A stretch of 64,000 bases of DNA, from IMG/VR virus record IMGVR_UViG_3300037466_002724, positions 27,009 through 91,008 of that record; one strand, given 5' to 3'. Of the stretch, positions 1 to 64,000 are shown piece by piece. A program made the position numbers and the translations under genes. This stretch comes from a virus. Positions within the stretch are counted from its first letter, which is position 1, and each line of letters starts with the position of its first letter. Below the pieces are notes generated by a model. It had not been told where the DNA came from. It made no database searches and saw only the letters and a program-made list of their open reading frames with translations.

Positions 1-3000
1 TCGCACACCGAGGTGACCACGGACGTGGTTTTTCTGCGCAAGCGGCCGGACGATGTCGCCGGCGCGCTGGGCCCGCTAGACGACGAGCAGCGGCGCGCGC
101 TGGGCGTGTGGGATGAGGAGTTCCTGGCCGGATCGTATTTCACCGGCCGCGGCGCGCACAACGTGCTGGGCACGATGACCGAGGGCTGGCGCGCGAAGGC
201 CGGCATGGGTAACGACATTACGGTGGAGGGCTCGATGATCGGCGTCGCCGACGCGATCGCCGCGTTCCGGCCGGATTCGGTGGGCGTGGCTGCTGCTGAC
301 CTGACCGTTCCGCAGATCCTGGACAGCCTGCCGAACGACCACATGCGCGAGCGCGCCACCAATGGCGCGGCGCGCCGGCCGTACCAGAACACGGCCAAGG
401 TGGGTGACACCCGCACCGTGGACGGCGTTACCTATGTACTCCAGGGCGAGCCGCCGCGCTGGCACCGCGTCGACGAGTTCATGGCAGGGCCGGCCATTAC
501 CGAGGCAACCGAGCTCGCGCAAGAGATTGACGGGCTGTTCAACGGCCGAGCGGTGGACCGTCCGGCGCTCGAGGCAGCCGTACGCGCGTACGTCGCGAAA
601 TACGGCATCCCGGCCGACAACCCGGAGCTGATGACGGCGGCGAGCGTGGACAAGACGCTGTACCGCCTGGTCGGCGCCGTGAACCGCAATGGCGAGCTGT
701 CGGACGTGGTGCTGGGCCGAGGCACGCGCAAGGTCGATGGTGGCTTCGACACTACCGCGCAGGTGCTGGCGCTGACCAGTGGCGAGTTCTCCTCTGCCGA
801 CCTGGCCGAGCGACTGGACCGGCCGGCCGACGAGGTCGAGGAGCAGTTGGCGGCCGACAGCCGCTACGCCTACCTCGGCGGCGACCGCTGGACCACGATG
901 GACGCCTACCTAACCGGCGAGCTCTGGCCCAAGCTGGACGCCGCGCGCGCGGCGCTGGCCGCTGGCGGCGATCTGCGCACCAAGCTCGAGGCGCAGGTCG
1001 CGGCACTGGAGAAGGCGATCGACCCGAAGGCGCTCGACGACGTCGATTTCCAGCTGAACAGCGCGTTCCTGCCGCTCGACGTGGTGGCCGCGTTCTTCAC
1101 CTGGCGCGACCACGAGGGCCCGCATGCGAACGACTGGACCAAGAAGCAGCAGCCGATGGCGATCACGTTCGCCGGCGGCATCTACACCGTCACCGGCGGC
1201 AACCAGTACGGTGATGCCAAGCTGCTCGACAAGTATCTGAACCGCTCCGGCATCCGCAAGGAAGAGGACCTGCCCAAGGTCGAGGCGCTGAACGCCGAGT
1301 TCAAGGAGTGGCTGTGCGGTTCGCCGTACCGCGACCAGGTCGAGGACCTGTACAACCGCAAGTTCCGCGGCTACGTGGCGCCGGAATACTCCGATGAGCC
1401 TATGGACGTGCCGGGCCTGAACCCGGACCGCAGTGTGCGCAACTGGCGCTGGTCGAGCCTGCGCCGCTCGCTGGCGCAGGGCAAGGGCATCGTCGCGGAC
1501 GACGTCGGCCTGGGAAAGACGCTGGGCGGCCTGCTGCTGGCACGCATGGCGCGCGTGCAGGGCAGCGCCCAGAAGCCGATCATCGTCGTGCCCAAGTCGG
1601 TGCTGGCCAACTGGTACGCCGAATCGCAGGCCTGGTTCCCCGGCGCGCGCATGCTGACGATCGGCGCCGACTTCATGTCGAAGAACGGCGAGCTGGTCGG
1701 CAAGGACGACAGCGCGGCCGAGCGCAAGCGCAAGTACCACGACCTGACCCAGAACGACTACGATTTCATCATCATCAGCGAGCCGGCGTTCGAGGAGATC
1801 GATCTCGACCCGATCACCAAAGAGCAATATTACAGCCAAGACTTCTGGGTGCAGCGCGGCGAGGCCATGGGCAACGCCGGCGACAAGCGCCGCAAGGCGA
1901 TCCGCGAGAAGTATGAGCAGGCGCTGGCCCAGCGCGAGTTCGCGGACCGAACCGACGCCATCTACTTCAACGATCTCGGCATCGACATGCTAATCGCGGA
2001 CGAGATGCACCACCAGAAGAACCTGTACGCGGCGCGCGCACGCTTCGGCGAGTCGCCCAAGTTCCTGGGCGGCCAGGGCCTGTCCAACCGCGCGCTGGAC
2101 TTCAACCTGAAAACCCGCTGGGTGCGCGAGCAGAACGGTGGCAAGGGCGTGCACGGCCTGACGGCGACCCCGACCAAGAACAGCCCGCTCGAGATTTACT
2201 CGATGCTGTCGCACATCGCGCCCGAGGCCTTCGAGCGGATCGGCGTGCGCAACTCGGAAGAGTTCCTGGACCGGTTCTGCGAATTCCAGCAGGACAAGGT
2301 GCTGTCGACGGCCGGCGAGATCGAGGACGCGCTGGTCGTCTCCGGCTTCAAGAACCTGTCCGAGCTGCGCGAGATCATGGCGCGCTTCATCGACCGCCGG
2401 ACCGCGGAGCAGGTCGGGCTTGAGCTGCCGCAGCGTCAGGACCGGCTGCACCTGGTGGACATGAGCAGCGACCAGGAGGACGTCTACGCCGAGCTGCGCG
2501 CGCTGGCCGAGGAGTCGAGCGGCAAGAAGGACGCCACCGGCGACAGCCACATCTTCGCCATCATGGACAAGATGAACAAGGCCGCGCTCGACCTGGCGCT
2601 GCTCGACCCGGCCAAGTACGCCGGCCGCATGAGCCCGAAATACAAGGAGCTCGCCCGGCAGGCCGCCGAGGGCAAGAAAGACGGCGCGCAGGTTATCTTC
2701 TCCGAATACATCGATTCCCACGAGAAGATCGCTGACGCGCTGGTGGCAGCCGGGTTCGACCGCAAGCGCATCGCGATCATCAACGCGCAGGTGGCCGGCT
2801 CGGCAGTGAAACGCCAGAACATTGCCGACGCGCTCAACGCGGGCAAGCTGGACGCCGTGATCGGCAACTGCACCATGGCCGAGGGCCTGAACCTGCAGAA
2901 GAACACGACCGACGTGCACCACCTGGACATCCCATGGGAGCCGGCCACGCTCCAGCAGCGCAACGGCCGCGGCCTGCGCCAGGGCAATCACAACGAGGCG

Positions 3001-4932
3001 GTCCGGATCCACTCGTACCTGTCCAAGGGCTCGTTCGACGGCTACCGCTACCAGGCAGTCGCAGCCAAGAAGGACTGGCAGGACCTGCTGTGGAATGGCG
3101 GTGACCGCGTCGAGAACCTGGCGCGCGAGGGCACGTTCTCGCTCGACGACATGCGCATCATGCTGGCGGCCGATCCGGAAGCGGCGCGTGCGGCGTTCGA
3201 GGCTGACAGAGCCGCGGCGCTGCAGCGGTACGAGGCCGGCCAGCGCACCGAGGCTGTCTCCGAGTTCGTTCGGTTTCAGGACATGAAACGCAGTTACGGC
3301 GCGCTCAAGAACAAGGGCAGCGCCAGCGCCACCCGCCTGCGCGACAAGATCGAGGCGGCCAAGGCCTCCCTGTTCCGCAACAAGTATTTCCCGGCCAAAG
3401 ACGCGCTCGACAGCGACACCGACGTTCTGATCCACCCGGAGACCGGCACCGTGCTGACGGCCGGCACCGGCATGGACTTCGGCGACGACGGCAAGATGGT
3501 CGTCACCGGCGTGAACATGCGCGCCGGCACCGTCACCCTGCGGCGCTACGCCGACACCACCGGTGCCCGCCACGTGACCCTGCCGCTCAAGGAATTCGGT
3601 GACGCTAAGCCGTTCACGCTGGATGCCGAGGCGGAGGCCGGCGAGGTACGCACCAAGATGGAAGAGGCGGCGGCCGCCAACCTGAACAACCTCAAGCACT
3701 GGGACGACGTCAAGAACATGCCGTCCTCTGTACTCGAGGCGAACCACGACCTGATCCAGCGCCAGATCAAGGAAGGTGCTAAGGCCTACAAGTTCCACAT
3801 GCCGTACGGCTCGGTGCCGATGGTGAACCGCGAGACGGGCGAGCTCAAGATGGCCGAGAGCTACGAGCACACCAAGATGCACGACACGCACGACTACCTG
3901 CTGCCGACGGACGCGGCAAAGGAGCGCGTCGCGCAGGCCTGGATGGCTTCGGAGCGCGGCAAGAAGTTTGGCAAGGAGACGTTCCAGGCGCGCAAGAACA
4001 GCCGTACGGAGTGGCGTAACAAGGTTGAGTACCCGGACGCCTCGTACAGCAACCGCAACTACAACCCGTGGACCTCGCTGCTGCGCGACCTGCACGGCAA
4101 GGATCAGGTCACCGGCATCGCCGAGCATCCGGCCGTGCGCGCTACCCGCGAGCGGTTCGAGCGCGAGCAGCTGGAGCGCGTGCGGCGGGCACCCACCTTC
4201 AAGGAGGCGCTGGCCGAGGCCTTCCCGCTGGCGAAGCTGCCGGAGCACGGCGCCAGCGAAGGCACCAAGCCGACCTGGAACAAGAAGGCGCTGGCGATCC
4301 TGTGGGCGCGCGCCCGGCACGAGGGCCTGCTGGGCAGTCAGATGGACGAGCACCTGCCGACCAAGCCGAGCAAATGGAACCCGAAGGGCGACAAGGTCCA
4401 CGACGGCTACGCCTACCACCGCCCGGGCTACTCGGGCGAGGACAAGACTGTGCACGGCACCCTGCGCGACATCGCGGCCGGCTCCGGTCACCGCGACCTG
4501 GCACACGCTATGACCGTGTCGGCCATTCGCCACCACGACGGGCTAGATAAGGTTGCTGAGCTGCGCTCGTTGTCCCAATACAACAACAGTGACCCGGACG
4601 CGCTCAAGGTCATGCAGATGCTGGCCCAGAGCACCGGATTGGTCGACAAGAAGGTGCACGAGCTCGACGGGTTCCAGAACGGCCTGCTGTCCACGCATCA
4701 GTGGGCGCCGGACCGCAATCAAACCGTCGGCGATCGCATCCAGTCGCAAATCGAGCGGCTTCGAATTCCAGACACTGGATGGAAGGAGACGCTAACTCAA
4801 GCCCGCGCCGAAGCTCAAAAAATGGTCTCCCAAGGGAAGCTCCACCAGGACATCGTCAACGATGCCTATTACGACAAGGCCCGATTGGTACAGGTGATCG
4901 AGGCCGCCAAGTTCGCCAAGGAGGCCGCATGA
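1..4932 (+). CDS. DarB-like giant protein (end of N6-adenine methyltransferase region + SNF2 helicase), 5' truncated by the window edge
   Basis: Frame open from base 1 (SHTEVTTDVVFLRKR, typical end of the MTase domain in DarB-like proteins). SNF2 motifs: DDVGLGKT, IVVPKS, IADEMH, LTATP, AEGLNLQ, QRNGRGLRQGN. Confidence 0.85.
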   Translation, partial: SHTEVTTDVVFLRKRPDDVAGALGPLDDEQRRALGVWDEEFLAGSYFTGRGAHNVLGTMTEGWRAKAGMGNDITVEGSMIGVADAIAAFRPDSVGVAAADLTVPQILDSLPNDHMRERATNGAARRPYQNTAKVGDTRTVDGVTYVLQGEPPRWHRVDEFMAGPAITEATELAQEIDGLFNGRAVDRPALEAAVRAYVAKYGIPADNPELMTAASVDKTLYRLVGAVNRNGELSDVVLGRGTRKVDGGFDTTAQVLALTSGEFSSADLAERLDRPADEVEEQLAADSRYAYLGGDRWTTMDAYLTGELWPKLDAARAALAAGGDLRTKLEAQVAALEKAIDPKALDDVDFQLNSAFLPLDVVAAFFTWRDHEGPHANDWTKKQQPMAITFAGGIYTVTGGNQYGDAKLLDKYLNRSGIRKEEDLPKVEALNAEFKEWLCGSPYRDQVEDLYNRKFRGYVAPEYSDEPMDVPGLNPDRSVRNWRWSSLRRSLAQGKGIVADDVGLGKTLGGLLLARMARVQGSAQKPIIVVPKSVLANWYAESQAWFPGARMLTIGADFMSKNGELVGKDDSAAERKRKYHDLTQNDYDFIIISEPAFEEIDLDPITKEQYYSQDFWVQRGEAMGNAGDKRRKAIREKYEQALAQREFADRTDAIYFNDLGIDMLIADEMHHQKNLYAARARFGESPKFLGGQGLSNRALDFNLKTRWVREQNGGKGVHGLTATPTKNSPLEIYSMLSHIAPEAFERIGVRNSEEFLDRFCEFQQDKVLSTAGEIEDALVVSGFKNLSELREIMARFIDRRTAEQVGLELPQRQDRLHLVDMSSDQEDVYAELRALAEESSGKKDATGDSHIFAIMDKMNKAALDLALLDPAKYAGRMSPKYKELARQAAEGKKDGAQVIFSEYIDSHEKIADALVAAGFDRKRIAIINAQVAGSAVKRQNIADALNAGKLDAVIGNCTMAEGLNLQKNTTDVHHLDIPWEPATLQQRNGRGLRQGNHNEAVRIHSYLSKGSFDGYRYQAVAAKKDWQDLLWNGGDRVENLAREGTFSLDDMRIMLAADPEAARAAFEADRAAALQRYEAGQRTEAVSEFVRFQDMKRSYGALKNKGSASATRLRDKIEAAKASLFRNKYFPAKDALDSDTDVLIHPETGTVLTAGTGMDFGDDGKMVVTGVNMRAGTVTLRRYADTTGARHVTLPLKEFGDAKPFTLDAEAEAGEVRTKMEEAAAANLNNLKHWDDVKNMPSSVLEANHDLIQRQIKEGAKAYKFHMPYGSVPMVNRETGELKMAESYEHTKMHDTHDYLLPTDAAKERVAQAWMASERGKKFGKETFQARKNSRTEWRNKVEYPDASYSNRNYNPWTSLLRDLHGKDQVTGIAEHPAVRATRERFEREQLERVRRAPTFKEALAEAFPLAKLPEHGASEGTKPTWNKKALAILWARARHEGLLGSQMDEHLPTKPSKWNPKGDKVHDGYAYHRPGYSGEDKTVHGTLRDIAAGSGHRDLAHAMTVSAIRHHDGLDKVAELRSLSQYNNSDPDALKVMQMLAQSTGLVDKKVHELDGFQNGLLSTHQWAPDRNQTVGDRIQSQIERLRIPDTGWKETLTQARAEAQKMVSQGKLHQDIVNDAYYDKARLVQVIEAAKFAKEAA

Positions 4933-5252
4933 TCGACCCGAAAACCTTCGCGGCTAGCACGCTGGCTCTGCTCCAGGAGGACCCGCGCCGCTACGTCAAC
5001 TTCGGCACGCACTGGTACCTGGTCAAGGCGCTGATGAAGCGGTTCTACACCCGCGACAACCTGCACTTGCTCGGCGACTACATGGACCAGTCGGTCATCG
5101 ATCGCATGCCGGCTCACGCCAGCCTGGCCGAGGCGCTGGAGGCAGCGGTCGAGGAGTACCGCCAGAACGCCAGCTTCAACCTGGGCTCGAACGTGGTGAC
5201 CGACCCGCACGGTGAGCAGTTCACGCTGATCGACACGGACGCCGGGATCTAG
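4929..5252 (+). CDS. Hypothetical protein (107 aa) translationally coupled to the DarB-like gene
   Basis: ATGA overlap at 4929-4932 preceded by AAGGAGG; followed by a terminator. Confidence 0.8.
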   Translation: MIDPKTFAASTLALLQEDPRRYVNFGTHWYLVKALMKRFYTRDNLHLLGDYMDQSVIDRMPAHASLAEALEAAVEEYRQNASFNLGSNVVTDPHGEQFTLIDTDAGI

Positions 5253-5270
5253 CCGGTGCACCACCCTACC

Positions 5271-5297
5271 AGGCCGCCTTCGGGCGGCTTTTTTGTT
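5271..5297 (+). terminator. Intrinsic terminator
   Basis: GCCGCC-TTCG-GGCGGC followed by TTTTTT. Confidence 0.85.
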
Positions 5298-5300
5298 GCC

Positions 5301-5562
5301 GGTAACCGGTTTCGGTAACCGTGGTTTCCGGCGCTTTTCGTAAGTCTTTGATTTTACGATGGTAACCGGTAACCGTAACCGGCGGGGAGAAGACATATAT
5401 AACGTGTGATGTGCGTACATGTTGATACATTGAAACACTTCTCATGTAGTATCTATTCATTTCTATTATTCTGGTTACTTGGTTACTGGTACTGAAAAAG
5501 AGAAAAGAAACAAAGACTTATCGGTAACCAGAAGCGGTTACCGTCCGGTTACCGTGGTTACC
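5301..5562. repeat. Iteron array A (GGTAACC/GGTTACC) around an AT-rich core with IHF-like sites; putative origin element
   Basis: About 12 GTAAC/GTTAC units, mostly GTAAC left and GTTAC right of an AT-rich core. TAAGTCTTTGATT (5341-5353) matches the IHF consensus WATCAANNNNTTR on the minus strand; AAACAAAGACTTA (5508-5520) is its inverted near-copy. Confidence 0.75.
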
Positions 5563-5577
5563 GGGTCGGGTAGCACC

Positions 5578-5593
5578 GTCGTGACCCTACGAT
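5578..5593 (+). promoter_or_regulatory. Putative phage late promoter (leaderless)
   Basis: GTCGTGAC-cc-TACGAT, 6 nt before ATG 5600; no room for an SD. Confidence 0.75.
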
Positions 5594-5599
5594 GGTGGG

Positions 5600-8500
5600 A
5601 TGAAGCCGATCCTGTTCCTGAAAGCACAGTCCATTCCGCCCGGCGCGCGCTGGATCACTATTCACGCGGGCGGGAACAAAGACGCCAAGGGTCAGCCGGT
5701 CCTAATCCAGCCCAACGCTGATGGCTCAGCGCACGTGTTGGGCGGGGCAGGGGGAGCCCTCAACTACCTCAAGCTGCGCGCGGTGCGCTCGGAATCGGAC
5801 TACAAGCGCGAGGCGCTGGAGAAGAAGAAGGCCCGGACCGAGGCGAAGAAAGAGCAGCGGAAGCGCGACAAGGAAAACGGCCTGGTCGAGTCGAAGAAGA
5901 AGGCCCGCGACGCGGTGAAGGCGCAGGTGCACGAGCACGAGCGCAAGTTCGTCCAGTCGGTGGCGGACGCCATGGGCTGGGATCCGAAGTCGCTGGAGTT
6001 CCCCGAGCAGGACGTTGCGCACCTGTCGGACGCCGCGCAGGCCAAGCTGCGGCTTCAGCACCACCAGGAGCTGCTGCAGCGCGCCACCGAGGCGGTCGAT
6101 GTCCAGCGCAAGAGACTGGTCGATGACGCGGCCGCGCGCATGGATGCCGGGATCAGCGAGATCCCGCTCGAGACCAAGGACCCGAAGACGCTGTCGGTTC
6201 AGGACCTGAACCCCGTGAAGGCCGAGGGTGGCGGACCCGGCTTCGCGCCGCACTACAAGGAGCGCGCCGAGGACGCCGGCCTGACCGAGGGCGAGCTCAA
6301 GGCCGAGGCCGCTGCCACCAAAGAGGCCAAGCAGGCGCAGATGACGCCGGCGCAGCGCCAGGCCGCCGTCGCGCGCGGCGAGACCGCGAAGATGGTCGCC
6401 AACGAGATCAAGTCGATCCGCGAACCGCTGGTCGGCGACACCAAGGTGCAGCTGGCCGACGCCAAGACCGCCGTCGCGCTGCTGAAAGCGCAGAAGCAGC
6501 TGCGCCAGCTCCACAAGAAGGCACAGGACGCCAACCGCGAGATCGACCGCGCGGCGACCGAACCGAAGGCCTACGTGATCGAGTACACCGCCGACCCGGA
6601 GGCCGACGCCAAGGTCGAGGCGGACATCGAGGGCGACCTGCGCACGATGAAGACCCGGGCATTCCTGTCCGAGTTCCAGCAGCTGGCCGGCGAAGCGCCG
6701 GGCGAATCGCTGGGCAAGCACATCGGCGTGGGCGCCTACAACAGCATCAACTCGCTGGCGCTCGCCGTGGGTGGCGAGGCGCTGGTCGATCGGTCGGTGG
6801 TGGACGTGCTGGGCGTGGCGGGGGCCGCGCAGGTGCTGGCGCGCCGGATCCACAACGACCTGCCGCAGGATGTCGAGCGCATCGCCGACGGTATGCAGCA
6901 GTTCCACCTCGACCACTACATGGCGACCAGCGAGCAGGCGCTGTCGGATGCGCGCGACCTGATGGAGACGGCCAAGGAGATCGAGCTCGGCGAGCTGACG
7001 AACGGCGCTGACCTGCAGGCCGCGCAGGAGCTCAACGCGCGCCGGCGCCGGGCCGTGAACGACGCGCAGAAGGTGCTCGGCCAGGCGCTCGGGGAGATGG
7101 AGGCAAACGCGGCACTGGTGACTGCGCTCAAGCAGGGCAAGAAGGACACGTTCCAGGTATCGCTCGGCAAGACCGGCGTCGAGGACGCCATCCGCCAGGC
7201 GCGCGCGATCGGGCTGCAAAAGGGCGACTACACGCTCGAGGATGTGGCCGGCGACCGCTTCCTGACCATCAACGCGGCCGGACTGGACCGGCTGGCCAAG
7301 CCGGTGAACCGCGACGACGTCGAGCAGGTGAAGCGCAACCTGGCCATCATCCGCGGCGATCAGGACGAGGACGGCTGGCTGCCGCTGGGCGTGGCGAACC
7401 GCCCAGACCTGTCCATGGATGTGAAGCCGGGCGCGGCGCCGTCGCTGGCCATCCCGTTCGAGCCGGGCGAGGACCTGGAGCAGTCGCTGATGGACTACAT
7501 CGGCGGGCGCGCGGCTGACGGCGACACGCCGGGCGACATCGTGGCCGACATTCAGTCTGCCGAGTTCTTCCAGAAAGTTGGCTCGGGTCGGGCCGAACAA
7601 TATCGCAAGGCGCTCGACGCGGTGGCCCCGCTCAAGGGCGCCGACGGCAAGATGCGCCGCGCCGATGCGCTGGGCGACGCGTTCGATGGTTATGCCGACC
7701 TCTTTGTGCAGAACCGCTACGGTAATGCCCGCTCGACCCTGAACCGCCAGCAGTTCAAGGTGGACAAGAAGTCGGTCGACGCGCTGCACCGCGCGCTGGC
7801 TGAGACGCCGGAGGGCACCGCCGCTTACAAGCCGATCGGCGAGCTGACGCCGCAGGACCAGCGCGCCATCCGCGAATTCTTCTACCGGAACGTGGCCAAG
7901 GAGTCGCCGGACGCCGCCGCGCTGCGCCAGGACCTGGAGAAGCACGCCTCGGCCGAGCCGGCGGCCGAGACTACCGACATGTTCGGCGACACCGTGCCCA
8001 ACCCGGAACACGGCGAGTGGCGCGCGCGCCGCGACGAGCTGGCCGGCCAGGTCAATGCCTCCTCCCTGACCTGGGGTAAGTACATCGACGTGATGGGCGG
8101 CCATGCGAAAGCCTACGAGGCGGTCCAGGACCTGATCCGCTCGCGCGTCGGCAAGGCATTCGCCGATGCCCACAACAAGTTGAACCCGGGCGCGCCGATC
8201 AAGGTCGGCAAGGCGCTGATCCGCAACAACCTGAACCACCTGGACGCCACCGACGCCGAGGCGCGCGAAGCCCGGCTCGCCCGTGACCGCGCGCTGACCG
8301 ACAGTTTGCGCGAGCGCGTGCAGGGCAAGTACGCATCCGGCAGCGTGGCCGACAAGCTGGACGCCGCGCGCGATCGCCAGGCGGCGTTCGACCAGGCGCA
8401 GATGGGCTTCTTTGCCGACGAGGCGCCGCCGACCGCGGCCGAGGACATCAAGCTCGAGGGCGACGAGCGCCACTCGATCGGGCACGCGGCCGAGCGCCAG

Positions 8501-10135
8501 ATCGCCGGCATGATGGGCGTGGTTGGCCAGAACTTCAAACCGGGTGCCCCGACCAAGCTGTGGGCGCCGACCATGAGCGGGGGGAAGAACGCCGCGCGCC
8601 AGCGCCTGGTCAAGCTGGTGGACGCGAACAAGCGCGTGGTCGCCGCGTTCGGCACCGGCTCCGGCAAGTCGCTGCTGCAGCTGGTCTCGTTTACCCACCT
8701 GAAACAGCAGGGCAAGGCCAAGCGCGGCCTGTTCCTGGTGCCGTCGATCGTCCAGGGCCAATTCTCGGGCGAGGCGCTGCGCTACCTCGAGCCGGGCAAG
8801 TTCAACTGGCACATCCAGCCTGGCGCGAGCCGCGATGAGCGGATCGCCGCCTACAAGGACCCGAAGCACGATTTCGCGGTAATGACGCACCAGTCTTTCC
8901 GCGACGACATGATCCACCTGGGCGCCAAGCACGCCGGCATCCCAGAATCCGAGATGGCCGACCGCCTGAACGCCATGACGGACGAGGAGCGCAAAGGCTG
9001 GATGGGCGACCTGATGGAGCGCGAGGGGATCAACTTCGACTACCTCACGGTGGACGAGAGCCAGAACACCCTGAACCGCGCCGGCAAGGAGAACTCGAAC
9101 CTGGCGAATGTGGTCGACGCGCTGTCGCACCACACGCCGCACTACCTGCTGGCGTCCGGCGACCCGGTCAAGAACGATGCGTCCGAGGTCTACGACCTGC
9201 TGCGCAAGATGGACCCGGCCCGCTACAGCGACCGCGGCGCCTTCATGCGCCGCTACGGCGCCGACACGCTGGCCAGCAAGGATGCGCTCAAGCGCGAGAT
9301 GGCGCGCTACGTCTACCCGTCGAAGATCGACCCGGACGTGCAGGCCAACCGGCGTGAGGAGAAAATTCCGCTGTCCGAAGGCCAGAAGCTGGCGCTGTCC
9401 GAGCTCGACAAGCATTTCAGCAGCGCGCGTATCGCCCGCATGCAGGGCAAGGTGGACGTGGACGCCATGAAGGCGATCTCGCCGGGCTCGTTCGCGAAGG
9501 TGCCGGCCGACCAGCACGAGGAGGTGGCGCGCAACCTACAGGCGAACATCGGCATCCTGCGCGCATCGGCTGTCCAGCGGGTGATCAACACGCATGCTGA
9601 CAACGCCAAGGTCGACCACCTGGCGCAGCTCGCGACCGCGCGCAAGGGCAAGCCGGGCGTCGTGTTTGCGCACTCGCTGGACGCGGTCAAGGCGATCAAG
9701 GAGCGGCTGGAGAAGGAGGGGCATCGCGTGGTCAGCCTGACCGGCGCCGATTCCTCGACCGAGAAGGAGCGCAAGCGCCTGATGTTCAACCCGGAGCAGG
9801 GCGACGCTCAGGCCGACATCCTGATCGCGTCGGACGCCGGCGCCACTGGCATGAACATCCAGCGCGGCCAATGGCTGGTGCAGATGGACACGCCCCAGAC
9901 GGCGATGACGCATGCCCAGCGCCAGGGCCGCATCTTCCGCACCGGCCAGAAGAACAACGTCGAGCTGATCGACCTGGTGGCGGACCATCCGGAGGAGCGC
10001 GCCGCGCGCGACCGCCTGTCGAAGAAGTATGGCCTGCGCGAGATGATGACCAGCTCGATGGAGGGGCTGGATGACACCGGCGTCGCCGCATACCTCAAGC
10101 AGGCGCAGGTCAACCAGCAGGAGAGCCTGCTGTAG
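5600..10135 (+). CDS. Large SNF2-family helicase/ATPase (1511 aa), probable virion internal protein
   Basis: C-terminal motifs FGTGSGKS, LVPS, TVDESQ, LASGDP, ATGMNIQ, QRQGRIFRTGQ; long helical N-terminal region; starts MKPILFLKA. Confidence 0.85.
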   Translation: MKPILFLKAQSIPPGARWITIHAGGNKDAKGQPVLIQPNADGSAHVLGGAGGALNYLKLRAVRSESDYKREALEKKKARTEAKKEQRKRDKENGLVESKKKARDAVKAQVHEHERKFVQSVADAMGWDPKSLEFPEQDVAHLSDAAQAKLRLQHHQELLQRATEAVDVQRKRLVDDAAARMDAGISEIPLETKDPKTLSVQDLNPVKAEGGGPGFAPHYKERAEDAGLTEGELKAEAAATKEAKQAQMTPAQRQAAVARGETAKMVANEIKSIREPLVGDTKVQLADAKTAVALLKAQKQLRQLHKKAQDANREIDRAATEPKAYVIEYTADPEADAKVEADIEGDLRTMKTRAFLSEFQQLAGEAPGESLGKHIGVGAYNSINSLALAVGGEALVDRSVVDVLGVAGAAQVLARRIHNDLPQDVERIADGMQQFHLDHYMATSEQALSDARDLMETAKEIELGELTNGADLQAAQELNARRRRAVNDAQKVLGQALGEMEANAALVTALKQGKKDTFQVSLGKTGVEDAIRQARAIGLQKGDYTLEDVAGDRFLTINAAGLDRLAKPVNRDDVEQVKRNLAIIRGDQDEDGWLPLGVANRPDLSMDVKPGAAPSLAIPFEPGEDLEQSLMDYIGGRAADGDTPGDIVADIQSAEFFQKVGSGRAEQYRKALDAVAPLKGADGKMRRADALGDAFDGYADLFVQNRYGNARSTLNRQQFKVDKKSVDALHRALAETPEGTAAYKPIGELTPQDQRAIREFFYRNVAKESPDAAALRQDLEKHASAEPAAETTDMFGDTVPNPEHGEWRARRDELAGQVNASSLTWGKYIDVMGGHAKAYEAVQDLIRSRVGKAFADAHNKLNPGAPIKVGKALIRNNLNHLDATDAEAREARLARDRALTDSLRERVQGKYASGSVADKLDAARDRQAAFDQAQMGFFADEAPPTAAEDIKLEGDERHSIGHAAERQIAGMMGVVGQNFKPGAPTKLWAPTMSGGKNAARQRLVKLVDANKRVVAAFGTGSGKSLLQLVSFTHLKQQGKAKRGLFLVPSIVQGQFSGEALRYLEPGKFNWHIQPGASRDERIAAYKDPKHDFAVMTHQSFRDDMIHLGAKHAGIPESEMADRLNAMTDEERKGWMGDLMEREGINFDYLTVDESQNTLNRAGKENSNLANVVDALSHHTPHYLLASGDPVKNDASEVYDLLRKMDPARYSDRGAFMRRYGADTLASKDALKREMARYVYPSKIDPDVQANRREEKIPLSEGQKLALSELDKHFSSARIARMQGKVDVDAMKAISPGSFAKVPADQHEEVARNLQANIGILRASAVQRVINTHADNAKVDHLAQLATARKGKPGVVFAHSLDAVKAIKERLEKEGHRVVSLTGADSSTEKERKRLMFNPEQGDAQADILIASDAGATGMNIQRGQWLVQMDTPQTAMTHAQRQGRIFRTGQKNNVELIDLVADHPEERAARDRLSKKYGLREMMTSSMEGLDDTGVAAYLKQAQVNQQESLL

Positions 10136-10155
10136 CAGTGTTGCGGCGGAACATC

Positions 10156-10185
10156 TTCACAACTTTGATCTTTTCTGGTTATACT
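10156..10185 (+). promoter_or_regulatory. Putative sigma70 promoter (leaderless) for a moron-like unit
   Basis: TTCACA-18 nt-TATACT, 7 nt before ATG 10193. Confidence 0.5.
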
Positions 10186-10192
10186 TGAGCCC

Positions 10193-10438
10193 ATGAAAAA
10201 CCGTCACCTTACCAAAATCGCCTTCCTGCTTCTCGGCTTCCTCGTCTTCTGCGCGGCCGCGCCGCTGGTGTTGTTCATGGCGCCGGCACAGGCTGAGGAT
10301 GCGAGCGCCTGCTACAGCATCAACGATGGTGACACCCGTACTTACTGCCTGGCGCGCGCGCACCACGATGCCAGCCAGTGCTATGCCATCCAGCGGCCGG
10401 ACCTGCGTGCGCAGTGCCGCGCCGAAGTGAGGAAGTGA
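10193..10438 (+). CDS. Small secreted Cys-rich protein
   Basis: Signal-like N-terminus (…APAQA|EDA) and two CY-x-I-x6-7-C repeats. Confidence 0.75.
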   Translation: MKNRHLTKIAFLLLGFLVFCAAAPLVLFMAPAQAEDASACYSINDGDTRTYCLARAHHDASQCYAIQRPDLRAQCRAEVRK

Positions 10439-10686
10439 TGCAGGCCCACATCAACACCACGCACAAGCAGCTGGGCGAACTCGCGGCTATGTCGCGCCAG
10501 ACCGAGGACGCCGAGCGCCGGATCCTCGCGCGCGCGACCGAGCGGCTGGGCGAGGTCCAGGCCGAGCTGTCTGCGGCAGGGCCCAAGGCGCTGACCGGCG
10601 GCGGCGACAAGTACATGGAGCTGGTCAAGGAGCGCGGCCAGCTGCAACAGGTCATTGCGCAGGCGCGCCAGGTCCTGGACGCCTGA
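10438..10686 (+). CDS. Hypothetical coiled-coil protein
   Basis: TGATG coupling at 10436-10440; ends before a terminator. Confidence 0.7.
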   Translation: MQAHINTTHKQLGELAAMSRQTEDAERRILARATERLGEVQAELSAAGPKALTGGGDKYMELVKERGQLQQVIAQARQVLDA

Positions 10687-10707
10687 GCCGCCAACCAACC
10701 CCTGATT

Positions 10708-10734
10708 AAAGCCGCCTCGAGCGGCTTTTTTGTT
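10708..10734 (+). terminator. Intrinsic terminator
   Basis: AAAGCCGC-CTCGA-GCGGCTTTTTT. Confidence 0.85.
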
Positions 10735-10755
10735 GCCCAGCGCACAGCCTGAATC

Positions 10756-10771
10756 GTCGTGACACGATGAT
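10756..10771 (+). promoter_or_regulatory. Putative phage late promoter (leaderless)
   Basis: GTCGTGAC-ac-GATGAT, 7 nt before ATG 10779. Confidence 0.75.
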
Positions 10772-10778
10772 TGCGGGC

Positions 10779-11669
10779 ATGGACGACCGCGATCTGCTGG
10801 CAAGCTGCCCTGACTTCCTGAGCATTGGTTCGATGCTCAAGGCGACCCCACGCTTGGAGGGAACGCGCCGCTTTATCCATTTCGAGGCGAGCAACGAGGC
10901 GCTGGACCAGCAGAACGAAGTCGTCATGCAGAAGGCGCTGCGCGACTCGGCCGACTACTTCCTGCGCTACGGCAACATCGACATCGACCACTTCACCGTG
11001 ATCGGCGCGAAGGTCGGCATCCCCGACTACACCACCTACGAGATTGGCCGCCCGGTCGACGTGAAGTTCGACGGCAGCCGCACAATGGTCAAGGCCGAGA
11101 TTTATTCCGGCACCGGCCCGGCGGCGATGCACGCCAACCAGTTCTGGTCGTCGCTCACCGAGATCAACCCGCCGGCGCGCTGGTACCCGTCAGTGGGTGG
11201 CGCGATCATTGAAAAGGCGATCGAGATCGATCCTTCGACCAAGATGCGCAAGGCGCTGATCAAGAAGGTACGCTGGAGCAACATCGGTGTTTCGAAGACG
11301 CCGGTCAACCAGACCGTGCCGACCGTCGCGGTGATGGGCGTCGAAACCATGGCGAAGAGCTGGGGTGCGGGCGGCCTCGATTTCGCAAAGGCGCTGGAGG
11401 CGAGCTACGCCACGGACGCCAGACAAATGACCGGCGGCGCCGCGCTGCGCATGCAGTCGCTCGATGGCGCGCCGGGCAGTTATTTCGATTTCCGCAACAA
11501 GCTCGCCGAGCACTTGCTGACTGGCCAGGCGGGGGACAACCCCGGCGCCCGCGAGCTCGTAGCTTATTGCGAAAGAACGTTTGGCCTGTCGCCTGCCGAC
11601 GCGGCCGAATACGTGGAGCGGTTCTACCGCGATTTGAAAACAGGCCTCACTAAACGGAGTAAGCCATGA
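10779..11669 (+). CDS. Prohead (maturation) protease
   Basis: ASNEALDQQNE, NIDIDH, YPSVGG and KTPVN motifs typical of HK97/S78-like prohead proteases; lies before scaffold and capsid. Start moved from 10767 to 10779 because 10767 falls inside the -10 element. Confidence 0.75.
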   Translation: MDDRDLLASCPDFLSIGSMLKATPRLEGTRRFIHFEASNEALDQQNEVVMQKALRDSADYFLRYGNIDIDHFTVIGAKVGIPDYTTYEIGRPVDVKFDGSRTMVKAEIYSGTGPAAMHANQFWSSLTEINPPARWYPSVGGAIIEKAIEIDPSTKMRKALIKKVRWSNIGVSKTPVNQTVPTVAVMGVETMAKSWGAGGLDFAKALEASYATDARQMTGGAALRMQSLDGAPGSYFDFRNKLAEHLLTGQAGDNPGARELVAYCERTFGLSPADAAEYVERFYRDLKTGLTKRSKP

Positions 11670-12298
11670 GTGCAGACAACAACAAGCAGTCGGCAGCGTT
11701 CGAAACGCTGCTCGGCGAGCTCGACATCCTGACGAAGGCGCTCCCGGCTGCCGACGTCGCGGACGACAAGAAGATCCAAGCCGCGGCCGATGGCAACGGC
11801 GATGCGGATGACGAAAACAAGGACGATCAGGACGGCGGCGCGCCGATGACCAAGTCCCTGACCGTCACCCTGCCCAACGGCGAGACCATCGAAGCGGAAG
11901 ACGGCACCGAGCTCGTCAAGTCGCTGATGGATCAGGTCGGCAAGCAGGAAGACATGATGGTCAAGGCCATGGGCGGCGTCGTGAGCCTGGTCAAGCACCA
12001 GGGCGAGCAGCTGAAAGCCCAGGGCGACCTGATCAAGTCCCTGCAGGACACCGTGACCCGCCTGTCGGGCCAGGGCGCCGGCCGCAAGTCGATCGTCGAC
12101 GTGCACCAGCAGGTGACCGAGCTGACCAAGTCGTTCGGCGGCCAGCAGGAAAAGGGCATCAACCCGGTCGAGATCATGGCGAAGTCGAACGCCGCTTTCT
12201 CGGCTGGCAAGATCAGCGGCCAGGAGCTGAACACGATCGACGTGTCCCTGCGTATGGGCGCGGCAATCGAACCGAGTCTGCTGGCGAAAGTCGGTTAA
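11666..12298 (+). CDS. Capsid scaffolding protein
   Basis: Between protease and MCP; acidic/coiled-coil; many [LM]-x-K-[AS] motifs. Confidence 0.7.
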   Translation: MSADNNKQSAAFETLLGELDILTKALPAADVADDKKIQAAADGNGDADDENKDDQDGGAPMTKSLTVTLPNGETIEAEDGTELVKSLMDQVGKQEDMMVKAMGGVVSLVKHQGEQLKAQGDLIKSLQDTVTRLSGQGAGRKSIVDVHQQVTELTKSFGGQQEKGINPVEIMAKSNAAFSAGKISGQELNTIDVSLRMGAAIEPSLLAKVG

Positions 12299-12328
12299 TT
12301 CACACCACCCAAGACCAAGGAAGCAATC

Positions 12329-13840
12329 ATGAATCTTCAACCTCAAATTTCCGGCATGTTCCCGGGTGGCTCGATCCCGATGATCGGCAGCGCCGGCGGC
12401 AACATGACCCAGTTCGAAGAGCTGCAGAAGGCCCTGACCGCGTCGAACTACCAGACCGACATGACCCAGCTGTCGGGTGGTGGTGCACTGGGTGTGCAGT
12501 CGCTGGACACCGCGATGAAGACCGTCGTGCAGGAGAACAAGCACTTCGCTCTGTTCAATCGCCTGCAGAGCACCACCGCGACCAACATCGTCGACGAATA
12601 CACCCGCCAGACCTCGGTCGGCGGCGTGCTCGGCGGCTCGACCAACACCCAGATGGGCGTCGTTCGCGCGGCGCAGGGCGAATACCAGCGCGAAGTCGGC
12701 ATGGTGAAGTTCCTGATGCAGCTCCGCCAGGTCGGCTACGTGCTGAACATCGGAAAGAACATCATCGACGCCACCTCGGCCGAAGAGCGCAACGGCGCCA
12801 AGGCCCTGCTGACCGACGCCGAGTACCTGCTGTTCCACGGTAACGCAGCGGCCTCGCCGACCCAGTTCGACGGCATCTACACCCAGATCGACGCCGAGAT
12901 CGCCGCTGGCCACGTGTCTCCGGACAATGTGATCGACATGGGCGGCAAGAAGCTGGACAGCATCGAGCCGATCTCGCAGATCAACGCAGCTGTCGGCCGC
13001 TACGACTCGTGGGGCCAGGTCACCGACCTGTTCCTGCCGAACTCGGTCCAGACTGACCTGAATACCGGCCTGGATCCGGCCTACCGCTGGGTTCCGGAAG
13101 GCGGCAATACCCCGATGGTGGGCGGCCACGTGTCGGCCATCCGTCTGCAAAACGGCGTCCTCAAGACTACGATGGACACCTTCATGCACGACGAGACCCA
13201 CCCGATGGTCATGCCGTGGGACGGCAACCCGGATGCGAAATACACCGGCGCTGCCGCCGCGAACGCCGCGTTCAAGCCGCAGTCGATCACCGTCGATGCA
13301 TCGACCTCGGACGCGTCGTCGCAGTTCTCGAACACCCGCGCCGGCAACTACTACTGGGCGGTGGCGGCAATCGGCGCGAATGGCGAAGGCCTGACCGCCG
13401 TCGTCAAGTCGGGCTCGACCGCGGTCGCAGCTGGCAAAAAGGCTGTGCTGACCATCACCGCCTCGACCGCTGGCACCGAGACCGGCTACGCGATCTACCG
13501 TTCGCGCCAGGACGGCACCAACGCATCGAACGACCTGCGCCTGGTGAAGATCGTCCCGAAGACCGGTGCCACCACCACCTTCACGGACCTGAACCGCGAC
13601 ATCCCGGGTACCGTGAGCGTGCCGCTGCTGAACATGACCACGTCGGACGATGCGATCGGCTGGCGCCAGTTCCAGCCGATGACCAAGATCCCGCTGCCGT
13701 TCGGCGTCGGCGGTATCCCGGTCATCTCGTGGTTCCAGTTCCTGTTCGGCTACCTGCGGATCACCAAGCCGAAGCACCACGGCTACATCAAGAACATCCT
13801 GCCGAGCATGGCCAAGTGGCGGCCGCACACCGGCGAGTAA
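12329..13840 (+). CDS. Major capsid protein
   Basis: 503 aa with strong SD (AAGGAAG). N-terminal LQKALTAS…GGGALGVQSLD and LFHGNA…FDGI motifs resemble Twort/A511-type capsids. Confidence 0.85.
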   Translation: MNLQPQISGMFPGGSIPMIGSAGGNMTQFEELQKALTASNYQTDMTQLSGGGALGVQSLDTAMKTVVQENKHFALFNRLQSTTATNIVDEYTRQTSVGGVLGGSTNTQMGVVRAAQGEYQREVGMVKFLMQLRQVGYVLNIGKNIIDATSAEERNGAKALLTDAEYLLFHGNAAASPTQFDGIYTQIDAEIAAGHVSPDNVIDMGGKKLDSIEPISQINAAVGRYDSWGQVTDLFLPNSVQTDLNTGLDPAYRWVPEGGNTPMVGGHVSAIRLQNGVLKTTMDTFMHDETHPMVMPWDGNPDAKYTGAAAANAAFKPQSITVDASTSDASSQFSNTRAGNYYWAVAAIGANGEGLTAVVKSGSTAVAAGKKAVLTITASTAGTETGYAIYRSRQDGTNASNDLRLVKIVPKTGATTTFTDLNRDIPGTVSVPLLNMTTSDDAIGWRQFQPMTKIPLPFGVGGIPVISWFQFLFGYLRITKPKHHGYIKNILPSMAKWRPHTGE

Positions 13841-13914
13841 TCGCCTCGGCTGGGTAACCAGCGCCTCGGTTGCAGCCGCAGCCGGGGCATTTTCGCATCT
13901 ACCTGGAGATCATC

Positions 13915-14247
13915 ATGGTTCAAGTCGTCTGCACCCGTCCGAACGCTGCCGAAGAGATCAGCGGCGTCAAGTTCACCAAACACGATCAGGGCATGCTGTC
14001 GGAAGAAATCTCCGACGAGCAGGCCGCTCACTTCCTGGCGGTCCCGGGCTACCACGTCCTGGGCGAACACCCTGCCGGCGAGGATCATGAGGCCGATGAC
14101 ATCGAGGCGCTGCGTGCACGCGCGACCGAGCTCGGTGTCGAGGTGAAGCCGGCCTGGAAGGCTCCGCGCCTGAAAGCCGAGATCAAGCGCGCCGAGGACG
14201 AAGCTGCGGCCAAAGCCGCGGCCGAAGCCGCCGGCAAGACCGAATAA
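13915..14247 (+). CDS. Hypothetical virion-associated protein
   Basis: GGAG SD before ATG 13915; directly after MCP. Confidence 0.7.
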   Translation: MVQVVCTRPNAAEEISGVKFTKHDQGMLSEEISDEQAAHFLAVPGYHVLGEHPAGEDHEADDIEALRARATELGVEVKPAWKAPRLKAEIKRAEDEAAAKAAAEAAGKTE

Positions 14248-14279
14248 TTTTTGGCCGTTGGCCGTAACAGGGGAAAATC

Positions 14280-14513
14280 ATGACAGCAGCACGTGGCAGC
14301 AGGCAGGAAAAAGTCAACAAGTCGTCGCCGGCCCTGAGCAAGGCCAAGTTGGGCGATGTGGTGGCTGAGCTGGTGGCGCAGGTCAACGCGCTCACCACTG
14401 CTCACAATGCGATGGCGGCGAAGCTGGACGCCGACGCGGGTGTCACCGACACCAACTACACCGCGCTGACCGGTGTGTCCGCGACCGCCATCAAGGACAT
14501 GGAGAGCCGCTAG
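14280..14513 (+). CDS. Hypothetical small protein (possible head decoration/fibre)
   Basis: GGGG SD; short coiled coil; ends before a terminator. Confidence 0.65.
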   Translation: MTAARGSRQEKVNKSSPALSKAKLGDVVAELVAQVNALTTAHNAMAAKLDADAGVTDTNYTALTGVSATAIKDMESR

Positions 14514-14536
14514 GCGCTTTGATCCTGGTGCACAGC

Positions 14537-14565
14537 AAAGCCCGCTTCCGTAGCGGGCTTTTTTT
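14537..14565 (+). terminator. Intrinsic terminator
   Basis: AAAGCCCGCT-TCCGT-AGCGGGCTTTTTTT. Confidence 0.85.
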
Positions 14566-14579
14566 CGTGACTGCACCAT
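14564..14579 (+). promoter_or_regulatory. Putative phage late promoter
   Basis: TTCGTGAC-tg-CACCAT overlapping the terminator U-tract; leadered (GAGGAG SD before 14608). Confidence 0.6.
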
Positions 14580-14607
14580 AGACCCAACAGACATTCGAGG
14601 AGCTGCT

Positions 14608-15714
14608 ATGCCCACCATTACGCCTGACGGGGAAAATCCCGTCTGGATCGAGCAGGACAAGGACGCGCGCAAGGAATATCGGTTCGACCTGGCGACGCTG
14701 CTGCCGGAAGGCGAGGCGCTGGAATCGGCCACCTGGTCGGCAGATACCGGCTTTACGGTGAATGAGAGCTCGGTCGATGGCACGCAGCTGGTCGTGGTGC
14801 TGTCGGGCGGTTCGCCGCAACAGTGGTACACCGCGACGGCATCGTACCAGACCACCGGCGGGCGTTTCCAGGACCAGCTTGTGGTGCAGGTCTTCATCAA
14901 GAGCGACGCCGAGACTGCCTCGCCGATGGGCTCGGCGCTGTTCCCGAACCGCTTCACCGCAGTGGCGCAGCTCCAGCGCGATAGGCTGATGCTGGCGGCC
15001 CAGACCCACTTCGCTGGCGTGAAGCTGTCACCGGATTACGTCTGGGAGAAGCTGCGCGCGGCAGAGGCCGAGGCCTCGCGCATCCTGCGTGTGCGGTTCC
15101 AGCCAACCATGTTCTTCCCAGACGATCCGACCGACGACCAGGTGGCCGCCCTGAATGGCATGCCGTGGGAGCTCGACCAGGGCTACGACTACGATCCGGA
15201 CATGTACCAGAACGACCGCTGGGGCTTCTTCAAGACCCATTCGTCGCCGCTGATCTCGGTCGAGAAAGTGCGCTTCTCCTATCCGGCCGTCGGCGGCGTG
15301 AATTTCGAGATCCCGCCCGAGTGGCTGCAGCTGGACAAGAAGTATGGCCACGTGCGCATCGTGCCATTGACCGCATCGGCCGCTGCCATGCTCACGCCGT
15401 TCGTCATGCAGCTCATTTCCATGGGCCGCGTGATCCCGAACATGGTTCGCATCACCTATGTGGCCGGCCTCCAGAACGCCGCCGGCGACTATCCGGAGCT
15501 GGTCGATGTCGTGAAGAAGATGGCCGTGCTCAAGATCATCGAGGACGGCTTCCTGCCGCAGTCCGGGTCGATCGCCGCTGACGGCCTGTCGCAGACCGTA
15601 AGCGTGGACATGAGCAAATATGACGAGATCATCGATCGGACCCTGAATGGCCCGCCGGGCGTGAACGGCGGCCTGCGCGCGGCCATCCACGGCATCACCA
15701 TGGGGGTGATGTGA
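14608..15714 (+). CDS. Head-tail adaptor/neck protein with extra N-terminal beta domain
   Basis: First gene after the capsid unit; C-terminal YVAG…SIAADGLSQTVS motif typical of adaptors. Confidence 0.6.
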   Translation: MPTITPDGENPVWIEQDKDARKEYRFDLATLLPEGEALESATWSADTGFTVNESSVDGTQLVVVLSGGSPQQWYTATASYQTTGGRFQDQLVVQVFIKSDAETASPMGSALFPNRFTAVAQLQRDRLMLAAQTHFAGVKLSPDYVWEKLRAAEAEASRILRVRFQPTMFFPDDPTDDQVAALNGMPWELDQGYDYDPDMYQNDRWGFFKTHSSPLISVEKVRFSYPAVGGVNFEIPPEWLQLDKKYGHVRIVPLTASAAAMLTPFVMQLISMGRVIPNMVRITYVAGLQNAAGDYPELVDVVKKMAVLKIIEDGFLPQSGSIAADGLSQTVSVDMSKYDEIIDRTLNGPPGVNGGLRAAIHGITMGVM

Positions 15715-16352
15715 TGCGGCTGAACCCGACCGCCTTCAATGGCCTGCTCAACGGGATCGGCCAGGCCTTCAAATACCGCAAGGCCTTCACCTGCCCGTGC
15801 CGCAATCCGAACTCCGGCGCCGGCAACCCGAAGTGCCCGAAGTGCGCCGGCAAGGGCGTGTTCTGGGGACCGCAGGTCGATGCCACCGCCGGCGTCGCCA
15901 GCCAGGGCGTGACCAAGCAGTATGCGCAGTTCGGGCAGTGGGAGGCGGGCGACGCGGTGTTCTCGATCCCAGAGTCGAGCCCAATGTACGATGCTGGCCG
16001 CTTTGATCGAATGCTGATGCTGAACAGCACCGACCGCTTCTCACTCACCCTGACCCATGGCGCCAGCGATCGGGTCAACCTGCCGATCGAGGCGATCGAG
16101 TACGTGTTCTGGCTGGATGACGCTGGAAACCAGGTCTACGGCGGCATCCCAGCATTCGATGAGGCTGGATACCTGACCTGGCGCACGGGCGAGCCACCGC
16201 TGGGCAAGCAGTTCGCCGTAGCAGGCACAAGATTTACAGAATACTTCGTGTGGGAGAACCTTCCTTCTGATAGGGGGGAGCATCACGGCGCCCGGCTGCC
16301 CAAGCGCGTGCAGGCGCGCCGCTTCGACCTGTTCAAGGGGGCTTCGACCTAA
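15711..16352 (+). CDS. Head closure/neck protein with Cys motif
   Basis: CPC-x10-CxxC-x-GKG motif, as in neck proteins of Twort-like myoviruses. Confidence 0.6.
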   Translation: MMRLNPTAFNGLLNGIGQAFKYRKAFTCPCRNPNSGAGNPKCPKCAGKGVFWGPQVDATAGVASQGVTKQYAQFGQWEAGDAVFSIPESSPMYDAGRFDRMLMLNSTDRFSLTLTHGASDRVNLPIEAIEYVFWLDDAGNQVYGGIPAFDEAGYLTWRTGEPPLGKQFAVAGTRFTEYFVWENLPSDRGEHHGARLPKRVQARRFDLFKGAST

Positions 16353-17140
16353 CCGCCCAGGTCACGCTTGACCGCCTCGCTGAATGCCTTTTCGGCGAGC
16401 GGTTGCAGGCGATCGGTCACGCCCTTGACCAGGTTCAGGCCCGGCTTGGCCGGCACGATCCAGCCTGGCGAGCCCTCCACCATGACGCGGAACGTCAGGT
16501 AGGTGCTGGACTTGGCGTTCCCGCTCGACGTGTCGAAGCGGTACATCCCAGCGTGTCTGCTCTGCATCTTCGGCGTGGCGCCAGCCGGCAGCGACCCGCC
16601 CCATGCGTACTTGCGCTGCGGGACCGTCAGCGGCTTGCGGCTCTTGATGTCGAAGGCGCCGGTTCCGGATAGCCGGCGCCCGGTCCCGGTGACCCGCGAG
16701 GGATCGAGCTGGCGCGCGAGCTCGTACACGTCGTCTGGCATCGACGGGGCTAATGCGTTCGCACCTGGGACCCCATGCCTGAACGGAATTATTAGGTATC
16801 TAGCGCCCTTCTTCGACAGCCTGACTTTCAGGCTGGTGTCCAACATCTTCTTGAGGTCGCGCGCCGGCCGCCCGCTGTCGATCTCCTGGGCCCACTTGTA
16901 GTCGCTCGATACCTCGGCCGAGAAGGCGCCGGTCATCTTCCAGGTGATCGACTCGCCGTACTGCTGCTTCTCGCCGCTCCAGAGCTTGGCGCGCGCGACG
17001 GCCTCCTTCCAGTCGATCGTGGCCTGCTGCGCAACCGCGCTGACTGCCTGGTTCAGACGCGGCAGGACCGAGGCGTCGATAATGCCGCGCGCCTGGCCCA
17101 TGACGTCCGAGAGGTCGACCTTGATGCGAAATTGGCTCAT
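16349..17140 (-). CDS. Neck/virion morphogenesis protein (HK97 gp10-like), inverted
   Basis: Basic protein with DLKKML…YLIIPFRHG…TFRV…GWIVPAKPG motifs; has its own late promoter on the minus strand. Confidence 0.7.
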   Translation of the reverse strand: MSQFRIKVDLSDVMGQARGIIDASVLPRLNQAVSAVAQQATIDWKEAVARAKLWSGEKQQYGESITWKMTGAFSAEVSSDYKWAQEIDSGRPARDLKKMLDTSLKVRLSKKGARYLIIPFRHGVPGANALAPSMPDDVYELARQLDPSRVTGTGRRLSGTGAFDIKSRKPLTVPQRKYAWGGSLPAGATPKMQSRHAGMYRFDTSSGNAKSSTYLTFRVMVEGSPGWIVPAKPGLNLVKGVTDRLQPLAEKAFSEAVKRDLGG

Positions 17141-17146
17141 GCGCCG

Positions 17147-17188
17147 ATGATAGCGTCACGCCCGCGCGGGTGGTCGTGACGTGATCAT
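17147..17188. promoter_or_regulatory. Back-to-back pair of putative late promoters (both leaderless)
   Basis: Minus strand: GGCGTGAC-gc-TATCAT-6 nt-ATG(17140). Plus strand: GTCGTGAC-gt-GATCAT-6 nt-ATG(17195). Confidence 0.75.
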
Positions 17189-17194
17189 GCAGTC

Positions 17195-18022
17195 ATGATC
17201 TCGCTTATCCAACCAGTCGCCGCCGGCAACGCGCTCAGGATTTTCCTTGAGCCGCCGCCGGGCGCCGTCTGGTGGCGGCTGCTGCGCAAGGTCGCGGACA
17301 CGTTCACGGACGAATCCGACCCTGACGCCTTGCTAATCTACGAGGGCAGCGCCGAGAAGAACACGCTCGACATCGCCCAGCTGGTGAACGGAACCCTGTA
17401 CTACTACCGACCTTACTACCGGGTCGGCGCCGACTGGGTGGCTGGCGCCACCGTAACCGCCACGCCGAACGCGACCTACGAGGGAATCGGCGGCGACGTG
17501 CTGGAGCTCGTGCGCGACCGGCTCGACCTGGGCCTCCAGGAAGAGGTGCGCCGCGGCGCACTCACTCACGATCAGGGGCATATCAAGGTCCTGACGGCGC
17601 CGCCGATTTTCGAGGACACCGTGTTCCCGGTGGTGACGGTGCACCTGACTGAGGACAGTCCAGCCGAGCGCGCGATAGGCGAGATGGTCGAGGAAGACCA
17701 GTTCGACGCCGACAGCTTCGGATGGGCCGAGAAGGAAGGTTGGCTCGCGCGCACCAGCCTGACGATCATGGGCTGGACCATGAACCCGGACGAGCGGATC
17801 GACCTGCGCAAGGCGCTGCGCCGCCTCGTCCAGGCCAACCTGCCGATCTTCGATTTCGCCGGCATGGTGCAGATCGAGTTCTCGCAGCAGGACACCGAAG
17901 ACTTCGCGTCGTACAGCGCGCCCGTCTACCAGGTCCTGTGCACGTTCTCCTGTCTTTCGCCTGCTCAGGTGGGCGCAAAGGTCGGCGCAATCAGAGATGT
18001 TGTTACAACTTTTACGGAGTGA
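17195..18022 (+). CDS. Putative tail completion/terminator protein
   Basis: Precedes the sheath; FPVVTVHL…GWTMNPDER motifs of tail-terminator type. Confidence 0.55.
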   Translation: MISLIQPVAAGNALRIFLEPPPGAVWWRLLRKVADTFTDESDPDALLIYEGSAEKNTLDIAQLVNGTLYYYRPYYRVGADWVAGATVTATPNATYEGIGGDVLELVRDRLDLGLQEEVRRGALTHDQGHIKVLTAPPIFEDTVFPVVTVHLTEDSPAERAIGEMVEEDQFDADSFGWAEKEGWLARTSLTIMGWTMNPDERIDLRKALRRLVQANLPIFDFAGMVQIEFSQQDTEDFASYSAPVYQVLCTFSCLSPAQVGAKVGAIRDVVTTFTE

Positions 18023-18024
18023 AC

Positions 18025-18243
18025 ATGGGCAAAAGTAACGAGACCGCTCAGGCCCCGGCGGCGCAGGCCCCGGCCCCCGAGCAGGTGACGCTGGAGGAGT
18101 TCTGCATGCGCCTGTCGAACGTCGACAAGCGCGTCGAGCTGATCGGTGGCTTCGAGCACAGCGAAAAGGCCGCCGGCCACACCAAGGACGCAGAGAGCGA
18201 GTTCCAGGCCCGCTTCACTGCCTTCGTCAATAAACCTGTCTGA
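18025..18243 (+). CDS. Small hypothetical virion protein
   Basis: GGAG SD; sits between tail completion and sheath genes. Confidence 0.65.
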   Translation: MGKSNETAQAPAAQAPAPEQVTLEEFCMRLSNVDKRVELIGGFEHSEKAAGHTKDAESEFQARFTAFVNKPV

Positions 18244-18251
18244 GGACCGAC

Positions 18252-19967
18252 ATGAGCGTATTTTTCAATGGTCGTAAGTGGACGTCGCCGGCCACCATGT
18301 CGGTGGTCGACGATAGCGCCATGAACAACAAGAACCTGACCGTCGGCAACGTGCTGGCGGTTATCGGTCGTTCGTCTGGCGGCCAGCCGAACACCGCGCT
18401 GCGCTTCGGCAACCCGAGCGAGGCGGTCGCCACCCTACGTGACGGCGAGCTTCTGACCGCGGTGCTCAAGGCATTCGATCCGAGCGCCCAGACCAACGGT
18501 CCGTCGGAAGTGGTCGCGGTCCGCGTCAACCCGGCAGTGCAGTCCGCCCTGACCCTGCTCAACTCGGCCAGCGGCCCGGCGATCGACCTGGTGTCGACCG
18601 ACTATGGTCTGTACACCAACCAGATCAAGGTCAAGGTGGAGGCTGGCTCGACTGCCGGCCTCAAGCTGACCACGCAGCTGGGCGACTCCTACTACACCGG
18701 CGACAACATCACCCGGAACGCATTCAGCGTGAATTACACCGGCGCCGCGGTGACCGCCGTGATGTCGATCACCGGGACCCAGATCACCCTGCAGGCCCCG
18801 TCTGGCAGCACGGTGTCCACGATCGACCTGGCCTCGTTCCCGACCGTGCAGCAGGTCGTCGACAAGATCAACTCGACCTCCGGCTTCACCGCGGCGGTCC
18901 TCGACGGCAATTCGACCGCTCCGACCCTGAACGGCCTGGACTACGTCACCGCCACCGACGTCAAAACCGCCCCCTATACCGCCAAGGCAGACCTGCAGGC
19001 AGCCGTGGACTGGTTCAACGGCATCGGCGAAGGCTTCATCTCGGCGACCCGCTCGACCAATGCCGGCGCCCCGCCGGTGGCCGTCGGCTACACCTACCTG
19101 GCTGGTGGTTCGGACGGCATCGTGACCAACAGCGAGTGGAGCTCGGCCTACACCACGCTGCAGACCGAAGACGTCCAGTGGGTGGTGCCCATCACTTCGG
19201 ACCCGTCGATCTTCGCGATGAACGACACCCACTGCGCGTTCATGTCTGGCCAGATGCGCAAGGAGCGCCGCGGCATCGTCGGCATGGCCTCCGGCTCCAC
19301 CGACGCCGCTGCGATCGCCGCCGCCAAGGCGCTGAACTCGGACCGCACCTCGCTTGTGCACCTGGGCTTCTACGACTACGACGCCACCGGAAAGCTGGTG
19401 CTGTTCCCGCCGTACATCCTGGCGGCGCTGCTCGCCGGCGCATTCAGCGGCGTGAACCCGGGTACCGCGCTGACCAACAAATCGGTCAAGGTGCGCGGCC
19501 TGGAGCGCAACCTGCGCAACCCGACCGACACCGACGTTCTGATCGATGCCGGTGTGCTGTGCGTCGAGAACACGCCGGCCGGCTACAAGGTAGTCAAGTC
19601 CATCAGCACCTGGCTGGTGAACGACAACTACAATCGCGTCGAGGTCTCGTGCGGCGTGGCGGTCGACTTCGTGGCGCGCAACGTTCGCGAGGCGCTGGAT
19701 GTGCTGCGTGGCGAGAAGGGTGGCCCAATCGTGCTGTCCCGTGCTGCCAGCATCGCGGACAGCACGCTGCGCGAGCTCGCGCGCCCTGAGCCGCAGGGCC
19801 CGGGCGTGATCGTCGGCGACAAGAACAGCCCGGCGTACAAGAACATCACCGTGGCTCTCGATGGCGACGTGCTGCGCGTCGAGTTCGAGTGCTCGCCGGT
19901 GATCCCGGTCAACTACATCCCGGTCACGATCCACGCTGTCCCGTACAGCGGCTCGGTCTCGATCTAA
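18252..19967 (+). CDS. Tail sheath protein
   Basis: 571 aa; IGRSSGGQPNT…LRDGELL and C-terminal SPVIPVNYI motifs of contractile sheaths. Confidence 0.9.
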   Translation: MSVFFNGRKWTSPATMSVVDDSAMNNKNLTVGNVLAVIGRSSGGQPNTALRFGNPSEAVATLRDGELLTAVLKAFDPSAQTNGPSEVVAVRVNPAVQSALTLLNSASGPAIDLVSTDYGLYTNQIKVKVEAGSTAGLKLTTQLGDSYYTGDNITRNAFSVNYTGAAVTAVMSITGTQITLQAPSGSTVSTIDLASFPTVQQVVDKINSTSGFTAAVLDGNSTAPTLNGLDYVTATDVKTAPYTAKADLQAAVDWFNGIGEGFISATRSTNAGAPPVAVGYTYLAGGSDGIVTNSEWSSAYTTLQTEDVQWVVPITSDPSIFAMNDTHCAFMSGQMRKERRGIVGMASGSTDAAAIAAAKALNSDRTSLVHLGFYDYDATGKLVLFPPYILAALLAGAFSGVNPGTALTNKSVKVRGLERNLRNPTDTDVLIDAGVLCVENTPAGYKVVKSISTWLVNDNYNRVEVSCGVAVDFVARNVREALDVLRGEKGGPIVLSRAASIADSTLRELARPEPQGPGVIVGDKNSPAYKNITVALDGDVLRVEFECSPVIPVNYIPVTIHAVPYSGSVSI

Positions 19968-19978
19968 GGAGCGCATAA

Positions 19979-20404
19979 ATGGCAAAGGTAAATCAAAACG
20001 TCCGCTCCGGTAACCGGATCGTCATCCAGCTCGACGGCAAGACCGTCGGTCTGATCCAGTCGGTTCGCATGAGCGACGACTATGCACCGGACGCTGCCAG
20101 CGGCATCGGCGACATCCACGTCACCGAGCACGTGCCGACCATCGCCCGCCACAGCATCTCGGTCAGCACCATGGTGATGAAGCGCGCGACGCTGCGCCAG
20201 CTCGGCATCGCCTCGGAGAACGGCGACGATGCCCTGACCGGCCGTGTGTTCGACATCGTCAGCTACGACAAGGACACGGGCGAGGAGCTGCGCAAGTACA
20301 TGGGCTGCACCTACGCCTCGGGCGATCTGGAGGTGAACAAGCACGCCATCGTCATGTCGTCCGGCACCTTCATGGCGCTGGATGTGTCCGGCATCGCGGC
20401 CTGA
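19979..20404 (+). CDS. Tail tube protein
   Basis: 141 aa after the sheath; SGNRIVIQLDGKTVGLIQS…IGDIHVTEHV. Confidence 0.8.
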   Translation: MAKVNQNVRSGNRIVIQLDGKTVGLIQSVRMSDDYAPDAASGIGDIHVTEHVPTIARHSISVSTMVMKRATLRQLGIASENGDDALTGRVFDIVSYDKDTGEELRKYMGCTYASGDLEVNKHAIVMSSGTFMALDVSGIAA

Positions 20405-20426
20405 CCCAGCTGCGCTACCGCGCCAG

Positions 20427-20449
20427 GGCCCGCTTCGGCGGGCCTTTTT
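20427..20449 (+). terminator. Intrinsic terminator
   Basis: GGCCCGC-TTCG-GCGGGCC-TTTTT. Confidence 0.85.
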
Positions 20450-20452
20450 CAT

Positions 20453-20468
20453 GTCGTGACCGTATCCT
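20453..20468 (+). promoter_or_regulatory. Putative phage late promoter
   Basis: GTCGTGAC-cg-TATCCT directly after the terminator. Confidence 0.7.
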
Positions 20469-20502
20469 CGGATCCAGATCGTCAACCCAACTTAGGAAAC
20501 CC

Positions 20503-20907
20503 ATGAGCCGTCCAGCCGCTGCCTCCGATTTCCCCGTCGACGTGCCCAACGTCGGCGCGTTCTTCTTCGCCAAGCGCATGCTGCGCGACGAGATGCGCAT
20601 CGCCGCCGAGTATTCTCGCCTCACCGAGGGCGTCGAGACGCCATCGACCTGGCTGGCAATCGTGGCTGGATGGATTTCGGCGCTCAAGGTGCTGACGGTT
20701 TCAGCCCCGCAGGGCTGGGACATCGACGCGATGGACCCGCTCGACCCGGCTACCTACGACAAGCTGCGCGACGTGCACTCGGCGCTGCGCGAAAAGGAGG
20801 ACTCCTTTCGCGCAGGGGCTGGAAAAGCGGGCCAAGCGAGCGGGCCGCGAGCTGGCGAAGTCGAAGGAGTTCTGGTTCCGGCGCAAGTACAATCTGGCGC
20901 CGACTGA
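20503..20907 (+). CDS. Tail assembly chaperone (short form)
   Basis: Between tube and tape measure; contains TCC TTT CGC at 20803-20811. Confidence 0.75.
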   Translation: MSRPAAASDFPVDVPNVGAFFFAKRMLRDEMRIAAEYSRLTEGVETPSTWLAIVAGWISALKVLTVSAPQGWDIDAMDPLDPATYDKLRDVHSALREKEDSFRAGAGKAGQASGPRAGEVEGVLVPAQVQSGAD

Positions 20908-21079
20908 TCCACGATTCCTCGACGCGACCTACGAACAGATCGAGATCGAATACTGGGCGCACGAATACGCGAACAAGCCGCCGGGCGAGGAGATCGAGGA
21001 CGATGATTTCGATCTCGGCGACGTCATGAAGCAAATGGAAGGGGAGGGTGACCTCGACGACTGGGGTCCGCCGCTATGA
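20807..21079 (+). CDS. Tail assembly chaperone frameshift extension (+1 frame), absent from the ORF track
   Basis: The +1 frame reads FAQGLEKRAKRAGRELAKSKEFWFRRKYNLAPTDPRFLDATYEQIEIEYWAHEY…DDWGPPL*; no usable ATG near its start; the stop overlaps the TMP ATG (ATGA). Confidence 0.75.
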   Translation, partial: FAQGLEKRAKRAGRELAKSKEFWFRRKYNLAPTDPRFLDATYEQIEIEYWAHEYANKPPGEEIEDDDFDLGDVMKQMEGEGDLDDWGPPL

Positions 21080-23967
21080 CCGGAATCAAAATCCCTGTCA
21101 GCGCCGATTTTGACGGCGCCGACCTTGAAAAGACCATCGCCAAGCTGAACGAGCAAATGAATCGGCTCGCTCAGGGGGTGGCGGCCGCGAACAAGGTCCA
21201 GTTCACCCCGGTCAGCAAGGGAACGCTCCAGGAGCTCAAGCAGGTCGAGGAGCGGTTCAAGGAGCTGACCAAGATTTCCGGCGCGCTGCGCGACCGGATC
21301 AAGGCGACCGGGCAGGGTGGCTCTTCGTTCGGCGGTCTCGACTGGACCCGTCTGTATGACGACCCGGTCATTCGTCAGCGCAAGATGATGCAGGCCTTCC
21401 AGCATGTCACGGCGGGGACGGCCTATGGCCTGCAGGTTCCGTCGCCGGCATCGCCTGGCGGCCGGCAGCCGGCGCCGCCGCCAAGCGAGCCGCCGCCGCC
21501 TCGGCGTCCGAATGGGCCGACCGTTGGCGGCACGTTGGGCGGCATCGCTGCGGCCGGCCTGCGCGCCACGGGCCCGGTGGGCGGTGTGGTGGCCAATGCC
21601 GGCGGCGCTGCGGCAGCTGGCGGCTTCTCGGCAGGCCTCATGGGTCTGTTCGGCGGCCTGGCCGCACTTGCCGTCGGCAAGGGCATCGGCGCGATCAAGG
21701 ACAAGGCGGACGCTGCCGGGCAGGAAGGCATCGGCTACGACACGATCAAGCGCACGCTGGGCGATGTGAACGTCAGTTTCAGCCTGCTGCGCGAATCGCT
21801 TCGGGCCGCTTCCTACGACATCGACACGACGTTCGAGCAGACCCAGAAGCTGGGCACCGACTTCGCCAAGCTGTCCGGCGTCACGCGCGACCAGTACAAG
21901 ACCATCGCCGAGGAGGTCAAAGTCGGCGGTGGTTTCGGTCGCAGCTTCGGCATGGATCCGGAGCAGTCGAACGCCTTCTTCGCCCAGATGCGCCAGTTCC
22001 GGGTCACCGAGAACGTCAACGACAGCCGGCGCCTGGCGCTGATGATCGGTGAGGCGGTCGGCAAATCCGGCCAGTTCGGCAAGATGGACGAGGTCCTGCA
22101 GGCCATCTCCGGTTTCGCAGCGACCCAGACGCGATCGAGCCTGGCCGGCGCCAACGTCGAGGGCTATGCCGGCCAGCTCGCCGGGTTCATGTCCTCGCGC
22201 ACGCCGGGCCTGGATGCGCAGGGGGCGGCGGCGCTGCTTGGGCGCGTCAACGGCGCGATCGCCGGCGGCGGCGCAATCGGCGAGGCCGGCCAGAACTATC
22301 TTTACAGCGCGCTCGGCAAGAAATACGGCCTCGACCCGGTCCAGACCGCGCTGCTCCAGCAGCAGGGTGCTTTCGGCACCGGGCGCACGGCGTTCGGCAG
22401 TGGCTCGCTCTACGCGCAGTTCTCCCGAAAATTCGGCGGCAGCGTGCCGGGCGCGGCGGCGAGCTCGGACGAGACCAACATCTCGACGATCCTCGCCAAG
22501 ATCCAGCGCGACTACGCCAGCAACCCCAGCCTGATGCTGAATGCCACGGCGCGCCTGCTTGGCGTGAATGAGAACCAGGCCATGGCGCTGCACACGATCG
22601 CGCCGCAGTCGCTGGGCGGCATCACCGGCCGCATGGGACGGCTGGGCCTGGATATGGGCTCGCTGTCGGCTACCGGCATTTCGGCGCTGGCCAACATTGA
22701 GACCGGCGATCGCACGACCCTGCTCGGCCAGGCCGCTGCGCTGCGCAAGAGCCGCAAGCCGCTGTCGGTCGAGGAGAACGCCCGACTGAACGACGCGATC
22801 GACAGCGGCAGCACCGAGAAGCTGCGCGATATCCTGACCGAGCTGACCTACTCGCGCGAGCAGGAGCAGACCGAGGGCAGCAAGACCCGCGAATCCATCC
22901 AGGGCGTCGACAAACGCATCCAGGAGCTCGCAACGCACCTGGTCGGCCCGATGAACGATATGCGCAATGCGTTGGTCTACCTGGCAGGCGGCAGGGAGAA
23001 ACTGGGCGCAACCGGCATCGCTGAGCGGGTGATGCGTACCGAGTCGGCTGAAAATATCGAGAACATGAAGGCCAAGAACGCGGCCGACATCGATGCGCAG
23101 CGGGCCATCATCAGCGACGTTGGCGTGAACGATGCCACCGGGAAGCTGGGCGCGCTGAGCGAGGAATACCGTAACAAGATCATGGGTGCTGGCTCGGAAC
23201 AGGAGAAGGAAGCGCTCCGGGAAGAGCTTAAGAAAAAGCGCGAGGCTCTGCTCGCGCGCCGCACCGAGGCCCAAAAGCGCATCGTCGATCTTCAGGAGGA
23301 AATGTCCAAAGCCGAGGAATCGGAAAAAAAGCGCCTTGAGACCGAGGTCCGCAAGTTGAAAATCCAGCCTGCCACGCCTGGCACGGGTGGCGACGCCTCG
23401 GCGGCCACCAAGCAGGAATTCCAGCAGCGGTATGGCGACGCGGCGCGCCGCGCTGGCACCGCCCTGGGCGTGGACCCGAAGTTCATACTGGCGCAGTGGG
23501 GCGTCGAAACCGGCTGGGGGCGCTCGATCATCCCGGGCACGAACAACCTGGGCAATATCAAAGACTTCCGCGGCCGCGGCGTCGCCGCGCGCGACAACGC
23601 GACCGGGCGCGTCGACAATTACCGCGCGTTCGACTCGATGGACGCATTTGCCGACCACTATGTGAGCCTGATCAAGCGCAAGTATCCGAATGCGGTCGGC
23701 GCTGGCTCCGACGGCGCCAAGTTCGCGGCCGGCCTGAATGGCTACGCCGAGGACGGCGCCTACGGGTCCAAGATCCTGCGCAGCAGCAACGGGCTATTCC
23801 CTGATTCGGCGCCGCTGCCGGCTGGCGGGCGCACACAGGCCGACCAGCAATCGCAGACCGTGAATTTCAACGGCGAGTTCACCCTGGTGACACCGTCCGG
23901 CCAGCGCGTGGGCGACCCGCTGCGCATGAACAAGCGCGTGGCGATGCCGACGCCGTCGGGGGGCTGA
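21076..23967 (+). CDS. Tape measure protein with C-terminal glucosaminidase (GH73/FlgJ-like) domain
   Basis: Ala/Gly-rich helical 963 aa; C-terminal AQWGVETGWGRS…NNLGNIK…YRAFDS…GYAED..Y motifs. Confidence 0.85.
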   Translation: MTGIKIPVSADFDGADLEKTIAKLNEQMNRLAQGVAAANKVQFTPVSKGTLQELKQVEERFKELTKISGALRDRIKATGQGGSSFGGLDWTRLYDDPVIRQRKMMQAFQHVTAGTAYGLQVPSPASPGGRQPAPPPSEPPPPRRPNGPTVGGTLGGIAAAGLRATGPVGGVVANAGGAAAAGGFSAGLMGLFGGLAALAVGKGIGAIKDKADAAGQEGIGYDTIKRTLGDVNVSFSLLRESLRAASYDIDTTFEQTQKLGTDFAKLSGVTRDQYKTIAEEVKVGGGFGRSFGMDPEQSNAFFAQMRQFRVTENVNDSRRLALMIGEAVGKSGQFGKMDEVLQAISGFAATQTRSSLAGANVEGYAGQLAGFMSSRTPGLDAQGAAALLGRVNGAIAGGGAIGEAGQNYLYSALGKKYGLDPVQTALLQQQGAFGTGRTAFGSGSLYAQFSRKFGGSVPGAAASSDETNISTILAKIQRDYASNPSLMLNATARLLGVNENQAMALHTIAPQSLGGITGRMGRLGLDMGSLSATGISALANIETGDRTTLLGQAAALRKSRKPLSVEENARLNDAIDSGSTEKLRDILTELTYSREQEQTEGSKTRESIQGVDKRIQELATHLVGPMNDMRNALVYLAGGREKLGATGIAERVMRTESAENIENMKAKNAADIDAQRAIISDVGVNDATGKLGALSEEYRNKIMGAGSEQEKEALREELKKKREALLARRTEAQKRIVDLQEEMSKAEESEKKRLETEVRKLKIQPATPGTGGDASAATKQEFQQRYGDAARRAGTALGVDPKFILAQWGVETGWGRSIIPGTNNLGNIKDFRGRGVAARDNATGRVDNYRAFDSMDAFADHYVSLIKRKYPNAVGAGSDGAKFAAGLNGYAEDGAYGSKILRSSNGLFPDSAPLPAGGRTQADQQSQTVNFNGEFTLVTPSGQRVGDPLRMNKRVAMPTPSGG

Positions 23968-23968
23968 C

Positions 23969-25474
23969 ATGGCGCAGCGCGACGTCCCGGTTCTCCAGCC
24001 GCAATTCAAGGTAACCCTGTTCAAGACCGTCAAGCGGGAGACCATCGACGGGTCCGAGAAGGTATCGGTTCGCTACGGCGCGACCACCAAGACCATCGAC
24101 CTGACGCCGTTCCTGACCGACCAGTCCACGATCTCGACGTCCAAGTCGGTGCGCGAGCCGGCCGGCGCGTTCGCCATCACGGTGTCCGACCAGCCGTACG
24201 CGGTGGCGGCCGGCGCCGATACCCTGGCGGGCGTGGTCGAGCCCATGGACATGGTCGAGATCCGGTTCCGTCACGTGCCGAACGGCTCGCCAGAACTACC
24301 CGTGGTCATGCGCGGCTTTGTGTCGGACGTGTCGCGCAGCGAGTTCGTCGATAACGAGGGCCGGCCGATTCGCACCGTCACCATCACCGGCCAGGACTAT
24401 GGCAAGCTGTGGCAGCTGTTGCAGCTTTTCTATGGCCCAGGCTACGTGATCGGCCAGGACATCATCTCCGCTTACCAGATGTTCGAACGGTTCGGCGCCG
24501 GGATGAAGATCGGGCAGAAGGGTTCCGAATTTTTGCAGGAAACCTTCGACAAGATCCTGAACCCGTACGTCAAGGACATCGTGTCGGGCAACTCCAGCAA
24601 CCCGTCTACGATCGAGGTGAAGGCGCTCCAGAAGCACGGCGTCACCTCGATTTCCGGTACCCAGAACCAGGAGGGCGCGCTGTACGACCTGCTGCGCCGC
24701 TTCCTGGACGTGGGCACCTGGAACGAACTCTTCATCACCGAGGACGACGACAAGGTCTACTGCATCTACCGGCCGAACCCATACCTGGATGTGCACGGCA
24801 AGCCGATCGACCCGGACACCCAGGCGCCGGCGGCCTACAGCGCCGGCGATAAGGACCCGACCAAGCTGGTCTACTACGACGTGCCGGCGGCCGACATCCG
24901 CTCGATGAGTGTTTCGCGCAGCGATGCCAACGTCGCGAACTACTACTGGGTGCGGGCGCCGCGCTACGAGATGGTCAGCGACATCTACCAGAAGCAGGCC
25001 GGCGCGACGTCCGGCGACAAGAAAACCATCGACCTGACCGACTACGTCAATACCAAGGGCAAGCTGTACGGCATCCGCAAGATGGAGGACTCTACCGAGA
25101 TGGGCGGCGACGACGTGACCAACACGGCGTCAGGTGTGTCCGAGGACGAGAAGACCAAGCGCGACACCAGCGTGGCCAACTGGATCAAGAACCGCCGCCA
25201 GCTGCTGGTCGAGATGAACCGCGATAACGTGCTGCTCGAGCGTGGCACGCTGACGATCAAGGGCAACGAGGCTATCCGCGCCGGCAACTACCTGAAACTA
25301 CACCGCGGCACGTTCACGGCACTGTATTACATCGTGAACGTCGAGCACCAGTTTTCGCCCTTCAACAACTTCTTGACCGTGCTGACCGTGGACCGCGGCC
25401 TGGGCTTCGTCGAGCGCATGCGCAAGAACGGCGGACCCGAGTCACCTTATTACGCTGAAATGGCGAGCACCTGA
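23969..25474 (+). CDS. Baseplate hub-like protein
   Basis: Follows TMP; ITGQDYGK and C-terminal GTLTIKGN..IRAG…YYIVNVEHQF motifs. Confidence 0.7.
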   Translation: MAQRDVPVLQPQFKVTLFKTVKRETIDGSEKVSVRYGATTKTIDLTPFLTDQSTISTSKSVREPAGAFAITVSDQPYAVAAGADTLAGVVEPMDMVEIRFRHVPNGSPELPVVMRGFVSDVSRSEFVDNEGRPIRTVTITGQDYGKLWQLLQLFYGPGYVIGQDIISAYQMFERFGAGMKIGQKGSEFLQETFDKILNPYVKDIVSGNSSNPSTIEVKALQKHGVTSISGTQNQEGALYDLLRRFLDVGTWNELFITEDDDKVYCIYRPNPYLDVHGKPIDPDTQAPAAYSAGDKDPTKLVYYDVPAADIRSMSVSRSDANVANYYWVRAPRYEMVSDIYQKQAGATSGDKKTIDLTDYVNTKGKLYGIRKMEDSTEMGGDDVTNTASGVSEDEKTKRDTSVANWIKNRRQLLVEMNRDNVLLERGTLTIKGNEAIRAGNYLKLHRGTFTALYYIVNVEHQFSPFNNFLTVLTVDRGLGFVERMRKNGGPESPYYAEMAST

Positions 25475-26343
25475 TGACGATTCGATATGGCGTCGTGGTT
25501 GCGACGCACCCCGAGGACCACTCGGTCGACCTGGTGATGACTGACGACTACTCGCGCCTGGCAGGCGTGCAGGTCCTGACTTCGAACGGCAACGGCGCTT
25601 ATGGGCGCAACGACCTGTACGCGCCGGACGAGAAGTCGGACGATGCGAAGTGGGACCTGAGCAAGGTCGGCCCCAAGAACCCGATCGCAGCGGTCGCGTT
25701 CGGGCTGGGCATGGCGGTGGTGATCGGCTTCCGCTTCCCGCAGGTCAACGGGCTGACCTTCAACGAGAAGAACCTGCGGGTCGACCGGCATTCGTCCGAG
25801 GTCTACTCGACGTTGAACGATGCCGGCGACTACGAGATGGCCTGGCCGAATGGCACCTTCGTGCGCGTGGGTGCCAGCCCGGACCACGTCGACCTGAACG
25901 GCAAGGGCACCGACAGCAAGTGGGCGACCGACAAGAACACCGGCGCGCAGATGCACCTGCGCCTGGTGCTGGGCGCCGGCAAGCTGGACTTTCATGTGGA
26001 TCCCGACGGTAACGTGGTGATGACCCATGATGGCGACCTGACCCTGCACACCAAGGGCAAGGCGACCGTCAACGTAGACGGCACGGCCGACATCACCGTG
26101 GGCGGCGACACGAAGCTGACGACCCCGAAGCTGACGGTAGACGCCCCGGAATCGACGTTCACCGGGCACGTTACGATCGAGGGTGGGCTGTCGGTGTCCG
26201 GCGGCACGGGCACCACCGCGGCGATCGCCGGCGACCTGGCCGTGACGGGTGGCGACGTGAAGGCCGACGCTATCAGCCTGAAACAGCACAAGACCTCGGG
26301 CGTCGTGCCAGGCAGCGGCACCAGTAACGTCCCGGTCCCCTGA
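25474..26343 (+). CDS. Baseplate spike (gpV-like)
   Basis: N-terminal OB-like region, beta-helix-like repeats, C-terminal SLKQHKT…SGTSNVP. Confidence 0.8.
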   Translation: MTIRYGVVVATHPEDHSVDLVMTDDYSRLAGVQVLTSNGNGAYGRNDLYAPDEKSDDAKWDLSKVGPKNPIAAVAFGLGMAVVIGFRFPQVNGLTFNEKNLRVDRHSSEVYSTLNDAGDYEMAWPNGTFVRVGASPDHVDLNGKGTDSKWATDKNTGAQMHLRLVLGAGKLDFHVDPDGNVVMTHDGDLTLHTKGKATVNVDGTADITVGGDTKLTTPKLTVDAPESTFTGHVTIEGGLSVSGGTGTTAAIAGDLAVTGGDVKADAISLKQHKTSGVVPGSGTSNVPVP

Positions 26344-26356
26344 CCGGCGGGCGCCC

Positions 26357-26372
26357 GTCGTGACGCTACGAT
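26357..26372 (+). promoter_or_regulatory. Putative phage late promoter (leaderless)
   Basis: GTCGTGAC-gc-TACGAT, 6 nt before ATG 26379. Confidence 0.75.
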
Positions 26373-26378
26373 GGGCGC

Positions 26379-27521
26379 ATGAACCTTTCCCCGGCTCAAA
26401 GTCAGAAGGCGGAAGATCGCCCGATCTCATTCATCCTCGACGCCAGCGGCGGCGCGGACGAGGTGACTTTGTTCATCCGGCCGGAGGAGATGACGCGCAC
26501 GCATCCGTCGCGCACCTCGGTCAACCAGACCCTTGGCGGGGCCTGGATCGATAGCTTCGGCGAGGGGCTGGAGACGGCCACGATCACCGGCACGCTCGGC
26601 TGGCGCACCGGCCCGGACGGGCAAGATGGCGCCCAGCGCCTGCTCACGATGCGCGAGAAGACCTACACCGAATGGCACAAGCAGCGCCACGCGGCGGTCG
26701 ATCGCGGCGATGATCCGAACGGTGTCAAGCTGCGGTTCGTGGACGCGCTCAACAGCTACTCCAGCGTGATCGTGCCGCTGACCTGGGAGGTTCGGCGCAG
26801 CAAGAGCCGGCCGCTGCTAGCGAGCTACCGTATCTCGTTTATTGCGGTCGGCAAGGCCGGCGCGCCGGGCGGTATCTCCGGCCTGCTGCTCGGGGCTGGC
26901 GGATTCGGTGACGTACAGGGCCTCGGCCTGAACAGCCTGTTCTCGTCCCTGGGCGAGATCAACCGCGCCATCAACACGGCAAAGAGCTTCGTCAACAACA
27001 CGGTCCTGGCGCCGGTGACCGGCTTCCTGCGCCTGTCGAGCCAGGTTTTCACCCAGGTGCACGGCACGATCCAGAACGGCCTGTCCCTGGCCGATCCGTT
27101 CATCCAGGTCGCGCACAACATCGCCCAGACCGGAGTCAACGTGTTCCGGACACTGGCCTCGGTCGCGAACATCCCGATGGAGGCCAAGGCCGCGCTGATG
27201 CAGGTGGCTGGCGCCTACAGCAACATCTTCTGCGTGCTGAAAAACTCGCTCAAGAAGTCGGCGACCTACGAGGACTACAACCCGCTGTACGGCGCATCGA
27301 ACTGCTCGTCGACGGGTGGCGGCTTGCCGCCGTCGCAGTATGCGGACCAGAACCCGTTCTACTACGTGTCCCCTTCCGCAACCAACTCGGTCGGCGTCTC
27401 CCCGCGCGCCAGTGCCGCCCTCAATGACTTGGCGCAGCGCGACATCGTCCTGACGCCGTTGCCGCTGTCGACGATCGGCACATCGCTAACTGATGTGAAT
27501 GCGGGGGTGCTGCTGGCATGA
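26379..27521 (+). CDS. Baseplate protein (tube-initiator-like)
   Basis: IRPEEM…QTLGGAWIDSFGEG..TITGTLGW…RSKSRPLL motifs; baseplate context. Confidence 0.6.
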   Translation: MNLSPAQSQKAEDRPISFILDASGGADEVTLFIRPEEMTRTHPSRTSVNQTLGGAWIDSFGEGLETATITGTLGWRTGPDGQDGAQRLLTMREKTYTEWHKQRHAAVDRGDDPNGVKLRFVDALNSYSSVIVPLTWEVRRSKSRPLLASYRISFIAVGKAGAPGGISGLLLGAGGFGDVQGLGLNSLFSSLGEINRAINTAKSFVNNTVLAPVTGFLRLSSQVFTQVHGTIQNGLSLADPFIQVAHNIAQTGVNVFRTLASVANIPMEAKAALMQVAGAYSNIFCVLKNSLKKSATYEDYNPLYGASNCSSTGGGLPPSQYADQNPFYYVSPSATNSVGVSPRASAALNDLAQRDIVLTPLPLSTIGTSLTDVNAGVLLA

Positions 27522-28132
27522 CCGATTTCACCCGCCCGATTTCCGGTTTCCGGTTCGTCCAGACGCAGCGCGGCGACACGCTGCGCGCGGTGGCTCTGCG
27601 CGAGCTCGGGGACGCCAGCGGCTGGGCCCAGCTGATCTGGCTGAACAAGCTGGTCCCTCCGTACCTGACGGACGATCCGGCGGAAGTGCGCACCGGCGTC
27701 CTGCTGACCGGATCGACGATCCGTGTGCCGTCGGCGAGCGCGGAGGTCGATGCTGCCGTCTACCCGGACCAGGTATTCCAGACCGATTGCCTGCTCAAGG
27801 ATGGCGCGTTCCAATTCTCGGGCGGCGACTTCGCTACCGTGTCCGGCCGTGAAAACCTGCACCAGGCGCTGGTCCACCGCATCCAGACCGACCACGGCGA
27901 GCTGCAGTTTCACCCGCGCTACGGCGCCAACCTGGGTCGCCTGATCGGCTCGCTATCGGGCCCGGTGCGCGCGCTGGTCGCCGGCGACTATGTGGACGAG
28001 GCGCTGCGCGAGGAAACCCGCATCAAGGACGTGACCAAGGTGACGGCGACCACGACAGGTGACCGGCTGAGCGTCGATGCCGAGGTCGTGCCGATCACGG
28101 GCGTCAACCTGAACGTATCCAAGGTGGTGTAA
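27518..28132 (+). CDS. LysM + gp25-like baseplate wedge protein
   Basis: GDTLRAVA.RELGD…W..L…N LysM-like N-terminus; NLHQAL..RI.T..GEL.FHP.YG gp25-like C-terminus. Confidence 0.75.
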   Translation: MTDFTRPISGFRFVQTQRGDTLRAVALRELGDASGWAQLIWLNKLVPPYLTDDPAEVRTGVLLTGSTIRVPSASAEVDAAVYPDQVFQTDCLLKDGAFQFSGGDFATVSGRENLHQALVHRIQTDHGELQFHPRYGANLGRLIGSLSGPVRALVAGDYVDEALREETRIKDVTKVTATTTGDRLSVDAEVVPITGVNLNVSKVV

Positions 28133-29247
28133 TGGCATTTCAAATCAAGGATTTCCGCTCGATTTCGGCATCTATGGTGAACTGGATGAAGGCCACTCAG
28201 CAGAAGCTGACGGACTTCAACCAGGGTTCTGTCGCGCGCACGCTGGTCGAGGCCCCCGCCGCCGAGATCGACGAGCTCTACCAGCAGATGTTCATCGGCC
28301 TGAAAGAGGCGATCCCGGTCTCCGTCTACAACAGCTTCGGGTTCGATGCGATCACTGAGCTGCCGGCGACTGGGCTGATTCGGGTCAGCGTGACGGCCGC
28401 CGCGGTGCCGATCACGATCCCGGCTGGGACGACCTTCTCGCTGCCGTTCGGCGACGTGACGTACACCTCGAACAACGATGTCACGATTGCACCAGGGGGC
28501 ACCTATGCTGACGTGCTGGTCACCTGCTCGGTGACCGGCGCTGCCGGCAATCTGCTGCCGGGCCAGTCGTTCACTGCCGAGCCCACCATCGGCGGCTTCC
28601 AATCGGCGCAGAACCTGGCCGCCTTCATCAGCGGCGTGGATACCGAAACCGCCGAGGCGCGCAAGAACCGGTTCAATGCTTTCATCGCGGCGCTGCCGCG
28701 CGGCACCGTCGCGGCGCTGACCTACGGGCTCAGCCTGGTCAACCTGACGGATGCCAGCGGTAGCCAGATTGAGCGGGTTGCGTCGAGCTCGATCGTCGAG
28801 CCATGGGTGACCGACGACACCCAGCCGATCGCACTGGTTCATTGTTACATTCACAACGGCGTAGGTGGAACCTCCGGCGACCTTGTCAACCGGGCGATCG
28901 AGGTGATCCACGGCTACTACGACGCGAACGGCGTTGCGGTTCCCGGCTGGAAAGCGGCTGGCGTGAAGGTGGAAATCTACGCCGCCACCGAGGTGCTGGT
29001 CCCTGTCGCCGGCGTGTTGACGGCCATTGCCGGCTACGACAAGGCGACGCTGATCAGCCAGGCAGAGCAGGTGGTCTACAGCTACATCCTCACGCTGCCG
29101 ATCGGCGCCGCAGCCATCAAGTCGGAGCTGATCGCGCTCGTGATGGAGATCGACGGCGTGTTCAACATCACGTTCTCGGATCCGTCCGATGACGTGGCGG
29201 CAGACCAGCAGACCAAACTCATGCCGGGCGCGATCGCGCTGACCTGA
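28132..29247 (+). CDS. Baseplate J-like protein
   Basis: TDFNQGSVARTLVEA…C..TGAAGN…GVDTET…RGT motifs. Confidence 0.85.
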   Translation: MAFQIKDFRSISASMVNWMKATQQKLTDFNQGSVARTLVEAPAAEIDELYQQMFIGLKEAIPVSVYNSFGFDAITELPATGLIRVSVTAAAVPITIPAGTTFSLPFGDVTYTSNNDVTIAPGGTYADVLVTCSVTGAAGNLLPGQSFTAEPTIGGFQSAQNLAAFISGVDTETAEARKNRFNAFIAALPRGTVAALTYGLSLVNLTDASGSQIERVASSSIVEPWVTDDTQPIALVHCYIHNGVGGTSGDLVNRAIEVIHGYYDANGVAVPGWKAAGVKVEIYAATEVLVPVAGVLTAIAGYDKATLISQAEQVVYSYILTLPIGAAAIKSELIALVMEIDGVFNITFSDPSDDVAADQQTKLMPGAIALT

Positions 29248-30449
29248 TGAAGCTGACCCAGAAGCTCCTATCGTGCCTGCACCGGGTGTTCGACAAGGAC
29301 GCCGCACCGTTCCTCGTGCTGCGCCTGCGCTACGCTGGTGCAGGCATGACCTGGCGCGTGGAAAGCGCGACGCTGACCACGGCGCCGACCGGTGGCATCG
29401 GCGCGCCGCTGATGGTCGACTTGACCCAGTACACGATCGGCGAACTGGTCAACTACTTGGCCGCCCAACCGGGTTACTCGGTCGAGTATGCGGATCGGTC
29501 CGAGCTCTCCCTGATGGGTGCCGCGGTGCTGTTAGACGGCGCCGGGGACCAGAACCAGTCGAATGGTGACCACCTGTATGGCTACACCAGTGTGCTGTGG
29601 TCCTACATGGAGGCAAATGCGCGCGAGCTCGAAGCGGCTGCCGCCCAGATCGACCAGATGCTGCTCCAGATGAGCACGACCACCGCAGGCGACATCTGGC
29701 TGGACGAGCTGGGCGGCTACTATGGCGTGCCGCGCCTGCAGGGCGAGCTCGACGGGTCATACGGCCCACGCATCATCGCCGAGGTGCTGCGACAACGTGG
29801 AAACAATGTGGCGATCGAGGCGGCCATTTCAGCGTACACCGGCCAGTCCACAACAGTCACCGATGTGATCGTGCACACGCCGTTGTCGCCGCTCTTCGAT
29901 GCGCACGACGACTTCGATGGTGCGCGGTTCTACAACTCGACCTCTTCGCCGCTCTACGGTCTGTTCGACGTCGAATACAGCTATGACCTGATCAACGGTG
30001 GGCAGATCGACAGTTTCCAGCAGATCGTGCACGACCTGATCGGCCGCTTGCGCGACGCCGGCACGCACTTGCGCTCGCTGCTGCTCAAGGGCTCCGTGCT
30101 GATCGACACGGTGGCCGCTCCGACAGATGGCGGCGCGCTCGGACTGCAGCCTGGGTTGTCGTTGGCCGATGCCGTGGCAGCTCCCTCGGAGAGTACCACG
30201 ATGGCGGTCGGAGCGCTGCCGATGATCGACGCGCCCGATGTGTCGCTCGATGGTCTCGGCGTAGTAGTGACGACAAACTATCGATACAGCGGCGTGCGCA
30301 GGTTCAACGGGCAGGCGGTGTATCGGGGCGACCAGGTGAGCGCCGAAGACGTGGGTACGTCCGGCGACATCCCGTTCACGGCGCTGCTACTGGCTGATGG
30401 AACGCGCAATGCAAACGGCGCGGAAATTGCTGACGGATTGATCGGATAA
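29247..30449 (+). CDS. Baseplate wedge protein (gpI-like)
   Basis: TAGDIWLDELGGYYGVPR..GE.D..Y..RI motif; follows J. Confidence 0.7.
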   Translation: MKLTQKLLSCLHRVFDKDAAPFLVLRLRYAGAGMTWRVESATLTTAPTGGIGAPLMVDLTQYTIGELVNYLAAQPGYSVEYADRSELSLMGAAVLLDGAGDQNQSNGDHLYGYTSVLWSYMEANARELEAAAAQIDQMLLQMSTTTAGDIWLDELGGYYGVPRLQGELDGSYGPRIIAEVLRQRGNNVAIEAAISAYTGQSTTVTDVIVHTPLSPLFDAHDDFDGARFYNSTSSPLYGLFDVEYSYDLINGGQIDSFQQIVHDLIGRLRDAGTHLRSLLLKGSVLIDTVAAPTDGGALGLQPGLSLADAVAAPSESTTMAVGALPMIDAPDVSLDGLGVVVTTNYRYSGVRRFNGQAVYRGDQVSAEDVGTSGDIPFTALLLADGTRNANGAEIADGLIG

Positions 30450-30451
30450 AC

Positions 30452-32032
30452 ATGACGAACCTTATTGCCACCCCGGGCTGGGATGATGTCCCGCAAATCG
30501 AAACCACTACGCCGCTGCTCGGCGGGCCCGGCGGTGGTTTGAACGGTCCCGCGCAGGCCCTAGCCAACCGCAGTGAACTGCTGTCAGACCGGGACGATTC
30601 GATCAGCTTCGACTCGTTCTCGCCGACAGCTGATGGCGTTACGGATGTGGCTGGCCTATTCGAGACCGTGCGGGATTGGTGCAAGGCTGAAAATAAAAAA
30701 CTCATTGTCGAACCTGGTAGCTACTACCTCTCGCGGCATGTTTATTTCTCCGAGCGCGAGCTGGCCGAGATTCGCCGAGGTGCCAACTTCGTCAACAAGA
30801 AGCTGATCGTATCAGGACGCAGAGACCTGACGCACCACTACCAGAACGACCTACGGCCGCATGCCGACTGGGTCCAGTCCCTGACCTACGGCCGCGTTCA
30901 TTTCACCTTCGGCTTCCACTTGCCGTCGGGGATGAACAACCAGGGCATGACGTACTGGAATGGTGCCTATTACGTCGGCTTCGACGTGACCGGCGGTAAT
31001 GGGCAGATCAACCGCTACTACGACAACGGCGATCAGGATCTGGGCTACGGCAACGTATGGGTGCCGACCGCGCACACCGCCGAGCTGGCATACCGCAAGG
31101 CCGACAACCGCGTATATGCAGCCTCTGGCGGAGCCACTTCGCCCACATTCGTGTATCGCCTGTCGGGCACTGGAAACGCAGTCGACATGACGCTCGACTT
31201 TTCGGCGTACGGCAATTCTGGCCTGATCGCGTTCGACAACGACAACGACCTGCTGCTGCTGCACACCGGTCCAGATGACGCATCAGCTAAGACCTTCCGC
31301 CTGATCGACCTGAACGATAGCAATAGGGTTATTTCGCAATTCACGATCCCGAGTCAGGGCACGCCGCAGGGGCTGGAGACATTCGATTCGGTGATCTACT
31401 ACTGCTGCAATGGCAAGGTGGTGCTGCTCGACTATGCCGGCAACATCCTCGACACGTGGAGCTTCGGCGGCATGGTGGGCGAGTGCGAAGGTATCGCACT
31501 GGTGCAGAACTACGGCGAGCCGTGTTTGGCAATCTCGTTTAACTCGCCGCCGCGGGTGTACACGGTTCGGCCAGCGGGCAGCCTCGCCAACTTCAAGGGC
31601 GTGCAGACCGTTGGCTGCTGGAACCGCGCCGTCGACAACGGCAACAGCGGCCCCGGCACGTCGCTGGTGCCGAGCACGTTCAAGTGCTCAATTCGGAAAG
31701 TTGGCGCCGGTGCTTCGCCGGACTACGGATGGAAGGTGTCGACCTTCGGCAGCGGAAATCACACTTTCAACGACCTTCTGAACACGCCGACCACCAGCAC
31801 GACGGAAGTGCGCTTCAAGTTCAAGCGCACGTTCTTCCAGTCGATCGTCAACGTCATGTGCTCGACTGGCAAAGGCTCGCCCTACATCGCGCGTGCCGAC
31901 TACGACGAGAGCACGCAGGAAATCGTGGTGCAGCTGCTGACTTCGGCGCTGGCCGTGGTGAACCCGCAGACCGCCGCCGACAACCTGCTGTGGGTGTCTA
32001 TCGACGGCGGCGTGCGCTACGACAACTACTAG
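30452..32032 (+). CDS. Putative receptor-binding protein with fibre-type anchor and beta-propeller-like region
   Basis: N-terminal IETTTPLLGG…ALANRS anchor; repeated QGM/QGL/EGI blade-like motifs. Confidence 0.55.
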   Translation: MTNLIATPGWDDVPQIETTTPLLGGPGGGLNGPAQALANRSELLSDRDDSISFDSFSPTADGVTDVAGLFETVRDWCKAENKKLIVEPGSYYLSRHVYFSERELAEIRRGANFVNKKLIVSGRRDLTHHYQNDLRPHADWVQSLTYGRVHFTFGFHLPSGMNNQGMTYWNGAYYVGFDVTGGNGQINRYYDNGDQDLGYGNVWVPTAHTAELAYRKADNRVYAASGGATSPTFVYRLSGTGNAVDMTLDFSAYGNSGLIAFDNDNDLLLLHTGPDDASAKTFRLIDLNDSNRVISQFTIPSQGTPQGLETFDSVIYYCCNGKVVLLDYAGNILDTWSFGGMVGECEGIALVQNYGEPCLAISFNSPPRVYTVRPAGSLANFKGVQTVGCWNRAVDNGNSGPGTSLVPSTFKCSIRKVGAGASPDYGWKVSTFGSGNHTFNDLLNTPTTSTTEVRFKFKRTFFQSIVNVMCSTGKGSPYIARADYDESTQEIVVQLLTSALAVVNPQTAADNLLWVSIDGGVRYDNY

Positions 32033-32047
32033 GACCGTCTCCAAATC

Positions 32048-32063
32048 GTCGTGACACCACAAT
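32048..32063 (+). promoter_or_regulatory. Putative phage late promoter
   Basis: GTCGTGAC-ac-CACAAT; leadered (GGAGG before GTG 32090). Confidence 0.7.
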
Positions 32064-32089
32064 GACCTCTAACACCATCGGAGGTCATT

Positions 32090-32533
32090 GTGAAATTCAA
32101 CGACGATGTGGGCCGGCCTCGCGGCGAGTTCATCCTGAACGTATTCCGCGGCGGCGAGCTCATCGAACAATACCGCGACGCGAACCTGGTCGTGGACAGC
32201 TCGAAGCCGACGCTGGCCAAGCTGCTCGGCGGAACCGTCGCGAACAACAGCGTCACCCAGATCGCATTCGGCACCAGCGGCACCTCGCCCGCCCCCGGCA
32301 ACACCTCGATCACCAGCCCGTACCAGAAGGCGATCGACACGGTCACCTACCCGGCCAGCAACCAGGTCTCCTTCAACTTTTCGCTGGGTACTGGCGAGGC
32401 GAACGGGATGGGTATCCTCGAATTCGGCCTGCTGACCACCGCCGGGGCCTTGTTTGCCCGCAAGGTGCGCACCTCCGCCCTCAACAAGGATACCGACCTG
32501 ACGCTGTCCGGATCCTGGATTATTTCCTTCTAA
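32090..32533 (+). CDS. Baseplate/tail fibre attachment protein
   Basis: NLVV…IAFGTSGT…EANGMGILEFGL…LFARK motif. Confidence 0.7.
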   Translation: MKFNDDVGRPRGEFILNVFRGGELIEQYRDANLVVDSSKPTLAKLLGGTVANNSVTQIAFGTSGTSPAPGNTSITSPYQKAIDTVTYPASNQVSFNFSLGTGEANGMGILEFGLLTTAGALFARKVRTSALNKDTDLTLSGSWIISF

Positions 32534-32542
32534 GGGCCGCAC

Positions 32543-34093
32543 ATGGCGAACATCCCAGAGCTCATTCAATACGACGCTGGCATCTACCAGCTCGAAACCA
32601 CTGACCCGGTCCAGGGCGGCGTCAACGGCATCGCGAACGCGCAAGCCAAGGGGCTCGCGAACCGCACCGCGTACCTGAAACAACATATCGACAACCTGGA
32701 GGCCGGCAACACAATCCCGCCTGGCATCGCCAAGGTTGATAGCCAGGCGTTCACTGGTTCGCCGACGGTGCCAACGCCGGCGCGCGGCGACCGCAGCCTG
32801 CTGATCGCCAACACGACGTTCGTTAAGGACGTCGCGCACGGCGTCCTGGCAAAGAATGTAGCCGGCGGCGCCAATGTCACGCTTACTGCGGATGAGGCCA
32901 GCTACGCCATCCTGGTGCTGACGGGCGCCATCACCGCCAACATCGACGTGATCGTGCCGGCCACCGCGCACAACTTCGTCGTCCTGAACCAGACCACGGG
33001 CGCGTACACGCTGCGCATCAAGACCGCGGCCGGCACCGGTGTCTACGTCAAGCAGGGCAAAAACCTTGAGCTCGTCTGCGACGGCACCAACGTCCTGCAG
33101 GCCACGACCGATTTCACCGACACGGCGCTGACTGGCACCCCGACGGCCCCGACGGCGGCGATTGGCGACAATAGCACCCAGCTGGTCAACACGTCGTTCC
33201 TGCAGAACACCATCGGTGGCGTGGTATCCGTCAATGTGGCCGGCGGCGCCGACGTCACGCTGACCCAGCCCCAGTGGGGCTACGGCATCATCCTGCTGAC
33301 CGGTGCGATCACTGCCAACATCAATGTCATCCTGCCGACCATCAACGACCAGTGGATCATATGCAATAAGACCACGGGCAACTTTACGGTGACCCTCAAG
33401 ACGGCCGCCGGCACCGGCGCCGTGGTCCAGCAGGGCGCGAGCGTGGTCGCCTACTGCGATGGCACGAATATCGCGCTGGCCGGCTCGACCCCGGCGTCCA
33501 CGTTCAACCCGGTGCAGATTTCCGGCACCGGTACGACCTTCGCCCTGACCTACACGCCGGGCAACCTGATCGTGGTGAAGAACGGCGCGACGCTGGCGCC
33601 CACCGACTACACTGCAACCAGCGGCACCAGCATCACGTTCAACACGGCGCTGGTCAGCAGCGATGTCGTGTACGCGTTCGTTTTTTCGTCGATCGTCATC
33701 GCCAATGCGCTGACCCAGGCGAGCGCGGATCTGCGCTATGCGCTGATCAACAACGGGACGCTGAACAAGCCCACCATCAAGGGCTACATCGAGCAGCTGC
33801 AGTCGCTCACGGGAGCCTTGGTGACGGTCGACCCGACCAACGGCACGATCGTGCTAATCACCACGTCGGCCAACACCACGATCACGTTGCCGACGCCGGT
33901 CGACGGCATATGCTTTGTGCTGGTTGTCTCGTACGGCGGCGCGCACACGGTCATGTTCGCTGGCGGTGGCACGCTGCGCTGGGCCAATGGTTCCGCGCCG
34001 ACAGCCACCAGCACGGCTGGCAAGATGGACAAATACGTATTCACCTGCCTGGGTGGCAATACGCTTGGCCAGGACGGCGGCCGGGGCTTCTGA
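32543..34093 (+). CDS. Tail fibre protein with internal duplication
   Basis: YQLETTDPVQGG…LANRTAYLK N-terminus; two ~120-aa repeats (FTG.PT.PT…VAGGA.VTLT…LTGAITANI…KTAAGTG). Confidence 0.85.
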   Translation: MANIPELIQYDAGIYQLETTDPVQGGVNGIANAQAKGLANRTAYLKQHIDNLEAGNTIPPGIAKVDSQAFTGSPTVPTPARGDRSLLIANTTFVKDVAHGVLAKNVAGGANVTLTADEASYAILVLTGAITANIDVIVPATAHNFVVLNQTTGAYTLRIKTAAGTGVYVKQGKNLELVCDGTNVLQATTDFTDTALTGTPTAPTAAIGDNSTQLVNTSFLQNTIGGVVSVNVAGGADVTLTQPQWGYGIILLTGAITANINVILPTINDQWIICNKTTGNFTVTLKTAAGTGAVVQQGASVVAYCDGTNIALAGSTPASTFNPVQISGTGTTFALTYTPGNLIVVKNGATLAPTDYTATSGTSITFNTALVSSDVVYAFVFSSIVIANALTQASADLRYALINNGTLNKPTIKGYIEQLQSLTGALVTVDPTNGTIVLITTSANTTITLPTPVDGICFVLVVSYGGAHTVMFAGGGTLRWANGSAPTATSTAGKMDKYVFTCLGGNTLGQDGGRGF

Positions 34094-34752
34094 TGTTTAG
34101 CTCTATCGGAATAGCCACCCGCCGGCTGGTCACCCAGACGTTCACCGGCAATGGCACGTGGACAGCGCCCGCGACCACGACGCGGATCGAGTCGGCGAGC
34201 GGTTATGGTGCGGCCGGCACGCCGAGCAGCTACAGCGGCGATGTAAATCAGAGCCACATAGTCGATACGATTCTTGGACAGAATAACACAGGTAACGGAT
34301 CCTCGACATCTGGAGCCCGGTCCTGGGATAGCTTCCAGAACGATGCTGTCAGTGTTGCCTCTCACATCAACGGTGGTGGGACAGGGACGGACTTGGACTT
34401 CCATTACACCGGTCATTTGGCTGATAACACCTATGATTGGGCGACGAATTCGTTTCCTTTCAATAATGCTATCCCCGGAAGCGCGACGGTCTCCTATAGC
34501 TCCGGATGGAAAACTACCGGGGCGGTCGTTGACGGGGACATTGGTTTCAGCACGGTCGCCTGGCGCGAGTACGGCACGACTACGCCAGCCACGACAGGAG
34601 CCGACACGACCGCCTTCGGCGACACGTTCCCGGGCGGCACTGGTGGTCCGGCGACCCCGACATCGTTCTCGAACATCGCGGTCACCCCTGGCACCGCATA
34701 CCCCATCACGGTCCCGTCAGGCGGATCGTTGACAATCACGTATTACCAATAA
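34093..34752 (+). CDS. Tail fibre-associated protein
   Basis: TGATG coupling; Thr/Gly-rich (TFTGNGTWTAP…AVTPGTAYPITV); lower-GC central part. Confidence 0.7.
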   Translation: MFSSIGIATRRLVTQTFTGNGTWTAPATTTRIESASGYGAAGTPSSYSGDVNQSHIVDTILGQNNTGNGSSTSGARSWDSFQNDAVSVASHINGGGTGTDLDFHYTGHLADNTYDWATNSFPFNNAIPGSATVSYSSGWKTTGAVVDGDIGFSTVAWREYGTTTPATTGADTTAFGDTFPGGTGGPATPTSFSNIAVTPGTAYPITVPSGGSLTITYYQ

Positions 34753-34770
34753 GAAAGGCTGGGCCGATGT

Positions 34771-35655
34771 GTGTCGATTGCTGAAAACCTTGCACGGATC
34801 GCTTCCTTCCTGACGGCTGACACGTCGGGGAACCTGACCGGCACAACTACACCGCCGTCGAACGACAACTCGAAGGCACTGGCCACCACCGAGTGGTTCA
34901 ACCTGCTGGCGGCCGCGCATGGTCAGTGCCGGCTGGCTTACGTCAGCGGGACCTCGATTAAGCTGTCCCCGGCCAACGGCCGCAGCCTGATCATCAATGG
35001 CACGGCGCAACAGGTACCGACGGCTGGCGTGACGGTCTCCAACTCGGGACTTGCCGCCTCGACGCTCTACTACGTGTACGCATACATGAATGCCGGTGCG
35101 ATGGCGCTTGAGCTGTCTACTACCGGGCATTCCACCAACACGAATTGTGTCGAGATCAAGAGTGGCGACGCATCGCGCACGCTCGTCGGCATGGCGTACT
35201 TGAACGCCAGCTCCCAGTTCCAGGACGATACGGCCAACCTGCTGGTGCTTTCTTACTTCAACCGCAAGCGCAAGGTGGGCAAGGCGAAATTCACGGCCGA
35301 TCGCTTCATGGCGTCCAGTGTTGGCGTATTCAGCGAAGTCAACACCGAGATCCGCGTGACTTTCCTGACGTGGGCAGACGAGCCGGTTCGCCAGGCCATT
35401 TGTGGTGGCTGGACCGTCAATGGCGCGGCCACCGGTTACGGCTATGCCAACATCGACAACGATACAAGCGGCCAGCGTGCCTGGTGCTCGACCAGCTCGA
35501 ACACGACCACCACGCTGAGCTCGGTCGACGAGCGGTTCGTGACCGAGGGCTATCACTTCGGCTCGCTCACCGGCAACTGCGCCAGCGGCACCAGTGTCCA
35601 GTACATCGGCGGAAAGAACGGCGAAGTGAGCCACGTGCTGACTGTGGCGGGGTGA
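34771..35655 (+). CDS. Tail fibre/RBP-like protein
   Basis: TTPPSNDNSKALATTEW fibre repeat; GLAASTLYYVYA…RTLVGM…VLSYFNR. Confidence 0.65.
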   Translation: MSIAENLARIASFLTADTSGNLTGTTTPPSNDNSKALATTEWFNLLAAAHGQCRLAYVSGTSIKLSPANGRSLIINGTAQQVPTAGVTVSNSGLAASTLYYVYAYMNAGAMALELSTTGHSTNTNCVEIKSGDASRTLVGMAYLNASSQFQDDTANLLVLSYFNRKRKVGKAKFTADRFMASSVGVFSEVNTEIRVTFLTWADEPVRQAICGGWTVNGAATGYGYANIDNDTSGQRAWCSTSSNTTTTLSSVDERFVTEGYHFGSLTGNCASGTSVQYIGGKNGEVSHVLTVAG

Positions 35656-35680
35656 TTGGCGGCGCGCTCGTTGGGCGGCC

Positions 35681-35696
35681 GTCGTGACGATACGAT
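35681..35696 (+). promoter_or_regulatory. Putative phage late promoter of the lysis cassette
   Basis: GTCGTGAC-ga-TACGAT. Confidence 0.7.
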
Positions 35697-35737
35697 TCTG
35701 AACAGCAACTTCACAATCCTCTTCTAAGGCGCCCGAT

Positions 35738-36013
35738 ATGGCGAGTTCCCAACCCGACAACCGGGTCCGCTTCGACCGAACGGTCAACCTCGGTCACATC
35801 CTGACATTCATCGGCTTCCTGATCACCGCCGGTGTCGGCTGGAGCACGATGGACCGCCGTGTGTCGGTGCTCGAGGACCGGGTCGCCATGCAGCGCGAGC
35901 GTGATTCGATGCAGGACGCTTCGAACAAAGACAAGTTTCAAGAGGTGCGCGAGAGCCTGCAGGACTTGAAGCGCAGCGTCGAGAAAGTAGCCGATAAGGT
36001 GGGGGCAAAGTGA
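35738..36013 (+). CDS. Small membrane protein (1 TM + coiled coil), possible holin/antiholin
   Basis: NLGHILTFIGFLITAGVGW TM; first gene of the lysis unit. Confidence 0.6.
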   Translation: MASSQPDNRVRFDRTVNLGHILTFIGFLITAGVGWSTMDRRVSVLEDRVAMQRERDSMQDASNKDKFQEVRESLQDLKRSVEKVADKVGAK

Positions 36014-36312
36014 TGAAGAATTCCGTGGGGTTCCTGGGCTCGATCAAGGACAAGATGCGCATGTTTCACTGGGTGCTGATCTCGATCGCCCTGTATGTCG
36101 CGGCTGCGATACTGGCGGCCACGCAGTCCCTGCCACAGGTGCAGGTCGTGCTGTGGAAGCTCGGGCACATCACCCTGGCGGCTTTCGTCGGATACTGGGT
36201 CGACCGCCACGGCGCCCGTGATCGGCTCACAGAGACCAGCCCGCCGCATGCGCACCTGCGCCGGGCAATCATCATCGGCGCGGCGATGCTCGCCATCGCC
36301 ATGGGGCTTTAA
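36013..36312 (+). CDS. Holin (2-3 TM)
   Basis: KLGHITLAAFVGYWVDR…RRAIIIGAAMLAIAMGL motif. Confidence 0.8.
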   Translation: MKNSVGFLGSIKDKMRMFHWVLISIALYVAAAILAATQSLPQVQVVLWKLGHITLAAFVGYWVDRHGARDRLTETSPPHAHLRRAIIIGAAMLAIAMGL

Positions 36313-36377
36313 GATAACGGTCTTGGCTGTGGTATTATTGTTTAGCACACCTTCGTGCTACTTCTATTTCCACAGTC

Positions 36378-36992
36378 ATGAACCTGAAACACGGTATGTA
36401 CGGCACCCCGACTTACAACTCGTGGGCCGCCATGAAGCAGCGCTGCTATTACGAAAAGCACATTGAATTCGAGCGGTACGGAGCACGCGGTATAAAGGTT
36501 TGCGAGAGGTGGCACGACTTCATTGGCTTCTTTGCTGACATGGGTGTCAGACCCGATGGGTGCACGATCGACAGGATTGACCCTGACGGTGATTACGAAC
36601 CAGGCAACTGTCGATGGGCTACAGGAATCGAGCAGGCCAACAACTGCGGCTCTAACCATGTGATCTGCTGGCAGGGTAGAGCACTGACTGCAGCAGAATG
36701 GGCACGCGAAGTTGGGTTCAAGAATGGCGGCGTGATCACAAAGCGGCTTCGTAGGGGGTGGTCAATTGGAGATGCCCTTGGGAAGCCAAATGGCACGTTC
36801 GTGAATGAGCCTGGTGGGAAGGCGACACAGTTCCAACCCGTGACGTTAGAGTTTAATGGGGAACGAAAGAGCATTTCAGAATGGGCGCAACACTTAGGCT
36901 TTGCCAATCCATCGGCTATTTCAAAACGGTTGCGACGTGGCTTGCCATTGTCGGATGTACTGTCGCCACCTCAGCGCAAGCGCAAGAACTGA
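36378..36992 (+). CDS. Free-standing HNH-type homing endonuclease
   Basis: HG…YNSW..MKQRC…YGARGIKVCERW…TIDRIDPDGDYEPGNCRWAT..Q..N plus two repeated C-terminal DNA-binding units; low GC. Confidence 0.85.
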   Translation: MNLKHGMYGTPTYNSWAAMKQRCYYEKHIEFERYGARGIKVCERWHDFIGFFADMGVRPDGCTIDRIDPDGDYEPGNCRWATGIEQANNCGSNHVICWQGRALTAAEWAREVGFKNGGVITKRLRRGWSIGDALGKPNGTFVNEPGGKATQFQPVTLEFNGERKSISEWAQHLGFANPSAISKRLRRGLPLSDVLSPPQRKRKN

Positions 36993-37513
36993 AAGTTTCG
37001 CGCTGGGGGCCATCCGTAAAGCGTGAGGCACAAGCTGTATTCGGATTGAACGCTCCGGTGCCAATGTTCATGGGCCAGATAAAACAGGAGTCTGGCGGTA
37101 ACGAGAAGGTGACCGCATGGGATGGGGGTATGGGTCTGGGTCAGTTCATGCCGTCGACCGCGAAGCAGATTTCGCGCTCCTATCCGGAGCTCGGCGCGCC
37201 GGACCCGTACAATCCGAACTGGGCGATCCGGGCACTGGTGCGCTACGACGGCTGGCTGCAGGCGCGGGTCAGGGGCGATACGCCATGTGATCGGTGGGCG
37301 GCAGCCCTCAAGGGTTACAACGCCGGACTGGGCTACGTGCAGCGCGCGCAGGCCCGCTCGAGCAAGCCTGGCGCTTGGTTTGGCGAGACCGAGACGATCA
37401 ACGCCGGGCAGTCGGCCAAGAACTTTGAATACAGCCGGCTATATCCGCGTTGGATCCTGCTCAAGCACCAGCCGATGTTCACCTCGTGGGGGACCCCCGT
37501 ATGTTTGAACTGA
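36881..37513 (+). CDS. Endolysin, lytic transglycosylase (SLT-like) with signal peptide; start uncertain
   Basis: QIKQESG, GLGQFMPST, YNAGLG motifs; N-terminal hydrophobic stretch ending SAQA|QE. Confidence 0.85.
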   Translation: MGATLRLCQSIGYFKTVATWLAIVGCTVATSAQAQELKVSRWGPSVKREAQAVFGLNAPVPMFMGQIKQESGGNEKVTAWDGGMGLGQFMPSTAKQISRSYPELGAPDPYNPNWAIRALVRYDGWLQARVRGDTPCDRWAAALKGYNAGLGYVQRAQARSSKPGAWFGETETINAGQSAKNFEYSRLYPRWILLKHQPMFTSWGTPVCLN

Positions 37514-37887
37514 TCCCAGCGCCGTATCGGCTCCTGGCGCACCTGGTGCTGGCGGCCGTGCTGCTGGCTGGCGCTGCGGCCGCCGGCGCCGTCATCAACG
37601 GCTGGCGGCTGGATGGCGCACACCAGCGCGCGCTGGCCGACAAGGACAAAACGATCACCCAGCAGGCTCTCGACTACGCCGAGCTCAAGGCCAAGGTCGC
37701 CGACCAGAACCATAAGATCGAGGCGCTGGAGGCCAAGAGCACCGCGGCTAATGACCGGCGCAAGGTGGCCGAGCAGTTTGCAGCGTCGGCGATCAAGCGG
37801 CTGGACACCCGTGAAGCGGTGGTCGCCAACAGCAAGGCGACGGACTGCGCCGGCGTGCTCAAGGAAGCCTGGGAGGCATGGAAATGA
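37501..37887 (+). CDS. i-spanin (Rz-like)
   Basis: N-terminal TM then coiled coil; follows the endolysin. Confidence 0.8.
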   Translation: MFELIPAPYRLLAHLVLAAVLLAGAAAAGAVINGWRLDGAHQRALADKDKTITQQALDYAELKAKVADQNHKIEALEAKSTAANDRRKVAEQFAASAIKRLDTREAVVANSKATDCAGVLKEAWEAWK

Positions 37888-38171
37888 AACGTCTCCTGCT
37901 CGCTCTCTTGCCGCTGGCGATGGCCGCCTGTAACACGGTTCCGAAAAAGGAAGTCGTCGAGGTCAAGGTGCCGGTGCCGGTGGGCTGCCTGGGGAAGAAG
38001 CCGGTGCGCCCCGCGTCGAAGTTCGGGACCGGCGACTGGCCGGGCGACAAGGCTGCCGCTCAGGCGGCGCTGGCCGATGCCTCGGCCTGGGAGACGTATG
38101 CGACCCGCCTCGAGGTGACGATGGCCGGCTGCGATGAGAAGCCTGCCGAGGACGCTCAGGCGCGCCGCTGA
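37884..38171 (+). CDS. o-spanin (Rz1-like lipoprotein)
   Basis: MKRLLLALLPLAMAA|C lipobox; VKVPVPVGC. Confidence 0.8.
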   Translation: MKRLLLALLPLAMAACNTVPKKEVVEVKVPVPVGCLGKKPVRPASKFGTGDWPGDKAAAQAALADASAWETYATRLEVTMAGCDEKPAEDAQARR

Positions 38172-38386
38172 CGGCGCTCAGCCAGTCCCTGGCACTCGGT
38201 GCACAGCGTCTTTCCCATCCGGCGACGCAGCTCGGGCAGGGGCTCGCCGCAATCCTCGTTGCGGCAGAACTCAGGGCCGTAGCCCGAATCATCCGGTTTG
38301 AATTCTGGCGAGGACGGCGCGCGCAACTCGTTCAGCAGCTTCCATTGGAACAGTTCTTGGTCTTGCGCGCGGTCCTCTTGGCTCAT
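38156..38386 (-). CDS. TraR/DksA-family C4 zinc-finger protein
   Basis: MSQEDRAQDQE N-terminus (DxA) and C-x4-CGEPLPELRR…LCTECQ..AE. Confidence 0.8.
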   Translation of the reverse strand: MSQEDRAQDQELFQWKLLNELRAPSSPEFKPDDSGYGPEFCRNEDCGEPLPELRRRMGKTLCTECQGLAERRQRRA

Positions 38387-38547
38387 TGTGCTGTGGCAAT
38401 CCAGTTCGGTTTGTGCTGGCCGTCGAGCACCCATTTGCTGACGGCACCACGGCGCAGGAAAGAGACGGCGGCGGCCCAACGTTGCTGCAGGGTCGGGTTT
38501 TCCGGATAGAGCTCTTTCGCGCGCTGTTCGGTATCTACAAGGTACAT
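38383..38547 (-). CDS. Hypothetical 54-aa protein (absent from the ORF track)
   Basis: MYLVDTEQRAKELYPENPTLQQRWAAAVSFLRR…; GGAG SD; ATGA-coupled to the TraR-like gene. Confidence 0.65.
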   Translation of the reverse strand: MYLVDTEQRAKELYPENPTLQQRWAAAVSFLRRGAVSKWVLDGQHKPNWIATAQ

Positions 38548-38576
38548 TCACGACTCCAAGTTGTTGTTGTGCCGTA

Positions 38577-38605
38577 ACTATACTCAGAATTGAGCAAGCG
38601 TGCAA
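38577..38605 (-). promoter_or_regulatory. sigma70-type promoter with palindromic operator in the spacer
   Basis: TTGCAC-17-TATAGT; CTCA-GAAT-TGAG at 38583-38594. Confidence 0.7.
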
Positions 38606-38631
38606 AGAAAAGGCGCAGCTGAGCCGCGCCC
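38604..38631 (-). terminator. Putative terminator after the integrase
   Basis: Minus strand GGCGCGG-CTCAG-CTGCGCC-TTTTCTTT. Confidence 0.55.
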
Positions 38632-38650
38632 TGTTTGCTTCGTGCAACAG

Positions 38651-39925
38651 TTATTCCGAGGCGGCCAGCTTTATCACCGTGCCGCTCGTGAGCACGGTAT
38701 CCATCCACCGCGACCACTTCGCCATCGCCTCGCGCATCTGCGGCAGGTAGTCAGCCCGGTCGTAATTCTTCGACCCGGTGTCGTTCTTGGCGTGCTGCTG
38801 GATCAGGTCGCGGGTGAAGCGGTCGATGCCGGCGTCGTGCGCTCGGCTCTTCCAGGTGCGGCGCAGGTCGCGGGCCTGGAACCCCTGGATGTGCACGTCG
38901 CGGCGCCGCAGCCAGCGCCGAATCGCCTGGTTAACGCTCCGGTGTTGCGCCTTATCGTTCTCGTAGCCGACGCGCGCCGGGAACAGCGGGCCCTGGCCGT
39001 GCCGGTTGATCAGGTCGCGCAGGACCTCCACCGCCTGGCGGGGCAGGGGGATCGTGTGCGGCCGCTTGATCTTCGATTTGTGGGCTGGCATGCGCCATAG
39101 CGCCGCGTTCAGGTCGATCTCGGCGCCCTCGATGCGCAGGGTCTCCTGCACCCGCTGGCCGCAGCAGATCAGCAGCCGGACTGCGGCAGCCATCTCGATC
39201 GAGAACCCGGGCGTGCCGATCTCGGTCGCCTTCCAGAGCTCGCGCAGCTCGGCGGCCGTCAGGTTGCGGTCACGTGGTGTCGTGGCACCGGTGTCCTTGG
39301 CCACGTCGGCGGCCGGGTTGCGCACTAGGCCCCAGTCCTGGCGATCCTTGGTCGTGTAGTCGTTAGCCGACTTGATCGCCCACGCGAAGGCCGATGCAAC
39401 ATAGCTGCGCGCCTTGTCGGCGGCGCCGCGACACCCGGCATCGTAGAACCGCGAGACGTAGTCGACGATGTCGGCCGGCGTTACCTCTGGGGCCGGGCGC
39501 TCGCGCCCCAGCACATCGGCGGCGTTGTACCTGGCCTTGAGCAGCATGCGCTCGACCTCGTCGGCGCTGGCGCGGTCCTTCTTGCGCATGTGAGCCACGT
39601 AACCTTGGAACATGCGCTCGATGGTCGCTTTGCTGGTGGGGGCCGGCTTGGCTTCGCCGACCGGATCCTGTCCCTCAGCCACCTGAGCGAACACCTTGCG
39701 CGCCTGGTCGCGGGCGCGATCGGGCGGCAGGTCCGAGCAGCGGGCGATTGTCATCTTGCGCTGGGTGCGCTTTGCGTCCGTTGCGCGGTATCGGATCACA
39801 TAGGTCTTGCGGCCGCTTGCCTGGACCCGAACGCCGAACCCTTCGAGCTCGGTATCCCAGACCCAGAGATCGCCCGTCGCCGGCGCCTGCAATCCATCCA
39901 CAACCGTCTTCGTCAGCTTAGGCAT
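38651..39925 (-). CDS. int: Tyrosine integrase with N-terminal arm-binding domain
   Basis: KLTKTVVD…WDTELEGFGVRV..SGRKTY arm domain; GQR.QE, K, RDLRRT, QQH, YDRADY catalytic motifs. Confidence 0.92.
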   Translation of the reverse strand: MPKLTKTVVDGLQAPATGDLWVWDTELEGFGVRVQASGRKTYVIRYRATDAKRTQRKMTIARCSDLPPDRARDQARKVFAQVAEGQDPVGEAKPAPTSKATIERMFQGYVAHMRKKDRASADEVERMLLKARYNAADVLGRERPAPEVTPADIVDYVSRFYDAGCRGAADKARSYVASAFAWAIKSANDYTTKDRQDWGLVRNPAADVAKDTGATTPRDRNLTAAELRELWKATEIGTPGFSIEMAAAVRLLICCGQRVQETLRIEGAEIDLNAALWRMPAHKSKIKRPHTIPLPRQAVEVLRDLINRHGQGPLFPARVGYENDKAQHRSVNQAIRRWLRRRDVHIQGFQARDLRRTWKSRAHDAGIDRFTRDLIQQHAKNDTGSKNYDRADYLPQMREAMAKWSRWMDTVLTSGTVIKLAASE

Positions 39926-39989
39926 AGTCTCTCTCACTACTGAGCACCAGAAACTGCGTCTGGTGCTTTGCCCTCGGGGCAGCCAGCTT

Positions 39990-40567
39990 TCGGGCGCTCA
40001 TCGGGCGCACGATTTTCTGTGGATGACCGTCGCGACGCGCCGGACCGCACCAGGCTCTTGCCAGGAGAGGGCCAGTCAGGTAATCAGCGGCCACCACGAA
40101 TTTCGGGCGCAGGTCGGGCGCAAAAGTCCGTGGCTGGTAGTGATTTTGGAGGATCTGTAGCGTAGCTGTCAGGATGGCTAACCGGTTGAAATCATGAACA
40201 AAAGTGACGTTCCGTGATTTCGCGTGATACCCAGCTTCTAAGACTACGAATCTGGGGGTCAGAGGTTCGAATCCTTTCGGGCGCGCCATTTCCTTCTTCC
40301 AAAACCCTTACAATCCAAGGCTTTGCACGGCGGGAACGACCTGTCAATCAGGTGTTCTGCGCCCAGCCTATCATCTTCGGGCGCAGGTCGGGCGCAAGAA
40401 ATGACGGGAACGTAAGGGGTTTCCGGTGACGCCCGATGATTCGGCGGGAAGCTCGGGCGCGCCCGGGCGCAGCGCGCGGGCGGGGCGAGGTGAGGGCGAG
40501 GCGGCTGCCGGGTGTCGCAGGTTGGACAGGATGACGCGCCCGAACCTGCGCCCGAAGTTGCGCCCGA
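39990..40567. repeat. attP arm-type repeats (TCGGGCGC)
   Basis: Direct pairs at 39990/40001, 40103/40114, 40377/40388, 40453/40463 and an inverted triplet at 40536/40548/40560, on both sides of the core. Confidence 0.75.
40241..40288 (+). other. attP core = 3' part of tRNA-Arg(ACG); not a complete tRNA
   Basis: AGA-CTACGAA-TCTGGGGGTCAGAGGTTCGAATCCTTTCGGGCGCGCCA: anticodon loop, T-arm, acceptor 3' strand and CCA; no D-arm or 5' strand upstream. Confidence 0.88.
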
Positions 40568-40573
40568 AGCCGG

Positions 40574-41665
40574 TCAGAGGACGATCGTGACCCGTTCGGC
40601 GGCGCGCGTGATCCCGGTGTAGAGATGCTTCACGCGGTCCTCGCGGAAGGTCGCGCTTTCATCGAACAGCATTACGTGGTCCCAGGCTGAACCCTGGCTC
40701 TTGTGCACGGTCAGCGCGTACCCGAAGCACATCTCGTCGGCGTGCTTACGCTGGTGCCACTCGAGCTCCTTCTCGGTCCCGAGGAAGAATTGGCGCGGCA
40801 CGGACAGCTCGCCCGGGTCGTCCATGCCATCGAGCGACTTGACCGCCATGCTGACGCGGTCGTGCACCAGTGTTACGGCGTCGGCCGTCCAGAGCGAGCC
40901 GTTGAGCAGGCCCTTTTCCCGGTTGTTCTTGAGGCACACCAGGCGGTCGCCTGGCTCCGGCATGTCGGAGGTTCGACCCTGCAGCTGGCGGATGCGCGTG
41001 TTGAAGGCCTGTCGGGTCTTGTTCAGGCCGACCAGTACCTGGTCTGCGGCCAGGACCTGTTTCGAGCCGAGCCCAGCCCGCCGGATGATCCTGCTGTCGC
41101 CATAGGTCCCCTCGGCCAGGCGCCGGCCGGCCCGCACGTCCATGCTGAGCCGGATGATCGGATTATCGGCCGCCTGGCGGTGGATCTCGGTGAGCATGAA
41201 GTCCGGCTCGCCGTTGGTGAAAAAACCGTCGCCCTTGACCGGCGGCAGCTGCGCCGGGTCGCCCAGCACCAGGATCTTCGTTCCGAAGCTGAGTAGGTCC
41301 CGGCCGAGCTCGGCGTCGACCATCGAGCACTCGTCGATGATGACCAGCCGGGCGAACCGGACCATGCTGTCAGGGTTCAGGGTGAAAACCGGGTCGCCGC
41401 CATCCTCGTCCTCCTCGACCTTGTAGATCAGGGAATGGATCGTGCTGGCATCGCCGCAGCCCTTCTTGCGGAGGACTAGGGCAGCCTTGCCGGTGAAGGC
41501 GGCGAAGAGCACCTGGCCGTCGATGCCGGCGGCGATGTGCTTGGCGAGGGTCGTCTTGCCGGTGCCGGCGTACCCGAAGAGCCGGAAAATCTGCGGCGCG
41601 CGGCGATCGCGCACCCATTTATCAACGGCCGCCAGGGCGGCGGCCTGCTGTGGTGACCAGTCCAT
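40574..41665 (-). CDS. RecD/Dda-like SF1B DNA helicase
   Basis: GYAGTGKTT, AFTGKAA, IIDECSMV, GDPAQLPPV, YALTVHKSQGS, YTGITRA. Confidence 0.9.
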   Translation of the reverse strand: MDWSPQQAAALAAVDKWVRDRRAPQIFRLFGYAGTGKTTLAKHIAAGIDGQVLFAAFTGKAALVLRKKGCGDASTIHSLIYKVEEDEDGGDPVFTLNPDSMVRFARLVIIDECSMVDAELGRDLLSFGTKILVLGDPAQLPPVKGDGFFTNGEPDFMLTEIHRQAADNPIIRLSMDVRAGRRLAEGTYGDSRIIRRAGLGSKQVLAADQVLVGLNKTRQAFNTRIRQLQGRTSDMPEPGDRLVCLKNNREKGLLNGSLWTADAVTLVHDRVSMAVKSLDGMDDPGELSVPRQFFLGTEKELEWHQRKHADEMCFGYALTVHKSQGSAWDHVMLFDESATFREDRVKHLYTGITRAAERVTIVL

Positions 41666-41680
41666 ACATCCTTTCTGTTG

Positions 41681-42559
41681 TCACGCCGCGAGCTCGTCGC
41701 GGTCATCGTCGATTACGGTAAAGGCCGGCATCGCCTCGGTGGCGCGCTGCATGGCGGTCTGGATTGCCTCGAGGTGGCGGCGTAGGCGCTGGACCTCTTC
41801 GTCACGGTCGAGTCGCTGGATAGCGCGCTGGATGGCGTGCGATATATCGTGCAGCTTCGCGTCCGACTGCAGGCCGAGCACCCTGGCGAGCTGGGACTGC
41901 GACAGCCTGATCCGGTCAACCTCAATCTCGGCCCTTTGACGTGCCAGCTTTACCTGCTGCTCGGCCTGGGTCCGCAATTCCTCGGCAGACTGGTTGACCT
42001 CGGCGGTCCGCATCATGAGGCGCCTCTCTGCGCTGTGCAGGTCGTGCAGCGCGTCCGCGATCGCGGCCCCGTGCTTCTCCCGGATCTTGCGCTCGACGTC
42101 CCACTGGCTCAGGACGCGTGGGCCGATCGCCTTCTGCTGGCGGTCCAGCCCGTCGATGATCAGCTTCATCCAGGCGTCGCGCGGCAGGGTGTCGATCACC
42201 TTGAGGGTTGGGCCTTTCACGGTGCGCCAGACCTCGTCATGCCGGACGATGAGGCCGCAACCTGGCGGCACGTCCTCTTTCTTGATGAGCCCGGCGGGCA
42301 CGGCGAAGATGACACCGGCAGCGAATTGCAGGTAGCTCTGCCACTTCCCAGCCGTCACGTCCCGGCGGAAGTCGGACACCGAAACCTTGCACTCATATGC
42401 CAGCGGAGTGAAACGGCTGTACTGCTTCTGGATCGTGTACACGTCCGGGCGCGGCGAACCCGACGGGCCCAGCTGCATGTCGGTCCAGACCACGCGGTCA
42501 CTGTTGGCGCGGAGGTGAGCCGCCAGGTCGTTGGCCAATGCGTTGTGGGCCCACTTCAC
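41681..42559 (-). CDS. MmcB-like PD-(D/E)xK nuclease + coiled coil
   Basis: RPDV…YECKVSVSDFRRD…KWQSY…VPPGCGLI. Confidence 0.7.
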   Translation of the reverse strand: MKWAHNALANDLAAHLRANSDRVVWTDMQLGPSGSPRPDVYTIQKQYSRFTPLAYECKVSVSDFRRDVTAGKWQSYLQFAAGVIFAVPAGLIKKEDVPPGCGLIVRHDEVWRTVKGPTLKVIDTLPRDAWMKLIIDGLDRQQKAIGPRVLSQWDVERKIREKHGAAIADALHDLHSAERRLMMRTAEVNQSAEELRTQAEQQVKLARQRAEIEVDRIRLSQSQLARVLGLQSDAKLHDISHAIQRAIQRLDRDEEVQRLRRHLEAIQTAMQRATEAMPAFTVIDDDRDELAA

Positions 42560-43176
42560 GGCGCCACCTGCTTAAACTCGACAACCCAGACCCACGGGTT
42601 GGCGTCCCAGCTGCCAGCGCCGTTGATGCTTTCCCACAGCCGCGCGTAGACGCTGGCGAGCCGGTCGCCGTGGCGCATGTCCTTGGTCGAGCAGCCCTCG
42701 GCCTGCGCATCTGCATCGCTGATGTCCTGCAGCCGCTCGACGCGCACGCTGACGATTTCGAGCAGGATGCGGCTGGCGCGGCGCGGCATGTGAATACTCG
42801 GCTTCCACGGGCCGCCATAGTCGGTGCGGTTGTCGCACTCGCGGTATACGAAGGACTCGTCGAGCGACCCCATGAACCGCGTACGCGCCCACGCCTCGCG
42901 CACCCACAGGCGGTCGCCGGGCTGGCCGTAGGGGCATCGAACTGCGGTAAGGATCGGACGTAACCCAATATCGTTTGGTGACCCGCTCACCATGAAGAAC
43001 TCACGACCATCAACGTCATCCTCGACGTTAAACGTCTGCCACCCAGCCCACTGGCCCTTCACCACGCGACGCGTCTGCGTCTTGCTGCCGTCGAGCAGCG
43101 CGCGCACCATGGCGCCGCTGAAAACGATCGGCCTTTCCTTGACGGCATTGCCTGCCGCTTCTTGCTTGTTCGTCAT
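42556..43176 (-). CDS. ASCH/PUA-like phage protein
   Basis: ERPIVFSGAMVRALLDGSKTQTRR…WKPSIHMPR…WDANPWVWVVEF. Confidence 0.75.
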   Translation of the reverse strand: MTNKQEAAGNAVKERPIVFSGAMVRALLDGSKTQTRRVVKGQWAGWQTFNVEDDVDGREFFMVSGSPNDIGLRPILTAVRCPYGQPGDRLWVREAWARTRFMGSLDESFVYRECDNRTDYGGPWKPSIHMPRRASRILLEIVSVRVERLQDISDADAQAEGCSTKDMRHGDRLASVYARLWESINGAGSWDANPWVWVVEFKQVAP

Positions 43177-43189
43177 CGGTATCCCCTAT

Positions 43190-43216
43190 AAAAAGAGCGG
43201 GGTTTGGCCCCGCTCC
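43190..43216 (-). terminator. Intrinsic terminator
   Basis: Minus strand GAGCGGGG-CCAAA-CCCCGCTC-TTTTT. Confidence 0.75.
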
Positions 43217-43223
43217 TTGGAAA

Positions 43224-43469
43224 TCACTTCTTATATTCGCTAGTGCTGGCCACGGTGTGCCGTACCTCCCACTCGATCAGCTTGTCCTCTGGGTACAATA
43301 TACGACCACCGACCCGGCAAAATGCCGGCCCTGTCCCCAGATACCTCCAGTTGGCGAGCGTCCTGACCGAAATCCGACCCTCGTATCTCTCCGCAACCTG
43401 CGCGGGTGTGAGATACGAGGTCTTGCGTGTTGCTTGTGCTGCTACCGCGACTGCTACTGCCTGTTGCAT
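43224..43469 (-). CDS. Excisionase-like winged-HTH protein
   Basis: YLTPAQVAERY…SVRTLANWR..GTGPAF.RVGGRILY. Confidence 0.8.
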   Translation of the reverse strand: MQQAVAVAVAAQATRKTSYLTPAQVAERYEGRISVRTLANWRYLGTGPAFCRVGGRILYPEDKLIEWEVRHTVASTSEYKK

Positions 43470-43519
43470 GTGCTTCCAGCTTCCCCTTGCTGTATTGCTT
43501 CTGTTCTTTTGTTGCGTGA

Positions 43520-44593
43520 TTAGAACACTTCTTCCTCGTCAACATCACCAGCTGCGGGCACCGGCGGCTGGGTCGGCTGCTGAGTCGGTTCCGGGGTCGG
43601 TTCCGGCGCCGACTCAGCTGCTGTTCGCGGAGTGTTCTGTTTGTCGGCCGAACCGTCTTTCACGGAATTGCGTCCCATTTCAGTCGATTTGCCCGAGGCC
43701 CTGGTCGTCCTGGTCTGGGCCGGCGCAACGCCTTGCACAGCAACCTTTCCAGCGGCAGCAGCGTCGGCGATCGCCTTCGGTGCGCCGGTCGACTGGTCAG
43801 TCTGTTGTCCTTCCATCGGGAAATATTCCGACGGGCTGGCGCCCTCCTTGAGGGCGTTACCGATACCGATCAGGTCGACCAGCTCGTCGCTGGTGGTGTC
43901 GTCGATGCCGTGGCTCAGGTAGGTTTCGATGCGCTTGATCGTCACCCCGTACTTGGAGAATGCCTGGACCACGCTCTGGATGCGGTCGCGCAGCGGCTTC
44001 TCGTTGCCGCCAGCGGCCGTCTTGGCGCACTCGGCGATGCCGGCGGCCGTCATGTGCTTCGGCAGCAGGGCCATGATGCGGCCACGGATCTGCTTGCTGG
44101 CCTTGTTGGCGATCAGGTTGTCGATCTCGGCCTGATCGCGACACGGCTTCGGGCCGTTCTTCGTGTCGATCACGTGCTCGACGGTGATCTGGCGGACGCT
44201 GCGGTTGTTCTTCTCCTTGTCCCAGGCGTAGACCTCGACCTCGGACTTGCCGGCGGAGCGCGACAGCTCGCGGTGGCCGTACTCAAAATTGCCGTAGCAG
44301 CGCGCCGCCTCCTCGGCGAAGCGGATCGACGGGCCCGAACCGCGGTTGGGCACCGAGTAGAACGCGGCCGCCGCGAACTCCGGGCTGCGGCAGGCGTCCA
44401 GGAATTCGGCGATCGAGCCGGTCACGCTGCGCGGGAACATCTTGGCCAACTGGATCTGGCCGCGCGCCTCGGCAACGGCGCGCTCGGATTCGATCGAGAC
44501 GGCGCCGACGTTCATGACAGCCCCGGCCGGCACCGCCACGGCGCGGCGGAATGGATCGGACTCGGGGTTGTGCATCGGGGTGAGGTCGTTCAT
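43520..44593 (-). CDS. Putative single-strand annealing/recombination protein
   Basis: AKMFPRS…GPSIRFAEE…AWDKEKN motifs; acidic C-terminus; lies in an exonuclease/ATPase recombination operon (function inferred from context). Confidence 0.55.
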   Translation of the reverse strand: MNDLTPMHNPESDPFRRAVAVPAGAVMNVGAVSIESERAVAEARGQIQLAKMFPRSVTGSIAEFLDACRSPEFAAAAFYSVPNRGSGPSIRFAEEAARCYGNFEYGHRELSRSAGKSEVEVYAWDKEKNNRSVRQITVEHVIDTKNGPKPCRDQAEIDNLIANKASKQIRGRIMALLPKHMTAAGIAECAKTAAGGNEKPLRDRIQSVVQAFSKYGVTIKRIETYLSHGIDDTTSDELVDLIGIGNALKEGASPSEYFPMEGQQTDQSTGAPKAIADAAAAGKVAVQGVAPAQTRTTRASGKSTEMGRNSVKDGSADKQNTPRTAAESAPEPTPEPTQQPTQPPVPAAGDVDEEEVF

Positions 44594-44649
44594 GTATTTC
44601 TCCGGTGGTGGTGAAGTGTTGATTATATTTGATTATTCGTTGCTTGTGT

Positions 44650-45975
44650 TTAATCAGCAGTGCTGATCGAGAACTCTTCGTTGCTCACGCGCGTCACGAA
44701 CATCTGCAGGCCGTTATCTGCGGCTTGCTTGTGCAGTTCTGCCAGGCTCGCGTCGTCCAGCGACTCGATGCGGTCCACGCAGATGATGCCCAGCTCGCCG
44801 GCGCGCAGCTTGGCCACGCCGACGGCGACCTCGACCTGCTGCGCCGTGTTCAGGCGGTCGAGCGGTACGTCGTTGCGGTAAATCTCGCCGTCGCGCACCT
44901 CGAGGCCCGGAATAGGCAACTTTTTGAGCAGGTCGGCCTTGTACCGTTCGATGCCTTCCAGCGCCTCGGTCTGGCGCTCGGCCTCGGCGCGCAGCGCCTC
45001 GAGCTCGCCGGTCATCTGTTTGACCAGCTCCAGCGCCTGCTCGCGCTTGGCTGCCGCCTCGCGGTTCGAGCGGATCACGGCCAGCGCCTGGTTGAGCGGA
45101 GCGGTGGTCTCGGTATAGGTGGCGTGCGCCTTCTCGGTTGCGGTGCTGGCGCGTGACTGGTTGTCTGTCAGGTCGGCGTTGATGGCGTCGACCTTCTCCT
45201 GCGCCTCGGCTTTCAGGCGATCAATGGCGGCCTGCAGCTCGGTGCGGATCGCGTCGATGTCGGCACGTGCCTTCTCCTTGATGCCGTCCAGCTTCTTCGT
45301 GATCTTGCTCAGCGTGTCGTCGCGCTTAGCGGCTGATGCCTGCACCTGCTCGACCAGCTCGTCTTCGCTGCCCTCGACGCCGGCAGCCGCGTCCGGGATC
45401 GTGGCGCGCAGCTGCTTGATCGTCGCGTCCTTCTCCTTGACGGCGCGGTTGGTGCCGGTGCGCGCGTCGTAGACCTGCTTGTGCACGGCCTCGATCGTGT
45501 AGAGAGCGTGCACGTTGGGGTCGACCTGCACCTTTATGCCGGAGATCGCGGTAAGCTCGGCGGCGTCGATCTGCAGCGGCATGGATTCGAGCAGGACCTT
45601 GACGCGGTCCTTCTTCGGCGCGGCCAGGAACTCGACCGGGTTCACGCTCAGCATGTCGGTCAGCGAGCGGATTACTTCGGCCGGCCGCGGCAGCTTCTTG
45701 CCGTCGGCGCCGCGCACGTCGGTCGTGCTCTTGTCGGCGGTCACGGTCTTGGCGATCGACGTGCCGTCGTCGAGCACCAGCACCACCTCGCCCTTCTCGG
45801 CGCCGTTGCGCAGCAGAGTTGCGTCGTGGCCGGATTGGATGGCCGACTTGATGGCCTCCAGCACGCTGGTCTTGCCGGTGCCGTTCGGGCCCTCGATGCG
45901 GGTGAAGCCGGCCGGCGACAGTTCGAGCTGGTCGATGCCGAGAATGTTGCGGATGGTGAGGTGTTGGATTTTCAT
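44650..45975 (-). CDS. SMC/SbcC-like AAA ATPase
   Basis: MKIQHLTIRNILGI…GPNGTGKTS, long coiled coil, LNTAQQ signature, ICVDRIESLD Walker B. Confidence 0.8.
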   Translation of the reverse strand: MKIQHLTIRNILGIDQLELSPAGFTRIEGPNGTGKTSVLEAIKSAIQSGHDATLLRNGAEKGEVVLVLDDGTSIAKTVTADKSTTDVRGADGKKLPRPAEVIRSLTDMLSVNPVEFLAAPKKDRVKVLLESMPLQIDAAELTAISGIKVQVDPNVHALYTIEAVHKQVYDARTGTNRAVKEKDATIKQLRATIPDAAAGVEGSEDELVEQVQASAAKRDDTLSKITKKLDGIKEKARADIDAIRTELQAAIDRLKAEAQEKVDAINADLTDNQSRASTATEKAHATYTETTAPLNQALAVIRSNREAAAKREQALELVKQMTGELEALRAEAERQTEALEGIERYKADLLKKLPIPGLEVRDGEIYRNDVPLDRLNTAQQVEVAVGVAKLRAGELGIICVDRIESLDDASLAELHKQAADNGLQMFVTRVSNEEFSISTAD

Positions 45976-45977
45976 GG

Positions 45978-46601
45978 TTAGTTGTGGCCGATGGCGGCCT
46001 TGATGAGTTGATAGGTCCTGGTGGCCGGGGTCCTGCTCTTGCCGTCGCGCCAGTTCGGGACTTCCGCGTCCATGGTCAGGCAGATGGCGTCCCAGTCGCG
46101 CACCAGGGCCGCCCACTTCTTCGACTTTTCAGCCATCTTCGGGAACAGCGGCACGAATTCGGGGCACCGCTCGAGCAGCAGACGGCAGCGGCGCACATCG
46201 GCCGGGTCGTGAGGCACGTCACCACTCCAGCCCTGCAGCGCGTCGAAGCCGGTCAGGTGGGTGAAAATCGTGTTGCTGCTGATGCCGCGCTCGCCACCGG
46301 CCAGCCATTTGCAGGCCGCCTCCGAGAGGCCGGTGACGCCGGGCGTCCGCTTGACCTGGCGCTCGAGATCAGGCCGGATCTTCGTCATCAGCGCGCAGAT
46401 GTCGCTTTCGAGGCCGAATGCGAAGTTTACGCCCATCTTCATGGCGAGTGCCGGTGACACGATAGCCTTCTTCGGCATCGCCGTGCTGATAGCCGTCAGC
46501 CACTTCGGCGGCAGCGCGCCCTCGACCAGCACGCAGCCGTCGCGCTCGGTGATCGTGAAGCGCGTCTGGCGCCCGTCGATCTGCATTGAAACCATGTCCA
46601 T
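45978..46601 (-). CDS. Hypothetical protein
   Basis: W..GGERGISS.TI…PHDPADVRRCRLLL phage motif. Confidence 0.7.
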   Translation of the reverse strand: MDMVSMQIDGRQTRFTITERDGCVLVEGALPPKWLTAISTAMPKKAIVSPALAMKMGVNFAFGLESDICALMTKIRPDLERQVKRTPGVTGLSEAACKWLAGGERGISSNTIFTHLTGFDALQGWSGDVPHDPADVRRCRLLLERCPEFVPLFPKMAEKSKKWAALVRDWDAICLTMDAEVPNWRDGKSRTPATRTYQLIKAAIGHN

Positions 46602-46625
46602 TATTCGGATCCTTGAGTGAGTTGA

Positions 46626-47645
46626 TCAGAGATAGGCTGGCGCGATCGACCGCGCCCAGCTCGGCAATTCGGCCTTGATGACCTGGCCGCCGTCGGCGCC
46701 CAGCCAGGTATCGGTGCGGCGGCACTCGAGGTAGCGGGCCAGGTCCTGCCGATACAGCGCGCGGCCGCGGGCGATGTCGTCCTCGTCCAGCCAGTGCACG
46801 GCGACGTCGTACGGGCGCATCTTTTGGGCCGCGATGAAACAGAAGTAGCGCGGCGCGTCGGCACCATAGAGCCAGTGCAGGATATCCAGGCACAGCGCCG
46901 CCTGGACGTCGTAGCGGCGGTTGGCGATCGAGCGGCCGAAGCCGGCCTTACTGACGTCGTCCGTCGTTTTCAGGTCCGGCACGACCATGCCGTTGGCGGT
47001 GATCAGGTCCGGCCGGGCCTTGAGCAGGATCAGGTCGTTGTCGTCGTAGCCCTCGCCGAGTACCTGTCGCGCGGTTACCGTGACGAAGAACGACTGCTCG
47101 ACGCGCGCGCCGCGGATCAGGTCGGGCGCCGTGTGGTGGCGCGAGACGGCGTTCAGCATGCCGAGCATGTTCTTGTAGTCCTGGGCGGCGATCGGGATGC
47201 GGTTGCCCATCGTCTTCGCGTGCTCGCGCAGCAGCCACGGCATCAGGCGCTCGGGCGGGAATCCGTCCTCGATCAGGCGGTCGACCAGCTCGCCCTTCGT
47301 GCCGCTGACCATCAGGCCACGCTCGGTGCACGCTTTCTTGAGGTCGACCACCAGGTCGAGAGCATCCGGGTACGCCGATTTGTCGAACCCGACCGCGTAG
47401 GTTTGCTCGAACATATGCGGCTCCAGCACCAGGGTGTGGGTGCCGCTGCCGACCGCGAAGCAATGCTTCTCCTCGCGTGGCTCGCGCTCGGGATTGACGT
47501 AGGCGTCCCAGAACGCCAGCGGGCTGATGGCAATCGCGTCGAGCATGCTCTTCGAGAGGCCCGGCGCGGCGTGGTACTGCTCGTTGGTAAGGTCAACCAG
47601 GCCATGGAGGTGCAACTCCTGCCCCGGTGCGTCTTGCAGTTCCAT
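46626..47645 (-). CDS. RecE/exonuclease VIII-like PD-(D/E)xK nuclease with inserted SAP-like motif
   Basis: NEQYHA..GLSKS.L…GSGTH.LVLEP…KARPD…DLKTT…YDVQAA. Confidence 0.85.
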   Translation of the reverse strand: MELQDAPGQELHLHGLVDLTNEQYHAAPGLSKSMLDAIAISPLAFWDAYVNPEREPREEKHCFAVGSGTHTLVLEPHMFEQTYAVGFDKSAYPDALDLVVDLKKACTERGLMVSGTKGELVDRLIEDGFPPERLMPWLLREHAKTMGNRIPIAAQDYKNMLGMLNAVSRHHTAPDLIRGARVEQSFFVTVTARQVLGEGYDDNDLILLKARPDLITANGMVVPDLKTTDDVSKAGFGRSIANRRYDVQAALCLDILHWLYGADAPRYFCFIAAQKMRPYDVAVHWLDEDDIARGRALYRQDLARYLECRRTDTWLGADGGQVIKAELPSWARSIAPAYL

Positions 47646-47676
47646 AAGTTCCCTTCATCAATTTTGTTAATGTAGC

Positions 47677-47708
47677 TCAATTCTGAATCAAATTTGAGTA
47701 ATGCGCAA
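47677..47708 (-). promoter_or_regulatory. Leftward early promoter with two TCA-N4-TGA operators
   Basis: TTGCGC-17-CAGAAT; TCAAATTTGA (47688-47697) and TCAATTCTGA (47677-47686). Confidence 0.65.
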
Positions 47709-47841
47709 GTATTGCTCCCCGGCTTGTCTGTTTAATCCACGCAACATCACGGGTTTTCACTTGGAATCACGATAATCATTTTTCGTGCATTGGTCTTTTA
47801 TTGTACAATTGCCGAACATCGTAATTTCGTAGAGGAACCAC

Positions 47842-48081
47842 GTGACTAACTTCGTTCAGGTATTCCACCAGGCGCTGGACCAGCTGGAGGCGGAGGCGCG
47901 CGAGGTCGACCTGACCTTGACCTCGATCTGCCGCGAGACCGGCGTGAGTCGCGCGACACCTGACCGGTGGCGCAAGAAGATCCCGACCACGATCCAGCTG
48001 CTCAGCGACATGCAGCAGGTGGTGACGGACCGGAAGGCCAAGCTGGCAGAAGATAAGAAGAACGCGCTGCACCACGACTGA
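47842..48081 (+). CDS. Small HTH regulator (Cro-like position)
   Basis: LTSICRETGVSRATPDRWR HTH; first gene of the rightward operon. Confidence 0.7.
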   Translation: MTNFVQVFHQALDQLEAEAREVDLTLTSICRETGVSRATPDRWRKKIPTTIQLLSDMQQVVTDRKAKLAEDKKNALHHD

Positions 48082-48137
48082 CGCACAATAATTAGCGCGG
48101 ATAGGAAGCACTCGAGCCGCGCCCTGAAAGAGACCGT

Positions 48138-49853
48138 ATGGCCGCAATCGCATTACGACCGTATCAAGAGGCGGGTGTCGCTGACATCCGCGCCGCGTTC
48201 AAGCGCAAGAACTACCCAGTGCTGTTCGTGCTGCCCACCGGCGGCGGCAAGACCTATACTTTCTGCTACATCGCGTCGAATGCAGCCGAGAAGGGCAACA
48301 ACGTCCTGATCATCGTGCACCGCAAGGAGCTGCTGCTGCAGGCCTCTAAATCGCTCAAGGCGCTTGGGATCGACCATGGCCTGATCAGCCCGCACTTCAC
48401 GCCGGCGCCGCACAAGATGGTCCAGGTCGCCAGCATCGACACGCTGCTGATCCGGCTGAAAAAGCACCTGGCGCGGTGCGAGGCCGCGATCGCCGCTGGC
48501 CGGGAGCCGCCCGCCAATCCCTACAGCTTCAAACTCGTCATCTACGACGAGGCGCACCACGTCACCCTGTCCAACAAATGGGGCAAGCTGCACGAGCTGC
48601 TGGGCAAGCAAATCACGCTGGGCGTCACCGCGACGCCGATCCGCGGTGACGGCTGCGGCCTGGGTGACGGCCACGGCGGCATCTTCAAAGAGATGGTCAT
48701 CGGCCCGCTCGTGCCCGAGCTGATCGGAATGGGCATGCTGATCAACCCGACGGTCTACACCTGCCTGTCGCCGCCTGACTTCTCCGATCTCAAGACGAAT
48801 GCCGAGGGCGAATACAACGCCAAGGATGTTGAGGAGCTGGTCGACAAGCCGGTGATCATCGGCAGCGCGGTCGATCACTACGCCGAAATCTGCCCGGGCG
48901 CGCGCGCGATCGTGTTCTGTGCGTCGATCAAGCACGCCAAACACGTGGTGCAGGAGTTCAATGCCCGCGGCTTCCGCTTCGCGCTGCTGGTGGGCGAGCC
49001 GGAAATGAGCGACGCCGAGCGCACCGAGGTGAACCGCAAGCTGGCTGAGGGCGAGCTCGACGGCGCGTGCACCGTGGCGCTGGTCGATGAGGGCTATGAC
49101 CTGCCGGCGCTCCAGGTGTGCATCGGCCTGGCGCCGACGGCGTCGCTGTCGCGCTACCTGCAGCGGGTCGGCCGGATCATGCGCCCGGCGCCCGGCAAGT
49201 CCACTGAGAACACCTGGTATCTCGACCATGTCGGCGACGTCGGCCGGACCGTGGACGGCATTTTCAAGGTCAAGCACGGCCTGCCGAACGCTCACCGCGA
49301 GTGGTCGCTCGAGGGCCGCAAGAAGCGCGGGAAGAAGTCGGCTGCCGACGACGTCAAGATGATGCAGTGCCCGGAGTGCTTCCACGTCTTCGAGCCGGCC
49401 AAGAGCTGTCCGCAGTGCGGCCACGACATGGCACCGCAGGCGCGCCAGATCGAGCAGGTGGACGGCCAGCTTCAAAAGGTGACCGAGGAGCTGGCTGCAG
49501 CAGCCGATGCCGCCAAGCAGGCGCGGCGCGACCAGGCGCGCGCGGAGACCGTCGAGGAGATGGTTGCCCAGCTCGGCTATACCCGCTCGCGCGCGCTGAT
49601 CATCGTCAAGGCACGGCAGGAGAAGGCGGCGCTCGTCGACGGGCTAAAAACTGACCTCACCGCGTGGCGCGAGGAGACCGGCCAGTCGCCGTTCGAGCTG
49701 TTCGGCGTCGCCATGGCCGACATCCCGAAGATGAAGCCGGCCGAGCTCAAGGAGCTGCGCGAGCGGTTCGAGGAGCACCGGCGTCAGCACAACACCAAGG
49801 AGGCGGTCGACGTGTTCCGCCGCCAGGCCCAGCAAGAACTCATCAATTTCTAA
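48138..49853 (+). CDS. SF2 DEAH-box helicase with C-terminal Zn ribbon
   Basis: LRPYQ, LPTGGGKT, DEAHH, TATP, EGYDLP, QRVGR; CPEC…CPQC. Confidence 0.9.
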   Translation: MAAIALRPYQEAGVADIRAAFKRKNYPVLFVLPTGGGKTYTFCYIASNAAEKGNNVLIIVHRKELLLQASKSLKALGIDHGLISPHFTPAPHKMVQVASIDTLLIRLKKHLARCEAAIAAGREPPANPYSFKLVIYDEAHHVTLSNKWGKLHELLGKQITLGVTATPIRGDGCGLGDGHGGIFKEMVIGPLVPELIGMGMLINPTVYTCLSPPDFSDLKTNAEGEYNAKDVEELVDKPVIIGSAVDHYAEICPGARAIVFCASIKHAKHVVQEFNARGFRFALLVGEPEMSDAERTEVNRKLAEGELDGACTVALVDEGYDLPALQVCIGLAPTASLSRYLQRVGRIMRPAPGKSTENTWYLDHVGDVGRTVDGIFKVKHGLPNAHREWSLEGRKKRGKKSAADDVKMMQCPECFHVFEPAKSCPQCGHDMAPQARQIEQVDGQLQKVTEELAAAADAAKQARRDQARAETVEEMVAQLGYTRSRALIIVKARQEKAALVDGLKTDLTAWREETGQSPFELFGVAMADIPKMKPAELKELRERFEEHRRQHNTKEAVDVFRRQAQQELINF

Positions 49854-49883
49854 TCGCGGCGCGCCGCACTACCAGGGGGAATC

Positions 49884-50345
49884 ATGGCATCAGTCAACAA
49901 GGTCATTATCGTGGGCAATCTCGGGCGCGACCCGGAAATGCGCTACATGCCGAGCGGCGACGCGATCGCGAACATCGCGGTGGCCACGTCGTACAAAACG
50001 AAGGGTCAGAACGGCGGCGAGGCCAAGGAATACACCGAATGGCACCGCATATCGTTCTTCGGTCGACTGGCTGAGGTCGTGGGCCAGTATCTGCAAAAGG
50101 GCAGCAGCGTCTACGTTGAAGGCCGGCTGCAGACCCGCAAGTACACCGACAAGGACGGCATCGAGCGCTACGCTACCGAGATCATCGCCGAGAACATGCA
50201 GATGCTAGGGAACACGAAGCAGCGTGAGGACGGCGGCGCGCCGCCACCGCAGCGCCAGGCTCCCCCGCAGCAGCGTCCGCAAGGCCAAGGAGGCGGCAAG
50301 CCCGCGCCGAACTTTTCGGACATGGACGATGACATCCCATTTTAA
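49884..50345 (+). CDS. ssb: Single-stranded DNA-binding protein
   Basis: [18 protein letters not shown]…TEWHRI…DDDIPF. Confidence 0.97.
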
Positions 50346-50358
50346 TCATTTCTGATCA

Positions 50359-50799
50359 ATGAGCGACGAAATCTCCGTCATGCGGCGCGCTTGGCTGCGC
50401 GTCGCCAATACCACGACGCTCTTCCGGTGCAACACGGGCAAGGCCTGGGCTGCTGGCGGCAAGGCGCAGCGCCGTCCTGACGGCTCCGTGCTGCTGCCGA
50501 ATGCGCGCCCGATCGCGCTCGGGTTGTCGATGCCGAACGGCGACCCGGTGGTAGGCACGCACGACCTGATCGGCTGGACCAGCCTGGTGATCACGCCGGC
50601 GATGGTCGGCAAGCGCGTGGCCGTGTTCACGTCCGCTGACGCCAAGAACTCGAGCGGCGGGCGCCAGCGGCCGGAGCAGGTGACGTGGAAAGACAACGTC
50701 CAGCGTGCCGGCGGTATCGCCGGTTTTTTCAGTTCGCCAGAGGGGGCCGAGCAGATCATCGCCGACTACATAAAAAATCTGGAACACGGGCAACAATAG
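50359..50799 (+). CDS. VRR-NUC-like nuclease
   Basis: LFRCNTG…GTHDLIG…K…RQRPEQ..W…V.RAGGIAG. Confidence 0.7.
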   Translation: MSDEISVMRRAWLRVANTTTLFRCNTGKAWAAGGKAQRRPDGSVLLPNARPIALGLSMPNGDPVVGTHDLIGWTSLVITPAMVGKRVAVFTSADAKNSSGGRQRPEQVTWKDNVQRAGGIAGFFSSPEGAEQIIADYIKNLEHGQQ

Positions 50800-50804
50800 G
50801 CTGC

Positions 50805-50821
50805 TCAAATACGATTATAAT
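50805..50821 (+). promoter_or_regulatory. Putative primase promoter with degenerate operator
   Basis: TCAAATACGA-t-TATAAT. Confidence 0.5.
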
Positions 50822-50888
50822 CATTGTTCATCACGGCATTTCTCGGTTTTCCTGCGCGACTCATTGCAGGCGACTAGTAGTGTTTTAC

Positions 50889-50956
50889 GGACGGGGGAGG
50901 GTAGCTCCCTGACGCTGCTGCTGGCGTCTTTTACCCCCGTTCTTTTTTCAGCAGCG
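50889..50956 (+). promoter_or_regulatory. Structured RNA leader (three-way junction + U-tract) upstream of the primase
   Basis: ACGGGGG/CCCCCGT outer stem enclosing AGGG/CCCT and GACGC/GCGTC hairpins, then TTTTTT; CGCTGCTG is complementary to CAGCAGCG downstream. Confidence 0.55.
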
Positions 50957-50978
50957 AATGTCCCACAGCAGAAGGACT

Positions 50979-53909
50979 ATGGCCAAATTACCAGAGGATG
51001 TCATCAAGAGGGCGCGCGAGGTTGATATTGTCGACCTCATCGAGCGTTACGGCGTAAAACTCCACAAAGCAGGACCCGAATACAAGGGCATCTGTCCCTT
51101 CCACAGCGAAAAGTCACCATCTTTTACCGTTACACCTGACGTCGAGAGCTCGGGCATCGGGCGCTATCATTGCTTCGGCTGCGGAGCATCTGGCGGCACG
51201 ATCCAGTTCGTCATGGACTATGCGTCGGCCGATTTTCGCGATGCCGTCACCATGATCACCGGCGGTACGAGTGCAACTGTACCACCGCCGGAGCGCCGCA
51301 CGATTGAGCGCGATCAACCGGACGAGTGGAATTCGCTCAACAAGGTCACCCAGATCGCGCCGACGCCGCCGGACATCAAGTACCTGGCTGCGCCGAGCAG
51401 CTTCGAGGTACCCAAGAGCGTGAACAGCTTCACCGGCAACGACGGCGTCACCCGGGTCAAGCACGTGGCCGCGCACCGCTGGGCGTACCTGAACGCCGAT
51501 GGCGAGCTGATCGGCTACATCGTCCGGTTCAACCTGCTCTGGGGTGGCAAGGAGGTCATCCCCCAGACCTGGTGCTCGAACAGCAACACGGGCGAGATGG
51601 CCTGGAAATGGAAGTCGTTCGGCAAGCCGAGGCCCATGTACGGGCTCGAGCTGCTGGCGGCGAACCCGAAAGCGCAGGTCCTGGTCGTCGAGGGCGAGAA
51701 AGCCTGCGACGCCGCGCGCGCGCTGTTCGCCTCGCTCGGCATCCCGCCGTCGAAGCTGGTCGTGGTCAGCTGGCCGGGCGGCAGCAAGGCAATCAAGCAC
51801 GTCGACTGGTTCCCGCTGTTCCGCCGCTCTGTCGCCTTCTGGCCGGATGCCGACCAGAAACCCTATCCGGAAAACCATCCGCGTGCCGGCGACCTCATGC
51901 CGGCGATCGAGCAGCCGGGCATGGTCGCGATGCGCGACATCTACCGCGCGATCAAGGACCAGTGCGAGGGCTGCAAGCTGATCATGCCGCCGACCGGCGT
52001 GCCCGACGGCTGGGACCTGGCCGACGAGGCGCCAGAAGCGTTCAACCTCAAGGCCCACATGAAGACCGGCGTGCTCGCGGCCGAGGTGTTCGAGGCGCCG
52101 GCCGCCGAGGAGCTGGCCGAGGATCCGCCCTGGGACACTGGCGAGCCGATGGCCGAGCAGGAGCTGGCCGCCGAGTCTCCCGCGCCGGCACCGAAACCCG
52201 CACCAGCGCCGCGCCAGTCACGCGCCGACGAGCACGACAAGCTCGAGGACCCGGCACTGGCAAAGAACGGCTATTTCCGCGTGCTGGGCTACGACCACGA
52301 TCGGTTCTACCTGCTGCAGCATGAGAAGAGCCAGATCATGGTCTACACCAAGTCGGATTTTTCCGAGCCTGGTCTGATTGAACTGGCACCGCTCGACTGG
52401 TGGGAGACCTATTTCCCGGGCGGGAAGAATGGCGGCATCGACAAGCGTGCGGCAATGAACTGGCTGGTGCGCAAGGCCCACAGCCGCGGCGTCTACAGCA
52501 TGAACCGCCTGCGCGGCCGCGGCGGCTGGCTGGATCGCGGCCGCCTGGTGTTCCACCATGGCGACTTCCTGACCGTCGACGGCAAGCGCGTCGAGATCTC
52601 GAACATGGACAGCTACTACGTCTACGAGATGGCCGAGGCGCTGCCCGACATCCCGGACGAGGCCATGACCTGCGAGGAGGGGCGCGACCTGCTCGACCTG
52701 GCCAGCATCTTCCGCTGGACGAAACCGGCGTCCGCGGCGCTGATGGCCGGATGGGTGGCGCTGGCGCCGATCGGCGGCTCGATCCGCTGGCGGCCGCACA
52801 TCTGGCTGAACGGTGGCGCTGGGTCCGGCAAGACAACTGTCCTCAACCGCTTCGTGCACCACCTGATGAACGGTATGGACCTGTTCGCGCAAGGTAACTC
52901 GACCGAGGCTGGCCTGCGCCAGGAGCTCAAGGGCGATGCGCGGCCGGTGCTGTTCGATGAGTCCGAGTCCCAGACCGAGCGCGAGGCGCTGCGCATCCAG
53001 GCCGTGCTCGCGATGATCCGCCAGGCCTCGAGCGAGAGCCAGGCGAAGACCTACAAAGGCACGGCAGGCGGCGACGCGATGGCCTTCCACATTCGCTCGA
53101 TGTTCTGCCTCGCCTCGATCCAGGTCGGAATCAAGTTCCAGGCGGACATCGAGCGCATGACCGTGCTGTCGCTCCAGCCGAAACACACGGACCCGGAGCC
53201 GGAAGAGACATGGAAGCGCATCGACAATGCTCTGCACGTGATGCAGCGCGACGAGACGCTGTCGGGCCGCCTGATCCGCCGCTCGCTCGAGCTGCTGCCG
53301 GTGACGCTCAAGAACATCGACGTGTTCAGCGAGGCCGCGGCCATCCGCTTCGGCAGCCAGCGCGACGGCGACCAGTACGGCACGCTGCTGGCCGGCGCCT
53401 GGTCGCTGATTTCCCGCGAGGTGGCAACCCGCGAGGCGGCGCTCGAGATGATCGACATGTACGACTGGTCGGAGCACCGCGAGAACAACGACACGGACGA
53501 GGGCGAGCGCGCGCTGGCTGCGCTGATGGGCGCGCTGGTGCGGATCCAGGGCTCGGCCGAGATCACGGTCAACGAGCTGGTGCGCACGGCCAAGGGCTAC
53601 CAGGTCGACGGCGTCACGATGAGCAATTCGAACGCCGAGGCAGTGCTGCAGCGGCATGGCATGCGCATCGAGGCTAACCGCCTGATCCTGTCGAACTCAT
53701 CCGGCGAGCTCAGGCGCCTGATGCATGGCACGCCTTTCGAGTCCGACCTGCGCGGTGTGCTTCTGCGCCTACGCGGTGCCGACCGATGCAATAACCGCAG
53801 CTACAAGTTCTCAGGTGTGCCGTCTAAGGCCATCTCGATCCCGCTCGACGACCTGCTGGACGACGATGTCCAGATGAAGATGTCGGACTACGATGAGGTG
53901 AATTTCTGA
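50979..53909 (+). CDS. Primase-helicase (CHC2 Zn finger + TOPRIM + P-loop NTPase)
   Basis: CPFHSEKSPSF…HCFGCG; VVEGEK..D…WPDAD…GWDLAD; GGAGSGKTT…VLFDESE. AAGGA SD favours start 50979 over 50958. Confidence 0.9.
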   Translation: MAKLPEDVIKRAREVDIVDLIERYGVKLHKAGPEYKGICPFHSEKSPSFTVTPDVESSGIGRYHCFGCGASGGTIQFVMDYASADFRDAVTMITGGTSATVPPPERRTIERDQPDEWNSLNKVTQIAPTPPDIKYLAAPSSFEVPKSVNSFTGNDGVTRVKHVAAHRWAYLNADGELIGYIVRFNLLWGGKEVIPQTWCSNSNTGEMAWKWKSFGKPRPMYGLELLAANPKAQVLVVEGEKACDAARALFASLGIPPSKLVVVSWPGGSKAIKHVDWFPLFRRSVAFWPDADQKPYPENHPRAGDLMPAIEQPGMVAMRDIYRAIKDQCEGCKLIMPPTGVPDGWDLADEAPEAFNLKAHMKTGVLAAEVFEAPAAEELAEDPPWDTGEPMAEQELAAESPAPAPKPAPAPRQSRADEHDKLEDPALAKNGYFRVLGYDHDRFYLLQHEKSQIMVYTKSDFSEPGLIELAPLDWWETYFPGGKNGGIDKRAAMNWLVRKAHSRGVYSMNRLRGRGGWLDRGRLVFHHGDFLTVDGKRVEISNMDSYYVYEMAEALPDIPDEAMTCEEGRDLLDLASIFRWTKPASAALMAGWVALAPIGGSIRWRPHIWLNGGAGSGKTTVLNRFVHHLMNGMDLFAQGNSTEAGLRQELKGDARPVLFDESESQTEREALRIQAVLAMIRQASSESQAKTYKGTAGGDAMAFHIRSMFCLASIQVGIKFQADIERMTVLSLQPKHTDPEPEETWKRIDNALHVMQRDETLSGRLIRRSLELLPVTLKNIDVFSEAAAIRFGSQRDGDQYGTLLAGAWSLISREVATREAALEMIDMYDWSEHRENNDTDEGERALAALMGALVRIQGSAEITVNELVRTAKGYQVDGVTMSNSNAEAVLQRHGMRIEANRLILSNSSGELRRLMHGTPFESDLRGVLLRLRGADRCNNRSYKFSGVPSKAISIPLDDLLDDDVQMKMSDYDEVNF

Positions 53910-54283
53910 TGGCGGCGCCGATCAGGGTCACCGGCGCCTTCGTCAATGACTTCAACGAGTATTGCGAGCGGGCCGGGCTCACCGGTCCGGAGCGCGAGCG
54001 CCTGCGCCAGGACGTTCGGGCGGACTTCGCCACCGTCGGGGGCTTCATCTCCGAGACGGTGTCGGTGTATCGTTTCTGTGATGAGACCTGGGGTTATCTG
54101 CCCACGCCGCGGCTGTGCGAGGGCTACTTGGCGTCCAAAGGCTGGTATCCGGAGGACCCGACCATCTTCCAGCGGTGCGGGATACTACTGCTGGCCAAGC
54201 TATGCGCGCAGGCTGCCGGCGTTATATCGTGGCCGGACGGCCAAACAGCGCCGACATCAGCGGATCCGGCGGCGGAATCGTAA
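53909..54283 (+). CDS. Hypothetical protein
   Basis: TGATG-coupled to the primase. Confidence 0.65.
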   Translation: MAAPIRVTGAFVNDFNEYCERAGLTGPERERLRQDVRADFATVGGFISETVSVYRFCDETWGYLPTPRLCEGYLASKGWYPEDPTIFQRCGILLLAKLCAQAAGVISWPDGQTAPTSADPAAES

Positions 54284-54569
54284 CTGGCTTGGGGGCGGGG
54301 GAGGCACGCCGTTTGCCGCCTTTCGGCCGCCGGGCGTCGAGCTCGCAGCCGATCTTGTAGACGGGGTGCCGGTCCTCGGCGAACCCACAAACGTAGATGT
54401 AGTTCTGTTCGCGCAGGAACAGGATGCAGCGGCGCGTGTCCTCGTCGCGGCCGTCGTTCAGTTCGATGAGCTGAGGGCGGGACAGCTGGGTGTCTTCGAG
54501 TGCGCGCAGCAGCGCAAATGCACGGGACTGGAGCGGGTTGCGGGGTTCGGGAAGGATCAGGTTCGACAT
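54222..54569 (-). CDS. Hypothetical (winged-helix-like) protein
   Basis: ORF in the leftward cluster; ends with a DPLMSALFG phage motif. Confidence 0.55.
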   Translation of the reverse strand: MSNLILPEPRNPLQSRAFALLRALEDTQLSRPQLIELNDGRDEDTRRCILFLREQNYIYVCGFAEDRHPVYKIGCELDARRPKGGKRRASPAPKPVTIPPPDPLMSALFGRPATI

Positions 54570-54607
54570 CGTCTCAAGCAGTCTATGCCGGAGACCGTCC
54601 GGCGCGG

Positions 54608-54823
54608 TTACCAGGCAGCCGCAAGGCCGTCCAGGTGATCGAGATCAATCTGCATCTCGCGCCCGATCGCCAAAATCGCCACGATAATCACGTCACGGCT
54701 CTGGTCGCTCTTCGCGCGCTGGAGCATGTCCCGGGCATGGTTCAACCGGTCAAGGTCCGTTTGCAGGTACTGTCGCCAGCGTATCGTCACGGCGCTGCGC
54801 ATGTCGTCTTTTTGAGTATTCAT
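54608..54823 (-). CDS. Hypothetical protein
   Basis: Fits the leftward gene string. Confidence 0.55.
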   Translation of the reverse strand: MNTQKDDMRSAVTIRWRQYLQTDLDRLNHARDMLQRAKSDQSRDVIIVAILAIGREMQIDLDHLDGLAAAW

Positions 54824-54827
54824 GGCA

Positions 54828-54974
54828 TCACGGGTACGCCTCGATCGCGCCGACGGCCAGGATGCACAGCGCCAAGCCGACCCAGCATGCCCACTGGTTG
54901 CGGTCGAGCCAGGCGAACAGGCGCAGGATGGGGGACTGGCGAGTGATGGTGGCTCCGGTGTGGTAGGGCTTCAT
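54828..54974 (-). CDS. Small membrane protein (48 aa, absent from the track)
   Basis: MKPYHTG…WACWVGLALCILAVGAIEAYP; ATGA-coupled. Confidence 0.55.
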   Translation of the reverse strand: MKPYHTGATITRQSPILRLFAWLDRNQWACWVGLALCILAVGAIEAYP

Positions 54975-55432
54975 GCCGCGCGCTCCTGTTCGACTTTTGC
55001 CAGCAGCTGGTCGATCGATTCCTTTTCCGCATTGACCTTGCGGATGAGCGTGGCATCAACCATCGCGTCGATCGCGTCCAGTCTGGTGCGGGCAAGTTTC
55101 AGGGCTTCGTACAACTGGTCACGCTGGGCCTCGAGGCGCCCGAGGGCGCTCCCCTGCTCGATAATGTAGTTCTCGACGTTGAACTCCTCGACTTCCTCCG
55201 TGGGAACTCCGTCGAAAGCGTTCCAGCATGCTGCGAGGCGACGAGCGTTGTCCCGGTTCTTCTCGGCGCGCTCGCGGCCAGCCTTGACGCCATCGGGGCC
55301 GCCGTCGGTGAAGACGAAGCGCAGAGTGTCCGCGACTACGCCATCAGCGCCGATCAGCAGCGTTGGGTAGTCGCAGTCGTCGCGGGTCTTGAGGGCCAGC
55401 CGGCCCGTCGCGTGCTTCTCGTTGGTATCCAT
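54971..55432 (-). CDS. Hypothetical phage protein
   Basis: AGGAAGG SD; NARRLAACWNA motif. Confidence 0.7.
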   Translation of the reverse strand: MDTNEKHATGRLALKTRDDCDYPTLLIGADGVVADTLRFVFTDGGPDGVKAGRERAEKNRDNARRLAACWNAFDGVPTEEVEEFNVENYIIEQGSALGRLEAQRDQLYEALKLARTRLDAIDAMVDATLIRKVNAEKESIDQLLAKVEQERAA

Positions 55433-55470
55433 ACCTTCCTTTCTTCGCCGGCCCGGCCGGCATCGGTTGA

Positions 55471-55899
55471 TCAGCCGCGCCAGATGGCGACAGCGGTGTC
55501 TCGTATGTGCGCCATGATGGCGGCCGCTTCGTCCTGGTGGTCGGCGCCGGCCCAGAAACAGAAGGCGGCGCAGGCCAGCAGGATGACCTGCGCCACGCGC
55601 GCCCAACCGGACTCGTATCGTACACGCAGCACCTGCCTGCCGTTGACGGTCAGCGGCTCGGCGGTCACGCGGCCCAGCGACCTTTCCGCCGGCATGCCGA
55701 ACCAGTCGGCCAGCGTGTCCAGCGGCACGCCGGACTTCGCTCGGATGTGCACCAGCGTGCTCACTTTCAGGTCGCGATGCTCGCCCTTGTTCAGGCGGCA
55801 GAGCGAACCTTGAGGTAGGCCCAGCAGCTTGGTGCAGTGGGCGTGGTTCCGGGCGCCGGTAACCTGCATCAGGCCCTGGACGAGGTGCTTGGTGCTCAT
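55471..55899 (-). CDS. XRE-type HTH protein with C-terminal hydrophobic segment
   Basis: LLGLPQGSLCRLNKG…VSTLVHI HTH-like; VILLACAAFCFWAG TM-like. Confidence 0.55.
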   Translation of the reverse strand: MSTKHLVQGLMQVTGARNHAHCTKLLGLPQGSLCRLNKGEHRDLKVSTLVHIRAKSGVPLDTLADWFGMPAERSLGRVTAEPLTVNGRQVLRVRYESGWARVAQVILLACAAFCFWAGADHQDEAAAIMAHIRDTAVAIWRG

Positions 55900-56111
55900 G
55901 CCAGCTCCAGTGCCATCTGGCGGTCCGGCTGCAGCGCTGCGCCCAGGCATTCGATCGCCGTGCCGGTGGGCATCGGGAATGAGCTCACGCCGGGCAGTCC
56001 GAGGACCTGGACCGAGGTGATCGCGCCTTCCATTTCGGTGGTGCGGACGTCGGCGCCGCGCGCGGTGACTGCGGCGATGAGCTCTTTCAGTCTACTATTC
56101 AGCGTGTCCAT
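55896..56111 (-). CDS. Hypothetical protein
   Basis: AAGGAG SD before ATG 56111. Confidence 0.6.
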   Translation of the reverse strand: MDTLNSRLKELIAAVTARGADVRTTEMEGAITSVQVLGLPGVSSFPMPTGTAIECLGAALQPDRQMALELA

Positions 56112-56295
56112 GTTGCTCCTTATTGTCATTGTATTTGCAATCATTGGCACCAGCGAGCCGTACGGCGCCAGAGCGGCCTCGCAACACGACGTCGCCGGTT
56201 GGCTCGCCGCGCCGGTCGTAGTCCATGTCCAGCACCGTGTAGGGCAGGCCTTTGAACGTCACGTGAGCTCCGGGCTTGAGGGCTGATGTCGGCAT
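56095..56295 (-). CDS. Hypothetical protein
   Basis: Fits the leftward gene string. Confidence 0.5.
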   Translation of the reverse strand: MPTSALKPGAHVTFKGLPYTVLDMDYDRRGEPTGDVVLRGRSGAVRLAGANDCKYNDNKEQHGHAE

Positions 56296-56327
56296 GGCGT
56301 CAGGCCCGCCGAAGCGGGCGGTTGGTG

Positions 56328-56474
56328 TTAGGCGGCGCGCTTTTCCTGCTCGGCCTTGAGTTCGGCCAGTTCACGCTCATACTTCGCAGCGTTCGATGCG
56401 CCGAAACGGCGGGCCGTTTCCAGGCGGTTCTGCGTGTCGGCAATTTTTGCGTTGAGTTCTGCGTCGCTCATCAT
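56328..56474 (-). CDS. Small coiled-coil protein (absent from the track)
   Basis: MMSDAELNAKIADTQNRLETARRFG…; AAGGGG SD; first gene after the promoter. Confidence 0.6.
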   Translation of the reverse strand: MMSDAELNAKIADTQNRLETARRFGASNAAKYERELAELKAEQEKRAA

Positions 56475-56521
56475 TTCCCCTTCATCCATCGCCGCGCCCC
56501 ATGCGCAGCGTCCATGAACAC

Positions 56522-56552
56522 ACTATACATCAAATTTGAGTAATTGTGTTGC
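56522..56552 (-). promoter_or_regulatory. Leftward early-type promoter with TCAAATTTGA operator
   Basis: Minus strand GCAACACAATTAC-TCAAATTTGA-tg-TATAGT. Confidence 0.6.
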
Positions 56553-56611
56553 GTTCATCAAATATTGTTCGCCCGCGCAACACTGCGCACGTGTCTTCCC
56601 GCAGATTTTGC

Positions 56612-56960
56612 GGTTACCCGGTTACCGGTCGAAAATCCTATTTAAAATCAGCGGCTTAGTGGTAACCAGCGCCGGTTACCGCGCGGTTACCACGGTTACC
56701 GCTCCAGCGGGCACGGTAACCGTGGTTTCCGACCTCATTTTGTAAGTCATTGATTTTAAACCGGTAACCAGTAACCGTAACCTGGCGGATATAGATACAT
56801 AAACACACAGCACATATACCCCCCCACCCCCTATATCACCTCCTGTATGTATCTATATCTCTATATCTTGGTTACTTGGTTACTGGTACTAGAAAGAGCA
56901 GAAGAATCAAATACTTAGCGGTAACCAAGGCCGGTTACCGTTCGGTTACCGGCGGTTACC
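56612..56960. repeat. Iteron array B (GGTAACC/GGTTACC) with IHF-like sites; likely replication origin
   Basis: About 16 units; IHF consensus at 56743-56755 (minus) and 56905-56917; 13-bp inverted repeat GATATAGATACAT/ATGTATCTATATC in the AT-rich core; colinear with array A; ~2.7 kb from the primase. Confidence 0.75.
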
Positions 56961-57122
56961 GCCAAAATCCGGGCCCTCCCAGCCATCCCGCAACTTCACG
57001 CCAGGTCACCAATACTGCACCGGCTTCCCGTGTGGTCACGGAACAACATGCTTTACTTAAAGATTACTTGGATATGAGCAAATATCCGGTGATATAATTG
57101 CCGGACGATAACAGGGGGTGCC

Positions 57123-57650
57123 ATGGGGATGGTGGAGTATTTCGAGAGGCCGGAGCTGCCGGGCGTGCCCGCATTCCGCTGCGAGAAGCTGGCCGCGACG
57201 CTGTCGGTCAAGAGCTGCGCTGACATGTGGCGCAAGGCTAACCACGACAACCTGGAGCGGCTGTCGCGCTGCAAGACCTGCCCGATCGGCGCCGGGCACG
57301 CGGGCGAGACCGCCGCGTCGATGTCGCCGTATATGGGGACGACGGTTTGTGCCAGGTGCCAGACGATGGCGACCAGGCTGATCGGCCGGCACCTCTGCAT
57401 CAGCTGCTACAACCGCCAGCTGGAGTGGATTAAGGGCAAGAACAGCAAGGGCAGCCGCCCGACCAAGATGAAGCCGCTGGCCAGGCGCACGGTGCGCTAC
57501 TTCGCCGACGGCGCGCCGATCATCCTGACCCTGGATCATACCGCAAGCACCGAGGAAATGGTCGTCGCCGCGCTCCGCGACAGCAAGAAGCGCGTGACCT
57601 TCTCGTTTCAAGGCATGCCGCGCGGCATCGTACAGGCGAGGCTCTTCTGA
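57123..57650 (+). CDS. Cys-rich (multi Zn-finger) protein
   Basis: C…C…CKTC..G..H and CARC…CISCYNR; extended -10 TGA-TATAAT upstream. Confidence 0.7.
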   Translation: MGMVEYFERPELPGVPAFRCEKLAATLSVKSCADMWRKANHDNLERLSRCKTCPIGAGHAGETAASMSPYMGTTVCARCQTMATRLIGRHLCISCYNRQLEWIKGKNSKGSRPTKMKPLARRTVRYFADGAPIILTLDHTASTEEMVVAALRDSKKRVTFSFQGMPRGIVQARLF

Positions 57651-57958
57651 TGGCGAACCTCACGAACTCCAAGAAGGACGAGAGCCCGCTTCGCTGGGAG
57701 CTCGCGGACCACATCTGCCGCGTATGCTTCGCGCGCGTCCTCAAGCGCACGACATTCGACCACCGCAAAATATACCGCTGCAGCAACTGCGAGACCGAGC
57801 AGGAGGGCCCAGGCGCACACGTGCTGTGCTGCTGCGGGATCAAGGTGCGCGGGAACCGCGATGCTGGGATCCGCTGCGTGCCGAACCCTCGGCGCACGCC
57901 GGAGAACCCGGCGCAGATCATCGCCGAGCAGCTTTCGCAACAGACCCCTTCCGCGTAG
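57650..57958 (+). CDS. Cys-rich Zn-finger protein
   Basis: HICRVC…CSNC…CCCG…RC; TGATG-coupled. Confidence 0.7.
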   Translation: MANLTNSKKDESPLRWELADHICRVCFARVLKRTTFDHRKIYRCSNCETEQEGPGAHVLCCCGIKVRGNRDAGIRCVPNPRRTPENPAQIIAEQLSQQTPSA

Positions 57959-58082
57959 GAAATTAATCATATAAAATACAGGCACCAGATCAGAAGTCAG
58001 GTGATCAGCCGGCCAAGGCGCTGACTTCTCTGGATTTTTCCATCACAACCAAATCTTCGGGCGCCTATCGGGCGCAACAACC

Positions 58083-58241
58083 ATGAAAAAACTGTTGGCT
58101 CTCGTGTTGGTCCTCGCGCTGCTGCCGTTTATGGCGGTCGGCTTCATCTTCGAGTTCGTCGCGTTCGGCATCGAGTGCGGCCGTGGCGCTGCCCATGGCC
58201 TGCTTGGGCTCGCCTTCGACAAGGAAGGCGGTGGCGCATGA
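58083..58241 (+). CDS. Small membrane protein (absent from the track)
   Basis: MKKLLALVLVLALLPFMAVGFIFEFVAFG…; ATGA-coupled to the next gene. Confidence 0.55.
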   Translation: MKKLLALVLVLALLPFMAVGFIFEFVAFGIECGRGAAHGLLGLAFDKEGGGA

Positions 58242-58723
58242 AACGACTTTACCTCTGCGGCCCGATGACCGGTTTGCCCCAGCTCAATTTCCCTGCGTTC
58301 AATGCCGAGGCCGAGCGCCTGCGCGCCCTGGGCTATGACGTGATCAACCCGGCCGAGCTCGCCGAGCCTGGCACGCCCTGGGCACAGTGCATGCGCACCG
58401 ACATCCGCATGCTGCTGATGTGCGACGCGATCGCCATGCTGCCGGGCTGGGAGCGCTCGCGCGGCGCCAACTTGGAGTGGCTGATCGCGACCGAGCTCGG
58501 CATGCCGGTGCTGGTGGCCGAGATGATCGGTAACTCGATGTTCAGCGCCGTGCTACCGGCTGAGGCCAGCGTCGTCGAGCGCGCGCGCCACTTCGCCCAA
58601 ACAGCGACAGTGGTTCGCCTGGCCAGCGAGGAACACCTGGCGGAGGCGGCGAAGGCCCACGAGCAGGCCAGCAAGTTCCTGCGCATGGCGGTCGAGGCTG
58701 CGGTGCGAGGTGTGGAATGCTGA
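58238..58723 (+). CDS. DUF4406 / nucleoside 2-deoxyribosyltransferase-like protein
   Basis: YLCGPMTGLPQLNFPAF…NPA…CMR.DI…CDAI.MLPGWE.SRGA.LE. Confidence 0.8.
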   Translation: MKRLYLCGPMTGLPQLNFPAFNAEAERLRALGYDVINPAELAEPGTPWAQCMRTDIRMLLMCDAIAMLPGWERSRGANLEWLIATELGMPVLVAEMIGNSMFSAVLPAEASVVERARHFAQTATVVRLASEEHLAEAAKAHEQASKFLRMAVEAAVRGVEC

Positions 58724-58866
58724 TCGCTGCTGTCACCTTCTTGGCCTCAGCCGGCATCGTACTCAACGAGCATGGCACGTCGACGGCCTTCAAAAAGCTC
58801 ATCTGGTTTGCCTGCTTCTGCATCGGTTGGCTGCTGTGGGACCTGATTAAGCGGGGTGCCGCATGA
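58717..58866 (+). CDS. Small membrane protein (absent from the track)
   Basis: Two hydrophobic segments; GAGGTG SD. Confidence 0.5.
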   Translation: MLIAAVTFLASAGIVLNEHGTSTAFKKLIWFACFCIGWLLWDLIKRGAA

Positions 58867-59102
58867 TGCTCACCCGCGAACAAGCCGCCCAACACGATGC
58901 TGCCTTCGCCAAAGCAGCGTTTATCCCGCGCTTGGTCTTGGAGGCGCTGATGTGCCTCTGCTGCCCGTCTGGACGTATTCGCGACCCGCACGAGCTGATG
59001 TACTTCGTGATGACTGGTCATATCGAAAGGCTGTGGTTGCGGGACCGCGCCATGGGGATCGTCGAGCACGACCGTATCCTGACCGGGCGAGGTGCAGCAT
59101 GA
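58863..59102 (+). CDS. Hypothetical protein
   Basis: ATGA-coupled at both ends. Confidence 0.55.
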   Translation: MMLTREQAAQHDAAFAKAAFIPRLVLEALMCLCCPSGRIRDPHELMYFVMTGHIERLWLRDRAMGIVEHDRILTGRGAA

Positions 59103-59710
59103 CCGCCCCGCACACCCAAGGGCGGCTGGTGGTGGGCCAGGACGGCATGCCTGAGCACCGCAATGTGGCCAACTTCCTCGAGAGCAAGTCCGGTCGATTG
59201 GTGGCCTATGGGCAGATGACCGAGGCCGACGCCCGCCGCCTGGCCGCGTGCTGGAATGCGTGCGAGGGGCTGAGCACAGCGCAGTTGACGGCCATGAAGC
59301 CGCCGGTGCGGGCGCGCATTCATGAGGTCGCCGAGCAGAGGGATGCTGCCATCGCCGAGCGCGACCAGCTGCGCGCCGAGCTCGACCAGGCGCGCGCGCT
59401 CCTGGCCGACATCCTGAAAGCGGACGACGAGGCCCGCGCATCCCTGCAGGCCCTGGGCATCGGCTTGACCGCGGAGGAATCGGAGGCGGTGACGCTGACC
59501 GAGCGGATCCGCGCGCTGCTCGACACCGACCAGCCGAACATGCTGCCGGCCCAGCCGCTGACGACCATCGCCGAGCAGGCCCGGCGCCTGGTGGATGCCG
59601 CTGGGCGCATGGGCGTGGTGCTGACCGTGTCGCAATCGCCGCGCCTGCCGCTGGCCATGGGGAACTACGAGACCGTGATCGAGGTGCGGCCGGCGCGGGG
59701 GTGCTACTGA
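59099..59710 (+). CDS. Hypothetical phage protein
   Basis: MTAPHTQG…DARRLAACWNAC…PLAMGNYETV..VRPAR. Confidence 0.7.
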   Translation: MTAPHTQGRLVVGQDGMPEHRNVANFLESKSGRLVAYGQMTEADARRLAACWNACEGLSTAQLTAMKPPVRARIHEVAEQRDAAIAERDQLRAELDQARALLADILKADDEARASLQALGIGLTAEESEAVTLTERIRALLDTDQPNMLPAQPLTTIAEQARRLVDAAGRMGVVLTVSQSPRLPLAMGNYETVIEVRPARGCY

Positions 59711-60093
59711 TGAGCCTCTGCGAAACCTGCACCAACCCGGGCGCGTGCTGCCGCGGAATGGTGATCTCCGACCGCCGCGGCGCGCTAACCGTCTGGGAGC
59801 GCGACGACTGGAAGGAGCAGGCAGCGGCGACGCTGGAGAACCGCTTGCCGGGCGCGCCATTCATCCCGATCCGACTCGAGCGCGCCGAGGGCGAACAGCG
59901 CGACCCGACGACACCCGAGGGCCATGAATACGGCACCGTGCACTGGGCCTGCACCAGGATCACGCCGGAGGGCCGCTGCGGCGACTACGAGAACCGTCCG
60001 CAGCTGTGCCGCGACTACCAGGCCGGCAGCGACCCGCTCTGTGTGATGCACGTGCCGCCTGCAGCCGGCGAAGGGAGCGCGCATGGCACGTGA
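59710..60093 (+). CDS. YkgJ/CxxCxxCC-family cysteine cluster protein
   Basis: CETC…GACC…C…GRCGDYENRPQLCRDY..G…C. Confidence 0.8.
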   Translation: MSLCETCTNPGACCRGMVISDRRGALTVWERDDWKEQAAATLENRLPGAPFIPIRLERAEGEQRDPTTPEGHEYGTVHWACTRITPEGRCGDYENRPQLCRDYQAGSDPLCVMHVPPAAGEGSAHGT

Positions 60094-60314
60094 CACAACA
60101 ACGGTTCGTGACCTTGCCCGACGGCCGGAAAGTCTGCTCGAGCTCAGAGGACTGGCGCCACCACTGCGAGGCGCTGGCGCTCTGCCGCATGCCGACCAGG
60201 GACAGGCGCCAGGCGCACCTGGACGCAGTCGAGCGGCTGAGGGGGAGGGCGGAGCGCCGGAGGCTGGAGGAGACGGCCCGCGCGCTGTGGAGCGTGCGCG
60301 GCGCATGGCGCTGA
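60090..60314 (+). CDS. Hypothetical phage protein
   Basis: GTG start overlapping the previous stop; SEDWRHHCEA motif. Confidence 0.6.
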   Translation: MTQQRFVTLPDGRKVCSSSEDWRHHCEALALCRMPTRDRRQAHLDAVERLRGRAERRRLEETARALWSVRGAWR

Positions 60315-60697
60315 TCAAGGCTGCACTGCCGGCCACCTGCGACGAAGTGACGGCTGCCACCGGGATCCCGCGGTCCTCGACGCGCAAGCTGGTGCTGGCG
60401 CTGCACGCGGAGCACGAGGTGCATGTCGTGGGCTGGCGGGTACCGCCCAGCGGTGGACAGCCGGTCGCCACCTACGCCGCCGGCCCCGGCGAGGATGCCA
60501 AGCTGGTGCTGCGCACGCAGGCCGAGCGCGCGCGCGACTGGCGTAAGAGCAAGCCGCTGGCTGAACCGGACACCGACGGGCGCCGCTGGCTCGGCCCGGC
60601 TGCGCGCAAGCGTGAGCTGGCCTCTGCCGACGCCACCGCAAAAACTCGTGACCCTATGATCGAAGCATTCTTCGGGCCCGCGCGGCGGGCGGCGTGA
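60305..60697 (+). CDS. Winged-HTH-like protein
   Basis: ATCDEVTAATGIPRSSTRKLV…VHVVGW; RDPMIEAFFG tail. Confidence 0.55.
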   Translation: MALIKAALPATCDEVTAATGIPRSSTRKLVLALHAEHEVHVVGWRVPPSGGQPVATYAAGPGEDAKLVLRTQAERARDWRKSKPLAEPDTDGRRWLGPAARKRELASADATAKTRDPMIEAFFGPARRAA

Positions 60698-60706
60698 GGA
60701 GGGCGT

Positions 60707-61054
60707 ATGCATCTGATTCCTGGGCTTTCGTTCGGCGGCCTGCTGTTCCTGCTTGTCGCAGCGCACGCGCTGGCCGACTACCCGCTGCAGGGCCCGTTCC
60801 TGTCCGAGGCAAAGAACCGCAACACGGCCGTCGGCAAGGTGTTCTGGCCGCACGCGCTGGCCGCGCACGCGATGATTCACGGCGGGTTCGTGCTGGTGCT
60901 GACCGGGTCGCTGTGGCTGGCCATGGCCGAGGTGCTGATCCACGCGGCCACCGACTGGCTCAAGTGCGAGAACCGCATCACGCTGAACCAGGATCAGGCT
61001 GTGCACGTGGCGTGCAAAGTGGCGTGGGCGGCTGCCGTGGTGCTGACGCCCTGA
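60707..61054 (+). CDS. DUF3307-like membrane protein
   Basis: HALADYPLQ…H..IHG…H…D..K…DQ.VH. Confidence 0.75.
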   Translation: MHLIPGLSFGGLLFLLVAAHALADYPLQGPFLSEAKNRNTAVGKVFWPHALAAHAMIHGGFVLVLTGSLWLAMAEVLIHAATDWLKCENRITLNQDQAVHVACKVAWAAAVVLTP

Positions 61055-61141
61055 TTCCTAATCTGGTGCGCTGGCCGCCGCAGGCCGCGCGCCGCAACGA
61101 TTTCTAGCAGGACGCCGCCGCGCCGGGCGCTAATCGGGCGC

Positions 61142-61333
61142 ATGGGAGACGACGTGAACGAACCGCTGCACCTGGAAACCGACGGCACCGCAATCAACTG
61201 GGACACCGAGCGCACGCGCACGGCGCTCGACTTTGACGCCACCGACTGTGTCGTGCTGGGATGCGGCGTGTTCTTCCTCGCGATGGCCGTCATCGGCGTC
61301 ATCGGCACATTCCAGGGCTGGTGGGCCGCGTGA
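61142..61333 (+). CDS. Small membrane protein
   Basis: C-terminal TM; stop coupled to the next GTG. Confidence 0.5.
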   Translation: MGDDVNEPLHLETDGTAINWDTERTRTALDFDATDCVVLGCGVFFLAMAVIGVIGTFQGWWAA

Positions 61334-61848
61334 GCGACGACGACGATCTGTTCGAGCTGACGGCCTACGTCATCCCGGAGGGCGACGCGCACCCGGGCGC
61401 GCTGTTCGAGGAGCTGATCGAGCTCGAAGAGCATGCCCATTTCAAGGAGCACGAGATCGCCGTCGAGTTCCTGCTGCGCGTCGGCCCCAAGATCAAGGCC
61501 GGCCGCCAGGTGCTGGGGCAGTGCGCGCTGCCCGTGGTCCAGGGCGAGTTCCGCGACCTGTTCCAGCAGCTGCTGGCCCAGTGGTTCGGTCGGCTGCCGA
61601 TGTTCTTGATCATCCTCGATCAGGAATTCTGGCTGGAGGCCGACGATACAACGCGCCGCGCCCTGCTCGAGCACGAGATGTGCCATGTGAAACAGAGCCT
61701 GGACAAGAATGGCGACCCGGCGTTCGACAAGGACGGCAACCCGAAATTCGGCCTGGTCGGGCACGACGTCGAGGAGTTCAACTACATCGTTGGCAAATAC
61801 GGCCGCTGGAAATCTGACATCGCCGACTTTCTCGACGCTGCAAAATAG
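61330..61848 (+). CDS. Putative phage metallopeptidase
   Basis: ALLEHEMCH (HExxH)…GHDVEEF..IV.KYG. Confidence 0.8.
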   Translation: MSDDDDLFELTAYVIPEGDAHPGALFEELIELEEHAHFKEHEIAVEFLLRVGPKIKAGRQVLGQCALPVVQGEFRDLFQQLLAQWFGRLPMFLIILDQEFWLEADDTTRRALLEHEMCHVKQSLDKNGDPAFDKDGNPKFGLVGHDVEEFNYIVGKYGRWKSDIADFLDAAK

Positions 61849-61880
61849 CAACACACGATTACTCAGAAATGATATAGAAT
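61849..61880 (+). promoter_or_regulatory. Early-type promoter with operator
   Basis: CAACACACGATTAC-TCAGAAATGA-ta-TAGAAT. Confidence 0.55.
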
Positions 61881-61910
61881 TGGCTTGTCTTAATCCATTT
61901 CTATACATCC

Positions 61911-62843
61911 ATGAATACCGAGATCATTGCACTGCGCGCGGCCGAGGCCATGCGCGACGAGGCTGCCAAGGTGGCCGTTGGTGATGCTGATTTGCTTCGC
62001 CGGCAGGGTCAACCGCACACGGCTGATGCCTACGAGTACGCGGCGCGCCGCATCCGCGCGATCGACGCCGGCAAGCTGGTCGACCAGGTCACCAATGCCC
62101 AGCCGAATCCGGACGAGCGCGCCGCGTTCGAGGCCGCGGCGCGCAGCGCCAACTTCAACGTCCAGCGCCGCGACTCTGGCGAGCTCTTCCACCCGATCAC
62201 CGACCGCGTGCACCAGGTCTGGCGCGCTGCCGTGAGCTGGGTGCGCGAGACTGGCATCGCGGCCGTGGGTGGGAAGCCGGACGCGCTGTATCCGGGGTAT
62301 GTGGTGCCTGCGACCGCCCCGGTCGCGCAGGAAGGCAGCGCCGTGGAAGCCTGGAAGCATGCAGCGAACGAGTGGGCCGACACAGCGACGAACGGCCTGC
62401 AATGGCTGCGCAACATTGCCGAAGGCGTTTCGGACGTGAAGGCGGCGATCGAGAACATGGAAGCATGCGTCAGGCACGCGCAGAGCATTTCCAGCGCCCT
62501 GCACCTCGCCGCTCCGAGCAGCACCGATGCCAGCGCACAGGCCGCACAAGCCGATATGAGGGATGCGGCGAGGTGGCGGGCGTTCCTCGGCAGCTCCCGC
62601 ATCCGTCCGCTGGGTAGCGCCGGGCTGAATGAGCCGATGCCGAACAACTACGCGCACCTGGGCTTGGAAATGTGGACAACGGGCGATTGGAGTGACTGCC
62701 CGCCCGATCTGGCAAAGCGGCTCGCGCACGAAAACAAAGTCGGCATCGAGTGGCTCACCAAGTACGCCGACATCGCCATCGAAGCGCAGAAGGCTTGCAC
62801 CCCGGCAGACGACAGCCAGCCCGCTGTGGGAGGTGCAGCGTGA
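61911..62843 (+). CDS. Hypothetical mosaic phage protein
   Basis: 310-aa ORF with DERAAFE and DAARWR modules typical of phage accessory genes. Confidence 0.65.
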   Translation: MNTEIIALRAAEAMRDEAAKVAVGDADLLRRQGQPHTADAYEYAARRIRAIDAGKLVDQVTNAQPNPDERAAFEAAARSANFNVQRRDSGELFHPITDRVHQVWRAAVSWVRETGIAAVGGKPDALYPGYVVPATAPVAQEGSAVEAWKHAANEWADTATNGLQWLRNIAEGVSDVKAAIENMEACVRHAQSISSALHLAAPSSTDASAQAAQADMRDAARWRAFLGSSRIRPLGSAGLNEPMPNNYAHLGLEMWTTGDWSDCPPDLAKRLAHENKVGIEWLTKYADIAIEAQKACTPADDSQPAVGGAA

Positions 62844-63082
62844 GCGCCGTCGCAAACCGTAGGGCCTATCTGGCCGCGTCGCACGCTTTGGCGACCAGCA
62901 TGCAGCCAACCGACGAAATGGTGCGGGCAGCCTGCACGACGCTGGCGGCAGTCCTCTCCGACTTGGCGAACATGAAAGTGCATATCTTGCCGCTGTTTCC
63001 CAATGATGTGCTCGCTATCGAGGCGCTGCTTCACCCCTCCCAGGAGGCAGACGACAGCCAGAAAGGGGGCGGCGATGAGTAA
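62840..63082 (+). CDS. Hypothetical protein
   Basis: GGAGG SD, GTG start. Confidence 0.5.
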   Translation: MSAVANRRAYLAASHALATSMQPTDEMVRAACTTLAAVLSDLANMKVHILPLFPNDVLAIEALLHPSQEADDSQKGGGDE

Positions 63083-63323
63083 GCTCGCCAAGAAACAGTT
63101 GCAGGCCGCGCTCGACAAACTGGCGCGCGCCAACAACGCTGCACGGGAGGCGCGTGACGCGATCTACGGACACTGTGTTGCGGTGTACGGCGTCACTCCC
63201 GGTGAAATCGACAATGATGAATTTATCGACGGCGTGGATGGCGGTTGCGGCACTGCACACGGCATGACCGCCGAAGAATTCCACGAATCCATGATCGCGG
63301 CAGGAGCAGAAGGACAACCATGA
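63075..63323 (+). CDS. Hypothetical protein
   Basis: GGGGG SD, ATG 63075. Confidence 0.55.
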   Translation: MSKLAKKQLQAALDKLARANNAAREARDAIYGHCVAVYGVTPGEIDNDEFIDGVDGGCGTAHGMTAEEFHESMIAAGAEGQP

Positions 63324-64000
63324 CCAACACTACCCAACCGAACAGCAGCGCAACGAGCGGCGAAGCGTGCCAAATCGACATGGATGGCACGCATTGCGAC
63401 AAGCCGGGTTGCATCATTGTCAATTGCAGCGCGACCTGCACCGGCTTAGAACCTGTACCGCAAGCGGCCACCACGGAGCAGGCCGGAGCTGTCGGGTTCC
63501 CGCAGCGCATGAAGTACGGAGCGCCCCATAGCGCCGGATACGTGGACGGCTTCAATGCGTGCTTACAACTGTGCCAGCTCGCATCCCCTGCGGCCACCAC
63601 GGAGCTGATCTACCAGATTGAATCAACGCTCAGGGATGGCATGCACTGGCGCGATACCAACGCCCAAGTCTACAGCGAGCACACTCCCGCGCACCGCCGC
63701 GTCGTCTATGGTTCCCATCCGGAAAGCGCGAGCCGTGAGAAGTGCGTAGCCTGCCGTGGCGCTGGCAACTTCACAATGGTTCGCGGCAAATTCGAGGCGA
63801 CGTGTCCTGACTGCAGCGGTACGGGCCGCGCCCCAGCACCCAGCCGTGAGGCTGCTGTACCGCAGATCAAGACGTGGGAGGAGCGTAAAGCTGAGTTCGA
63901 AAAAGACGGCGCGAAGTGGTACAGCGACGAACAATACCGCGATGCCGAAATTGCCGACCTGCGCGCCGCCCTCATCGCCACGGGAGCGAACCTACACACG
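63320..64000 (+). CDS. Hypothetical protein with CxxCxGxG Zn-finger pair, 3' truncated
   Basis: ATGA-coupled; CVACRGAG…CPDCSGTG; open to the window end. Confidence 0.55.
   Translation, partial: MTNTTQPNSSATSGEACQIDMDGTHCDKPGCIIVNCSATCTGLEPVPQAATTEQAGAVGFPQRMKYGAPHSAGYVDGFNACLQLCQLASPAATTELIYQIESTLRDGMHWRDTNAQVYSEHTPAHRRVVYGSHPESASREKCVACRGAGNFTMVRGKFEATCPDCSGTGRAPAPSREAAVPQIKTWEERKAEFEKDGAKWYSDEQYRDAEIADLRAALIATGANLHT

Follow-up and report, generated by a model that had tools for sequence, protein, structure and literature searches.

How are the virion and lysis genes of this virus switched on, and what is the role of the short sequence repeated upstream of them? The window, by which we mean the whole 64,000-nt stretch analysed here (positions 27,009 to 91,008 of the record), belongs to a complete virus record of 91,008 bp. 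An earlier note on this DNA had listed nine copies of a box as a class of late promoters, and all nine were found, each with the hexamer given for it. The box is composed of GTCGTGAC, two bases and a minimal -10 hexamer, 16 bases in total. Sequence, spacing and placement of the copies are read directly from the DNA, while promoter activity and start sites are predictions:

5578..5593, plus strand: predicted late promoter, GTCGTGAC-cc-TACGAT; leaderless, ATG 6 nt past the hexamer; gene for a 1511-aa SNF2-type helicase (5600-10135).
10756..10771, plus strand: predicted late promoter, GTCGTGAC-ac-GATGAT; leaderless, in-frame ATG at 10779, 7 nt on; head maturation protease gene.
14564..14579, plus strand: predicted late promoter, TTCGTGAC-tg-CACCAT; abuts a terminator; 28-nt leader with GAGGAG; gene 14608-15714.
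17147..17162, minus strand: predicted late promoter, GGCGTGAC-gc-TATCAT; leaderless, ATG 6 nt on; gene 16349-17140; one half of a divergent pair.
17173..17188, plus strand: predicted late promoter, GTCGTGAC-gt-GATCAT; leaderless, ATG 6 nt on; gene 17195-18022; other half of the divergent pair.
20453..20468, plus strand: predicted late promoter, GTCGTGAC-cg-TATCCT; abuts a terminator; 34-nt leader; gene 20503-20907, upstream of the gene for a 963-aa lytic tail protein.
26357..26372, plus strand: predicted late promoter, GTCGTGAC-gc-TACGAT; leaderless, ATG 6 nt on; virion/baseplate gene 26379-27521.
32048..32063, plus strand: predicted late promoter, GTCGTGAC-ac-CACAAT; 26-nt leader; GTG of gene 32090-32533, then tail-fibre genes.
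35681..35696, plus strand: predicted late promoter, GTCGTGAC-ga-TACGAT; lysis cassette (35738-36013; holin, 36010-36312; endolysin, 36881-37513).

Taken alone, CGTGAC is not enriched in the window (58 occurrences, 58.7 expected). When it is joined to a hexamer at a fixed distance, CGTGAC-N3-A-N3-T, 14 matches are found in the window vs. 1.68 expected, a number reached in none of 100 shuffles. As a control for the register, TCGTGAC followed by k bases and A-N3-T gave 13 matches at k=3 and only 0-2 at every other k between 0 and 9, so the 2-nt gap to the hexamer noted earlier corresponds to a single exclusive register. Four CGTGAC-N3-A-N3-T matches, at 36839, 39274 (minus strand), 54697 (minus strand) and 54791 (minus strand), lack the GT prefix, and at least those at 36839 and 39274 lie within genes; these were taken as chance matches. 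The whole genome holds 19 box sites, 18 of them matching TCGTGA-N4-A-N3-T and one being the GGCGTGAC copy at window position 17162 on the minus strand, with at least five further copies upstream of the window. Among the nine hexamers in the window, TACGAT occurs three times and GATGAT, CACCAT, TATCAT, GATCAT, TATCCT and CACAAT once each, with A(-11) and T(-7) invariant. Positions -40 to -4 relative to the start of CGTGAC (upstream of about -23 in promoter numbering) carry no information, so there is no -35 element; the earlier note, too, had seen no common -35. The TG at -15/-14 that defines a TGn extended -10 is also absent, since C is fixed at -15, with -14 and -13 free. Canonical sigma-70 promoters are not above chance in the late region, with three found and 2.3 expected.

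Non-coding DNA makes up ~10% of the late region, and all nine sites fall within it and point toward the next gene, in line with the claim that they are intergenic and upstream of virion and lysis genes. For five of the nine copies in the window, and for eight of the 19 sites in the whole genome, an ATG lies 6-7 nt after the hexamer, which in the window places it at the predicted +1. The other four window copies have a leader, with a Shine-Dalgarno-like purine run in three, and the 26-nt leader after the 32048 box could form a hairpin (gacctc...gaggtc). The back-to-back pair is the sole content of a 54-bp divergent intergenic region, a region that must hold two promoters. Three copies closely follow intrinsic terminators, as had been noted:

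10708..10728, plus strand: terminator-like hairpin and T run, 27 nt before the 10756 box.
14537..14561, plus strand: terminator-like hairpin and T run, directly abutting the 14564 box.
20425..20446, plus strand: terminator-like hairpin and T run, directly before the 20453 box.

Conservation of the box could likewise be observed directly. The motif search in the genome and its relatives that had been suggested as a check showed enrichment over shuffles (matches found vs. shuffles) in this genome (18 vs. 1.1), PHB04 (17 vs. 1.1), Dolphis (14 vs. 1.3) and ECML-606-1 (9 vs. 2.0), and Touem01 has 16 boxes vs. 0 in a reversed-pattern control. The box stands at matching gene starts in Bordetella phage PHB04, Pseudomonas phages Dolphis and Touem01 and E. 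coli phage ECML-606-1, while in Morganella phage Mecenats66 it is relaxed to GTGAT. At the helicase gene, PHB04 has the same arrangement and the same N-terminus, MKPILFLKA; the box upstream of the protease gene is kept in PHB04, Dolphis, ECML-606-1 and Mecenats66; and the baseplate-gene arrangement at 26357 is the same in PHB04 and Dolphis. The divergent pair (17147..17162, minus strand; 17173..17188, plus strand) is kept in PHB04, Dolphis, ECML-606-1 and Touem01, and Mecenats66 has a box in the same gap. The placement of ATG 6-7 nt after the hexamer is conserved at the orthologous portal, protease, helicase and baseplate genes of PHB04 and Dolphis; ECML-606-1 keeps it at the promoters of the protease gene and of the divergent pair. 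The box also occurs in ~30 prophages of Alpha-, Beta- and Gammaproteobacteria; in 524 kb around prophage homologues of P0001, a candidate factor described below, there are 48 matches, ~8 times the expectation. A double-box scan of viral_contigs returned mostly chance matches, with two of 80 checked loci family-like among the matches listed. A literature search on PHB04 and its genus found no paper on transcription, and the octamer itself occurred, among the full-text matches listed, only in unrelated papers.

We consider it likely, with good confidence, that the box is a phage-specific late promoter lacking a -35 element, read by the host sigma-70 holoenzyme together with a phage-encoded activator. 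The octamer GTCGTGAC would lie at about -22 to -15, followed by two free bases and a hexamer nAnnnT at -12 to -7, in which A(-11) and T(-7) would be the bases flipped out by domain 2 of a sigma-70-type factor; from this signature, it is probably the host sigma-70 holoenzyme that does the melting. With no -35, no TGn and weak hexamers, these promoters are expected to be inactive when unaided, for instance in a lysogen. A phage protein made earlier would either bind the box, or bind RNA polymerase and read the box, thereby substituting for the -35 contact. Transcription would start 6-7 nt after T(-7), which in five of the window copies would be the A of the ATG, yielding a leaderless mRNA, and in the other four would produce a leader. 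Terminators just before several boxes would divide the late region into many units, each with its own promoter, and this part of the original proposal is backed both by the hairpins and by the mapped late promoters of phage Lalka27a (below). As far as can be computed from sequence, every feature (spacing, placement, +1 starts, terminators and conservation) fits the proposed class of -35-less late promoters dependent on a phage factor.

P1, T4, Mu and P2 all have late promoters that lack a -35 and depend on an activator, each with its own protein and geometry. The closest known system is that of the Lpa-activated P1 late promoters (LP23, LP26, LPpmgL, LPhot, LPpac and others), which, as here, lack a -35 and combine a TANNNT hexamer with a spacer box that is short, conserved and in part palindromic. 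About a dozen of them are scattered over the ~94-kb genome of this temperate myovirus, a DarB-type giant virion protein is also present, and the activator gene has its own repressor-controlled sigma-70 promoter. P1 late promoters also need host SspA as a co-activator. The earlier note had called the P1 box a different sequence, which is true of its flanks and spacing but not of its core: the P1 box, AAGTGACTT or ATGTGACTT, has GTGAC in common with GTCGTGAC, so the two are not unrelated. In P1, the 9-bp inverted repeat AAGTGACTT is centred near -22 and ends 4 nt before the hexamer, whereas GTCGTGAC ends 2 nt before it; GTGAC is 6 nt from the hexamer in P1 vs. 2 nt here, a 4-bp shift that puts it further upstream in P1. 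A start codon at +1 was not seen in the five annotated P1 late promoters examined, the major capsid protein encoded here has no P1 match at E 1e-5, and no homologue of Lpa was found, the search giving a best tblastn E of 1.1 against the whole genome and an hhalign probability of 0.1%.

Thermus phage Lalka27a is a distant relative; its capsid protein is ~32% identical, and it also has a DarB-like protein and a large helicase in the virion. None of its 16 late promoters has a -35, and for half of them sRNA-seq showed a start 6 nt past the hexamer; most of its transcripts are leaderless, it encodes neither a sigma nor a polymerase of its own, and the authors infer that a factor from the phage is at work and that many promoters are used instead of antitermination (bioRxiv 10.64898/2026.04.20.719267). 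The signals differ: the Lalka27a late motif is TAGGGT with a conserved C at -25, whereas the hexamers here are others (TACGAT, GATCAT, CACAAT etc.) and nothing is kept at -25. Lalka27a contains only three TCGTGAC and no homologue of P0001 or P0002. In T4, late promoters have an element, TATAAATA, near -10 and no -35, and are served by gp55, gp33 and gp45, with small phage proteins helping. The single element near -10 without a -35 is shared with the promoters here; its sequence is different, and T4 uses a phage sigma and a sliding clamp, whereas a sigma-like protein is not detectable here. In P2 and P4, Ogr and Delta, which are small zinc-finger proteins encoded by the phages, turn on several late promoters in a temperate myovirus. 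Ogr sites, however, are TGT-N12-ACA near -55, while here the DNA upstream of the box shows no conservation as far as 40 nt ahead of the CGTGAC core, at about -60, and neither an Ogr_Delta zinc-finger protein (PF04606) nor a Mor domain was found in six frames of the whole genome.

Which protein could read the box? The earlier note had pointed to the genes at 57123 and 57650, and in the relatives checked they are the only conserved gene pair that is unassigned, non-structural and not of replication; that much stands, and their role is that of candidates:

57070..57098, plus strand: probable early promoter of the P0001/P0002 operon, with the genome's sole TGnTATAAT.
57123..57650, plus strand: candidate factor gene 1, P0001, 175 aa; a Cys/His-rich orphan.
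57650..57958, plus strand: candidate factor gene 2, P0002, 102 aa; a CxxC...CxxC zinc ribbon and a conserved CCCG...DAGIRC part; next to P0001 in most relatives.

The invariant residues of P0001 are C20, C32, C50, C53, H59, C76, C79 and C95. It had no informative match in Pfam, PHROGs, NCBIfam, a PDB sequence search, Foldseek, VIA-align or ESM Atlas, and its predicted model is an alpha/beta zinc protein unlike any solved structure (best Z 2.5). In the same set of searches P0002 showed only a generic zinc-ribbon likeness (E about 1), and neither protein matched any known fold that binds DNA or polymerase. Of 33 prophage loci, 19 have the two genes side by side; in several lineages P0002 is missing as a gene of its own and P0001 ends in a similar C-terminal zinc ribbon instead, and others have an N-terminal winged-helix-like domain. 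The pair is kept in all five box-bearing phages, Mecenats66 included, and is absent from Lalka27a, which also lacks the box. This co-occurrence does not single the pair out, because all core genes of the family are found together with the box. In Mecenats66, moreover, the box is relaxed even though it has both proteins, which speaks against the pair as reader. In four phages the pair adjoins an origin-like region of iterons and AT-rich DNA, and from this position it could instead work in replication. The TGnTATAAT of the operon is preceded by a palindrome, GGATAT-N6-ATATCC, which may be an operator; since it is unique in the genome, no repressor regulon follows from it. The pair (57123-57958), which has its own sigma-70-type promoter and a possible operator, would be the most likely reader of the box, and we regard P0001 and P0002 as the leading candidates.

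Three other readings of the box were weighed against the activator model. It is unlikely that a divergent phage sigma-like protein, comparable to T4 gp55 or phiEco32 gp36, replaces sigma-70 and reads the 16-bp element as an extended -10. A single block near -10 without a -35 would suit such a protein, as in T4 late promoters, and at 175 and 102 aa the candidates are close in size to gp55 and gp33. However, sigma-70 region 2 or region 4 gave no signal in six frames of the whole genome, a search that a very divergent sigma could escape; the P0001 model resembles no solved structure; and host sigma-70 explains A(-11) and T(-7) without a new sigma. For T7-type polymerases (PF00940) there was no match in the genome, a search in which control genomes likewise gave no signal, and none of the large unassigned ORFs is polymerase-like. 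Still less probable is that host RNA polymerase acts alone, with GTCGTGAC as a spacer element that strengthens a weak -10. The box is identical across phages of very different hosts, so it could be read by something conserved in the hosts themselves, such as sigma-70 or the beta' zipper. Against this, to keep at least 13 structural and lysis promoters silent in a lysogen, a temperate phage would need a repressor site at each, and none was seen; early and replication promoters of the same genome lack the box, the P0001 operon using TGnTATAAT; and the late motif of Lalka27a differs. There is very little chance that the box is an RNA signal, either a processing site cutting a long late transcript before the AUG or a loading site for a Q-like antiterminator. 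Its fixed distance to AUG in many copies might suggest such a signal, as might the precedent of lambda Q, which is a zinc-finger protein and binds close to the -10 region. Three copies, however, directly follow terminators, and two face outward from a divergent gap, which no transcript from upstream would reach. The invariant A-N3-T, with start points 6-7 nt further along, is what marks a -10 element, the long-leader copies put the box 25-45 nt from the start codon, and many terminator-promoter units speak against a single antiterminated transcript, as the authors of the Lalka27a work also argue.

Returning to an activator acting with host sigma-70, we propose tentatively, and at somewhat less than even odds, that P0001 and P0002 constitute a new class of late activator, one that would read GTCGTGAC at -22 to -15 and allow host sigma-70 to start without a -35, often exactly at the AUG, in a large family of temperate ~90-kb phages and prophages in Alpha-, Beta- and Gammaproteobacteria that includes an E. 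coli phage. Identifying the reader would reveal a new way in which bacterial RNA polymerase can be redirected. Across phages of three proteobacterial classes the signal hardly varies, and the motif can serve as an annotation tool, pointing to late operons and genuine start codons in phages and prophages of about 90 kb, most of whose genes are hypothetical. Under the model, many essential virion genes in phages of Proteobacteria, an E. coli phage among them, would have leaderless mRNAs, and translation from such messages is unusual in these hosts. The sharing of GTGAC with the P1 -22 box, at a 4-bp offset and with a set of candidate proteins unrelated to that of P1, raises the question of a common polymerase or DNA feature favouring this sequence.

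A possible tenth copy had also been suggested, and it is real as a sequence:

60645..60660, plus strand: candidate weaker copy, CTCGTGAC-cc-TATGAT; 46 nt upstream of a membrane-protein gene (60707-61054, phrog_2470).

The CTCGTGAC variant is also present ahead of gene starts in PHB04.

All nine boxes that the earlier note described in the window (5578, 10756, 14564, 17162 on the minus strand, 17173, 20453, 26357, 32048 and 35681) were recovered with the coordinates and hexamers it gave. By itself, CGTGAC occurs at chance in the window (58 observed, 58.7 expected); CGTGAC-N3-A-N3-T occurs 14 times against an expectation of 1.68, a count that none of the shuffles matched. Across the whole genome, TCGTGAC is combined with A-N3-T at the actual spacing 13 times and at each of nine other spacings 0–2 times. 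An information profile of 12 copies gives a block c-G-T-C-G-T-G-A-C, two free bases and the hexamer (T/g/c)-A-(C/T)-n-A-T, and with the spacing scan it upholds the 2-nt gap and the invariant A(-11) and T(-7). Nothing upstream of the box is conserved in this profile, so these would be promoters without a -35, as had been claimed, and a TG at -15/-14 (extended -10) is also absent. The hexamers are weak (e.g., CACAAT and GATCAT).

Non-coding DNA makes up only ~10% of the late region, yet all nine boxes lie within it and all point toward the next gene, in agreement with the intergenic location first proposed. T-run terminator-like hairpins adjoin boxes 14564 and 20453 and another lies 27 nt upstream of box 10756, which accounts for the three copies described as close behind terminators. 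The late region has no more matches to canonical sigma-70 promoters than shuffled sequence does. At least five more clear copies lie outside the window, preceding the portal gene, a 382-aa head-module gene, the gene for a 2501-aa DarB-like protein and others. The suggested tenth copy at 60645 is present as a variant, CTCGTGAC, 46 nt upstream of a membrane-protein gene; since phage PHB04 also has this variant ahead of gene starts, it is plausible as a weaker box.

The virus record (91,008 bp, 64% G+C, the window being bases 27009-91008) is rated complete by IMG/VR and has direct terminal repeats. By gene content the phage looks like a temperate myovirus, encoding a head protease, major head protein, tail sheath, baseplate, tail-fibre, holin, endolysin and integrase, with a replication module of helicases, SSB and primase. 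Its closest cultured relatives (~86-95 kb, capsid protein identity 61-75%) are Bordetella PHB04, Aeromonas ST4, Pseudomonas Dolphis and Jeremy, Escherichia ECML-606-1, Enterobacter phiT5282EW and Yersinia fHe-Yen8-01; Pseudomonas Touem01 and Morganella Mecenats66 are more remote (41-43%), and the Thermus Lalka phages the most remote of the set (~32%).

The motif search of the full genome and relatives that the earlier note proposed found the box enriched in PHB04, Dolphis, ECML-606-1 and Touem01. TCGTGA-N4-A-N3-T occurs 18 times in this genome, 17 in PHB04, 14 in Dolphis and 9 in ECML-606-1, compared with 1.1-2.0 in shuffles; Touem01 has 16 matches, directly ahead of gene starts, versus 0 in a reversed-pattern control. 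At orthologous intergenic sites conservation is confined to the box and hexamer and does not extend into the flanks. The strict pattern is not enriched in Mecenats66, where GTGAT-N2-hexamer variants lie ahead of the protease, holin and ORF50 genes and in the matching divergent gap. The family of P0001 (the product of gene 57123-57650) led to 33 prophage loci of Alpha-, Beta- and Gammaproteobacteria; these contain 48 strict matches in a total of 524 kb, ~8 times expectation, many with an ATG 6 nt past the hexamer.

A sigma-70-type polymerase usually initiates 6 or 7 nt past the last hexamer T. Five of the nine boxes in the window have an ATG at exactly this distance:
5600, ATG at +1
10779, ATG at +1
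17140, minus strand, ATG at +1
17195, ATG at +1
26379, ATG at +1
The remaining four carry a leader of 26-41 nt, and three of these leaders contain a purine run resembling a Shine-Dalgarno sequence (GAGGAG, AGGAAA, GGAGG). Genome-wide, 8 of 19 box sites have a +1 ATG. This placement is kept, with matching N-termini, at the orthologous portal, protease, helicase, baseplate and 382-aa genes of PHB04 and Dolphis, and at the divergent-pair promoter of ECML-606-1. At the ECML-606-1 protease promoter (record 34490, minus strand) the +1 ATG opens a two-codon frame, ATG TTT TGA, and the real start is 22 nt further on, behind a purine-rich AAGGG. This split between an ATG at +1 lacking a ribosome-binding site and a leader is as a transcription start predicts, whereas a signal acting in RNA or translation would not predict it. 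Readings as a site of RNA processing or of Q-type loading rank well below a promoter; the strongest counterarguments to models requiring an upstream transcript are the divergent back-to-back box pair and the copies just past terminators.

An A(-11) and T(-7) that do not vary are the classic sign that domain 2 of a sigma-70-family factor reads a promoter. Given this invariance, and because a search of all frames of the whole genome turned up no sigma-70 r2/r4, Ogr/Delta or Mor domain, the host holoenzyme most likely melts the DNA; a divergent phage sigma is rated well below this. A T7-type polymerase had no match in the genome, and the control genomes likewise gave no signal. Because the hexamers are weak and -35 and TGn are lacking, such promoters should need a helper. 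Recognition by host polymerase alone also ranks well below the main reading. In the lysogen, a temperate phage would have to silence more than 12 virion and lysis promoters at scattered positions, and positive control would suit this better than repression at each site. The element is very probably a late promoter without a -35 that would depend on an activator, its box and geometry being new; among the papers listed by full-text literature searches, none describes this motif or transcription in PHB04-like phages.

The closest known system is P1, with ~11 late promoters activated by Lpa and annotated as a 9-bp box, 4 bases and TANNNT, with no -35. In the P1 record the box reads AAGTGACTT, ATGTGACTT or AAATGACTA. 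The claim that it differs in sequence stands only in part: both boxes contain GTGAC, and the P1 box lies 4 bp farther from the hexamer. Because of this offset, and because this genome has no Lpa homologue, the present promoters are placed outside the P1 system, but by analogy would work like P1's. The best experimental support comes, again by analogy, from a distant structural relative, Lalka27a, in which 16 late promoters have TAGGGT with C conserved at -25 and lack a -35. Half of these promoters have sRNA-seq start sites 6 nt downstream, most transcripts are leaderless and the phage encodes neither a sigma nor a polymerase; its authors infer a phage factor that alters polymerase specificity, and multiple promoters instead of antitermination (bioRxiv 10.64898/2026.04.20.719267, 2026 preprint).

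Which protein might read the box? When all predicted proteins were compared with those of PHB04, Dolphis and ECML-606-1, the sole conserved non-structural genes beyond the replication/recombination module (taken to include a small upstream helix-turn-helix gene) were P0001 (57123-57650, 175 aa) and the adjacent P0002 (57650-57958, 102 aa). Both had been named as candidates and are now the leading ones, by guilt by association. Mecenats66 carries both and Touem01 at least P0001; neither box (GTCGTGAC) nor zinc pair was found in Lalka27a, a joint absence consistent with a link between them that does not prove it. Invariant Cys and His abound in both proteins, and P0002 begins with a CxxC...CxxC zinc ribbon. 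Neither has a sequence match in Pfam, PHROGs, NCBIfam or solved structures, and their fair AlphaFold models (pLDDT 80 and 85) gave no fold match, except that P0002 weakly resembles Rpb9/TFIIS-type ribbons (E ~1). Of the 33 prophage loci, 19 have the two genes side by side; Pseudomonas and Methylobacterium lineages lack a separate P0002 and have a similar ribbon at the C-terminus of a longer P0001. Paraburkholderia forms of P0001 have an N-terminal domain with weak winged-helix signals (Pfam E ~0.02), one being named 'winged helix-turn-helix domain-containing' by NCBI. The operon has the genome's only TGnTATAAT and a unique palindrome upstream, recalling the repressor-controlled promoter of P1 lpa.

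A function in replication is a real alternative for the pair, because in four phages it lies directly downstream of an origin-like region, iterons flanking AT-rich DNA, whose iterons differ between phages. Here, at 56590-56960, 12 GGTTACC copies surround an AT-rich stretch just upstream of the operon, which looks like a replication origin; PHB04 (GGATACC), Dolphis (GGTAACC) and ECML-606-1 (GGAACGG) have the same layout with no shared iteron sequence. A second, shorter array (~5525-5560) lies immediately upstream of late promoter 5578.

Several prophages have a copy of the box (TCGTGAG/T or TCGTGAC) upstream of their own P0001 homologue, in some cases with an inverted repeat GATCACG...CGTGATC after the box, which hints that the candidate factor may be autoregulated:
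L028, L029, L031, L032 and L033, box ~410-500 bp upstream
L038 and L043, box ~55 bp upstream

In many non-leaderless copies in relatives a T-run terminator hairpin begins directly past the hexamer, with the predicted start inside the 5' arm of the stem (record positions Dolphis 28082 and ECML-606-1 7558; in Mecenats66 upstream of ORF50, terminase, ORF66, ORF68, ORF75 and holin). Upstream read-through would terminate there and box-initiated transcripts would miss the full hairpin; the layout would be an overlapping terminator-promoter insulator.

Two giant SNF2-type proteins are encoded ahead of the head genes (window 1-10135), counterparts of the DarB-like protein and 'large virionic helicase' reported to be virion components in Lalka27a:
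2501 aa, DarB-like, gene beginning before the window start
1511 aa, second giant protein, within window 1-10135
Several unrelated late proteins share a similar N-terminal peptide (MKPILFLKA, MAILFLKA, MIILFRK, MSTVILFLKS, MPVILFLK), which may be a capsid-targeting or processing tag on packaged cargo proteins:
window 5600
genome 8936
genome 24435
PHB04, 25654 and 49318 region
prophage locus L041, 20046
Between holin and endolysin, an HNH endonuclease gene (36378-36992) overlaps the endolysin ORF (36881-37513); it has the look of a mobile element inserted into the lysis cassette.
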